In this document: positions 1 through 64,000 of the stretch, in pieces
Layout of the letters: every line of letters begins with the position of its first letter
How positions within the stretch are numbered: position 1 is the stretch's first letter
NCBI RefSeq assembly: GCF_020745735.1
Contig: NW_026867636.1
Coordinates: forward strand, 222,388 to 286,387
Source of the DNA: Hemiscyllium ocellatum
Taxonomy: Eukaryota
Reading direction: 5' to 3'
DNA length: 64,000 nt
The notes under the pieces: generated by a model
The model's input: the letters and a program-made list of their open reading frames with translations, nothing else
Told to the model about the DNA's origin: nothing
Databases searched by the model: none
Position numbers and translations under genes: made by a program

Positions 1-304
1 TCAATGTCATGTCGTGCATCAGGTAATCCTGGTTCTCATTCATTCAACAAGGCCTTAGCTTTGTGAGATTTTAATGTAAACTATGAAAGCACGATGAATC
101 TTGTTATTTTTAGCAAGATATATCCCCATACGTCCCCTCATGTTGGAAGGCAATAACAACAGCAGAGTTTATTTGTCATCCAAGTGTCCTGGTGACCTTG
201 ACAGAGAGCTGCCTTCTTGAACATCTTCCACACAACGGGCACAGATACAGACACAGAGTTTAATGTATGTGGATTTCAAAAGATTTAACAAGTTGACATA
301 CAAT

Positions 305-1590
305 AAAAAGACAGAGAAAATTACAGGACAGAAACAGACTCTTCGGCCCTTCAAGCCTGCACTAATCCAGGTCTTCTAACAACATCTGTCATCTAATTCC
401 TAAGGATCTGTACCCCTTCGCTCCATTCCCATCCGTTTATCTGCTTAAATACATCATAGATGATACTGCGGTGCCCGTCCCTACTCCCTCCAATCGCAAT
501 GCGTTCCAGGCACACACCACCCTCTGAGTGAAGAACTTTACACGCATTCCTCCACTAAACCTTTCCACTCTCAATTTTAACTTGTCCAAAAATTAATGAA
601 ATCCCCCACACTGAAAAAAAGACGTATTTCGCTCAACTATCTCTGTATCTCTGATGATTTTGTAGACCTGAGTCAGGTCCACACTCAACCTTCATCTTCC
701 TAATGAAAATAATCCTAAACTGCTCGGCAACACTTCATGATTCGTGCTCTCTATATCAGGAAACATCCAGAAGAACATCCTCTGCACCCTCTGCAAAGAA
801 TCCGCGTCCTTTTGGTAATGTGGCAATTACAACTGTATGCAATCTTTCAAATGTAGTCGAAACAAAATCCTCTACAACTCTGAAATTTCCTGCGAACGTT
901 TGCAATCAATACGCCGTCCGATGAAGGAAAACATCCGTATACCTTCTTGACCACTACATTTATCTATGGTGCTACCTTCAGGGTACAATGTACCTGAGCA
1001 CTGAAATCTCTTAACATCGATTCTCCGCAGCAAATTTTCATTCGCTGTATAGTTCGCTTATGAAATGGGTCAGCTTGCATTTGCCCAGACTGAACTCCAT
1101 CTGCCAATCACCTCTGCAAAACTCCAATCTTTCAATATTCTGCTGTATTCGGTGACAGCCGCCTTCTCTACCTGCTACTCCAGCAATCTTAGTGTCATCT
1201 GCAAGCTTTAAAATCAGACCACCTTAACTTCCATCCAATTATCTATGTATATCATAAACAATTGTTGTCCCAGCACTGATCCCTGTGGAACGGCGCAGAC
1301 CACAGGTCTCTTTTTTTCAGAAATGCCCTCTCGGACTACTCTGTCTCCTGCTGCCCGCAGAGTCCTCTGTTCATCTCTCTAGTACTCATTGGATCCCATG
1401 CTACTTCACCTTCTCTGTCAACCTACCGTGTATAATCTAATCAAATGTCTTATAAATTCCACATATATGATATCCACAAACCTTCCCTCGTTAATCAACA
1501 TTGCAACTTCCTCAAAGAATTCTAATAGATTTGTAAGGCATGAACATCTCCACACAACACTATGGGCACTCAGGATATCGATGTGGTGGC
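305..1590 (-). mobile_element. CR1 LINE, decayed 3' portion
   Basis: RT motif CLTNLLEFFEEV...VDIIYVEF in ORF 1418..1798; CR1 3' tail near 310-360. Confidence 0.8.
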
Positions 1591-1599
1591 CACTTCGTA

Positions 1600-3560
1600 G
1601 CCATGGATAGAAGAGGTACAGGAATTGTTGCAGTTTCCGGTATGTAGGTGTTTCAGTACGAACAGAGAAGATGGTAAAAGAGGGGAACATGTGGCATGGT
1701 AAGTCAAGGACAGTATTACACTGGCAGAAAGGACGGTTGTGGACGCGTATACTGAGGTAGTATGGGCTTAGATTAGAAAGATGGAAAGCAGAGGGCAACC
1801 GTATGGACTTTTCTGTAGGCCTCCAAATAGTTCCAGAGATGTGCAGGAAATGATAGCAAAGATAATTCTGGATAAGAGCGAGAGTAAGAGGTTACATATT
1901 TTGTGAGGAGCATTAACTTTCCAAATATTGACCGGAAATACTAAAGCTCAAGTACGATAGATAGTTTTATTTTTGTCCAATGTGTGCAGAATGGTTTGCT
2001 GACACAGCGTGTGAAAAAAGCCAACAAGGGACAAGGCTACTTTGCTTTTGCACTGGGTAATAAAACTGACCAAGGATTACATTTCGAGGAAGATGAGCAG
2101 TTTCTTGTTAGAGACCACAATTCAGTTAGGTTTACTTGAGCGATGGAAAGGGATAGATTAAAAAAAACCCCGCAGGGCAAGAGTAATTGTAGGGGGGGGG
2201 CGGCGGGGGGCGGGAAGACAACTACGATACGATTGAACAAGATTTTGGATGCATATGATGTGGGAGAAAACTGCACGTCATGGACACAATTGAAATGTGG
2301 AGCTTTTCTCAAGGATCAGCTAATGCGTGTGCTTGAGAAGTATGTTCATGTCAGGCAGGGAGGAAGTGGTCGAGCGAGGGAACCGTGGTTTCGTTAAAAA
2401 AAATATTTTTTTTTCAAGAGGACGAAGAAGGCTTTTTGTTGGATGAGAAGTGAAGGCTCAGTTATGGTGTTTGAGAGTTAGAAGTTAGCAAGGGAAGACT
2501 TTCAGGGAGAGCGGAGAAGAGCCAGGACAGGACATGAAAAGACGTTGGTCGATAGGATTAAGGAAAACTGTCTAGCTTTCTATGGGAACGCCAGGAATTT
2601 TTAAATGCCCAGAGGAAGAAATGGCAAATCAAAGATAGTAGTGGAAAGCTATGCGTGGCGTCCCAGGAGATAGAGGAAGCGCTAAATGAATAATTTTTGT
2701 CAGTATTCAAACTGTAAAATAAAATGTTGTCGAGGAGAATGCTGACATGTAGGCTATTAGACTAGAACAGATTCAGTTTCAAAAGGAGAAGGTGTTAGCA
2801 ATTATGGAAAGTCTGAAAATAGATAATCTCCCTGAGCTGGATGGGATGTATCCTTGCATTCAGTGGGAAGCCAGAGGGGACATTACAGAGTTTTTGGCTT
2901 TGATCTTTATATCATTACTGGCGATAGGAACAATGTCAAAAGATTGGATGATAGCAAACGTTTCCTTGTGCAAAAATGGAAGCAGAGAGAACCCTGCTAA
3001 TTAAAGATCCCTGAACATTACATTGTTTGTGGGTAAAGTGTTGCAAGAGGTTAGAAGGGATAGGACTTATACTCACCTGGAGAGCAATAGATTGATTAGC
3101 GATATTCAGCACGTTTTTGTGAAAGGTAATTAGTGCCTCACAAAACATTGAATTGTTTGAAATTGTAACCAAACGGGTGGATGAGCGTAAAGCAGTTGAT
3201 CCAGGTGGTTTTCATGAATTTCAATAAGGCGTTTGATAACGTTCCATACGGTAAGTTATTGTCGTTTTGTGGTTCAGCAGACAGTTTTCAGTGTCCATGT
3301 GCGTAGATCCCTGAAAGTTGCCACCCTTGTTGTCAGGATTGTTAACAAGTCATACGGTGTGTTGACTATTATTGGTCGAGGGATTGGGTCTCGGAGCCAC
3401 AAGGTCATACTGCAGACGTATAAACACCTGATTTTACTGCACTTGGAGCTTTGTATACAGTTTATGTCACCACATTATAGGAAAGATGTGGAAGCTTTGG
3501 AAAGGGTGCAGAGGAGATTTACTGGGATTTAGCTGGAATGGAGGTAATGCCTTATGAGGA
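1600..3560 (+). mobile_element. CR1 LINE ORF2 fragment (endonuclease to RT), decayed
   Basis: DGMYP..W, DWMIANV...KNGSRENPAN, SPHYRKDVEALERVQRRFT. Confidence 0.85.
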
Positions 3561-3564
3561 AAGG

Positions 3565-4210
3565 CGTTTTCAAAAGATATCTTTGACCCCTATTAGCCTT
3601 CTTAATTCATCGTTTCAGATTTTTGTTACATTTCTGATATTCTTACAAAGCTTCGTCAATCTTCAGCCACACGCCTTCTTTTCCCACTTCGTTGATCTCA
3701 CAACTTCACCTGACATTCATGGTTCCCTAATCTTGACATTTCTCTGCCTCTTTTTTTCAAGTACATTTATCTCCGGAACTCTAATCAATCTTTTATGAAA
3801 GGTTCAGATGTATAAAATATGGATTTACCTTCAAACCGTTTCTCCCAATCAATATTCCCCAGCTCCTGCCGAATTTTGACATAGTTTGTCTTGCCCCAAT
3901 ATAGAATTCTTCCTTTAGGACCGTCTTTTTCCATGGGCATTCTAAAATTTCCAGAATTTTGGTCTCTATTCATATAGCAATACCATAATAAGGACGCAGC
4001 CCCTGGCCGTGATCCTGTCGCAACGCTGGGTCCAGCATGGCCACTTCCTATATTGGAGTATTTTTATATTGCACTAGAAAACTCTCCTGGACGCTCCTTA
4101 AAAGTTCTGCTCCATCTCGATCTGTAATACGAAGTGAATCCCAGTCAATGTTTGGAAAATTAAAATCTCCTATCTGCACCATCATGTTGCTCCTATATCT
4201 TTCTGCATTA
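3565..4210 (-). mobile_element. CR1 LINE endonuclease fragment
   Basis: GDFNFPNIDWD...VQESFLVQY; WGKTNYVKIRQELGNIDW. Confidence 0.85.
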
Positions 4211-5294
4211 AGAATATTCAACGATTTCTCCTCCATCGCTCTCTGGGAAGAGAGGTCCACAAACACACGACACTTTCAGAGGGATAATGTAATTAGCACT
4301 TCTTTCCAGGATTTTTTTTTCGTTTGAATATCTCAGATTGGAAATCTCTCACACAAATTGAATTTTTGTTTCAGAATTCAATTTCCATAGGTTGCGTGGA
4401 AAGTTATGCATTTAAGTAACACTTTTTGTCATTGGTATAACGTCCAATAGATTCAGCCAGATAATTGGGCAAGATTTCCTCCTGAGATAAATGTTCATTA
4501 CACGAATAAATTAAGTGAATCTTTTCTGGACTGCTGAAATGTTATTACACCAGAACTCTCTCGATGTGGTTTCATTATTACTTTCATCAACTGAAGATAA
4601 ACACATTTTCTGTACTTTCTGTTACTGAAAGTTTCAATATTTATATTGCCTCCATCAAAGCATTCCGATGTCGTTTTCTTTTTGCATTGTGATCAAGGTA
4701 CTCCAGTTTCTCTATGCTCCATTGAAAGGACATATTGCTTTTTCCATTCCAGCTGCCAGGATCTTAGACCACAAAAACGTTTTTCCTACTGTGTTCCAGA
4801 CATCAACATTTGCCTCTTCCTTTGAAACACGTTTAATTCTTCCTCTTCTTATTTTCTGTCTCTAACCTTTTCAAATTTCATATTTTACTAAAATAAAGAT
4901 AAAATATTTTGCCAAAGATGTTGAATAGGGCCACATTATCTAAACTATCAACTTGCGACAAAGCTAACGCAATTCCAACAATTAGCTGCCCGCCTGCAAT
5001 TTCAGAAAATAACCTTTCAATATCAAAAGAATAGTGTCTCAGTTTACTTCCAATCTAAGTAAGCATTTACCATTTATTATGAAATGGGAACGTTAACAAA
5101 GGACTGAAATGGTCATGTGGTTCCCAGGTGCACTTCAGCAATCATTATGACCTGATTGCACTCCTACCTCGACATTGCACTCCTGCTTCCCACAAACCGA
5201 GCAAGCGTGAAATGTGCTCAGCGCAACCCATCAACTCCTACCACCTCATCCATTAACAATGACTGAAACCAAAGAATTGCAAATGGAACAACGT

Positions 5295-6130
5295 GGAAAC
5301 ATAGGAATTAGGTGGGGCAATCGGTAATTCAGCACATCGATTCCACTGCGCCAATTAATGTGATCGTGTCTTATCTTATTCTGCTGTTTCTTACGGACTC
5401 CTCATAGTCCTTTTCCCACTTCAAGTCAGAAACATGTCTTTACTTTCATAAAACCTTTCGATTGTTTCTCCCTCCAATACAGTTTGGGACAGTGAGTACC
5501 TCAGAGTCACAGCCCTCCCAGACAAACAATTTATCTTCGTCTTAATTTTGAACCTGCCTTCGTGCACTCTATAACTATGACAACTTGTTCAACACTGTCC
5601 CACAAGAGGGCAAGTTTTCAACATCCATATTATCAATCTCCTTTAGAATTTCGTATAATTCAATCCTACACACGCATCATTCTTTTAAACTTCAGCAATT
5701 ACAAGTACAAGGTATTCAACCAATCCTCCACCGTCTTCCCTTTTGCAATGGCATTAAATTCGTGATCATCCTCTGAGCTGCCTGCAGTGCCACGACATCT
5801 TTCCTCAAGTAAGCAGACGAAAGCAGGCAATATTCCAAATGCCGAACCAAAGTGTTTTTACAATTGTAACAATACTTTACTGTTGTCACCGAATTGCTTT
5901 GCAATAAAGATAACTTCCCTTTTCTATCTGCTGCACCTGAATAACTACGTTGAGATTCATGTACAAAGATGCCCAGATCCTTCACCATGAGTGCACTTTG
6001 ATTCCCTTATTTACACAATACTTTAGCCATGTATTGGTTGTGTCAAAACGGACAACTACACATTTATTCATAGAAATCTCAATCTGACCGATTCTGCACA
6101 TTCAGCTTGGCTACCAAAATCTATCTGTAA
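5295..6130 (-). mobile_element. CR1 LINE 3' fragment
   Basis: KDLGIFVHES...LVRHLEYC...YLRKDVVALQAAQR. Confidence 0.8.
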
Positions 6131-6199
6131 TAAGAAACTAGGATCCTCTTTCTGACAATTATGCATCAACTTTCCACTACAAACGTCAATCTCCGTGGC

Positions 6200-6570
6200 T
6201 TCTGATTCCGCATAGATGCTGGCCTAATAACATCGTTGCTTGATTACTAATTCTGAAGACAAGCATCATCTTCTTGAGACATAGATTCGAATCCTGGCAC
6301 GACATAGGATAAAGTTTGAATTGGATAAAATAATCTGAAGTCAATTGTGAGCATGTGACTTCAGAACCGCAACAAGATGTGTGAGTCTCAACGGCCTTCC
6401 AAAATAGCATAGAAAGCCAGTCAATTGTTTCAATCAGTCGGATGTCATAGGCAAAAACACCCATAGAATCTGGGTGTTCTTGAATCAGCGATTCAAGAAT
6501 TTAGCACATCACTATCTTCTGAAGGGCAAATCGTAGCGGACTATCAATTTTGACAAGTCTCACAAATGAA
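6200..6570 (+). mobile_element. Decayed tRNA-derived SINE
   Basis: B-box-like GATTCGAATCCTGGC followed by a shark-SINE-like body; related copies near 7090-7420, 14350-14400 and 62750-62900 (minus). Confidence 0.45.
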
Positions 6571-7701
6571 TAAAAGAAATTACATGTTTGCTTATGTCCT
6601 TCTTTGAAAAATGTGTTGTATTACGATGTTTCAACGATGTTTCGAGATTCGAAGGAATTTTTTTTCCGTGAAAATCAAAGCTAATCTATTCACTGTCTCT
6701 CTTGCCACCTCCTTCAAATGCCTGCGTTCAAGGAATCAGGCCCAGGCGACTTACTTCCCTTCAATCCTATCAGTTTACCTTGAAAAATCTTCCAAATCAT
6801 AATAATTCCATGTCAATCCTCTGCAGTAACTGCAGTCTCTCAGAAGAGATTACCTTCCGCAGAGAAAACTGGAACTATGCTTGAGTACCTCTGCCATTTC
6901 TGAATTTCCATTCTGATCGAACATTTGCTGTATTCTGAAGAGCCAACGTCTCCTTTCACTCTGATCTTCCTTTGTTTAAACTTGCAAAGATTTTTGGCAT
7001 GCAGTGCTATGTTTTTCTACTCCTTTCATTTCGTCGGTCAAATAAGCAATTTTGCATTTGTTTTCAGTGACTGTGGGCTGAATTTAAAGTTTTATATTTT
7101 ATTTATTCCTAAAATGAGGACGTCGCTGGATGTGGCGGGATTTATTGCTCATCCAGATTTGTTAAGATGTTAGCTAAGAAACAAATGTATTTCTGTAGAT
7201 CTGAAGTCATGTGTCAGCTTTACTGGATATGAATGTCAGTTTCTTTTCAGCAAAAGCTTTTGTGAATTAGATTTTTTTTCCCTGAAAATCGATTCCTGGT
7301 CACCATTTGTCTATTAATTCCAGAGTTGAATTGGAACACCACCATCTGCAAGGGTAACATTCAAATGCAATCACCACAAAATTCTCTGTGTCCCTCCATG
7401 AACTGTCCAAAATAATACGCCGAGGCAAATGCCTATACAACCTTCCAGGGCACAACAAACCCCTGCAAAATGAAATGCCCTGTTTGTGTCTTCATGCAAT
7501 TATTCACGTCATTGTAAAGATATAGATGTTTTCTCACCTTTATACAATCAATTTTTCTCACAGCGATTTGGATTAATTGAGATGTATTTAGTACCTTCAT
7601 AAGTATTTACCGCTAATCTTTCACCGTCCTGCCCTTTAATGATTTAATTTCTCAGTCCACACTCTCTTTTATGCATTTCAGTCCCATTATAGAGGATTGT
7701 T

Positions 7702-7775
7702 CACACACACTCATGCATAAATACACACAAACATGTACACGCACACACAAACTCATACACGCGCACACACACAAA
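7702..7775. repeat. (CA)n-like microsatellite
   Basis: Imperfect CA run. Confidence 0.8.
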
Positions 7776-7898
7776 TTCATTATTTTGTCAATGATCAGCA
7801 ACAACACTATAAACAATTAGAAAGCTAAATAGAATGAAGGACTCTTTGAAGGAATGATTTGGAGGAGCTGAGAGCTGAGGACTCAGGTGGACCAAATA

Positions 7899-8470
7899 AA
7901 AAAATCACACAACGCCAGGTTATAGTCCAATTGGTTAATTTCGAAATACTAACATTTGAAGGGTTGTTTCATCATCAGGTGGTTGTGGAGTTGGACCACA
8001 CAACACAGAATTTATAGCAAAACGCAACTGAAATATTTTGATTGAACGTAGATAAAGTTTTTTTTATCCTTTAGAATGGTTTTGCTAAAGACGGTGAAAG
8101 TCTGACAGTGTCCCAGTCGTGAGTCAGCCTGGTTCCATATCTAAATCCCACTTTAATCTCACACCTTTTATGCATTGTCTGAGCTGGAATGAGACTTTTA
8201 GTTCGATAACCAGAAGTTATCTTCAGAATGTGACTTAAGAGGACTTACGGGATTTACATATTAACGAGCTGATGTTAGCAAAATCATCCAAAACGATGGA
8301 ACGCTAAATCTAAATTTGTTTAATATGTCAGCCGCATGACACCACAACACTTTTGCTATTAATTCTGCGTTTTGTGGTTCTGGTCTACAATCACTTGATG
8401 AAGAATCAGATGTTCGAAAGCGAATACTTTCAAATAAAACTGTAGAATTGTCACCTGGTGTTTTGCTATT
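7899..8470. mobile_element. Non-autonomous fold-back element with ~130 bp imperfect terminal inverted repeats (Penelope pLTR type)
   Basis: AAAATCACACAACGCCAGGTTATAGTCCAA...CAGAATTTATAGCAAAA mirrored by TTTTGCTATTAATTCTG...CACCTGGTGTTTTGCTATTT. Confidence 0.65.
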
Positions 8471-8589
8471 TAAACTTGGTTTGAGGAAGGATGAGACAAT
8501 TTTCTTTTGATTCTTGCGGCAGAAAATACGAAGATGTGAAATTTTTGACGCGCTTAAAATTACGGGAAAAAAAACTACAGGAAAAAAAT

Positions 8590-8875
8590 ATCATGCGTTC
8601 GTTACATGGCGCTACAGTGCCAACTTGTCCCAATTTCAGGATAATCAACAAAACAGCACAAAGTGAGATGAGGAAAAACTTCTTTTTTTCAGAGAGCTGT
8701 TCGGCTTTGGAGTCCCTTGCCTGCGAGATATAAAGATGTGGATTGAAAACAGAAACAGGAGATGTTGGCTTTGAAGGGCTATGGAAATCTGGGTCGCAAA
8801 TAGAACGGGCTGAGTAGACACTTCAGGACCTGACACATGCACTGCGACCCATTGGACTTCTTCTGTAATTTAAAT
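8590..8875 (+). mobile_element. CR1 3' end fragment
   Basis: GAGATGAGGAAAAACTTCTTTT (EMRKNFF) and CR1-type 3' UTR. Confidence 0.6.
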
Positions 8876-10449
8876 TTCTATATTGTACCATGTACAGTTG
8901 TTCATAAAAACCAGTATCAGATTATTCCCCATTCTAAATGCTGGTAGAGAATGATCGTGTTTGGTGCAAATCTAATTAAAATCTAATTATTGCAAGTCCA
9001 GTTTCATGACAAAGTCTGTTAGTACTCAGAACATGTACATTTTAAACTTTGTATACCAAGTACCAAAACAAATATTTAATTGTTTATTGACACAAAAACT
9101 TTCCAAAGGTCTGAGTTTTAATTAAAACGAGCATATGTTTATATTTTTTCAATAATTATATTGTCCGTAAGTTATCATTCATTTAAAACATTGTAAGTTT
9201 TCAAAGCATTGTCCACTACAATTGAATAACACAATGTTGTAGTTCATATGCAAGTGCATTGCTGATTTTTGTCAATTTTAAATTGTTTGTCAATAGCTGA
9301 AACTCGGACATTTTAGTGAGAAATTAAATTGTTTAATTTTATTCAAATTATTAAGAATTCTAACTCTATTTGATTGTTCAATCATTTGCTCACTGGGAAC
9401 ATATCGTTTTCCATGGGTTAACCACTTCGGGAATGTTATAACGACAGCGTTTTCACTTGAATATTGAACATGAAATTGTGATCACCACAATAGTGGGACA
9501 ACATCCTTCACATAAAATGAAATGTATCTTCTGTATTTTTTTGTTTTATAATGCATTGACATGAGTTTTGATTTTATTTCCATAAATGAAGTAACTAACT
9601 AATTGTTTTCACAGATATACAAAAAAATTAGCTGAATCAGCAGAGTTCACATCTGATTATTGCCCAAATCAGAAAACACAGTAAACATCTGATTATTATT
9701 CGGACCAGTAATATCATCTTCCTGCAAGCATGAATTACATTGTAAATAGATTGAAAAGAACTGAATTCTGGCACGTTGATGCTCGGACTCACAGCTGCCT
9801 ATGATACAGAGTAATACACGGTTCTGCTTCGAAATCTGTACAGAGAGTTTCCAACCTGGGTCAGGACATTCATTCAATATTTCCTTTACAATAAAGAATT
9901 TGAAGTCATAGATGAGCAGGTGAAAATCTAACCAACAGACTGTAACTGGTCTCTATATAGGTACAAATGTTGTCGGAACTAGATACCAATGACTAGCCAG
10001 CAACTGGGTCTTTCAAACCCAACTGCAGTTCGAGCCTATTGTAGAGCACAAATGTGTGGACATGGAGTGGCATAACCAAGCTGCACAAGTTAATTAAGTT
10101 GATGACATTCATATTGCCTCCAAGTCTTCATAAGTCGATATCCCAGTCAAGACCCTTGACGAACTCATTACGAGTTTGGCAGTCTGCTGAAGCATCTGAC
10201 CTCTCTCAGTCGTTCCTCTGAAACCATATTTAGTATATTTCAACTTCTGATTCACTTGTATCAAACTAAGGAATGTACGCCTCCGTGGAAGACGACGCAT
10301 GAACAAATGAGTCACCAATGTAGTTTTGAGTGGTTTCAAAAAGAGATCGGACTGGTAGAGTGTTGCTGAAGAAAAGAACAGCTAACGGAAAGACAATCAC
10401 TTTAATAATTAATTCTTGTGTATTTTGTCTGCCGTAGATAACTGGATGT

Positions 10450-11050
10450 TTCTCTCACTGAGACTCAGCTAAATTTAAACATATGCACCATAAGTGGAAG
10501 CCTTGGTTGAGCACCCTTTCCGCAGGTTCCTGATGTCACAGACCCCACTTCATCACGTATTCACCAATTGAAAACAATCCATAATCTGACTGATATCTTC
10601 TGTGCATCTGCTCAACTCGTCTTTTCCACAGTGCCTTGTTCATCCCACTGACAGACTGCTTTCTATTTCAGGGCTATGTATTGTGCTGCCTTCCTGCGCA
10701 AGTATGATCTGCAATCTTCTATAGATCAGGAAATGGAAAATACAGAAAGGCACCAAACTTTTTTTGTGTGACAAACTCCATCTCCGGAGAACTACCACTG
10801 CGAAACTGGTCATTGCTTGCAAAGGGTCAGTCCAAGCTGGCACCCTGGATAGTCTGGCAAAATTGCTGGTCGGCCGTGATCTTGTGTGAAACACAAACAA
10901 TGCTTTGCATTCTCAAGACTGCCAGTCCGCTCATTGAGCAATGAGTTAATCATCAGAAACTCATGGGATTTGGAGTAGAATGCTGATTTCTTGAAAATTA
11001 GATTTCTTGAATAAATTGAAAACCAAAACAGTGCCATTCAACAAATATCG
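10450..11050 (-). mobile_element. Possible very old L1/Tx1-type LINE 3' remnant
   Basis: Frameshifted pieces PGC...CHTKKVW...ALWKRR resemble the Tx1/L1 ORF2 C-terminus; weak. Confidence 0.25.
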
Positions 11051-11199
11051 TTTTTCTGAGTCCCAGAGTTGCAGTTTTGGTTCATGGATTATTCAGCTTG
11101 ATAGCAAACAGTGAATAACTACAGAATTCCGAGTTACAGAGAGTTCCAGGTGATAATTCCAGAATGTCATTTACCCTAATAAAGAAAATATTATAACTC

Positions 11200-13870
11200 A
11201 GAGACATGTCATAAAGGTATGGATTGACATGCGGAGTTGTAGCATTTTTGCCAAGAGACGTGACTGAATATGGTAAGGATTGGCAACTGAGTGTTCTGTG
11301 GGATAGTAACTAAATGCAGGACAGGACAGCGTGCAAAAGGCGAAGTCGTGTTGCATTATTAAGGAAGCAGGTACGATCCTAAGGAGAGACGATGCATTTC
11401 AATGGTCATCAAATAAGGCTTTATGCATAGAATGTAGAAACAAAAAGATGACACATACACCACTGGCATTCATTTACGCATCCCCATTTAGAAGAAGCTA
11501 TAGGAACAAATGAAGTAGCAATTCGCTTATATGTATAACATTTATACAGGCATTTCGTTCAAGTGTCATGTATTGTGAGGGGCAGTCAGATGTTTTGGCA
11601 TGGATTCCATAGAGCGTTTTGTATCTATATGTTGAAGATAAACAAGTGAAGGTAAAGTACTGGGTCGCATTATGGAAAACAATGTCAGTCAGGTTTCCCG
11701 TAGAAAGAAAAAGTTGAGGTGGTAAGTAATTCAGACATTAAAATATGAGCGGCATGAGCAGAGCACAGAGAGATCAGCTGTTCTTTTTATTTAAATGATA
11801 ACGAGCAACTAAGCACTCATTAGAAGTAAAGGATTTGAGGTTCAGAGAGCATCGTAGGATTGCTTTGTATCCAGCGGATGTTGGGGTATGGAATGAACTT
11901 CCTGAGAGGGGTGTTGTCACTGGTGACTTCACAGCCATTACAAAATACTTAGATGACCTTTTGAAGTTTCATAACATTACCTGCTAGGGGTCTCTTGCAG
12001 GAAATTGGGACTAATATAGACCGTGCTGCATTTCTGATGGTCCACGATCTATTTACCTGTGATTATATGGTTCTGGAAGGTCAATCATTGAGCAGCTTCT
12101 GACAGGACTTACAGGTATTAAGTTCCTGAACAGTACGTTAACAAGGATGAGAAGAGTTGTCTATAATAGCTTCAAAAGTTATGTCAATGTGAAAGATAAG
12201 GGAAAACCAGTGCAGCTTCATTTCAGTCTTCAACCAGAGAACGGAAATCCAGCAAATGGAAGAAACTTGAATTAACTACTTCGGTTCTGTCTTCACAGAA
12301 AAAAAGGACATTTCAAAATCATCTCCAGCAATAACAGAAAACCTCAGTCAGGCAAGTAAGGAAATTGAATGAAATTAGGAGATAAAATCATTTGAATAAA
12401 TAATTAGGACTGAAAGTAACGGCTATAGAAAACAAGCCATCATCGATTTATGAAAGGGGATCATATTTGAGAAACCAAGTGACAGTTAAATTATGGAGCA
12501 ACAATGGGTGCAAGGCATTGGAACTTAGGAAAATATTTTTGATAGAACCTTAAACATAACGTGCAATGTGAAAACATATGGGCTAGGCGTTATTGTATGG
12601 ACATGATGTTGTAATGGAAGAGCTAACAGGAACTAGTGAGTAACAACAAATCGGTATTTTTGGAGTGGAAGGCTTGTGGGATATCACAGGGGCTGGTGCT
12701 TGTCCCAGCTGTTCACAATGCATTTTGTTGAGGGAATCAAATGCAATGTTTTCAAATTTTATGTTGGAAAAAAAACTGCGATTGTGAGTGGTCTTGAGAC
12801 GAATGGATTGAATGTACAAATGCATGACAGATGAAGAACCATGTGGATAGATGTAACGCTGTGTTATTCATTCGGAAAATAAATGAACAGCAAACTACCA
12901 TTTGAGAAAGAATTGGTTGGGAAATTATGTGTAAATTGACCCACAATACCATTTTGTTTGTTTTCTTCTGCGCAGTGTTCTGAAACCCCGTGCAGGGCAG
13001 TCAGTTCTAAAGCCAGAAGTCAATACTGGGAATAGCATTGACACGCTGTCAAGTGTACCTAGATCCAACAAGTGCGTAGCTGTAATTTTGAAGAGGATCT
13101 GGATTTCCTTGTATACCAGTCACATAATGTAAAATTGCGGAAGCAGAAACTGTTCAGAAGATACATGGTATGCTGACCTTCATTTTAACGATTAAAGTTC
13201 AGTAGCAAAGTTATCTTCCTGCCACTGAACCGGGCCTTGGAGAAACCTCATCTCAAGCATTTTGTGTACTTTTAGTCTCCTTAAACCACTAAAGGACAAA
13301 TCTGACATATTTAAGGGCTGAAAATGACGACCAGACAGTACTGGGATGACGGGCATGATGTGGGAGCAGAGTTTGGGTTGACTGGGCCTGCATTGCACCG
13401 GGTTCGGAAAATGAGTGGCGATCTCAGTGAAGCACATAAAATTCTGACAGGCTGAGATAATGTGGAAGCAGGGATGATCATTCCCCTGGCTGGGTCTCGA
13501 AAACGAGGCCTCACAGTATTAGGTATAGATCAGACACTCTGAAAAATGTCTGCGCACTCAGAGACTGATGAATCTGGGGAATTCATTCTCACATAATACT
13601 GTGGAAGCCAAGACATTGAACATTAATAAGGATTTCTCGACAATATAGGACTGGGGCGTGAGCAGGTGAAAGATATGAAGATGGAGAAATAACCAATGTA
13701 GTATTGAATGGGGCAGAACATTTGATGCATCAGAGAAACTACTGCAGTTCGTATTTCATAACTACTGATAGTTAATCACGTCAAGAGGTAGGTACATTGC
13801 ATTGAGTGGATGTTCGATTATGAACTAGAATGGAGGAGGCTCAATGTGTTGAACGCGCTACTCTGTTCTC
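11200..13870 (+). mobile_element. Two tandem decayed CR1 fragments (about 11200-12070 and 12100-13870)
   Basis: Two passes through CR1 RT and 3' UTR motifs (GGAATGAACTTCCTGAG; GGCTGGGTCTCGAAAACGAGG; GAATGG...CTACTCTGTTC). Confidence 0.7.
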
Positions 13871-13899
13871 GGTGTTTCTGTGCAGTCTGTCGGCCTCTG

Positions 13900-15360
13900 C
13901 AGTGTCATCGGGACTGTGTTTCCCATTCCCTTTTCTGATACAGAGGCTGATGCCAGGTATTCTGACCGATTATATCCGTTAATAATTCGGGGCAGTGTGA
14001 TATAACTGAATGCCTTGCTTGGTCGTTTCTGAGGCCATTGAAGCGTTCGTCACATGTCTGTGTTTCTGGAGTCATTTTTAGGGCAGACCAGGAATGCATG
14101 GGATGTTCGCTTCCTTGAAGTACATCAAGGGAGTTAATTGGTCTTCACAGTCGATGTTGGCTTCAAGGTCACTATTACTGATACTAAATCTTCGATCTCG
14201 ATAATTTAGTAATTGTTTTTGGCTTGGACAAGCTAACAGCTGCCCGTAACATTGATTCTCCTTCTCCTCCGATGCTGCCTGACTGCTGTGAGTTTGCAGA
14301 ACCACACTCTCAACTCTGACCTCCAGCATTTGCAAGCTCACTTTCTCTGAGTATTAGACTGGTCTGGATTAATAATCCAGTTACATTTCCACAAAGGCTC
14401 CACAGGAACCTATCCAAAACCACATTGAGAGCTTTGTTTCTTGACAGCTCTTTCAAAACAACTCCTACCAATTTTACTCTCTCGATGGGACTTAGGGGGT
14501 GGTTATTGGTCAGATTATAATGATTCGCCTCTTTGGAGAGTGGAAATATATGAATAATTTTCCACATCGCCATGTAGATGTCAGAGTTGGAGCTGGAATG
14601 TGAACGGTCTTCCTCAGAGACACGGCTTGTTGTGCAGCACAAGTCTCAGTCCTATTACAGGAATGGTCTCATGATCCATTACCTTTATCTTTTCTTCTGT
14701 GTTCAACCGTTTCTTCATGTCACTTGCAACGAATCGCATTCGATGAAGACTGAAATCTGTGATTCTGTGTCCATCATTATGAGGAAGAGATGGACAATAG
14801 ACCCAATTTTGGCTGAGGATGGAGCAGCTACTACACCCTTGCCTTTTTCACCGATGTGCAAGGCTGTTACATTCGTTTGGGTTGGGATATTTGTGAAGCC
14901 CATTACTCCGTTAAGTTGTTTTACCGGGCATCTCTATTGATGGCTGGTTTTCAGGACCGCAGAGCCTAAATGGGTCTATTTGTCTTGAGATCGGTTCGCA
15001 CTCTGTCAGATGCTAGTGTTGCTGTTTGGAATGGAAGCAGTCAGGTGCAAAAGCTTTAACGGTTGCTGTCAGTTTTAGGTGCACATGGTCATGACCGTGG
15101 TATGGTCGCCCACAGACGTCACAGCAACAATCATCAGCTTGATTTTAATAATAGAATGAGGGAATATCTCGATTGAAATATATGGATTGTGGTTGATTAG
15201 AATTCTGCTTCCGCTGCTCCTGTGGTCTACAGCATTCCATAGATGCCAAGGTTGAGTTGCACTTTCTGCAGTGGAATTCTGCTGCCTGTCCGCAAGTTCA
15301 CACCGAGAGCCATTCATCCTACAATCCTGTACTCCATGACACTTTCTTATTCACTTCTCA
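13900..15360 (-). mobile_element. Decayed non-LTR retrotransposon (RT N-terminal region) with nested Penelope end and SINE fragment at 14210-14400
   Basis: MWKIIHIFPLSKEANHYNLTNNHPLS resembles the WKxAxVxPxxK...NYRPIS motif. Confidence 0.55.
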
Positions 15361-15839
15361 TTCTGATGTCGGTCTCTCCATGATGACACACCTCCAATTT
15401 GTCTCATTTAGCAAAACCCTTTACTGTACACATCTGAAACGTTTCCCTTCTGTCAATGCCATTTTCTGTGTTTGATATGAATGTGCTTCCATCTGTTTCT
15501 TTCTCTGACCAACATTAAGAGCTCTGTAGTTTCCGTGATGCCAGCACTATGTAGTTTCACAACCAGTGAATTTGTGCATCTTGCGTTCTCGTTCATTTCT
15601 CGTTGTATGGTGCTCCATAATGGACGGGGCGTTTGAGCGGCATTATGACCGTTGTTTGGAACTTGTTCAAAAACATAAATGGCCAGAGAAAAGAAACACG
15701 TCAGCAACTGTGGCATGAAAACAGAGTTAATCTTTCGGGTCCAGTGACCATTCTTCAAACCGCCCAGTTTCATCAGCAACTTGTGTTCTGGTTTTGGTTT
15801 GCTGGTATTCACAGTTCTTTGCTTTATTGAAAACGTGTT

Positions 15840-16960
15840 CTCTGGCTTTTCATTTCTGAAGAAACACAGCACATCTGGTAACATCTGTGGGGACAATGAA
15901 ACGCCGTTGATGTTTCAAGTCCAGTGCAGCACTTAGTAAGACTGAAAGTGATTGGAACATGAGCTTTTTATTATATTGTCAGAGGTGGAGGATGGGGAAC
16001 AGAGGCTGTTGAGGCCCAGTGCAAAATAAAATGGGCTTTATATCGCGGCGAAAGAAAAACAGATGTACAATATGTGTAAATTATCGTGAGAATGTGAGAC
16101 ATGGTTTCCCTCCATTGAGTGCAAGATAAATGATTCATGGGAGCCCAGGAGGGAGAATGTACGAAAAATGGAGAACAGCCATATTGGAGTTCGGCTGTGA
16201 AGTTACAGAATTGAATATCTCATCCTACAGTTGGTAAAGTAGCAAAGTGTAAAGTGAGGTATTACTCGAACTAGGGTTGTGCTTCATTGGAATACTGCAG
16301 CAGCGAAGGACCGAAAAATCAGTCTGCGAGCCAGGTAGGTAGTAGAGAAGGGAAGCAATGGGAAGGTCAGGCTTTTTCCTACAAACGGAGTAGAAGTTTT
16401 CATAAACGCATGGCCTCATCAATGTAAAGGAGACTGCATTGTGAGCGGCAATGAAAGCGGCAATGAAAGAGTAAGAGAGAAGTATTACTTCACAAGAAGA
16501 TGTGCTTGGCTTCTTGGACAGTGATGTTAGAAGAGGTGAATGGGCAAGTGCTGCAGCTTCTACAATTGCATGCGAATGTGCCATGTCGTGTTTGGGGAAG
16601 TGTGCGGTGTGAAAGAGGGGGTCAAAGACGGGATAGTAGTTTCGAAATGCAGACAGCGGATAGAGGTGAAGGTGTATTTGATGGTGCTGTCCTGCTGGAG
16701 GTGGTAGTTTTGGCGGAGGATAATGCTGTGAATTCGATTCTTCTGCATTGTGAAGTGAGGACAGGTGGATCCCTATCATTGTTCTGGAAAGGAAGAGATG
16801 GTGTGAGGGCATAAATGAGGGATATGGGTCAGTGTCTGCTGTAGACCCTGAGAATTGGTGTGTTTTCTCTTATCATTGAAAAGCAAGTTAGGTAAGAGGC
16901 TTTCCACTGCGACCTGGTAACGGCGAACAGAACTGACATCGCGAGAGAAACTGGGCGAAT
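15840..16960 (-). mobile_element. Decayed Penelope-like element
   Basis: YPLSAFRNYYPVFDPL and flanks parallel the PPLSAFRK region of the younger Penelope copies. Confidence 0.65.
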
Positions 16961-17419
16961 AGAGCCACTCTCAGCTGAGCACGTGTTCAGCCATACAGTG
17001 AGGTTGCCCCATGCATTTCAATTGCAGATTCATATCTTATATCTGGTCTAAAACGGAATGGGAAAAAAGACCCACATGTGAACGTCAGTGAATGTATGGG
17101 GTGATATTTACGCAGATAAATCATAACTCTCATCAATGATAGATTGTAGTTCAAAAGACGGAGTTGACACGAAGGTGAACCACCCATGGTGCAGAAACGC
17201 TGTCAAGGACACTAATCAATCACAAAATAAAGAAATCAATTCACAGGCAGGATTGTCGGCCAGATTTTGGTTGTGCATTTTTGGAACCAGAACCCGATAA
17301 CACGGAGCAAAATAGAAAGAAATCAATGTTAGAAAATTGGCAACATTTATAAAACTTCCTGCAATAGCTTTTCCCTATAGATACTTTTTAAAAAGATCAT
17401 GATTTGCGCGTGACCCATG

Positions 17420-18900
17420 GGACTGAGCCTTAACAGTGCTTCGTCTCTTTCTGTCCAGGACCTCTCAGGTTTCAGTCTCTGTGGTTTCCTGCCTTCTCGG
17501 CATATTGTTCCTGTGTGTGTCCTGACATCTCAGTGTTGTCTCTGTCAATCCGACCCTTCTGACAGTTATGTCTCTATGGATCCCGGCTTTCTCTGGAATG
17601 TGTCTCTGTGTGTTCAGGCATTCTGTAGTTGTGTAGTTGTGGGTCTGGACCTTCTCAGTGTGCTGCATCTCTGGTTCTGAGCCTTCTCAGGGTTGTGTCT
17701 CTATGAGAATGTGTCTTCAGAGTATAGAGTCTCTGTGGGTCCTTGTTTTCTCTGCATTGAATCTGTGTGTTCCCGGTCATCCCAGGTTGTGTTCCATGGA
17801 TCCAGGACTACTCAGGATTGTGTCTCTCTGGGTCTCGTCTTTCTTGCAACTCTGTTTCTGTGGGTCCTGACATTCTCAGGACTGGGTCTCTGTGGGACCA
17901 TGCTGTTTTCAGGGTTATGTCTCTGTGGATCTGTGCCTTCTCAGCGTTGTGTTTCCGGGGTCTCTACATTCTCCAAGATTGTGTCTGTGTGGTTCCTTGT
18001 CTTCTCAGGGTTTATTCTTTGACAATCGGACCTTCTCAGGACTATGTTTCTGTGTGTCTGGCCCCTCCCAGGATCGTGTCCCTCTGGTTCTGGGGCTTAT
18101 CAGGATTGTATCTTTGTTGGTTGTGCCTTTTGAGGGCTATGCCGATGTGGGTAAGGGTCTTCTCAGGTTTGTGTCCATCTGGTCCCGGCCTTCTTCGGAT
18201 TCTCTCTCTGTTGGACGGTGTGCACAGCGTTATGTCTCTGTGGATCCGGACTTTGCAAGGATTGTGTCTTCCCACGGTTGTGTTCCTATCATCTCCAATT
18301 TGTGTCTCTGTGGGTCCGGCACTTCACGTGGTGGGTTTGCTGTGGGTTTGGGCAATTTCAGAACGGAGTCTCTGTCAGTCTGGGCCTTCTGTGGTTACTG
18401 TCTCTGAGGGTCTGGGCTTGCTCAGGGTTTTGTCTATGTGGGTCTAGCATTTCCCAGTGTTCTGTGTCTCTGTGTCCTGCTCTGCTCAGGATTCTGCCTC
18501 TGTTGAACCACGTCCTCTCAGCATTGTTTATCTGTCTGTCAGGGCCTTCCCAGGGTTGGGGCTCTGCGTATTTCTGCCGTCTTATGACGGTATCTCTGTC
18601 GTTCCGCCCTTCCTGGGATTGTGTTAATGTGGGTTCAAACTTTTACTGGGATTTGTCTCTGGGTCTGGGACTTTTCATGATTGTGTATGTGTGGGTCCAG
18701 ACCTTCTCAGGGTTGTGTTTCTCTGAGTCGAGGCCTTCATGAGTTTGTGTCTCTGTGGGTCCAGGTCTTCGAAGGATTGCTCTGGGCACCTCAGGATTAT
18801 ATCTCTGTGGGTCCGGGCATCTCTGGTTTGTTTTGTGTGTTGGTCTTTTTTGGGCTTTCTTTCTGTGTGTCAGGCCCCAATGAATGTTACGTTTGTCTGT
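17420..18900. repeat. 32-bp minisatellite, ~45 diverged copies (approx. consensus TGTGTCTCTGTGGGTCCGGACCTTCTCAGGAT)
   Basis: Consecutive 32-nt units readable at about 18682-18778; source of the overlapping Cys/Leu/Ser ORFs. Confidence 0.9.
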
Positions 18901-18914
18901 TCTGAGCTGCTGAG

Positions 18915-18990
18915 CTCTCTGTCTCTCTGTCTCTCTCTCTGTCTCTCTCTTTCGCTCTCTCTATCTCTGCATCTCTCTCTGACTTCTCTC
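18915..18990. repeat. (CT)n microsatellite
   Basis: CTCTCTGTCTCTCT run. Confidence 0.9.
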
Positions 18991-19187
18991 CTGTAAGAAC
19001 TAGTTTCATTTTAACTTCTGTGCCAAAGGTTGTTGTTAGTGATTATTGAACGTATTTTTGAACAACATCGTTAATTTAGGGTTGTGTGTTGCGTTTCCGG
19101 TTAGGATACTTCATTCAATATTCTGTTTTCTGTTCTTTATTTTTAATTCAGTGATATTGTAAGTAAATTCAATTTTATTTAGGACTA

Positions 19188-19330
19188 GCAGGTTTATTCT
19201 TCAGCACTAACTTTCCGAGCGCTGCTTCTGCATCATGCAGCTGATGAACAACTGATGAACGACCAGTGCTCAGAATGCTCGTGTTTCCAAACAAACCTGT
19301 TTTGACTATAACCTGGCGTTGTCTGTTTTT
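19188..19330. mobile_element. Short fold-back of the Penelope pLTR family seen at 7899-8470
   Basis: CAGGTTTATT...CACTAACTTTCCGAGCGCTG mirrored by CAGTGCTCAGAATGCTCGTG...AAACCTG; ends ACTATAACCTGGCGTTG. Confidence 0.65.
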
Positions 19331-20789
19331 GAGTATATGAATACCGGTACACCTCGTTACGAATCATCATTAAGGGAATCAAAGGTTATGGGTGAAGCTC
19401 ATGAAAACAATGTAAAAAGTATTGGATTATCTACGTTGTTTTTGAATGGATTCGAATTGACGGGTTGGCAGGCGTCCTTCTGCGCCCATATCTCACTTGG
19501 AATTCAATGTCTCCAGTACTCACTCCTTCTGCGCATGCTCCAGAAAAGTTTCGGCACTGTACCTGTGAAGTGGAATCCATCGCGTATAATGTATTTATTC
19601 TGGTATTATGAGCGTGCATGTTGGAGCTGTGATAATCGTCGAGTCGTTCAGGTTATGGAATGAGCATGAGTTCCGTGGAAATTCTTGCAATTAAGACTTT
19701 GTTTATGACTATAAAGGCACGACCATGGATTTGTCAGTACTGCAGAATACGGACCTTGCGTTTTACTTTTGTGTATCCATCAGCATCACAAAATTAGCAG
19801 TCTGAAACTGTAGAATCTTTAGACACAGTAGCGTTGCCAATTCATCTGAGACACTGTTTCAAAATACTAATTTCTGCGAGCATGTGTTACTTTCCACAGC
19901 TGCTCTATTTCCCCGTACCTCACCTTCAGAAAATGTCACAGGACTACCGTGGTGAAAATAAAATATATCTGCCGCTTTCAGCCATGAAGGTAATAATTTT
20001 TAGTCCATTCACTACCCCTGCTGCTTAATTTCAGTTTGAGTTACTGGGCTTGGGGAAGTGGGGGGCGTGCGGGAGTGGGCAAAGTGTTGACCTTTTCAGA
20101 CAGCAAGTCAGGACCGCCTTAAAATGATAGGTTCCCATCTTCTGTCCACTCTGGGAGTTCCTGTCCTTCAGGAAGTGAGTTTCTCTTCATGCTGAACAAC
20201 CTGCTGTAAGGCTTTATTTCAAAAGAATGCGCAATTATGAACAACGAAACATACATTTACAGAGTGCAAGCCACCATCTAAAGCCAACTCAAAAAGTTTC
20301 AATTTCAGTTTGGCAATTTCCAAATTACCGACGCTGGAGGACATTAGAAGTCCATTCCTGCTCACCGAGATCCCTCAGACAGTGATCTGACGATGGGTAG
20401 TTCACATGTTTTCATTCACGACGACTGAAGGATAATCTTCTAACAGCAGAACATTTGGGTTAATTTCTCTTTGCCCCATTGTCCTTCCATTTGTGATCAT
20501 TTAATATCAACCGTTATTATTCTACCCGCATATTTTCACCGAAATGACAATTTGTCCAGCTAAAACCTTTTGTGAAAGCTAAGTAATAATTCTTCTGAAA
20601 TCCTCTGGAACGCATTCCAATATAAGCTTCTTCTCCATGGCCAACATCTTAATCAATCCGCAGCATTGGCAAGTTATGGTATTCGCATGCTGAACACAGC
20701 ATTTCAAAGTAAAACACTTTTATGCCTTGGTTCCATAATTGTCGCAAGTTATATCAAAGGGGGCAGAAAAACTGGTTCAAAGACGTAGA

Positions 20790-21025
20790 ATGATAGAATT
20801 CCAACGATACATTGAGGCCACACCGAACCTCCAAACTGTATCGTAACGAGACATAATCCCCCAACCTGCATGTCTTTGGACTGGACGAAGAAACGGAAGC
20901 ATCTGAAGGAAACCCACGCAGATCGAGGAGACTGAACAAACTCCACAGAACCCATGGGTTCAATTGAACCTGACTGTACAGCGCAGTGAGGCTGCAGGGC
21001 TACCCATTGGTCCAAAAGGCCCATG
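20790..21025 (-). mobile_element. HE1-type SINE fragment (mirror copy 53560-53860 +)
   Basis: AACCTGCATGTCTTTGGACTG...AACCCACGCAGA...AAACTCCACAGA body. Confidence 0.7.
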
Positions 21026-21339
21026 ACATTAAATGCTCACTGAAAATACTGTCATCAAACTGGGAGAATCTCTCGGTAAATGCCGCCCAATGTGGATAAG
21101 AAGCTTCTGTGAAATATCCAACCATTTTATGCATCTCTGCCAATTCCAATGGAAAAGTAATTATTTTCACAGACAGGAGGATTAGTGAAACGAGCATCCC
21201 ACATATTCATCTCATCACTTGTCTAAACAAATATAGAGATTGTGGATCCAAAATTAAATTATTTAATTCGTTCAGGGCACACAACTGTGCAGTGGATGAC
21301 AGTCATCTTCAGGCGCATTGAATCTCCAATTTGACACGA

Positions 21340-23125
21340 CGAATTAATGGTCTAAAACGGGTCATGAGATGCATTCAGCGAACAGGGTTCATGAAAATCC
21401 CAAAACCTTTTAATCATACTAAAGGTAAAGACGATCACAAGGGAAATGGGTGGCCCACTGAAAGACAAAAGAGTAAATATATGCCTGGGAATTGGATGAG
21501 ATTCGTAATGCAAACGTTGCGTCGGTATCCACCATGGGCAGTGGAATGGCAGGGTATGAGGTTGGGTATAGATGTTTGATTACTCCAGGTCAGGTCGGCA
21601 TCAGGAGGGAGGATGCACTGGGTAGTATCAAAGGCACTAATGTGTACGAGTCAGTGAACACGATGGAGGCCGCAGGAGACTGGCAAATTACTGATGTTGT
21701 CCCCTTGTTTCAGAAGGTTAACATGGATAATCCAAGTAATTACAGACCTGTGAGCCTGACGTCAGTGGTAGGGAAGCTACTGGACATGATAATGAGGGAT
21801 AGAGTATGTACCAATTTGTAAGAAAATGGGGTTGTCAGTGATAAATAACATGGTGTTGTGCATGGAAGGTCATATGCAACAAACTAATAGAATATTTGAA
21901 TAGGTGTCAAAGGCAATTTATCAGGGAAGAGATGTAGACGTCATGGACATGGACTTCAGTTAGGATTTTGATAAGTTTCCCCATTGTAGGCTGATGAAGA
22001 AGTTGAATTTGCACGCGATCCAGGGTGTTCTAGCTAGAGGAACATAGAACAGGTTGGGCAACAGGAGAGAGAGAGAAGAGAGAGTGATAGAGTAATAGTG
22101 GATGGGAGCTTTTCAAATTGAAATCAGTGATCAGTTGGTGTTCTGTTGGGATCGTCCTAGAACCACTGTTGCTTGTGATAAACATAAATGATTTGGAAAA
22201 TGATGTAGGTTGCCCATGAACACGTTTGCAGACCACGATAAGATTAGTCGATTAGCAGATAGTGAAGGTGACTGTCAGAGAATACAGCAGACTATAGATA
22301 GTTTGGAGAACTGGGCAGAGAAATGGCAAATGGAGGTCAGTCGGTCAAATGTGAAGCGATGCACTTTGGAAGAACCAATTAAAGAGCAAACTGTAGAGTA
22401 AATAGAAACGTCATGGGGAAAATTGAAGTTCAGAGAGACCTAGGTGTTCAGGTCCATTGTCCGCTGAAGCTGGAAAAGCAGGTAATTAAAAATGGGAAGA
22501 AGCCATACGGCATGCTTTCAATCGTCGGAAGGGATAGTGAATAAAGCTGCATAAGACTTTAGTTCAGCCTTATGTAAAATTGCAACAGTTCCGGTCTCCG
22601 CATTACCAAACAGATGTGTGTGATTTGAGGAGGTCGCAGAGAAGGATGACTAGGATGTTGTCTGGTATGGAGATTGTTAACTATAAGGAGAGTTTGAGTG
22701 GATTATGATTATTTTCATTGCAAAGGAAGAGCCTGAGGAGAGACCTGATTGTGGCCTAAAAATCGATGAGATGTGTTGACAGGATGGATAACAAGAAACA
22801 TTTTCACAGAGTAGTTGACTCAACTACTAGGAGCCACGTGATCAAAGTGAGAGGGCGCAAAGTTTAGCAGAGATATACGTGGAGCTTTCTGCAGTTCGAG
22901 GCCGGGAGGTGCCTGGAAAGCTTTTCCAGTTGAGTTGGTTGGAGCATGCATGATAGCGTCATTTAAGATATATCTGGACAGATACATGAATAAGCAGGGA
23001 GCAAAGGGATACCGATCCTGAGAAGATAGGCGACAGGTTTAGACAGAGCATCTGAATAGTCACAGGCTTGGTGGGCCGAAAGGCCTGTGGTGGTGGTGCA
23101 ATGTTATTTGTTCTTTATTCTTTAA
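21340..23125 (+). mobile_element. CR1 LINE inside left arm
   Basis: DWQITDVVPLFQK...NPSNYRPVSLTSVVGKLL; FADHDKI; WAEKWQME; complete 3' tail. Confidence 0.9.
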
Positions 23126-24319
23126 AGATAGGCTTTACAAGAGGTATCATTGGAAGTTCAGTTTGGATATTTAGAATACATTTTGTAGATTCTGTGAATA
23201 TACCACTGCGTGTAGAAGTATAAACTCCTACCTCCCACATGCGTCCTCCTTATCTCGGTTCGGTATGATGAGTTATGCGACAATGTTCCTGCTTTTCCCC
23301 AAATAGCTTTCAGTGAAGATGCAGATTTTCGGGTTCAGCTTCAGCATGACTGAACGTAAGAAAATAATAACTCCGACCTGAGTAGGCGAGGACGTGTGCA
23401 GATCATCCTTTCAACACTTCATCAACATCGGAAAGAATGAAGACTGAGCTCACCTCCTCACTGGGATTTCCTGAACACTGAAAACTTCTTGACCCTTCAA
23501 GCCAAAGTTAATTCGAAACTTGTTTCTCTGCTTTAAATTTGTTCCGAGCCCTGGCACGACTTAAGTTTAGGGGAGTGATAAGATTAGATTCGCTCCTGTA
23601 TGGAAACAGGCCCTTCGGATCGATTCCCAGAGATCCCCAACACTTTTACAGAAGGATATTTCTCCACAACTTTGGCCTAAATCTCTTCTTTCTATTCCTC
23701 TCCAACTCACAGATGTCTGAATATTATTTCCGATGTCAGAAAGTTTTTTTTTGCTTTTGGCTAAGGGGTGTCACCGTGAACTCCACTGATAGCCCAAATG
23801 ACTTGCGAGTCTGAAAGGGTAATCTGTTCCCACAACACCGGACCCCACACCTCTGACATACGTTCTGAAGTGCACCAGTGGATTCATGGAGACTACAATC
23901 GACGAGGCATGTAAAGTTGGGAACCGCGCATGTGGGAAGCTGTCACGGGAATCTGCAAGTGTTTAACAACTGTTTGGGAAGGTACACATTCAGCTCTGTA
24001 ATTAGTAGAGAAAGACAGCATGTGATTTGTTCTTTGGGTAGAGACAAACAAAACTACAAATGATGGAATACAAGGTAGACAAGCAGGAGGTTGGCAAAAC
24101 ACAGCAAACCACGCATAAGCAAGTGGTGGCGACGTAAATGTTTCAAGCTCAACCCTTCTTCAAGAACTGTCACAACAGAAACATTGACTTTTCCCCATCC
24201 TGGTGCTGCCGGGTTTATTCATTAAATTATGGGTACAATGTCCCCACAGCCAAGTCGTTCTTCGTTCTCTCCTACGATCATTTTAATACGATAATTGACC
24301 AACAGGAAAACATGGAAGG

Positions 24320-24490
24320 CAGTAGTACTCTGGTCCTCCAACCAATCAGAGCTGTCCTATTGCCTGAGTGCCAGCATTGAACAATGAGCTTGTATAGCTG
24401 CTCCTATCTGCTAAGCAGAGCTGTGATGCTGCTGTCTGAATAAAGGTGGAGTTTCACCTAGAATCCAACTTCCTCCAGGGTTAGCACAAC
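24320..24490 (+). mobile_element. Small solo-LTR-like sequence (mirror copy ~49953-50130 -)
   Basis: CCAATCAGAG, TGTATAG, AATAAA in LTR order, ending CACAACA. Confidence 0.4.
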
Positions 24491-26442
24491 ACTAGCAGCA
24501 CATTTTTTTCCTGTTCATTTCCTCTCTTATTAAATTCTTAGATTAAGTATTTAACTTGTAGAACTGAAGGAAAACAAGGAGAACCTAGAAAGGGAGCAGG
24601 GACTGTCCAGGACAAGAAGGGTTGATTGTTTATTTGTTCATAGAAACCTGAGGAGAATGTGGTGGGTATACATTATAGTCAGCGGCCTGACACTGGTGGA
24701 AAAGATGGTGTGAGGTGGAGGGTTACACAGATTTCGTGGAAGAGAGAGGAAAATGCCACTCTCAAAAATCGGGAATTGTTTGTTCTGAGTTCCTAATCTA
24801 TTCTTATTAACTGTGTAACTCCTTTTATAGGAATCTAGAAGTAAAAGTTTGACAAAGAGAGGCCTTCTGTGACTAGCCTCTCACATGCTCTCTTGCTCTC
24901 TCTCTCTTCTCCAGTTTATAGACCACTGCTTTTGTTTTTTTTTTCCGAAAGTTCCAAAAACAACACAAAAGCTTACAAAGCCGTATTAAATTCTTCAAGA
25001 AATCGAATAAATTAGCTGCAGCAAGCAATGAAGCTCAAAGCAAAGAAGCAAGCCTTGCAAACACGATTCTCTCCCATTCCCTATTTAATTCCATTTTCCC
25101 ATGGAGACCACGCCGTATTCTGGTTGGATGAGCCTTTCGCTGATATTTAAGCTTTCAAAGACTCAACGAGACACGCAACATGGAGGAACTGAAAATTTGA
25201 CATCCATGGGAAGGGATTATATTCCATGTCAACACTGGGGTTGCTTCAACATGGTTGCAGCAGGGAGAGGCCATTTATCTTCTCGGAATACGGGAAGGAA
25301 TTCACTGATTTGTTTGCCCTCTCGAAACACAGCTTGCTGCCACTGGAGAGAGGGCACTGACCTATCCTGAGTGTAGGAAAACAATCAGTGAATATCTTTC
25401 CTTGTTGAGACACGTGCAGGCAGGTGGGGCTAGTTTTGTTTAGGATATCTGGTCAGCATGGACGGGTTGAACCGAAGGGTCTGTTTCCATGCTGTAAATC
25501 TCTATGAATCTATGACTAGTGAGGTCACACAGGGGAGAGTTCAACCATCTGCTTGCAGTATGTAAATCTAATAACTCAGATTTCCTGTTTTTATATGCAC
25601 CATTCCATTCACACTGCCGCGTATCATTGTGTTTCGTTATTATTTTTTGTCATTGTGGAAAAGAGATGTACTGGCGAATTGTCACTGGAAAAAGGTTATT
25701 CATCTGGACTGAGTCTGGGAACGGATTCACTCAGTCAACAAAACTGCGGAAGGATGAGCGTATTCACAAATACCTGAAGAGGCAGGGGCTGGATCTTCGG
25801 TGAATCAACAATTTTACATGATCTTTCAAATTGAATTCCAAGGTCTCAACCACAACCATGCAGGAGCACAAAGGAAACAGTTACGTCACAACATGCAAAC
25901 TCCCCTCCATGTCATGTACCAGCCTCTGGTTGAACAATGTTAGCTGTTCCTCTACCTGAACTTTGTCAAAGTCCTGTGAATAACTTTCATCTTCAGGTTG
26001 AATGCAAACGGTTCTGCAAAAAAATCAGTTTTCAAGACTCAGAAATGTCTCAGGAAAGCAGCTGTTGATACTTGTCCGAATGTGACTTTCAGAAGGGCAA
26101 TACACTGACTGAAGCAGAGAAAATAGGAGTAGGAACAGGTCATTCAGCCCATCTTGCGTGATCTCCCATTCATTATGCTCACAGCTCATTCTGTATCTTG
26201 GCGCTATATTCCCCGTTCTCTCCATACCGTGTGATATATTTAATCTCCAATGTATGAGCAATCTTTTTCCTTGAATCAATTGAGTACCTTGACCTATACA
26301 GTTGTCTGTGGTTGAGAATTTCAGTTTGAAAGCCAATTCCATTCAATATGTTCTCCTCCATGTCCGGACACTTTGACATTTGGTTTGAGAATCCCAGAAC
26401 TGGTTGAATATCCTCCAGGCATCTGATGTGTTCAACACAAGT

Positions 26443-26752
26443 GGGCGGCACGGTGGCACACTGGTTAGCACTGCTGCATTACAGCGCTAGAGACCTAGCT
26501 TCATTTCCTGACTCAGGCGACTGACTGTGTGGTGCTTGCACATTCGCCCCGTGTCTGCGTGGTTTTGCTCCCGTTTCCTTCCACAACTCCTAAAAAATGT
26601 GTAGTTTCCGTGAATTGGCCACGTTAAATTCCCCGTTGTTTTAGGTGAATGGGGTAAATGTAGGGGATTGGGTCTGGGTGGGTAGCACGTCGGCGAGTCG
26701 GTGTGTACTTGGTGAGCCGACGGGCCTGTTTCCATAGTGTAGGTAATCTAAT
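26443..26752 (+). mobile_element. HE1-type SINE (mirror copy 47681-47972 -)
   Basis: GGCGGCACGGTGGCACACTGGTTAGCACTGCTGC head, central core, GGGCCTGTTTCCATAGTGTAGG...ATCTAATCT tail. Confidence 0.85.
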
Positions 26753-28271
26753 CTGCCCCTGCCCCATTCATACTTCTGATTATACGTTCAGGTGAAGCAA
26801 CCTTTCCTCAGGAACAGTCCTCTCGCTACGTCTGTTAGCCAGGCGAATCTTGGCTGCATTCCCATTGAATGCCCAGTTCATAATTCCAGGCTTTGAGTTA
26901 AGTGAGCTTTCTGACTGGATTTTATAACATCGGAACATGACAATGTTACGTGTGCATTCACATCTCATCATATCATCCACTTTGCTGTCTGACTCGTGTG
27001 AGGTATTTTTGAAATGTTTACAGAACAAATATACTATGGTAAAATGTGATTCATGTTTGCAGAAAAATAGAAAATAAAACAAAATACTCTTATTTGAAAT
27101 GGTGAGAAACTATTAAACGTTATTTTCCACGGGGTTTATGCCATGTGAAATCTAACATGATCATAGAGCCAACAATGTGCAGGACAAACAATACACTGTG
27201 GTTATTGTCACTGTATTAGGAACATGGGTAAGTGTTGTGAATTTCTTTTGGTCTGTAATTACATTTCACTGAAGATATTCACATATATTTCGGGATCCTA
27301 CATCGCAGAGTCGCTTTGTGGCACATTCCACACGCGCAAACACAAAAACATGCAGACACAGAACCTCTCATGCAAACTCCAGCACACAGACAGTCGTACA
27401 GTCGAAAACACACTGAATGGTATAAAAGCACTGGTACATGCTCACAGGCACACTCAGACATGGACTGTCAATTTGTCGGTCACGAAGACGTGTACACACA
27501 CGCACTGTAATATATGTACCCTCAATTTCACGAGTGCGCACACGCGCACATGCACACAGAGAAACAGACACATGGAACCTTACACACTGACAAACTTAAT
27601 CAGTCTATTTTAACACTCCTTCTCACGTACTTGTAACACTGTCTGACCTATATGTACTCAATGACAAACTCCCTTACCCTGATAGGCACACAATCCTTCA
27701 CACAAACACACATGCGTTTGCACACGTACGTTCTCATATAGACATACACGATCTCCAACATATCTGTCTGACATCGGCACATTCCCTCATATATACACAC
27801 GAGAACATTCTCTCAAAACACACACGCACCTGCTCGGCCAATCCTCAGATACAGATTAACGTTCCATCAATTTTCGAAGTTTATAAAAGATGGACATTTC
27901 CTTCACAACCACGGAAACACATGCAAGAGTGGGGCGTTGTGAGTACATGTCATTGGATCGTTGATCACTCTCAATACCACATATTATATACTTTATCCTG
28001 TCAATCTACATTTATCCACACCGAAAACACCCAGAAATATTGAGGATGGATTTAGATGCAAGGCAGCGTGCCTCTACAGTGTTCCAGTCATATTCTTTCC
28101 GAAAACAATGGCATGGGGAGCTCGTTCCATGATGTTCCAATCAGCTTTGTGAAGCACAAGCAGAATCTGACCAGAGATCTCGCATTAAAGTCAGTTTAAC
28201 CAGTCTCTCTTACATGCTTCCGTTCAAAGCACAATTCTGAACTCTTGATTCAGACATGAAGAGTCAAAATA

Positions 28272-28490
28272 TCAAAACAAAGTGAAACAACTGCAGGTGT
28301 TGTAAATCAGAAGCAAAAACAGAATTTGCATGAAAAGCTCAGCAGTTTTAGCAGCATCTGTGAAGAAAAGTCATGTTAATGTTTCGGTTCCTGTTTTCAG
28401 AACAATGGCTAATAGACCAGGAACATTTGTTCTGATTTCTCTTCCCAGATGGTGCCAGAGCAGCTGTGCATGTCCAGCAATTATTTTTAT
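28272..28490. mobile_element. Penelope-pLTR-derived fold-back element
   Basis: AAAGCTCAGCAG..GCAGCATCTGTGAAGA mirrored by TCTTCCCAGATGGTGCC..AGCTGTGC. Confidence 0.55.
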
Positions 28491-29154
28491 TGATCGGCAT
28501 TATATATAATTCGGTTTTAAAAAATACTCAAAAGGAACTGAAATCCTCCACAAATTCATGTTATGCGTTCAGAAATCTCTGCTTTGTTCTGATTCTCGTT
28601 TGGATTCGTGCTTTAATACATTCACATATGAAGATGTCCTAATCTCATGACCTATATCCTCTTTCCAAACACAGCACATAATTCCAATTCGCTGTGTGAA
28701 ACAGAACCCTCACAGTGTAAGGAAGAGGTGAGTCTTGAGCCAAATCTGTGTTAAATCTGATCTCTCGGCAAAGTCAAATGAAACTTGTTGAATATATCAA
28801 GGATTCAAATCTCTCCATTTGTTTTTCCCCTTTCAAAATTCACAGGATAGTGTCAGCAGATTTGAAAAGAGATAAATAATATCTCTCTTTGCTGTGCACA
28901 TGCACAAGTAACATAACAATCCTGGGTCCGAGACAGAGTAAGTCTTCTCCAGACTATCCTCATTAAATGCTCCCAGAACAGGTGCAGCATGGTGGGAGAA
29001 CTAGAGTAAGATATCGCATCTAGTTTATCTCATCGAAAAATCTTTGGCCCCAGATTTCACATCCCATCTTCAAACTGCTCGATGCCTGCAGAAAAGTCTC
29101 TGAGTCTTGCCTGAACATTTGGGGAGCTATTCATCTCAGTAAGCCATTACAACT

Positions 29155-29223
29155 ATCTCTCTCTCTCTCTACCTGTATCTTTATCGCCCTTTTCTGTCTT
29201 CACTTCCCCAATTATCACTGTCT

Positions 29224-29257
<34 letters not shown>

Positions 29258-29265
29258 CTCACTCG

Positions 29266-29310
<45 letters not shown>
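29155..29310. repeat. (CT)n microsatellite
   Basis: Long CT runs. Confidence 0.9.
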
Positions 29311-29311
<1 letters not shown>

Positions 29312-31747
29312 CTCTCTATACCGGTATCTTTGTCTGGAACTTCTCTGTTTCCCTTGCTAACCTCTGTGGTTGTTTCTTAGCAGTATGTTATTAAATTGTA
29401 AGGTTAAGGCAAATTGCGTACTGAGTGTAACAGTGTTTGCTATGTCTTGGAGTGTCTCCGAATTACTTCGGGGGGGCGGCAGTAAATAGCTTATTCAGCT
29501 GATACAAGTCGTTAAGCCGGGATCAATGATTCTGGTGAAGGGAACAAGTGCAATATATCGCACGTTCTCTGACATAACCTCGCTGGGTGGGACTGAAAAC
29601 TGTGCCAACAACTAAAGTGGCTATAAACAAATACATACAGCTTCCTCGCGTGACCAATTAATCGGTAGATGGAATATAATCTGTTGAAATGTCCCCGTGC
29701 AGCCGGAATCTCTGAACTAACTCAATAACACATTAACATCCCCGTTCCCTGCCCAGTTAACACTGTCAGAGCCAGTGAAGTTTTGGCCCTTCGGAAGAGA
29801 AATGTAATGACTGGATATTATCACATTGCAACATGGAGGAATAGTGTAACAGCCAGTATCATTCACACATGTCACTCCCTTATTCTAATGTTCATTCCTT
29901 CACTTTAATGCTCACTCTTCCATTATCACTGACACTGTCTCAGGCACACACTCACTCCTCCGTTTTTACACTGATACTCTGATTCCCTTAGAGTCGTAGT
30001 CACTCCCTCACAATCACAGTTATACTGACTCACCCACAGATACACTGACTCTATTACAGACGCACTCACTCTCTCAAAGTCAATTTACTCTCTCAGATAC
30101 ATTTACCCATTCACTGTTACTCTCACTCCCAGTTTTCCGCCCTCACTGTCACGATCACACTTTCACCGTTCCGCTCATCTCCTCACTGGCATACTTAATA
30201 CCTCACTGACACAATGAGTCCCTCAATTCATTTTCACTCCCTCACTCTCACTCTCTCATTGTCACAATCAGTCTTCCAGTGTCACTCTCCCTCATTCACT
30301 ATCACCCCGTCACTCTCACTCACTCGCCATTATACTCACTCCATTTCTCTCACCCCCACACTCTCACTCCCTCACTCTAAATGTCGTTGCCTCAGAGTCA
30401 CAATCTTTCCCCCAATGTCAAACTTATCCTCTCACTTTATCATCGTCACATTCTCTCAATCGGTTGCACTCTCATTTTCACTTATCAAGTGGCGTTCACA
30501 CTCTCACTGTCGCCGTCACAACCTCATAGTCACGCTCAAACCTGACTTTCATTCTACTTTATCAATGTCGCAATTACTCTCTCACATTGACGTTCACACG
30601 TACACTGTTAAACTGAATATCCTGTTCTCATATTACTATCAGTCTGAACACACGGGGTCACTTTCACTCCCTCACTGTCAATCCCTCTCTCACATTCACT
30701 CTCTGTCATGAACATTCAATTACACTCACTGTCTCACTCAGTCTCCCACATCGTAAATCCCCTACTCTCACTCTCAGTCCCTCACTCTCTTACACTCACT
30801 TCACTTTCTCACAGTCATGCTCAATCCCTCACAGTCAAACCCACTCAATCACTGCCAGACGACAACCACACTGTCACACTGACTGTCTCACAAAATGTCA
30901 CACTAACTGCCGGAAAATCCGTACTGTACCTCACTGTCAATGCCACACCCCCTAGTCATCGCCGCTACCCACAATCATCATCACTCTTTCACAGTCAGTC
31001 TGTATTCGCACTCTACTATTACCACAATGGCTGTCTCGCGTTCCCACTTAGTCCTTCACTGCAGCCCTCACTCACTTACTGTCACACTGACGCTCTGAAT
31101 TTCGCGTTTCATCCGACACAGTTACAATTACTCCCAAACTGACAACCTCATTGCCACAAATTACATGATGTATCTCACTGTCAGTGCCAATTCCATCACA
31201 GTCAGATTCACTGCCTTACTTTCAACCTCGGTCTCCCAAGGTCACACCCAGACATTCACTGTCCCACTCACTCCCTCACAGTCACACTGACTCTCTCACA
31301 TTTAGACGCAGTTGGGGACAGTTACAGTTACTCCCGTACTGCCATATTCACTGCCACAAGGCACATGTAATATTTCATGGTCAGTATCACGCCCTCACAG
31401 ACACCGCCACTCTGTCACAGTCATCATGCGCTGAGGCAATCTGCTTCATGCTCACTCAATCACATTCACGCCTACTCCCTCGTTGTCACACTCACTCCCT
31501 GAGAGACACGCTAACACCCTTACAGTCCCTCTCCTTCCCTCACACTCTCACTGACTCTGCCACTGTCGCACTCACTCCTTCATAATCACATTCACTCTAT
31601 CACAGTCATGCTTACTCTCCCACTGTCCCACACAGTCAGTGACTCTGAAACTCACGCTTTCGCAGTCACACTGATTCTGTCACATCCACGCTCGGTCTAG
31701 CGCAGTGCATTTATTATCAGATGAGTAGTTGAGACGTTATTTTTTAA

Positions 31748-32035
31748 GATTAGATTACTTACAGTATGGAAACTTCAGCGCCACAAATCCACACCGACCC
31801 GCAACCCACCCTGACCCATTTGCCTTCATTTTCCCCTTCACCTCACACTTCGGACATGTTAGCATAGCCACTTCACCTAACCTGCACATTTTTGGACTGT
31901 GGGAGTAAAGCCGAGCACCCGGAGGAAACTCATGCAGACTCAGGGAAAATGTGCAAACTCCACACAGTCAGTCGCTTGAGGTAGGAATTGAACCCAGATC
32001 TCTGGCGTTGTGAGGCAGAAGTGCTAACCACTGTT
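31748..32035 (-). mobile_element. HE1-type SINE
   Basis: TAGATTAGATTAC tail to GTGCTAACCACTG head. Confidence 0.85.
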
Positions 32036-32081
32036 ATAACACACTATAACACACTGAAGTGCAACCTGCGACTCTCAGGAA

Positions 32082-32156
32082 TGGCTGCGGTGGGATTCAA
32101 ACACATGCCTCCTGAGAGCCTTAATCAAGCGCCTCAGACCGCTCGGCCACACTATC
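32082..32156 (-). tRNA. tRNA-Leu(AAG) pseudogene
   Basis: Minus strand GATAGTGTGGCCGAGCGGTCTGAGGCGCTTGATTAAGGCTCTCAGGAGGCATGTGTTTGAATCCCACCGCAGCCA follows vertebrate tRNA-Leu-AAG, with a ~7 nt deletion at the anticodon stem/variable arm and a mutated B box (GTTTGAA). Confidence 0.85.
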
Positions 32157-32166
32157 AGACGATCCA

Positions 32167-32483
32167 TTAGATTAGATTCACCACAGTAGGGAAATAGGCC
32201 CTTCAGCCCAACAAGTCCATGTTGACCCTCTGAAGAGTAACCCATAGAGACAACTAGCGTATATTTACTCCTGACTAATGCACCTAACACTATAGGCAAT
32301 TTATCATGGCCAATTCACCTGACCTACACACCTTTGGATTGTGGGAGGAAACCGGAGCACCGGGAACAAAACCACGCAGACATGGGGAGAATGTGCAAAG
32401 TCCACACAGACTGTTCCCTGAGGCAGGATTTGAACCTTGCGCTGTGAGGCATCAATGCGAACCGCTGAGCCACCATGCCACCC
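32167..32483 (-). mobile_element. HE1-type SINE
   Basis: TTAGATTAGATTC tail to GAGCCACCATGCCACCC head. Confidence 0.85.
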
Positions 32484-35400
32484 TAAGTTATTCCCCCACT
32501 GTCACACTCACTGCCACAAATTAGATGTAGATTCTCACTGTCAGTGCCTCTCTCTCAGAGTAACCGCCACTCCCTCACAGTCCTCATCACTAGCACACAG
32601 TCACTCTCAGAATCTGACTTGCACTCTTAATCTTTTACTGCTGCTATTGTTTTGTCACGTTCACATTTAGTCCTTCATTGTCATACTGACTTCCCCGGTG
32701 TCAATCCGAGTCACTGGCTGTCAATGTTTCACTCACTCTCACGCGCTGTGACCTTCACTCCATGACACTTACTCCCTCACTGTCACAATCACTCTGTCGC
32801 AGTAACTCTCATTAGCTCAAAATTACGTTCAGCCTCCCACACCACTCAGATTCCCATTCTCTGTCATATTGACCAGCGCACTGTCATGCTCACTTTCTCA
32901 CATTTTGGTCTACTACTTCACAGTCATGCTCACTCCGTCACTTTTACACTTTTTTTTCTCCACAGTCACTCTAATTCGATCACAGTCATGCAGATTCCCA
33001 CTAAGCCACACTGAATCTCTCAGTTTCTGGCCCACTCCTTCACAGTCACAATAATGCCCAGACTGTCAAACTCACTCCATTACCGCCTAGCTAACGTCCT
33101 CACAATCACAGTTTCACGCTCACAGACACGCTCAGTCCCTCACATTCACTCTCACTTCCTTACAGTCATACAGATTTCCTCACTTCTTCTATCAGATTCG
33201 GGCTCACATGTTCACAGTCACACTTACTCACACACAGTCACAGTCACTCCCTCAAAGTGGCACATAATCCCTCACAATCACGTTCACTCCCTCAAAGTCA
33301 CAGTCACTCCGTCACTGTCACACGCAATCCCTCACAATCATACTCACTCTCCCACATTCGCCCTCGATCAGGCATAGTTCCAATTGCTGCAACAATGTTT
33401 CACTCACTGCCACAAAATACATGAAGAATCTCCTTGTCACTGCCACTCACTCAAAGACACCACTACCCCCTCCTTCACAGTCACGTTCACAATCTGACTT
33501 GCACTCTCACTCTTTCACTGCAACAATGGCTCTCTCACTTTCGCTTTATTCCTTCACTCTCAAACTGATTCCCTTGCTGTCATGACTCACTGGCTATCAA
33601 TGCCTCACTCACACTCACTCGCTGTGACACTCACTCCATTACTCTTGCTGCTTCACTGTCACACTCACACTTTCACAGTGACTCTGATTTTCTCAGTTTG
33701 AGTCTTTGCCTCCAAATCTCGCTTTCACGTTCTCACAGCTACACTCGCTACCTCACAGTCAAGCTTCACTTCCTCACAGTTAGGTTCACTCTCTCAGTCA
33801 CGATCAATCTCTCACAGTCATCCTCACTCCCTCACTGTAACACTCACTCCCTCACTGTAAACCTCACTCCCTCACATCTACAATGACTCACTTATATTCG
33901 CGTTTGCCAGCATAGGCACATCTCCGCATGCACTGTGCAACAAATTCCTGAGAGTGCATGTACTATCTTGCTGTCAGCGCCACTCCGTTGCAGGCACACT
34001 ACCTCCGTCACTATGAAACTCTCTGCCTCACAGTCATGCACAATCTCTGACATTTAAGCTCACTCACCCCCAGTCAAGCTCACTTCCTCACAGTTACATG
34101 CGCTCCCTCACAGTCACACTGAGTCTTTCAGATTCGTGTTCAAACCGTGACAGTCAACCTTACTCCCACACGGTCACATTCAAAGTCATGCTCACTCTCG
34201 TGCAGTGCCATTCTCTCCCACAGCGTCACGCTGACTCCGTTACTGTCATACGCACTCCCTCACATTCACATTCTCACCATCACAGCCACGCTCAGTGCTT
34301 CACAGCCACGTTACTACCTCAGAGTCACGCCCATAAACTCACAGTCACATTATCTCCCTTACCATAACGCTCACTCCCTCACAGTCTTTCAAATTTCCTC
34401 AGTCATTCACACGCCCTCAAAGCCACACTGACTTTAACAATTTCTGGATTACTCCATCACAGTCACACTTGGGCCAACACAGTCACACTCACTCCCTCAC
34501 AGTCACACTGAATCTCAAAGGTTTGTATCGCTCCGTTAGAAATTGTCTCTGTAATACTAAATCCCTCACAGTCACGTTCACTGCCACACAGTCACCCACA
34601 CTTCCTCAGAGTCACACTGACTCCCTTACAGTTGCACTGACTCAATCCGTTTCTGGCTCACAACTGTCATATTTGCCCTACCTCCCCCATTGTCACACTC
34701 AGTCCCGAACCACCATGCCATCTCCCTCACAATAACTCTTATTTTCGCATTTTAACCATCAGCCTCTGACACTGAGTTTCATAATCTCACAAGAACACTC
34801 GCTCCCTCACAGTCACACTCACTCTCTCCCTTTCCACCTCAATCTTTCAAAGTGACACTTGCGCCCACCCTGGCATACTCACTCCCTCGTAGTTACACTG
34901 ACTCAGTCAGGTTTAGACTCAGTTTGTGACGTTCACCCTTAGTCCCACACTGCCTCACTCACTCGCTCACAATTACACTAACTCCCTCACAATCACATTT
35001 ATTCCCTTACACTCACGCTGATTCTGGCATTGTCCCAATCACTCCAACACAGTCACTCTCAATCCCTCACAGCCACGATCATTCCCTCACCATCATCTTC
35101 AGTCCCTCACTGTAATACTTACTCACTCACAACTACAATTACTCTCTCATATTTGCGCAGATCATCGCAGTCGCACTTTCTCACTCACTGTCACAATTAA
35201 CGCCTAACAGTACCTACAGTATCTCATGATCAGCATCAATTCCTCACAGGCACACTCACTTCGGCAAAGTTACAGTCTCTGCTTCACCGTCATTCGCACT
35301 CCCTCAGTGTTCAATTAAATGTCTCAAATTCGGTCTCACTCCTTCACGATCACATTAAATAAAACACTCTCACTTTGACAATTCACCGGCACGCTCACCG

Positions 35401-36399
35401 GCACAGTCACAGTTAAAGCTTCACAGTCATGCACTCTCCCTCACAGTCACACTGACTCACGCAGATTCAGGCTCACTCTGTCGCAAACACACTTACTCAG
35501 ACCGTATCTTACTCACTACCCCTGCACTCACTCTTACTTCCACACAGTTAAATTCTCTCCTTCACTGTCGCACTCACTCCCTGACAGTCAGACTGACTCT
35601 CTGACATTCTAGCTCACTCCGTCTTAGAATTGCTTCCTCCCACAATGTCACATTAACTGTCTCCAAGTGCATCCAGTATTTCACTGTGAGCACGACTCCC
35701 TCTCAGTCATACTCACTTCCTCATAGTCGTGGTCATGACCTGTATTTCACTGTACCTCCTTCACTTATATACATAGTCACTCTTTCATTGCCCCATGCAT
35801 CCCTCCCTGTCACTCTCCCTCTCCACTCTCACTCTCGCTCCATCTGCGTCACAATCACTCATTCACTCTAACATTCACTACCCCAATGTACTTCAATAAA
35901 GTCTCAGTCACACATGTGCTCTCACTCTCTTACAGTGACATTTCCCGCCCCTCTCTATCCCTCTCAGGCGCACACTCCCTCACAGTCAAGGTGACTCCCT
36001 CACAATCCTGTTCACTGTCACTACATTATTTTCATTTTCACTCTCCCTCTCTCTCTCACGCCTTCAGAATCAAATTGTCTCTCACACTCAAACTTTCATT
36101 CCCAGTCTTCCTCACAGCCACGCTCAGCATCTGACTTCGACTGTCTCTCCATCACGTTCTAAACGGCGTTCCCACATTCACACTCACACCTTCACTGTCA
36201 GACTAGCTCTTTCATTTTCACACTCTCTCACTCCCTGACAATGATACTCACACCCCTCTCTCACTCCCTTTCAGACATACTCATGCCTACAATACCATAG
36301 TCATTCTAAATCATTAACAATAGCACTCGCTTTTCTTCCCTCTTTTTCACTCTCCAGCCTTCGCTGCCTCATTCAAATCCTTTCACTTCTCATCAGTAA

Positions 36400-39300
36400 A
36401 ACTGAAACAGTCACCGTAGCTCGTCTTGCCACTAGAAATCTGCTAACTGAGTGTGAAAACTGGTATCACATACGTCTCACTAACTCTCCATTCCCCAACC
36501 ATCTTCCCAATTTCTTATTCAGGAGTAGTCGAATGAAATGTCATTCCTTCACGCGCTCTACGATCCACAAGTGATAATTTATTCATCTAACTCCAACAGT
36601 GGACAAATTAAGAGAATAAAGAAAAAGCAGACAATTCATCCCCAACAACTAACCATTCTGTAACTGCGCAAACGTCTACTGTTACGCTGTTCCAGTGACA
36701 CAGGTCCCACTTACAGATATCCAAGTAATCAGACATTTACAAAAAAAAGTCTCAAATTCCACACCGAATCGGTCTTCAGACTTGTTCCTCATCCTCCTTG
36801 CTGATATTCTTTCCGTTACACATCTGTCTATCGAATGATAATGAAAACCTGTATTTTTGTGAATTCTGACGCCTGGTATAGTCGTTAAACATGTTGATAT
36901 AGTACTTATGATTGGATGGTGCTTTTGCAGAAACTTGGAAGCTATAACCTCTTCAGTTGCCAATGGCTCTCCTGAGTTTCTAAAATGCCCTTACTTTTAT
37001 GTTCTTAACGGTCGATTAGCTTATTTACAACTGGATTGGTTCAGTGTTGTCAACGCCATCAGTTTTAAATTTGACAGAATTTTAGTGCCTCAGCGTTTGG
37101 TTTAAATTGATTGATTAAGTTTGAAATAATTTGTTGTCTCGTTAAAATTGCCGTTTGGATCTTTAATACAAAATGTTTCATTTCGGTCACTCTTTGTACT
37201 TCCCTTTTCAGCAGCTGTTCAGACATTTGTTTGCTTTGAAATCGAAGGAATCGAAAACAACATGTCAGCCTTTAAAGGGGGCACACACTCTTCTCAATTT
37301 AGCAACTACATATCAATTTCGCAACACACTGAACCAAAGTGATGAAAGTAAGCTTTCCTTTTCTTTTCGCTTCAGATTTCTCACACCATTATCGCCAACG
37401 GTCATGAATCTAAAGTTAAGTATTTTATCCTAATTCTGAAAATACACATAAAATGTTAACATACCAGTTATGTCTTACTGCACAATTTCTTTTGCACCTG
37501 CAATGAAACATCTGAAATTAAACTTTATGACATGTAGCATGTGTAATTCATGAATTAATCCAGCAACATAAGACTCCAACAAAATAGTCTGTTGTTTTTG
37601 TCCTTCCATATTTCCTAAAATATAACAGTGTTATGGTCCATGTCCACAACCACCTCCGATACAATGTTCATAACATAAACATTAATGTGTTTTAAGGCCT
37701 GAACTAACCTCAATAATACATGGTTTCCTACCATGGTGTATTTGCTCTGCTGTGCGTCTTTGTGAAATTACCAAAAAGCATTTGAATTCCAAAATTCATC
37801 ACCTGCATCAACCCAGCTCCAACTCCTACAACACTGGCCTCAATAGCGTATTTAAACGAGTTCAAGAAATTTCGTGGGTGTGGTGATTTACATTGCTTTT
37901 ACATCCTCAAATTCCTCCTGGCTTTTCTCTATCCATCGAAATTTCATGTTCTCCTTTTGCAAATCCATCTGTGGTGCCACCACACTGCTGACGTTTGATG
38001 TAAATGTCCAGCAGATTACAGTCAGTCCTAAAAATTGGAGCACTTCTTTCTTCGAGTGTGTTTTTTGCTCATTCCTTAATTGTCATCGACGTTATATGCA
38101 TCAAAGGAATCCTTCCACGTCCGATGTTGTGTGCCAAGAACATCACTTCTGCTGTCGCAAATTCAGGTTTTGCGAAATGTATAACCAGATTTGCAATCTG
38201 TTGTTTTTCAAGGGGCTCTGCCAAATGCAACATGTCATGGTTCCATGAATGGCTATCGATCACTAGATCATCAATATGGAGACTGCATTTTGTCAATCCT
38301 GTCACAGCTTTGATATGTGGTTAGAGCAGTCTTATTTCCAAAGGGCACAGCTTTGAAATGATATGTCCCGTTTGAGGTTGCAAATGCAGAGACATCTTTC
38401 ACACACACCGAGAAAGGTACTTGCCAAAAACGACACAGTCAGTCCAAATTTGTGACGTAGCTGGCTTGTCCATTTCTTTTCCAAACAGCCTGCGGCTTGA
38501 AATTGGGGGTGAACCTGACTTATCTACACCATTGAACCTTCTGATAATCCTGAGAGAATCGTTGAATACCAACAGGCTGCAGAACCGATACAATGCGTGA
38601 ACTTTGCTCGCTTTGAGCTGGCTTTATGAATTCCTTCTTGGAGCATCGCTTCCACTTTCCTCTGTATCTGTGCAGCTTCATGAGGATAAAACCAAGGAGC
38701 GGGTTGTTGTATCGAAACAGCATTCCCTACACCAACTTCATGCACTATCGGTCCTCCGTATTCTATTCTGCTTTCTGTTCTCATATCGTTGACACAAGCC
38801 ATTCAGTTTAGTTCTTTTTTCGCTGAGAAAGATAATATCCGACCTTAACCGACTACTTAATGATGTCCACATTAATCAATTCATTCTCAGGCACAACAAA
38901 TTTAAAACGAACTCAATTTGATTACCAATTCTGAAAGGCAGAAAATAATACGTGTATCTGTATTTCTCATTAGGGAGGCGCTGGATTTTGTTTGGCATTG
39001 AATGTTTCTTTCCTGTCGTTTGATATGTGGCATGTCCACATTCACCGACATCTTTCCATAATCGAGACGAAAGGAAGAAGGGTTATGTCTGAGCCCGAGT
39101 GTTCCTCACTGCAATATAATCTCCTACTGATAATTCATGTGCTACCATTGTACCCCCTTGTCTGTGTGCTACCAGCAACACAGTCTGCTAAACATTTCTA
39201 TACAACCTGCTGACGTCTCCGGTCGTGTTACAGGATTATGTCCTTGAGATAATGACACATGGGAATTCAAGTGGATTTCTTTTCTGTCATGCTTTATTGT

Positions 39301-40330
39301 ATCAATCTTTTTTTTAATTTTCTCATCTTTTCATTGTAATTCCAGTGATATTTCAAAACTAAACACCACTGCCGTTTCCTCTACCTGCTCATTTTCTTTC
39401 TTGACAATTTCAGCAAACAGACTGTCAGCTAAGTGGATTTCAACGCTTCGTCTTTCTCTTTGGTCGTTCCTTCTTGCTTAGGTTATGGCAGTGTGTCCTT
39501 GTGACTGGACAGTCTAGAAATATTCTCGGGTGTTTCTCTTTAAATTCATCAAAGTCCCTGATTTCCCTTCGGCTTTCCGACTACAACAGGTGTCAATCCT
39601 GCCTTTAATCCTGCGAGAACAAACAGCACTTGTGGATACAGATTCTTTCTTTCAATCTCAGTACAACTTCCAAAGTCTGAATTCGACTTGCCAACTCAAC
39701 CTTATACAGTGGAATGCTAAATCCCTCTCTATTAATTTTGCAGATTATCACTCACTCTGTAAAATTTCAGATGGAATACAAATGTTTTTTATGACTGATT
39801 TTTAGAGACTATTTACTCCCGAATATCTGAATACCTTGTGTTCTTTACCATCCCCCCGTGTTCTTCCTGAGTAAAGCGTTCACACAGATATGAAGACGAT
39901 ATACAAAATCTGGCAACAGCTAACTAGCCAGCCCGCTGGAAGGCTTGCACTGTCCTCGAGCTCCTCGACTTCCTTTGGGATTTTTTTCACTACCTCAAAG
40001 GGGAGCGAGTATCATTGAGAGGGGGTGGGCGTGAGTGTGACAGTTTAGCCTCCTTTAACATGTCTCTTTTTCCTCAGTGCCATTCATAAAAACCCACGTC
40101 ATTGTAGTGAAAACATATGAAACCTTTCACCTCCTTTCCACCCACTTGGGCTTCTTTCCTTACCCGTGTTAATTTATACTTAGCGTGATCTCATGTTTAT
40201 TTTTCGTTGAAGTATCTTCGTTTCTTCCCCACTTTCACGCCCTCACAGAATTAATATTCATTCATTAATGCATATTCAACCATTTTTTGTCTGAAAGGTT
40301 TGGAAATGTCTCACTGAGACTGTCCATCTG
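36400..40330 (-). mobile_element. Decayed Gypsy LTR retrotransposon, Gmr1-like order (gag CCHC, PR region, integrase Zn finger, RT, RNase H, probable 3' LTR)
   Basis: CFHYNDVG knuckle ~40100; VAHELSVGDYIAVRNT ~39120; HEVGVGNAVSIQQ, SEQSSRIV..QRFSQDYQKV, HIDDLVI (YIDD), NLVIHFAKPEFA; probable LTR start TGTGAGAAA at ~37386. Confidence 0.8.
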
Positions 40331-40365
40331 CTTATTGTTCAGTAACATGACCCAAATAGACACCA

Positions 40366-41668
40366 GGGAAAAATGAGGACTGCAGATGCTGGAGATCAGA
40401 GCTGTAAACGTGTTGCTGGAAAAGCACAGCAGGTCAGGCAACATCCAAGGGGCAGGAAAATCGACGTTTCGGGCATGATCCCTTCTTCAGGAATGAGGAA
40501 TGTGTGCCAAGCAGGCTAAGAAAAAAGGTAGGGAGGAGGGACTTGGCGAAGGGGCATTGGAAATGCAATAGGTGGAAGGACATTAAGGTGAGGGTGATAA
40601 GGTGAGGGTGATAGGCCGGAGGCGGGGTGGGGGCAGAGAGGTCACGAACAAGCAAGCAGGTTAGGAAGGTGGTGCTGAGCTCTGTGGTTGGGACTGAGAC
40701 AAGGTGGGGGGAGAGGAAATGTGAAAGCTGGAGAAATCTGAGTTCATCACTTGTGGTTGGAGAGTTCCTAGGCGGAAGATAAGGCGCCCTTCATCCAGCC
40801 GTCGTGTTGCTATGGTCTGGCGATGGAGGAGTACAAGATCTCCATGTCCTTGGTGGGGTGGGAGGGGGAGTTGAAATGTTGAGCCACGGGGTGGTTGGGT
40901 TTGTTGGTCTGGGTGTCTCAGAAGTGTTCTCTGAAACATTCCACAAGTCGGCAGCCTGTCTCCCCAATATAGAGGAGGCCACATCGGGTGCAGCAGATGC
41001 AGGAAATGATGTGCGTGGAAGTGCAGGTGAATTTGTGGCGGATATGGAAGAATCACTTGGGGCGTTGGAGCGAAGTAAGTGGGGAGGTGTGGGTGCAAGG
41101 TTTGCATCTTGTGGTTGCACGGGAATGTGCCGGGAGTGGTGGTTGTGTTGGTGTGTGGACCTGACGATGCAGTCACGGAGGGAGTGGGTTTTCGGAACGC
41201 TGATAGGGGAGGGGAGGGAAATGTATCTTTTCTGGTGGGGTCCGTTTGGAGGTGTTCGAAATGACGACTGATGATACGATGTATATGGAGGTTGGTGGGG
41301 TGGTAGGTGAGGACCAGAGTTGTTCTGTCCTGGCGGCGATTGGATGGCCGGGGCAAAAGGGTGGATAAGCGGGAAGTGGACGAGTTTCGGTGGAGAGCAT
41401 CATCGACCAAATTTGGTGGGAAATTGCGCTCTTTGACGATTGAGGCCATCTGGGTTGTTTGGTATTGCAACTGGTCCTCCTGGAAGGAGATGTGGCACAG
41501 ACGAAGGAATTGTAATAGGGGTGGCATTTTAACAGGGGGCAGGGTGGGAGGCAGCGTAGTCTAGGTAGCTATTAGAGTCGGTCGGTTTATATTATACATT
41601 ATAATAGACATTTAGTATAAACCGACCGACTCCCACAGCTACCTAAACTTCACCTCCTCCCACCCTGC
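40366..41668 (-). mobile_element. Penelope-like element, 5'-truncated (RT C-terminus + GIY-YIG endonuclease + pLTR)
   Basis: ORF 40661..41527 LVLTYHPTN..PPLSAFRK..GTFPCN..RLIFRLGTLQP; another frame gives KFTCTSTH..CGLLYIGETG. Confidence 0.9.
40463..40490 (-). ncRNA. Minimal hammerhead ribozyme core in Penelope pLTR
   Basis: CTGAAGA-A-GGG-ATCATG-CCC-GAAA-CGTC: core boxes, 3-bp stem II, palindromic ACGT stem III, GUC cleavage triplet. Confidence 0.65.
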
Positions 41669-42149
41669 TCACTAGTCCGATTCTAAATAAATAAATAGGT
41701 CATCAATGTAAAAAGATAAGGACAGTTTGGGAAATCGGGAACAGCCGACTGACTACTGTAAGGGTAACTACTTCCAGCTCTCAAGACAAGCACCACCTAT
41801 CCAGAACAAGTATCACGGCCCGTTTCACTACTGTTCAAGAAAGCTGACTTCAAAGATACGACAGGGCTGTCACAAGAACTTGACACAGAGGGTTATCTTG
41901 GAAACAGGTTCAGAGGACAGGGTGAGCAGCATTTCTGAAGACCATTTCATTGCTAACTTTGAGAGACCTAGTTTCAGCCTATTATTATTGACAATTCGAT
42001 ATCAGTAGGTGAGACCTGCTGAATTGAACACACTTGTTGACTGGTGTCCTACTTTTTTGAATGAAACCGAAGTGATCATAATCTAGTCAATTTCGTTTGC
42101 GTGCGATTGGTTAATTCAAAACGAGTGGAAATCGCTCTGAACATGGCTG

Positions 42150-44910
42150 AAGATCTTCTGGTGTTTGATGATGAGAACCGATATTTTCCAGGAACGTTTA
42201 TAAAGATACAGGAATGATAGAAACTGGCGGCATATATCATCACATAGGTTCAGACTTTCGTAGTCATTGCAGAGCCATGTTTGCAGTATGGGCCCGAATG
42301 TGAGCTAAATATCCAGGAGTCTATGGCTGTTAGGAAGAATAGAAGAAGTAAGGGGTGGTGGCGCAATTCTGATGGTTAAGGACGGCATCGTGGTGGTGTT
42401 GCGAGATTATACAGGTTTTACGGGGAATAAATGAATCAACTTAGATGACATTTAGAAATTCTGAGACGATAAAATCATTGGTAGCTGTCTTCGATCGATA
42501 ATCAAATAATAATATTAGAACGGGGTGGGCAATAAACAAAGCAATAACGCATGTCTGCAAAAATGGTACGGCAATTATCACTGGGAATTTTAACCGACAT
42601 GTCGATTGGCCGAACGATTTCGAGCAGGCTAGTCCTGATACTTCTCTTCAATTCTACGTAATGTAAATGACGAAGGAGCAAGCTGTCATAGCGTTGGCCC
42701 TGTCTTTGGAGAACTAAATAATTAATGTCTTCATAGTTAGGGCTCCTCTTGGCAGGAGCGTTCCAGGTATGGTTGAATTTAGAATACAGATGGAAAGTCA
42801 GAAGATAAAATCCAAAACAAGGACCAAGAGCTTGAACAAGATTGATGACAATAGCCTGAGCGAGGAGTTGGCCTAAGTAGATTGGAAGCAAAAACTTTAT
42901 GGTGGATTAGTTGATGAAGAGTGGAGAACTTTCAAAACAATTTTTCGAAGTGCTCAGCAGAAGTGCATCTCAGTGAAAAGCAAGGGCTGCAGCAAAGGGG
43001 TAAACTGTCATTCGTCTCTCAGGAAAACGCGCAGGCTATCAAATGGAAAGAGAAGGCATGTGATGTGGTTAAGATCGGATGTAACTCGAAGACCGGGTAA
43101 GGCTTAAAGGTAAACAGAATGCCACAGAAAGTGTAATAAAGAAAACTCGGACTGATTATGAGAAAAAAAACAGAACTAGCACAAAATGTGTAAAACAAGC
43201 AAAAGTATCATTTCATATGTGAAACAAAAAATATTCACTAAAGTAATAGAATTCTTCAGAGGAAGTGAGGAAGAATTTGGTGATGGGGTATGAGGAACTG
43301 GCTGAGACTTTGACTAGGTATTTTGTTTATGTCATCAGAGTGGAGGAAACGAATAACATGCGACAAATTGACAGAGACAAGAAGGTAGCAGACGACCTGA
43401 AAGCAACCATTATCGCAAGAAAGGTAGTGTTGGGCAGGCGAATGGTCGACAAGTCTCCTGACCTTGATGAAATGCAGCCCAATGTGCCAAAATTTTCCGA
43501 AATTTACTGGACTCGGCGACACTGCTGCAAATCCGAAAACATCAAATGTGACGCCAGTGTTTTCAACTGGAAGTAGGCAACCATGGGAAATCATAGATCC
43601 ATTAGCTTAACTTCTGTGGTGGAACAAATGCTTGAGTCTATTATCAAAGATGCAGTTGTAAGGCATCTTGATATAAATTGTTTATTTGGGCAGACTCAGC
43701 ACGTATTCCTGAAGAGCAGGTCATCATAAACTAATTCATTGGAATTGTATAAAGGCTTATGACCATGGTGGTCAAGGTGGATCCAGTACATGCTGTGTAT
43801 CAATATTTCCAAAAGGCATTCTACAACACAGAATGATGCTGCATCAGATACACTGCGAAGGCTTCCGGGTAAAGTATTGCATGAATAGTGTGTTTATTAA
43901 ACACCGTGGATCTAAGAGTGTGGATAAATGAGTACTCTTCTGCTTGATAGTTACTGTTTAATGGGCTGCCTCAGGGATCAGTGTTGTATCTTCAGTTATT
44001 CACAATTTAGATTGCTGATTTGGAGTTGCAGACCAAATGAAAAATGGCAAAGTTTGCAGATGACAGGAAGATGAGTGGTAGAGCAAAATGTCCGAAGGAC
44101 TGTGGAAGTTTGCAAAGGAACTTCGATAGTTTAAGTGAGTGGGCCAACGTCTATAAGATGCAATACAATGTTAATAAACATGACGTCATCAATTTCATTA
44201 GGAATAACAGTGAAAAGGAATTTCACTTCAATAGCGAGAAATTACAACATGCTGCTCTGCTGAATGACCCGTGTGTATGATCCCCAGAACGCTGGTCTGC
44301 AGCTCCAACAATTACTTCAGAAGGCAAATGAAATTCTGCCTTCAATGGGACAGGGATTGATTTTAACAGTAGAGAGGTCATGTTGCAGTTATGTAGGTTG
44401 TTGGTGAGCCCGCCGCTGGAGTACAGCTTGCAGATTTGGTCTCCCTACTTGAGAAATGATGTACTTGCACGACGAGGGGTGCAAGGGCTGTTCACTGGAT
44501 TGATTCTCGCGTAGAGGCGCTCGGCTTATGAGGACAGATGGAGTAGACTGGATTGAATCCATTGAAATTCAGAAAAAATGATGGTGGATCTCACAGAAAC
44601 CTCGAATGTTATACTAGAGAAGTAGAGAGGATGTTTCCACTGGCGGGTTAGTCTAGGACAAGAGGGAATAGCCTTAACATTAGGTGGAACGGGTTTCGGA
44701 CTGAACTGAGAAGAACATTCTGTACAGAGAGAGTTGTGATTCTGTGGAATTCCCAACCTTGTGAAGTCGTCAAGAGTTTCTCAGTGAACGTATTTAAATG
44801 TAATATAGCTAATATTTTCAGTAGGAAGGGAATTAATGTTTATGGTGAGAGGGCGAGTACGTATAGCTAACGGCTCGAAAAGATCTACCATGACATTATT
44901 GAATGGCTAA
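42150..44910 (+). mobile_element. CR1 LINE ORF2, decayed
   Basis: AETLTRYFVYV, DKSPDLDEMQP, KFADDRKM..LSEWAN, and 3' UTR. Confidence 0.85.
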
Positions 44911-44929
44911 ATGTTCTTAAACTTTTAGT

Positions 44930-45420
44930 CTGAGCAAACAGGCTAATATTTGTTTCAACTAGAAATAAGAGGAAACCTCAAATTATACAAGAGTCGGTCA
45001 AATACTTAGTTATATCTGAGAAAGTGTAACTGCAATGCAGAGAGAAAAATTAAATCGAAAGTTAAACAATTAGAATTAGAAAATAAGGACAAGGAAATAG
45101 GAGGAAGAAAAGGGACTGAAGCGTTTAGAATTGCGGTTACAAGCAGGAGAAAGAGGAAGAAAACGAGAGAAAAAATGGAATGAATGTCTGAAGTGGAAAA
45201 GATGAAGATGGAACGTGAAGAAAAATATAACTCAAATGACAGAAGGATAGTTACAAGGTGGAAATTAAGGTGTGCAACTCCTCATAGCTAACAAACCGGT
45301 AGGGTAAGTACAAATATGTCCAAACGTTACGAAAATTTGATGGTAAAAGACTGTGGACGACTTCCTCCTTTCCATTTAGAATTTAGCTCGGCAGACGGAC
45401 TGGTTCATAGCTATTTGGGC
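44930..45420 (+). mobile_element. Gmr1-like Gypsy gag N-terminal fragment
   Basis: E/K/R-rich stretch then YKYVQTLRKFDGK/VDDFLLSI*NLARQTDW, resembling the P.F.E.DVE.FF..FE..A....W gag motif. Confidence 0.65.
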
Positions 45421-45424
45421 AGAA

Positions 45425-46310
45425 AATCGGTTGCTGGAAAAGTGCAGCAGGTCAGGCAACGTCCAGGGAGCAGGAGAATCGATGTTTCGGGCATGAGCCC
45501 TTCTTCAGGAATGAGGAAAGTGTGCCAGGCAGGCTAAGATAAAACGTAGGGTTGAGGGACTTGGGGGCGGGGCGGTGGAAATGCACCAGGTGGAATGAGG
45601 TTAAGGTGAGGGTGTTAAGTTGAGGGTGATAGGGCGGAGTGGGGGTGGGGGGCGGAGAGGTCAGGAAAAAGATTGCAGGTTAGGAAGGTGGTGCTGTGTT
45701 CGAGGGTTGGGACTGATACAAGATGGGGGGAGGGGAAATGGGGAAACTGGAAAAATCTGAGTTCATCCCTTGTGGTTGGAGGGTTCCTAGGCGGAAGATG
45801 AGGCGCTATTCATCCAGCTATCATGATGCTATCGTCTGATGATGGAGGAGTCTAAGGACCTGCATGTTCTTGGTGGAGTGCGCGGGGAGTTGAAGTGTTG
45901 AGCCACGGGCTGGTTGGGTTGTTTGGTCCTGGTGTCCTAGAGGTTCTCTCTGAAACGTTCCGCAAGTAGGCGGCCTGTCTCCCCAATACAGAGGAGGGCA
46001 CATCGGGAGTGATGTGTGTGGAGGTGCAGGTGAATTTGTGGCGGATATGGAAGGTTCCCTTGGAGACTTGGAGGGAAGTAATGGGGGAGGTGTGGGCGCA
46101 CATTTTGCATTTCTTTCGGTTGCAGGGAACCATGCCAGAAGTGGAGGTTGGGTTGGTGAGTGGTGTGGACCTGACGAGGGAGTCAAGGAAGGAGTGGTCT
46201 TTTCGGAACGCTGATAGGGGAGGGGAGGGAAATATATCCCTGGTGGTGGGGTCCGTTTGGAGATAGCGGAAATGACGACGGATAATACGATGTAGATGGA
46301 GTTTGGTGGA
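45425..46310 (-). mobile_element. Penelope-like element, 5'-truncated
   Basis: PCNRKKCKMCAHTSPITSLQVSKGTFHIRHKFTCTSTHI (GIY-YIG region); same family as 40366-41668. Confidence 0.9.
45481..45508 (-). ncRNA. Minimal hammerhead ribozyme core in Penelope pLTR
   Basis: CTGAAGA-A-GGGC-TCAT-GCCC-GAAA-CATC: CUGAnGA box, 4-bp stem II, GAAA, NUH triplet. Confidence 0.65.
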
Positions 46311-47249
46311 GTGGAGTTTGAGTCCTCGACATATTCAACATGTTTCCTTTGACTTTGCCGAGAGATCAGATTAAACAGATTTGGCTCAAGACCTATGTTC
46401 AATTATTCTGGGTGTTTTGGGCGTGGACAAATGTAGTTTGACTGGATAAAGTGTATAATATAAGGTATTGAGAGTGACCAAAGATCAAATGACGTGCACT
46501 CGCAACGCCCCACTCTTGCGTGTGTTTCCGTGGTTGTGAAGGAAATGTCCGTGTTTTAGAATCTTAAAAAAATTATGGAGCTTTAGTCTGTATCTGAAGC
46601 TTGGCCGTGCAGGTGCGTGTGTGTTTTGAGAGAATGTTCTCGTGTGTGTATGATGGAATGTGCAGATGTCAGACAGATATGTCGCAGATCGTATGCGTCT
46701 AAATGAGAACGTACGTGTGTTAAAGCATGTGTGTTTGCGTGAAGGATTGTGTGCCCGTAAGGGTAACCGAGTTTGTCATTGAGTACATATAGGTCAGACA
46801 GTGTTACAAGTACGTGAGAAGGAATGTGAAAATAGACTGATTAAGTTTGTAAGTGCATAAGGTTCCAAGTGTATGTTTCTCTGTTTGCAAGTGTATGTGT
46901 GCACGCGCATGATATTGACGGTACTTGCATTACAGTTTGTGTGTATATGTGTGTTTGTGACTGACAACTTGACAATCCATGTCTGATTGTGCTTGTGAGC
47001 ATGTGTCAGTGCGTTTATACTAGTGTTTTTGATTGTACGACTGTCTGTGTGCTGGAGTTTGCATGAGACGTTCTGTGTCTGCATGGTTTTGTGCTTATGT
47101 GTGTAGAATGTGCCACAGAGCGACTGTGCGACGGGAAATCCCGAAATATATGTTAATATCTTCAGGGAAATGGAATTCCAGACCAAGAGAAATTCACAAC
47201 ACTTACACATGTTCGTGACACAATGTCAATAACCGCAGTGTATTATTTG

Positions 47250-48340
47250 TCCTGCACATTGTTGGCTCTATTATCATGTTACATTTTGCATCGCATAACC
47301 CCTGTGGAAAATAACGTTTGATAATTTCTCACCATTTCAACTAAGAGTATTTTGTTTTATTTTCTATTTTTCTGCAAACATGAATCACTTTTCACCACAG
47401 TATATTTATTCTGTAAACATTTTTAAAATGCCTCACACGAATCAGACAGCAAAGTGGATGATATGATGAGATGTGAATGCACACGCAACATTTTCATGCT
47501 CCAATGTTACAATATCCAGTCGGAAATCTCACTTAACTCAAAGCCTGGAATTGTGAACTGGGCATTCAATGGGAGTGCAACGAAGGTTCGCCTGCCTAAC
47601 AAACGATGTGAGAGGATGGATCCTGAGGAAAGGTTGCTTCACCTGTACATATAATCAGAAGTATGAGTGGGGCGGGGGAAATTAGATTACTTACATTGTA
47701 AAACAAGCCCTTCGTCCCAATAAGTACACACCGACTCGCCGAAGCGCTAACCACCCAGACCCAATCCACTACATTTACCACTTCAGCTTACACAACTGGC
47801 AATTTATCGTGGCAAATTCACGGATCCTACACATGTCTTTAGAGTTTTGCGATGACAGTGAAGCCAACCCACGGGGCGAATGTGCAAACGCCACACAGTC
47901 AGTCGCCTGAGGTGAGAACTGAACATGGGTCTCTGATGCATTGAAGCATCATTGCTAACCAGTCCGCCACCGTGGAGATCTGAGTGGCATGGCTCCCATT
48001 GTAACAGTTTTGAACACATCAGACGCCTGGAGGATGTTTCACCAATTCTGGGATTCTATTCTCAAACCAAAGGTCAAAGTGTCCAGACATAGAGGAGAAC
48101 ATATTGAACGGAACTGGCTTTCAATCTGAAATTCTCAACCGCAAACAGCTATGTAGGTAAGTTTCTGAATAGAATCAAGTAAAAGATTGATCATACATTG
48201 GAGATTTAATATATCACACGGGACGGAGAGAACTGAGAAAATGGGGCCAAGATACAGGATGAGCAGTGAGCATGCTGAATGGGAGACCACGCAAGATGGG
48301 CTGGATGGCCTGTTCCTGCTCCTGTTTTCTCTGTTTCCGT
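47250..48340 (+). mobile_element. Very old CR1 3' end interrupted by the HE1 SINE (mirror ~26110-27190 -)
   Basis: GGGAGTGCAACGAAGGTTC (GVQRRF), GAGGAAAGGTTG (EERL), GATGGCCTGTTCCTGCTCCT tail. Confidence 0.7.
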
Positions 48341-51334
48341 CAGTGTATTGTCCTTCTGGAAGTCTCATTCTGGCAAGTATCAACAGCTGCTTCCTTGAGA
48401 CATTCCTCAGTCTTGAAAACCTGAAATTCTTTGCAGAATCATTTGCATTCAATCTGAAGATGAAAATTGTCCACAGGACTTTGACGAAGTGATGGTAAAG
48501 GAACAGCTAGCATAGCTCAACCAGAGGCTGGTACATGACATGGAGGGGAGTTTGCATTTTGGGACATAACTGTTGCCTTTGTGTGCTCATGCACGGTTAT
48601 GGTTGAGACCTTGGAATTCAATTTGAAAGATCATGGAAATTGTCGATTCACAGAAGATCCAACTCCTGCCTCTACAGATATTTGTTAATAAGCTTATCTT
48701 TCCGCAGTTTTGATGACTGAGTGAATGCTTTCCCACACTCAGTCCAGATGAATAAACTTTTTTCCTGTCAGAATTCGACAGTACATCGCCTTTCTACAAT
48801 GATAAAAATTAAATGGAAACACAGCAGTGTGAATTGAATGGTTCATCAACAAACAGGAAGTTGAGTTATCAGATTTACATACTGCAAACAGACGGTTGAA
48901 CTCTCCCCTGTGTGACCTCACTGGTCATAGAGTCATAGAGATGTCCAGCATGGAAACAGACCCTTCTGTTCAACCCGTCCATGCTGACCAGATATCCCAA
49001 ACCAAACTAGCCTCATCTGCCAGCACGTGTCTCAACAGGGAAAAATATTCACTGTTTGTTTCCCTACACTCAGTGTAGCTGAGTGTCCTCTCTCCAGGGG
49101 AAGCACGCTGTGTTTCCAGAGGGCAAACACATCTGTGAATTCCTTCCCATATTCCGAGAAGATAAATGGCCTCTCCCAGCTGTGACCATGTTGAAGAAAC
49201 TCCAGTGTTGACGTGGAATATAATCCCTCCCCATGGAAATCGATTTTTTAGTTCCTCCATGTTGCACGTCTCATTGAGTCTTTGAAAGTTTGAAAATCAG
49301 CTAAAGGCTCATGCACCCAGAATACGATGCAGTCTTCATGGGATAAATGAAATTAAATGGGGAATGGTAGGGACTCGTATTACTTGTTTTTTTTTTGCTT
49401 TGAGGTTCATTACGTGCTGCAGCTCATTTCTTCGATTTCTTGAAGAATTCATTACGGATTTGTAAGCTTTTGCGTTGTTTTGGAACTTTTGGAAAAAAAA
49501 TCAAAAGCAGAGGTCTTTTGAACGGGAGAAGAGAGAGACAGCAAGAGACCATGTGAGAGGCTAGTCACAGAACGCATCACTCTGTCAAACTTTGACTTCT
49601 AGTATCATATAAAAGGAGTTACACAGTTAATAAGCATAAGCAAAACTCAGAACAAACAATTCCCGATTATAGAGAGTGGCATTTTCTTCCCTCTTCCACG
49701 AAATCTGTGTAACCCTCCACCTCACACCATCTCTGTCACCAGTGTCAGGCCGCTGACCATAATGTATACCCACCACATTCTCCTCAAGTTTCTATAAACA
49801 AATAAAGAGTCAACCCTTCTTGTACTGGACAGTCTCTGCTCCCTTTCTGGGTTCTCCTCGTTTTCCTTCAATTCTACAAGTTAAATATTTAATCTCCGAA
49901 TTTTATAAGAGAGGAAATGGACAGAAAAAAAGATATAATATTGTTTTGACAGTGCTGTGCTCACCCTAGAGGAAGTTGGATTCTAGGTGAAACTTCACCT
50001 TTATTCAGACAGCAGCAGCAGCAGCAAAAGCTCTGCTTAGCAAGAAGGAGCAGCTATACAAGTTCATCGTTCAACGTTGAAACTCAGGCAATAGGGCAGC
50101 TCTGATTGGTTGGGAGACCAGAGTACTTACTGTCTTCCAAGTTTTCTTGTTGTATTGTTGTATTAAGATGACCGTGGGAGTGGGACCAAGAACGACTTGG
50201 CAGTGGGAATGTTGTACCCATAATTTAATGAATAAACCCGGCAGCACCAGGATGGGGAGAAATCAATGTTTCTGGTGTTACAGTTCTTGAAGAAGTTTCG
50301 CACTCGAAACATTTACGTCGCCACCTCTTAATTCTGCCTAGTTTGCTGCGTTTTGCCAACCTCCTGCTCGTCTACCTTGTATTCCATCATCTGTAGTTTT
50401 TTTGTCTCTACCCACTGAAAAAACCCGCATGCGGCCTTTCTCTACGAATTACAGAGCTGAACGCGTACCATCCCAAACACTTTTTAAACATTTACAGATT
50501 CCCGTGACAGCTTCCCACATGCGCTGTTTCAAGTTTACCTGCCTCGGTCGATTGTGGGAGTTGTAGTCTCCATGAATCCACTGGAGTTCTCTGGAACGTC
50601 TGCAAAAAGTATGGGGTGGAGTATTGTGGGAACAGAACACCCTTTCAGACTCGCACGTCATTTGGTCTATCACTGGAGTTCACGGTGACACCCCTTAGCC
50701 AAAATAAAAAAAAAGCTTTCTGACATCAGAAAGAAAGATTCAGACATTTATGAATTGGAGAACAATAGAAGGAAGAGATTTATCCAAAGTTGTGGAGAGA
50801 TATCCTTGTGTAAAAGTGTTGGGGATCTGTGGGAATCATTCCAAAGGGCCTGTTTCCATACAGGAGCGAATCTTATGTAATCTCTCCCCTAAATCTAAGT
50901 GATGCTAGGGCACGGAACAAAATTAACGCAGAGATACAGGTTTTGAATTAACTTTGGGTTGAAGGGTCAAGAAGTGTTCAGTGTTCAGGAAATCCCAGTG
51001 AGGAGTTGACCTCAGTAATCATTGTCTCCAATGTTGGAGTAGTGTTGAAGGGCTGATGTGCACCCCTCCTAAACTTCTCAGGTCGGAGTTTTTATTTTCC
51101 TACGTTCAGTCATACTGAAGGTGAACCCGAAAATCTGCATCTTCACTGAAAGCTATTTGGGGAAAAACAGGAACATTGTCGCATAACTCATCATACCAAA
51201 CCTCGATAAGGAGGATGCATGTGGGAGGTAGGAGTTTATACTTCTATACGCAGTGGTATATTCACAAAATCTACAAAATGTGTCCTAACTATCCAAACTG
51301 TATTTCCAATGATACCTCTTGCAAAGCCTATCTT

Positions 51335-53230
51335 TAAAGAATAAAGAACAAATTACATTACAGCACCACAACAGTCCTTTCGGCCCGCCAAGCCTGTGAC
51401 GATTCAGATGCTCGATCTAAACCTGTCGCCTATCTTCTAAGGATCTGTATCCCTTTTCCCCCTGCTTATTCATGTTCCTGGCCAGATATATCTTAAATGA
51501 CGATATCTTTCCTGCCCCAACCACCTCAACTGGCAACGCTTTCCAGGCATCTACTGTCCTCTAAATGCAGAGAGCTCCACGTATATCTCTGCTAAACTTT
51601 GCCCTCTTACTTTGATCACGTGGTCCCTAGTAGTTGACTCATCTACTCTGTGAAAAGTCTTCTTGTTATCCGCCCTGTCAACACATCTCATGGATTTGAC
51701 GGCCGCAATCAGGTCTCTTCTTTCTTTCATCCCTTCTTTCCAATGAAAATAATCATAATCTACTCAAACTCTCCTCACAGTTAACAATCTCCATAACAGG
51801 CAACAGGCTGCTCAATCTCCTCTGCGCCCTCTTCAAATCATCCACATCCGTTTGGTAATGCGGAGATCAGAATACTCCAAAATGGCTGAACTAAAGTCTT
51901 ATGCAACTGTACTCAATATCCCGTCCCACTTTCCCACTTTAATTATCTGCTTTGCCAGCTTCAGGGGACAATGGACCTGAACAACGAGGTCTCTCTGAAC
52001 TTCAATTTTCCCCAGGACGGTTCCATTTTCTCGACAGTTCATTCTTTAATTGGATGTTCCAAAGTGCATCACTTCGCATTTGAATGACTGAACTCCATTT
52101 GTCATTTCTCTGCCCTGTTCTCCAATCCATCTATAGTCTGCTGTATTGTCTGACAGTCACCTTCACTATCTTCTCTTCGACAAACCTCATCGTGATTTGC
52201 AAACGTGTTAATGGGGCAACCTACATCACCCTCCAAATCATTTATGTTTATCACAAGCAACAGTTGTCCTAGCACGATCCCCGGAGAACACCAACTGCTC
52301 ACAGGTTTCCATTTTGAAAAACACCCATCCACTATTACTCTCCACTACTTAACAGAATTCTGTTTTTTTTTAAATGCACGGCTTTTGTTCGTGTANNNNN
52401 NNNNNNNNNNNNNNNNNNNNNNNNNNNNNNNNNNNNNNNNNNNNNNNNNNNNNNNNNNNNNNNNNNNNNNNNNNNNNNNNNNNNNNNNNNNNNNNNNNNN
52501 NNNNNNNNNNNNNNNNNNNNNNNCTGTTCTTCTAGGTAGAACACCATGGATCTCATGCAAATTCAACTTTTTCATCAGCCTACCATGGCGAACTTTATCA
52601 AACGCCTTACTGAAGTCTATATATGTTACATTTATCTCCCTTCCCTGATAAAGTGCCTTTGACACCTCTTCAAAGATTCTATTAAGTTTGTTAGGTATGG
52701 CCTTCCATGCACAACACCATGTTATCACCATGACAAACGCATTTTATTCCAAATTGGCGCATACCCTATCCCTCATTATCATGTCCGGTAGCTTCCCTAA
52801 CACTGACGTCAGGCTCACGGGTCTGTAATTACCTGGATTATCCATGTTAACCTTCTTAAACAAGGGGGCAACATCATTATGTTACCAGTCTCCTACGACC
52901 TCCATCGTGTTCACTGACACGTCCACCTTAGTGCCTTTGATAATACCCAATGCATACTCCCTCCTAAAGGCGACCTGACATATTGTAATCAAATATCTAT
53001 ACCCAACCTCAACACCTGCCATTTCACTGTCCACGGTGAATACCGACGCAATGTATGCATTCAGAATCTCACCCAATTCTCAAGCATATATTTACTCCTG
53101 TGACTTTCAGTGGACCACCCATTTCCCTTGTGATCGGATTTCTCTTTACATATGATTAAAAGTCTTCAGTGTTTTCATGAAACCTGCTCGCTAAGTGTAT
53201 ATCATGACCCCTTATGACCAATTATTCCTT
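51335..53230 (-). mobile_element. CR1 LINE inside right arm (mirror of 21340-23125)
   Basis: YIDFSKAFDKVRHGRL; same internal deletion junction as the left copy. Confidence 0.9.
52396..52523. other. Assembly gap (128 N)
   Basis: Run of N. Confidence 1.
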
Positions 53231-54944
53231 GTGTCAAAGTGGAGATACACTGACTCTGAAGGTGACTGTCATCCACTGCACAGTTGTGTGTCCCGAACGA
53301 ATTAAATAGTTTAATTTTGGATCCACAATCTCAATATTTGGTCAGACAAATGTTGAGATGAGTATGTGGGATGCTCGGTTTACGAATCCTCCTATCTAAA
53401 TAATTACTTTTCAACTGGAATTGGCAGATATGCATAAAATGGTTGGATAGTTCACAGATGCTTCTTCTCCAAATTGGACGGCATTTACCGAGAGATTCTC
53501 CCAGTTTGATGACAGCATTGCGTTTTTTTTTATCCAGTGAGCATTTAATGTCATGGGCATTTTGGTCCAATGGGTAGCACTGCAGCCTCACTGGGCTACA
53601 CAGTCGGGTTCAATTGAATCCTCGGGTTCTGTGGAGTTTGTTCAGTCTCCTCTGCGTGGGTTTCTTTCAGATGCTTCCGTTTCTTCGTCCAGTCCAAAGA
53701 CATACAGCTTGGGTGGATTGTGAGGTTGCTAAATTTCCCATAGTGTTCGGGAATTTGCAGATGAGGTTGTTTCGCCTTGGCAAATGTAGAGTAACGGAGA
53801 CAGCGTGGGGATGATGTCTGTTAGGAGCTTCGATGTGGACTCAATGTACCGTAGGGATTGTATCATTCTACGTCCTTGAACCAGTTTATCTTCCCTCTTT
53901 GATATCACTTCCCCGAATTATGGAACCAAGGCATAAAAGTGTTTTGCTTTGAAATGCTGCATTCGGCATGCGAATACCATAACTTGCCAAAGCTGCAGAT
54001 TGATTAAGGCATTGGCCACAGAGAAGAAGCTTATATTGGAATGCATTCCAGAGGATTTCGGATGAATTATTACTTACCTTTCACAAAAGATGTTATCTGG
54101 ACAAATTGTCATTTCGGTGAAAATATGCGGGTAGAATATAACGGTTGATTTTAAATGATCACAAATGGAAAGGCAATGGGGAAAAGAGAAATTAACCCAA
54201 AAGTCCTGCTGTCAGATGTTTATCCTTCAGTCATCGTGAATGAAAACAGGTGAACTACTCATCGTCAGATCACTGTCTGAGGGATCTCAGTGTGCAGGAA
54301 TGGACTTCTAATGTCCTCCAGCGTCTGTAATTCGGAAATTGCCAAACTGAAATTGAAACTTTTTGAGTTGGCTTCAGATGGTGGCTTGCACTCTGTAAAT
54401 GCATATTTCTTTGGTCATAATTGCGCATTCTTTTGGGATAACTCCTTACAGCAGGTTGTTCAGCAAAAGAGAAACTCACTTCCCGATGATCAGGAACTCC
54501 CAGCGTGGACTGAAGCTGGGAACGTATCATTTTAAGACGGTCCTGACTTGATGACTGAAAAGGTCAGCACTTTGCCCACTCCCGCGCTTCCCCCACTTCC
54601 CCAAGCCCAGTAACTGAAACTGAAATTAAGCAGCAGAGGTAGTGAATGGACTGAACATTATTACCTTCATGGCTGAAAGCGGGAGAGATTTTTTTTTCAC
54701 CACAGTCGTCCTGCGTTTTGTCAGATTCTGTAAATAGATGATAGGGTTGAGAGCACATCGGAAACACATCAACACACCAAAGCTTTTTCTGTCATATGAA
54801 GGTATTGAAAGGAACTATTAAAATATTTCTTTCATTGACTGTCACTCTAAGTTAACACTCATATAGAGTGCTCCAAGGAGAGTTCTTCTTTCCAGTCTAC
54901 ACTCCACTCTGTCTCTATAACAGCCTGCCTATCTGTCAGACACA

Positions 54945-55165
54945 AATGGAAAATGACATCTGCAGATGATGGAGAGTTTGAGTCGAAAAAGTCTGGTGAT
55001 GGGAAAAAGCACAGATGATCTGGCAGCCTTTGAGAGCAGAAGTGTCGACGTTTCGGGCATAACCCTCCAAAGACTCATGATGAAATGTTATGCCTGAAAC
55101 ATAGACTACGTTATTACCGGAAGAGTCCCCGAACTGCTCTGCCTTTTCCATCACCACATTCTCAA
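54945..55165. mobile_element. Penelope-pLTR-derived fold-back element in the right-arm-only segment
   Basis: GACGTTTCGGGCATAAC mirrored by GTTATGCCTGAAACAT; GGTGATGGGAAAAAGC mirrored by GCCTTTTCCATCACC. Confidence 0.65.
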
Positions 55166-56049
55166 ATACAGCCTCAAATCTTTACACAACATTTTACCGT
55201 TCACGCACAAGCATTTATATTCACATTGCATCTCCTCACATTTCCTGCAGCATGGAAACAATATACACCTCTTGATTCAAATCTGAACTGTCACTTGCTT
55301 CTCCAAAGATAGTTTCTGACATTTTTTGGAGGTGAGGTACGGGGAAATAGAGCAGCTGTGTAAAGTACACACTTATCTTCGCAGGAAGTAGAATTTTGAA
55401 ACAGTGTCTCAGATGAATTGGCAACGCTACTATGTCCAAAGATTCTACAGCTTCAGACTGCTAATTTTGTGATGCTGACGGATTCACAAAAGGAAAAAGC
55501 AAGGTCCGTATTCTGTGGTACTAACCAATCCATGGTCGTGCCTTTATAGTCATGAAAAAAGTCTTAATGGCAAGAATTTCCACGGAGCTCATGCTAATTC
55601 CATAACCTTAACGACTCGACGATGATCACAGCTCCAATATGCACGCTCATAATACCAGAATAACTGCATTATGCGTGATGGGTTCCAATTGACAGGTGCA
55701 GTGCCGAAACTTTTCTGGAGCATGCGCAGAAGGAGTGAGTACTGGAAACTTTGAATTTCTAGTGAGATACGAGCGTAGAAGGACGTCAGTCAGCCCGTCA
55801 ATTCGAATCCATTCAAAAATAACGGAGATAGTTCAATAATTTCAACTTCATTTTCATGACCTTCACCCATAAACTTTGATTCCCATAATGATGATTCGTA
55901 ACGAGGTGTACCGCTATTCATGTACTCATTGTTTTTTCTCTCCACAAACGCTGCCCATCCGACTGAATTTTGACAGTGTTTTGAGCCTGTATCAGAATTA
56001 AAGTCTCATCAAAATTTTGCCTTTTTTCAACGAGTTAAAATATATCTGT

Positions 56050-56430
56050 CCATCTCAGCCTTGAATGGTAATCTCATTTAAATATCTCCTATTCTTTAGA
56101 GGCTTCACAGTGTAAATGCTGAAAGGATGTTTCCCTTCCTGGGCATATCTATGATCAGAGGGCAGAGTTTCAATAAAGTGATACGAAGTTAAGGGCGAGA
56201 TGAGGAGGAATGTTTTCGCTCTAGGGTTGTCAATCTTTGGAAGTTCTCGCCAATGAGGTGGGGGTTTAGATTTCTTGTACATATTTAAGGGTGGGATAAA
56301 TTCTTGTTCTGTCCAGGAATAGAGGGTTATGGGAAAAGGGCAGGAAAATGGACCTGAGGAATGTCCAACCAGCCCTGATGATATTCAAGGCTCGTAGGCT
56401 GAATGATCTTGCCCTGTTCATTTCTCCATG
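56050..56430 (+). mobile_element. CR1 3' end
   Basis: GGATGTTTCCC, GAGATGAGGAGGAATGTTTTC, 3' UTR. Confidence 0.75.
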
Positions 56431-56449
56431 ACGTGGATGTGTTGGATAA

Positions 56450-57020
56450 GCTCAATACAAGACAGCACCAGATTATTGTCCAACGGGTTTATTTGGAAGT
56501 ATTAGTTTCGGAGAACTGCCCATTCTTCAGGTAGATGACTATGAGAAGGGATTGGGATTTTTTTCAAAACTCTGGGAGATCCTTTAAAGTCGGAATGAGA
56601 AAATTGAGGTCCTGACTTGAAGCAGGCCTGGAATAGGTAACGTGCCTAAAGTGGGACAACAGCAGGATTGAAGGGTGCCATGTTTATTTGATACAACTTG
56701 CATAGCGCTCATGAGCAGCCTTTCTTTCACAAAGGTCTGGTCAAGAAAAGGATATTCGCAAAACAAATTCAAACCACGTGAAATGCTTGTTTCTTCCCAA
56801 TTTCAATCCAGAAACCACGGCATTTTTATAAATAAATCGGTTTCTTTTTGCCAAATTTTCATTGGAGATGATTTGCCGTCAGTGAACCCAATTGGAACGT
56901 CCTGGGACAGCATGAGGAGCGTGGCTAACAGTGGGAAATAGAGGAAATAGATTTCCACCTCAGAGAGAAACTGCTGAGTTATAAAAAAGATAAAGTTGTG
57001 CAGTGTAGTAAACGTACTCT
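56450..57020 (-). mobile_element. Penelope-type pLTR piece plus decayed RT fragment
   Basis: pLTR motif GTCCAACGGGTTTATTTGGAAG; TLHNFIFF and QDVPIG resemble Penelope RT motifs. Confidence 0.45.
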
Positions 57021-57249
57021 TCACTTCAACTTGTCAAATCTGACCATATTCCGAAATTGAGTAAGTCCCAGCTGCCACTGTTTGGCCCATTTTGGTCTAA
57101 ATTTTGAGTATCCTTGTAAATCTACAAATGTATTTTAAACGTTGTACATACACATGCATCCGTCAATACGTGGTTAGTTTATTCCACACACTGATCATTC
57201 TCTGTATAAATGTTGTGCCTCATGTCTTAGTACTGGAACAAGCAGATTT

Positions 57250-57900
57250 GTTGTCACTGGTTTGCTGCGGGTTCCACATGCCAGCAAGGTGAGGACTCGG
57301 GAGAGGGACTAGTCGAACACGGAGCTACAAGGATGGTTCAGGTGTGAGGGTTTCGCATACCTGGATAATTGGTGACAATTATGGGGTAGGTGGAATCTCG
57401 ACAAACATGATGGTTCACATCTGAACCAGAGGGGTACTTATATCCTCGGAGGGAATTTGGTTATGGCTGTTTGAGAGGGTTTAAACTAATTCAACGGAGC
57501 GATGGCAAACTAATTTGAATATACAGTGTCCAGGACGTAAGCATACTGAGATCAGAAATGAGATTTCAAGGTTGCAAGGGTGAACCAGCAAGCCGGAGTG
57601 GGGTATGAAGTGCATCTACTTCAATGCCAGGAGCATCCGGAATAAGATGGGTGAGCCTGCAGCATGCATTGGTTCCTGGGATTTTGATGTTGGGGTCTTT
57701 TGGGAGACATGGATAGAACAGTGACTGGAATGGTTCAAGCATTTAGATGTTTCAGTCAGAACAGAGAAGATGAGAAAAGAGGGGAGGTGTGCCTATGTTA
57801 GTGAAGGACAGCATTGCGATGGGAGAGAGGATGTTTGAGCACTCATCTACTGATGTACTATGGGTTGAGTTTCGAAACAGGAAAGGAGTCACACAGAATG
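57250..57900 (+). mobile_element. CR1 ORF1 end and ORF2 start
   Basis: HLNQRGTYIL (esterase-like ORF1); CIYFNARSIRNKMGE (endonuclease start). Confidence 0.8.
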
Positions 57901-57999
57901 TGGTGCGTGTATGGAGTGAACTTCTGGAAGAAATGGCGGAAGCTGTAAAAATTGATTGAGGAATTTGGTTGGTGGAGCAAAATGTGGCATATAGTTCCC

Positions 58000-58710
58000 A
58001 AATTAAACTGACCAGGAAGTACCTCACGAAGATTCAGCGGAGATTTTCTCGCATGTACCCCGACCTCATCTAATGTATCTGTTGCTCTCAATGTGGTTGC
58101 CACTACATCTGGGTGACAGGATGCCAACTTGCAGAGTGGTTCAGAGGGCATCTCTGGATGTATGCAGCAACTAGCATTACCGCCCTGTGCCACCCACTCC
58201 AAATCTCCCTTAATTTCCCCCAAGGAAATGCAGGTCCTGGGCCTCTTCCACTACCAAATCAAATCCACCCCCCAAGTGGAGTAAGAACACCGTATCTTCC
58301 GCCTCAGATCTCTTCAATATCATGTAATCAAACTTGAGTTTACCAACTGCCTAATGTCCCCTTCCACTTTCTCATCGCGGATCTAACCCTCTAACTTGGC
58401 ACAGATATCTGGATCTATCATATCTGATTGTCTTCCTTCCCACCCGTTCGCTCCAGCCTGCTCGCTGACCTATCACAGTTGTCCTTACCAGCATCCGACG
58501 ATCGACTTTCGAATATCTTATCTTACCCACATGCCCCACTTCACACCCCATTTATCTTTCATACCACTTGACCCTCTGCATTCTGGTTCAAGGGCTTACA
58601 CCCGAAACGTCGACTCGCCTGTACCGCGGATGCTGCCTGACCTACTGTTCTTTTACAGTGCCACACTCTTTGATTGTCTCTCCAACATCTGCACTCCAAC
58701 GTTTTCTTAA
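58000..58710 (+). mobile_element. Penelope-like 3' end with degenerate hammerhead core
   Basis: CSQCGCHYI/TGCQLAEWFRGH; AAGGGCTTACACCCGAAACGTCGAC at ~58590-58614. Confidence 0.8.
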
Positions 58711-59592
58711 TGAATAATTTCGTGCTACATAGTTAGCATTGTAACCAGAATGACTGTGAAACGATAAAACGATATTAATATCTTCTTTGAATCGGGCAAA
58801 GAGAGTGGAGTGTTTATCAAAGTAGCGAGGCGAGGAGAATCTTAAGCAGTCGAATTTATGACTTCAACACCTTAAAACCATGTACATGATTTGGAGTTGC
58901 GTTCTGTAAAATAAATACATCCCAGAGCAAAACTGATTTTGAAAGCAAACTTCCAATAATGAGTTACCTTTTCTTCTTTATCCCATTTCAAGCACTATTT
59001 AAACCTGAGACACTTGTTTTCCTAAACGGTGGCAGAGCGAATAGAGTAACATTCTGTGCTTTGTCCCACTTTCAATTTACTTTCTGACCTAACACTGCTG
59101 AGTCGAAGTTTAAATCGAAGCATGTCCCGATCTGATGATGGTCTTGTAATGCTGTGAACGGCTGCCCTCCCTCTTTCCCTCTGCAACTGAATCCTTGACC
59201 AGCCCCTATAAAGTGGCGTGGGGAGGCCAGCAGAGAGTGCCATTGTATCACTGTCAACGTGAGGGAGCTTTGCTGCAACATTCGCGCTCCAGCCTCAAAT
59301 AATACTTATCTTGCTAACGTTGATGTCATCGAGTGCATGCTGTCTGCGATGTAACACATATCTCTCGGTTTTAGTCTTTTGATCTTCACAGTTTAAGTTA
59401 CTATAATCTGACTGTAGTATTCTGAAAAACAAATTTTCTTTGTACATCGTTACACATGATAATGGATCAATCAATAGTGACTTTTCAACGCCTGACAGGA
59501 ATTTCTCCTTTGGACTGAATTGAGGTAGCAGCCATTGGAATGGGCCAGGTAATGCTCAAAAAATGTAATGACACCATCTGTGATATTTAATC

Positions 59593-60497
59593 TTATTTAT
59601 TTTGTAAAAAGCAAGAAATTCGTGTAATCGGGAATTTTACTGCGCAATTAATCGTCGTTCTGAACCTAGGTAATGCTGCTAAATAAATAAACGTGTTTGT
59701 ACAACAACTCAGGTTCCGCAGCATATAACCAACTCTCCTGAAGTCAGATAGAAAAGGCGTAAAATCGGCGGGATTGACTTTTTGAATTGCATAATAGAAG
59801 AATTTTACAACATTGATTAACCACAGGAGGATGAAGGTCCCAGATATGGTGAAGAGTAATATCACAGACTTCCTTCTGCTTGACATCTCTGGATCACTGC
59901 GATTCTTTCCTTTGCTCTCACCCTTCAGCCTCTTCCGGACTCGACTGGTCAATAAAATATGTCTGACTGTCACAACATTGATCAACATAATTAAAACGAA
60001 TGGCAGCAAAGGTGTTAAAGCCGTATCAAGCCAATCGAATGCTATCCACCAAGTCTCAGTAAAGTAGCTTGACCTTGTCCTACAATAGAATGGCACATTG
60101 TTGATTATTCTTAATGGTTCATATGCGAAATAATAGGGAATGTTTTTCAAACAGAACAAAGTGCAGATTGTTGATAGAACGTGAGTTGCAGTTTTCTAAG
60201 TACTATATTTTGTTCTCAGATTCTGACAACAAATGGTAACAAATCGGTCAAAGGAGAAAGAGACAGTGAACCAGACAGAGCAGTCAGTGGCTACACGACA
60301 CATGGATCCAATAATATTACACACAGGAATGATGTCCAGGAAGGTTCGTCCATAATAATAAGAACGAAATCTCAACAGAAGAACAGTCGTGATAATGACC
60401 ATCAGATCGGAAGCTGCCATAACCACCAGGTAGCGGGTAGTACAAGGAGAAACACTGCACTTTCCCCCGGAAAGAGTTGCAATTGCCAGCAAATTAA
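59593..60497 (-). CDS. GPCR coding exon 2 (TM1-TM7), interrupted by in-frame TAG
   Basis: Acceptor ttgtattccacag|TTAATTTG; ORFs 60196..60510 and 59593..60159 are the same frame, separated by TAG plus 12 codons (KYST*KTATHVLSTICTLFCLKNIP). Confidence 0.88.
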
Positions 60498-60589
60498 CTG
60501 TGGAATACAAATAGTAACAAAAGCAATGAATTACTGATCATAAATTCACCCTACCTGCTCGAGACGGCAAAACTAAGATTTTACTGCCT

Positions 60590-60930
60590 ATAAATAGAAT
60601 TTAGCAGCTTCCAAATCTTCCAACAACTCACCTCATCCCAGACCCAACCCTCTTTCTCCATCTCACTGCCTTGACCTGACTCGACTTGTCCCTCTTCCTC
60701 ACCACCCATACATTGAATTCTTCCCACTGACCAATCACAGACACCTCCAACTTGCTTCCACATATTGCCACCCCACATATCTTTCCACCAGCCGCACACC
60801 ACCAATTTATTTCTGTGTCCCTTTCTCCATTGAGTCCTGCTGAAATATTTCAAACTGAGAAGTCGACTGCCCTTCACCTCCGATGCTGCATGACCTGCTG
60901 TACATTATTTTCCATCTCAATTCTTTGTCC
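60590..60930 (+). mobile_element. Penelope 3' fragment in GPCR intron
   Basis: CACCTCATCCCAGACCCAACCCTC...GATGCTGCATGACCTGCTG. Confidence 0.65.
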
Positions 60931-62072
60931 ACTGTCAAAAATACATTCCAATGTGTATCGTCGATTCTGACAGGTTTCAACTCCAAGTCTCTGAGATGCA
61001 GAACCCATTAGAAATGTTGCACGCATCTGAGTAATTGAACTGGTGATTGAAATATCATTGAAACAAATTCTTCTCTCTCTTTAGATCAGGTCATTCTCTG
61101 TTCATGGGGCCAAATCCCGATCAGAGTCTCAATAGGATTAAGAAACAGGCCATCAAAATCTGCACAGCATCTTAAACAAGACTGTTCAATTTGTTTTGCA
61201 CAAGGGCATCATGACTGATGATGCAGGGCTCCCTTCGTGACAATGTGTGAATGTTAGAACTGCTGTGACGTTTACGTTGTAAACCTACACATCTCTCCAT
61301 GACATACATCTCAAAATAAAGTTCAGGAGGTTATTCTGTCAAGACGATAATCCAATGATCATGGATGGTGGGGAGGAGAGAATTTTCAGAAAGAATGGTA
61401 GTTAGATGAAGCTTTAGAAATCAAAATAGCGACGTTTCCCCGATTCCTGTTATTTAACAAAAATGTCCTATCCATTTTAAAATTCATAACTGATCCAGTA
61501 TCTAATGCCAGGATTTAATGGAGTTCCAAACCTGTCCATCCTTTCTGTCCAGAAGTGTTTCCTAACATCTGTCTTGGTCGCTCTGAACCTAATTCGCACA
61601 CTAAGCTTCCTCATTCTAGAATGCACAACCGATGGAAATAGTTCACGTTTTCCTTCCAATCATTGTACGACATCGTTCACATCAAAATTCTGGAGATAAT
61701 CGGCCTAGCTTGCATATCAAACTTGGAATTTTCCCAGCAGATCCGGCAGCATCCGTTGGAGAGAAAGCAGAGTGAACACTTAGGTTCCAGTGACTCTTCT
61801 GCAGAGCTACTTTGCATGATCTGTCCTCATAGCTTCAAAACGTATGAAAACGGAACCGATGACAGAACACTGAAATCAGGAAATTCTGTAGTATCAGTGA
61901 AGCTAGGAGTGCCCGTTGTATTGAGAAAGCTGCTGCGTGAATTGCTGTCACTGTTCTGGTGCTTGTACAAGACTGACCAACCAGTACATGGAGACATTAT
62001 TGTTGAAAAGCTAAAAAACAGAGAGCAGATCATTGGCAGATTAAAACAACTTCATTTGCCATAATACCATAC

Positions 62073-62139
62073 CAGGAACGCCAATAAAAGCAAGGATGGT
62101 GTAGAACACCTTCTCCACGTGTTGAATTGGTAGGTGCAT
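62073..62139 (-). CDS. GPCR coding exon 1 (22 codons + 1 nt)
   Basis: ATG at 62139-62137; ends CCTG|GTATGG donor; encodes N-terminus and start of TM1. Confidence 0.8.
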
Positions 62140-62225
62140 TTTTCCGTGCACTGTGATCTGTTCCTGCAGGCAGCTCAGAAGCTCCTTGTTTGAAACACTG
62201 AGCTGATGTATTCCCAGAGACGTCG

Positions 62226-62233
62226 CCTTATAC
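62226..62233 (-). promoter_or_regulatory. Candidate TATA box of the GPCR gene
   Basis: GTATAAGG about 90 nt upstream of the ATG; position only. Confidence 0.4.
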
Positions 62234-63819
62234 TGTGTGGAAGCTCCTTGGGGAGATCGAAGTAACAACATTTCTCAGCTTCGTTGGTTTTTTTTCAAAT
62301 TGCTGTCAATCAACAATTTTAAGACAATAACAATCTTAGTCACAATTACGAAGGAATGCAACTGTTCATATATCATGATGAACTAACAAAAACATTATTT
62401 GGAATCTGCCAGAGATAACAGAGATGCCACTCAAACATTATGAGCCCAATCCCGACCACATGTTATTTCTACCGATGCTGCATCAGTGCAGTTTATTAGA
62501 AAATTGAACGTATGTCTCAGACCTGTCCATCTGTACTCTCAGGTAGGAGCTGCCCTTTTCTAGCAAGGACATTCCATTCACTGATTGAAATGTGCTTTTT
62601 TTCACACAATGGTTGTGTGCTTCGCTGTCGTGGTTTGCACTTATTTTCCATCGCCAATTTCCCAGGATCTCGAATCAGATAAAGGGACAAGTGAAGCGAA
62701 CATACTGTCTATCCTGATGGAAGAGGACCCACTGCACATGATGGGTTCCTAACGATTGGAAACATGGATGAGACTTTTGTATCCAAATCAGATTGGGGCT
62801 TGAATGTCAGCACCTGTTGTGGTGGATTTGAACCCACAGCGACAGAACATTAGCTTCGAGCTTACAAGAAAATAACCTAAAAGTAATATGACAATGCCAT
62901 ACTCCACATAGTTTGCATTGCTATACTTTATCCGTAAACTAATTTAGCACCGTTCCCTACTTAGGAAACGTTAACAGATTTGTTCTCTGCATTTAATCGA
63001 AGTCAAACTCTTTATTGGTCATTCTGTTCTGAGTGTCTTCTCCCCGGCCCATTATGCAGTCAATAGTGTCACTAGATCCTGATGCATTGTCACGGATCCT
63101 TGCACCATCAAATAGCTCTCTCCTGCAGGCTCAAGTTGGAATAAACTCATATCCTGAACATGAATGTGTCTCCGACCATCCTCGGGAGAAAAGGTAAACA
63201 GACATGAAAACGGAATGCCCTGAAAAACATGATGCCCGCCAACTCAATCCCAATCGTTTCCACGGCCATATCCCGCTGTTATCTCTTTCCTTCTCTTTCT
63301 CTCCTACACTTACCCTCTGTTCTTTCACTCTCTGTCTTTCTCTGCGAATAGAAATGTATAAATTAGTCCCACGTTCTCACTAGCTACGTGTACATCCTTC
63401 CATTTTCTCCGTTTCTAGCAATTTTTCTGTAAGTCTGTCCTTGTCTTATTCCTCAAGTGTCTGAATATTTACGTTCGCTTCCTAAATCTTATCCATTTAA
63501 CTTTCTCTGTCTCTGTCTCACTGACTTGTTGACCTTTCAATAACTCACTGTCTATTAATCTGAGAATTCATGTCAGAACCTTATTTCCCGAAGCCTATTC
63601 ATGGTCCGGCAACATCCTATTAAATTGAAGCTGGATGCGTGTGCTGAAGTCACCATCCTCTCTGATCACTTGGTGCAACTGTAGTAGCACAAGCTGTACC
63701 CAAGAGAGAGGAAAAACTGCAAAGAGCAGAGGTAATCGTCAGACAGTTGGAAATGTGTCCCGAAACTGCAATCAGCACCTCTCAGTTTTGGAGCACATTG
63801 TGTTGGGATTTCACGATCA

Positions 63820-63980
63820 TTAATAGTCCAGGACATGCAAGATACTATGACTCTGGGGAGTGTTGTTGAACAGCGGGGCCTTGGGGTGCAAATGCACAGT
63901 TCATTGAAAGTGGAATCAGAGGTAGATACGGTAGAAAAGAAGGCATTTTGCATGCTTGCCTTCATTGGTCAGGGTATTGA
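63820..63980 (+). mobile_element. CR1 fragment ending in a fold-back
   Basis: SVVEQRGLGVQMHSSLKVESEVDTVEKKAFCMLAFIG. Confidence 0.8.
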
Positions 63981-64000
63981 CCAATGAAGGCAAGGCTTTG

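Follow-up and report, generated by a model that had tools for sequence, protein, structure and literature searches.

In the 64,000-nucleotide stretch of the Hemiscyllium ocellatum genome analysed here (the window), two arms of about 9.5 kb lie in opposite orientation and form an ancient, non-coding inverted duplication. At its inner end, the right arm is fused to a truncated direct copy of a 0.9-kb segment found elsewhere in the spacer, a junction suggesting that both copies were, on balance, probably laid down together in a single event. The entire structure (arms and spacer) covers 36,599 bp and is made up as follows:

19330..28817, plus strand, 9,488 bp: left arm, a collinear inverted match to 55928-46312 and probably the template copy
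46312..55928, minus strand, 9,617 bp: right arm, the inverted match to the left arm and probably the derived inverted copy
28818..46311, 17,494 bp: spacer, with no protein domain and no internal mirror symmetry
54714..55316, 603 bp: stretch present in the right arm only, holding a high-copy repeat (depth peak at 54970-55166)
28050..28731, 682 bp: stretch present in the left arm only, holding repeat fragments, with 28284-28394 matching a whale-shark repeat

The first-pass annotation had described an inverted duplication of ~36.6 kb with two ~9.5 kb arms and a ~17.5 kb spacer, coordinates that prove to be right within a few bases. Its claim that the arms are reverse complements along their length is likewise borne out: a repeat search of the window yielded 39 inverted repeat pairs, all in strict collinear order, and the match runs from end to end. 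The inverted pairs are merged by blastn into 19330-28043 against 55928-46399, plus 28732-28809 against 46392-46317. The edges of the arms are sharp, outer and inner alike, with no mirror symmetry beyond them, either outward or inward into the spacer. At the inner edge, contiguous left-arm homology stops at 28809, after which CTCCA (28813-28817) matches TGGAG (46312-46316).

Alignment of the arms with MAFFT gives 8,700 aligned sites at 87.1% identity (K2P 0.142). The divergence, estimated by eye at ~10-20% with private indels in the first-pass annotation, is thus 12.9%, and the private indels include those of 603 and 682 bp. Identity per 300 columns ranges from 0.78 to 0.92, and 90% or more is reached only in the outer 2 kb. 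The arms differ by 1,119 substitutions as against 59 indel events, and 32% of CpG-context sites differ between them compared with 11.3% of other sites; such substitution-dominated divergence with strong CpG decay is the pattern that would be expected of neutral vertebrate DNA.

Interspersed repeats sit at matching positions in the two arms (26443-26754, for example, corresponds to 47679-47980, and 21920-22672 to 51789-52649, the latter pair having relatives elsewhere in the window and in the whale shark). Repeats shared at the same spots must be older than the duplication, as had been proposed for the nested insertions. The collinear homology spans a mosaic of unrelated sequence, as expected of an inverted segmental duplication. 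The conventional threshold for segmental duplications (a length of 1 kb or more with 90% identity or more) is missed on overall identity, which makes the duplication, already called old at first pass, older than the usual catalogue limit.

An artefact of assembly, whether haplotig, fold-back read or misjoin in scaffolding, is one rival explanation of such a structure, and the right arm does contain an assembly gap:

52396..52523, 128 N: gap, mapping between left-arm positions 22044 and 22045, with a low-complexity neighbour

Collinearity with the left arm holds across this gap, however: the alignment runs undisturbed up to one border and, past a (GA)n/poly-A patch, picks up again ~40 nt from the other. 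Because the gap falls between adjacent left-arm positions, the order and orientation of both contigs are correct. Judged against the left arm, little is missing, although the gap might conceal a private insertion. The ORFs at 52205-52648 and 52345-52731, which cross it, are artefacts of the N run, and no reading frame is affected. The 12.9% divergence, mainly substitutions, also argues against an artefact, as do data from independent runs. Arm-specific sequence is found in contigs of several samples from at least two studies, including contigs that skip 54694-55317 and represent the left-arm form lacking the 603 bp; short contigs of other runs hold each arm separately, and one contig, from run X6, reads across the right arm's outer edge (55834-56184, with one differing letter). 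We regard an artefact as exceedingly improbable, in keeping with the earlier dismissal of a haplotig or fold-back origin. A further run (X5, from organism B) provides few contigs, identical to the window and at a depth of ~3, which makes it unusable for dating; its junction contig reaches only 28 letters past the edge.

Could the arms instead belong to a large mobile element, either as two copies of it or as its long terminal inverted repeats? Both copies have sharp ends, and the T-rich outer flanks might represent what is left of a target duplication after decay (8/11 positions, by eye). The content of the structure speaks against this idea: neither the arms nor the spacer show a transposase, integrase, polymerase or credible reverse transcriptase, an arm by itself has no direct or inverted repeats at its ends, no convincing target duplication was found and the arms are a mosaic with older repeats common to the whale shark. 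Depth over 53000-55928 is also near the level of unique flanking sequence (at 85% likeness or more; these are contig depths rather than copy numbers, profiled over 2.9 kb of one arm), with the contig depths of known repeats peaking 10 to 1,000 times above that of the arm. The arm sequence may well be present in just two copies, and a mobile element is very improbable.

No credible domain was found among 100 arm ORFs, in agreement with the first-pass finding of no intact gene in the arms. One ORF has a marginal match to RVT_1 (E=0.005). A weak match of arm ORF 27224-27613 to ETX_MTX2 (aerolysin-like; E=0.005) is best treated as spurious, since the T/H-rich product is translated from CA-type simple sequence and nothing matches the ORF at the corresponding place in the partner arm. 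None of the RNA runs holds the arm and two possible RNA runs hold ~1% of its words, which is no evidence of silence. Nor was a protein domain found in the spacer, with no Pfam matches among 106 spacer ORFs of at least 60 amino acids. More than a third of the spacer is taken up by a single feature:

29850..36330, plus strand, 6.5 kb: G-poor (12% G) degenerate minisatellite with units of 20 to 60 nt

This minisatellite is self-similar and has a GC skew of -0.4 to -0.5. We do not claim it as a triplex-type polypyrimidine tract, as it is only 63% pyrimidine with a longest pure run outside (TC)n of 19 nt.

The inner junction of the right arm is where the history of the structure can best be read. 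Abutting it is one member of a pair of direct repeats:

40412..41303, plus strand: DR1, from which the direct copy derives and in which two unrelated repeat families (a and b) are combined
45430..46314, plus strand: DR2, copied from DR1 in direct orientation, truncated, and continuous with the right arm at its inner end

Copies of family a extend 35-50 nt further left than the DR1-DR2 homology (40358-40375), and the family-b copy continues beyond 41303, to at least 41314. As DR1 continues both families past both ends of the homology, DR2 is a segmental copy with its breakpoints inside repeats. The "LTR-like piece" reported at first pass is in fact this 0.9-kb direct repeat of the spacer. An LTR retrotransposon spanning 40412-46314 can be rejected: the repeat starts with GTTGCTGG and ends with GGTGG, its flanks differ, no domains lie between DR1 and DR2, and the unit combines two repeat families. 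The last position of DR2 is 46314, and uninterrupted homology between the arms sets in at 46317; TGG(AG) at the join could come from either source (an overlap of 3-5 nt). Two copied segments, DR2 and the arm copy (which starts at 46315-46317), thus abut at one site, as in a chain of templated insertions, and this fusion of the right arm's inner end to a direct copy of 40412-41303 is what is new here.

DR1 and DR2 are 85.0% identical (K2P 0.168). At non-CpG sites the DR pair differs by 12.5% (+/- 2.3%) and the arms by 11.3% (p=0.33), so that DR2 and the right arm would appear to be of the same age, which is consistent with one event without proving it. The DR interval is wide, and equal divergence is to be read as consistency with a single event only.

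The explanation that we favour, and consider somewhat more probable than an even chance would allow, is that one event pasted a patch of ~10.5 kb (45430-55928) synthesised from two nearby templates. A break would have been located between about 45429 and 55929. First, 0.9 kb would have been copied in direct orientation from 40412-41303; a template switch would then have occurred at the 3-5 nt overlap (TGGAG against CTCCA), followed by inverted copying of 9.5 kb, starting at 28817 and reaching 19330, and the joining of the new strand to the other side of the break. Such a process could be either replication template switching, for which MMBIR and FoSTeS are models, or fold-back-primed break repair, in effect a short chain of templated insertions. 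Neutral decay of both copies, together with private indels, would have followed. Given 13% decay, an overlap of 3-5 nt is in itself weak evidence.

A two-step history would account equally well for DR homology stopping exactly at the arm. In this scheme DR2 came from an older direct duplication and was later broken, its distal portion being lost; the free end then paired with CTCCA (28813-28817) by folding back and used the left arm as template, a plain fold-back that was resolved interstitially. The spacer and microhomology fit those of human fold-back events (PMC3907307), and the point estimate for the DR pair is slightly older than that for the arms (K2P 0.168 vs 0.142). Against this, the scheme requires that the distal portion of DR2 was lost, nothing like the sequence from 41304 onward is found from 55929 onward, and the non-CpG divergences do not differ. 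We consider two events unlikely, if still a serious contender.

The outer edge of the left arm raises the question of polarity, because here the arm is touched by the end of a repeat:

19249..19329, plus strand: terminal part of a very abundant short repeat, its natural terminus touching the outer edge of the left arm

Other copies of this repeat (7902-8022, 8351-8471 and 56466-56529) all end at the same terminal position, and contig depth reaches ~123,000 at 56349-56545; ends of very abundant short repeats touch two breakpoints of the structure in all. The exact meeting of terminus and arm is left to chance by the single-patch model. It would be explained were the right arm, contiguous with DR2, the original and the left arm pasted between 19329 and 28818, inserted beside or together with the abundant repeat ending at 19329. 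With this opposite polarity it is the agreement between the DR2 breakpoint and the arm edge that would be due to chance. No repeat, moreover, spans the reconstructed 19329|28816 join, no hammerhead family or Penelope signature was found by Rfam in the abundant repeats (mostly short stretches, at lax thresholds), and no hairpin was found at 19180-19335. We think the opposite polarity distinctly improbable. The polarity argument would be weaker if the spacer had ever inverted.

Several more specific proposals for these breakpoints were rejected. A Penelope-like stub with a hammerhead ribozyme fails for lack of any Rfam match, and a hairpin acting as a copying block fails because the 19180-19335 fold is no better than that of shuffled sequence (z=0.38). 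No repeat was found across the reconstructed joins 45418|55929, 19329|28816 and 40400|41304, the single "spanning" match being a BLAST extension artefact. A CTGA.GA...GAAAC pattern in the repeats was seen by eye only.

Returning to the single patch copied from two templates, a broader reading would make the structure a germline fossil of one-pass multi-template copying and a sign of a lineage-wide tendency to template switching, possibly seeded by the ends of abundant short repeats; this we offer as a speculation that is unlikely to hold in full.

Beyond the right arm, and outside the duplication, lies a gene for a GPR139-like receptor, 3.7 kb away as the first-pass annotation had it (~3.7 kb):

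59596..60498, minus strand: GPR139-like exon 2 of a probable pseudogene; an in-frame stop occupies 60196-60198
62074..62139, minus strand: GPR139-like exon 1, 22 codons, located by tblastn and translation

Exon 2 matches 7tm_1 (E=3.6e-9), is 71% identical to 'probable GPR139' of orectolobiform sharks and in tblastn covers residues 23-322 without gaps; a Protein Data Bank sequence search with the receptor exon gave no match at 0.001. The in-frame stop suggests that the gene is probably a pseudogene. The first-pass annotation had raised the possibility that the receptor region rearranges by way of the inverted structure as a unit. This is not supported: tblastn searches, queried with the exon found here and with eight complete members of the family, detected no receptor sequence in either arm, in the spacer or in the left-hand flank, and the single receptor gene, with its in-frame stop, sits outside the structure. 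No receptor gene has been duplicated and no function of the structure is detectable. Spacer inversion or arm-to-arm conversion, also suggested, is unlikely at the present day because the longest exact match between the arms is only 55 nt (~52 would be expected by chance at 87% identity); the best 200-column window of the alignment is 94.5% identical.

In the whale shark, locus L001 aligns in the receptor gene and its intron (intron K2P 0.46) but not in the flank, which is unalignable; as an outgroup the locus thus offers neither an empty site nor polarity. The K2P of the arms is ~0.3 of that of the intron, a rough relative date only, with orthology unproven.

The structure is, then, an ordinary old inverted duplication with an unusually readable junction. 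It has little consequence for gene function (no gene copied, no transcript on record, a neighbouring receptor that is a probable pseudogene), and its value is methodological and descriptive, in that the junction still displays how the copy arose (two templates, short overlap). A slowly evolving shark genome may keep many such scars, and counting, across the whole genome, the inverted duplications that have a direct patch alongside could show how frequently template switching shapes vertebrate germlines. For annotators there is also a caution, that a palindrome near a receptor cluster need not belong to the expansion of that cluster.

Among known systems, the palindromes of sex chromosomes likewise have two long inverted arms flanking a spacer. 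Their arms are gene-bearing and kept more than 99.9% identical through gene conversion, whereas those described here are 87% identical, without conversion tracts and without genes. Closer in form are the human fold-back inverted duplications, with a non-duplicated spacer of 766-70,466 bp and inverted microhomology of 2-8 bp (Hermetz et al. 2014, PMC3907307); here the single-copy spacer is 17.5 kb and the junction microhomology 3-5 nt, an overlap made uncertain by decay. The human events run to megabases and finish with a terminal deletion, a telomere or a translocation (PMC3907307), none of which is found adjacent to the present structure, where ordinary flank with the receptor gene continues at 55929. 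Unlike them, the shark duplication is 9.5 kb in size, interstitial, rejoined to the original flank and long fixed in the germline, and it carries an extra direct copy at its junction. DUP-TRP/INV-DUP rearrangements contain a triplicated segment and arise through inverted low-copy repeats that were already in place (PMC11293582, PMC4352052); neither is seen here, and the resemblance lies in iterative template switches and an inverted copy joined to direct duplications. Finally, rearrangements that string together two to seven templates at a single locus have been described as a class (PCAWG, PMC7025897), and the structure resembles these templated insertions in having at least two copied segments strung at one locus, low-level copy gain, inverted segments and microhomology. 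The chains, bridges and cycles of that class are mainly somatic tumour events, often between chromosomes (PMC7025897), whereas both templates here lie within 27 kb in cis, in what decayed sequence suggests was an old germline event.

The window contains a real inverted duplication, lying where the first-pass annotation had placed it. A repeat search of the window finds 39 inverted pairs in strictly collinear order, which blastn joins into matches of 19330-28043 to 55928-46399 and of 28732-28809 to 46392-46317. In a global MAFFT alignment the arms are 87.1% identical over 8,700 aligned sites, with 570 transitions, 549 transversions, a K2P distance of 0.142 and 59 indel events. The parts are as follows:

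19330-28817 (+), left arm, 9,488 bp
28818-46311, spacer, 17,494 bp
46312-55928 (-), right arm, 9,617 bp
19330-55928, whole structure (arms plus spacer), 36,599 bp

The outer edge is abrupt, arm identity beginning at 19330/55928. At the inner edge, contiguous identity ends at 28809/46317, with an extra match (CTCCA/TGGAG) at 28813-28817/46312-46316. Sensitive searches found no mirror symmetry continuing beyond the arms or within the spacer.

The right arm carries an assembly gap, 128 N at 52396-52523, which the alignment inserts between positions 22044 and 22045 of the left arm. One flank matches the other arm cleanly right up to the N run; the other has ~40 nt of (GA)n poorly aligned with poly-A before good alignment resumes. 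As the arms align on both sides, the two contigs are correctly ordered and oriented. Relative to the left arm little sequence is lost in the gap, which may conceal a private insertion. No gene crosses it, and the ORFs listed across it were rejected as creations of the N run.

The structure had been judged unlikely to be a haplotig or fold-back artefact, a view upheld by several observations. Differences between the arms are overwhelmingly substitutions in the MAFFT alignment, and CpG sites have decayed strongly (differences at 32% of sites in CpG context, versus 11.3% of other sites). When contigs of four public sequencing runs were compared with 53000-58900 (5,901 letters), right-arm contigs differed from the window by 1-5 letters, two runs (X1 and X6) yielded a contig skipping 54694-55317, the left-arm form, and an X6 contig bridged the outer right junction (55834-56184). 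Left-arm words are 58-60% present in runs from further samples, and the assembly may derive from one of these; the support is thus real, if not fully independent. A run labelled as another organism (X5) holds a few contigs identical to window 53843-55956 at a depth of ~3, which suggests a very closely related organism, a wrongly labelled sample or carry-over from one library to another.

The arms hold no intact gene, as had been reported: a domain search of 100 ORFs of at least 60 aa in the two arms yielded just five matches, all with E above 0.003, among them RVT_1 (E 0.0048) and a spurious ETX_MTX2 match produced by simple sequence. The 106 spacer ORFs gave no domain match, and 132 flank ORFs a single one, to a LINE endonuclease fragment. 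No arm transcript appears in the RNA runs on record, which is not proof of silence. Contig depth, which is not copy number, was profiled over 2.9 kb of the right arm and stays within about twofold of unique flank, whilst known repeats (54970-55166, 56349-56545, 57531-58318 and 58516-58712) are 10- to 1,000-fold deeper; this near-unique depth is suggestive evidence against a multi-copy element. With no credible enzyme domain, no terminal direct or inverted repeats inside an arm (blastn) and no convincing target duplications at the arms, a mobile element was rejected. Interspersed repeats occupy matching arm positions, for example 26443-26754 = 47679-47980, which recurs twice in the spacer, and 21920-22672 = 51789-52649, also found at 749-3565 and in whale shark. 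These insertions predate the duplication, as the annotation had stated, so what was duplicated is a patchwork of ordinary genomic sequence.

Other repeats were seen in the window. A degenerate, G-poor minisatellite (12% G, 35% C; units of about 20 to 60 nt) spans 6.5 kb at 29850-36330 and is broken by two copies of a ~300-bp repeat (31747-32034 and 32169-32483) also present in both arms. At 17400-18990, 340 bp outside the left arm, lies a degenerate 1.6-kb tandem array (~32-nt unit, 11% A); the long ORFs at 17767-18742 are its products. A self-complementary 140-nt hairpin at 41534-41673 matches a plant microRNA precursor model weakly (42.5 bits; gathering score 135) and probably represents a short fold-back repeat rather than a microRNA gene.

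The arms are 90% identical over their outer 2 kb and 84-88% over the rest. Their longest exact match spans 55 nt, against about 52 predicted by chance, and the best 200-column window of the alignment is 94.5% identical; neither shows any sign of recent arm-to-arm conversion. Homologous exchange requires a minimum match length, and these matches are too short for exchange between the arms to be likely today. Spacer inversion, which had been suggested together with conversion, is therefore unlikely too. The receptor intron and its closest whale-shark counterpart, a putative orthologue, differ by K2P 0.46; the arm distance is about 0.3 of this value (a rough, relative date only), which places the split of the arms after that divergence. 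Transitions and transversions are near equal both between the arms (570:549) and in the intron comparison (227:246), a low ratio for vertebrate neutral DNA that may reflect alignment noise or a property of the lineage.

A new and mildly notable point of this analysis is that a junction drawn from two templates is still readable. It involves a pair of direct repeats within the spacer, DR1 being a composite of two unrelated repeat families (a and b):

40412-41303 (+), DR1
45430-46314 (+), DR2
14241-14344, 58439-58706, 54938-55065 and whale-shark locus L001 8636-8900, further copies of family a
16496-16762, further copy of family b

DR1 and DR2 are 85.0% identical (K2P 0.168), and DR2 ends at 46314, exactly at the start of the right arm. 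Family a in DR1 starts at 40358-40375, 35-50 nt before the homology with DR2, and no family-a match in DR2 goes back past its start. Family b in DR1 reaches at least 41314, beyond the end of homology at 41303, and at the equivalent position DR2 turns into arm sequence. Since the families overrun the homology at both ends, DR2 is a segmental copy of DR1; both its breakpoints lie inside repeats, the right one fused to the inverted arm. Either source could account for the letters TGG, and possibly TGGAG, at 46312-46316. Non-CpG differences (12.5% +/- 2.3% for DR1/DR2, 11.3% for the arms; p=0.33) make the two duplications the same age within error.

The simplest account of these sequences is a single event, beginning with a break or a fork collapse somewhere in the interval from about 45429 to 55929. 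DR1, 4-5 kb upstream, would serve as the first template, giving the free 3' end 0.9 kb of new sequence. At a short overlap this end would then change to the opposite strand at 28817 and extend by 9.5 kb in inverted orientation, back to 19330, before being joined to 55929 without visible overlap. That there was one event is inferred, as are the status of the right arm as the copy and the enzymes involved. The main rival to this account retains the fold-back step and has DR2 as an older duplicate, later cut by the break. In a second, the polarity would be reversed: a very abundant short repeat (other copies at 7902-8022, 8351-8471 and 56466-56529) has its natural end at 19329, touching the left arm, a coincidence that the single-event account leaves to chance. 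This repeat was rejected as a hairpin-forming block (z=0.38), and neither it nor family a gave a hammerhead match in Rfam. Its copies at 7902-8022 and 8351-8471 are inverted to each other, ~330 bp apart, in a fold-back arrangement. Short repeats at 56349-56545, 57531-58318 and 58516-58712 have a summed contig depth of at least 10^5, where unique sequence has about 300-500. Their families end sharply at 56462-56466 and 58667-58669, and by eye they show a CTGA.GA...GAAAC pattern, though Rfam reported no hammerhead.

The duplication had also been said to end ~3.7 kb from a GPR139-like gene, and an ORF at that distance past the right arm is indeed exon 2 of a rhodopsin-type receptor (7tm_1 match), its closest relatives, at 71% identity, being 'probable GPR139' (the NCBI name) of whale, zebra and bamboo sharks. 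The gene (59596-62139, -) has two exons, of 22 and about 300 codons, separated by a 1.6-kb intron (tblastn):

62139-62074 (-), exon 1, first 22 codons
60498-59599 (-), exon 2, residues 23-322

The frame is gap-free and interrupted by a single in-frame stop, at 60196-60198, a position that is glutamate in the whale-shark protein; this copy is therefore probably a null allele or a young pseudogene. The duplication, downstream of the gene, copies no part of it, and tblastn finds no further receptor fragment in the window, so the proposal that it is a unit of rearrangement of the receptor cluster gains no support. In whale shark, the locus L001 (3-2609 and 9884-12410) carries a second, partial tandem receptor copy directly upstream of the fetched one, and both align to the sole window gene.

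The structure adds a gene-free case to a known class of structural mutation, and is probably inert. In human fold-back inverted duplications the spacer is single-copy and measures 0.8-70 kb, and the spacer-to-inversion junction shows inverted microhomology of 2-8 bp (PMC3907307); the shark structure likewise has a single-copy spacer and a short junction overlap. Catalogues of segmental duplications usually stop at 90% identity, and the shark arms are older than that limit. In templated-insertion chains, bridges and cycles, several templates are strung together at one locus, which has been attributed to replication template switching (PMC7025897), and the shark junction similarly joins copies of two templates. 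DUP-TRP/INV-DUP rearrangements (PMC11293582, PMC4352052) are related structures with multiple switches.
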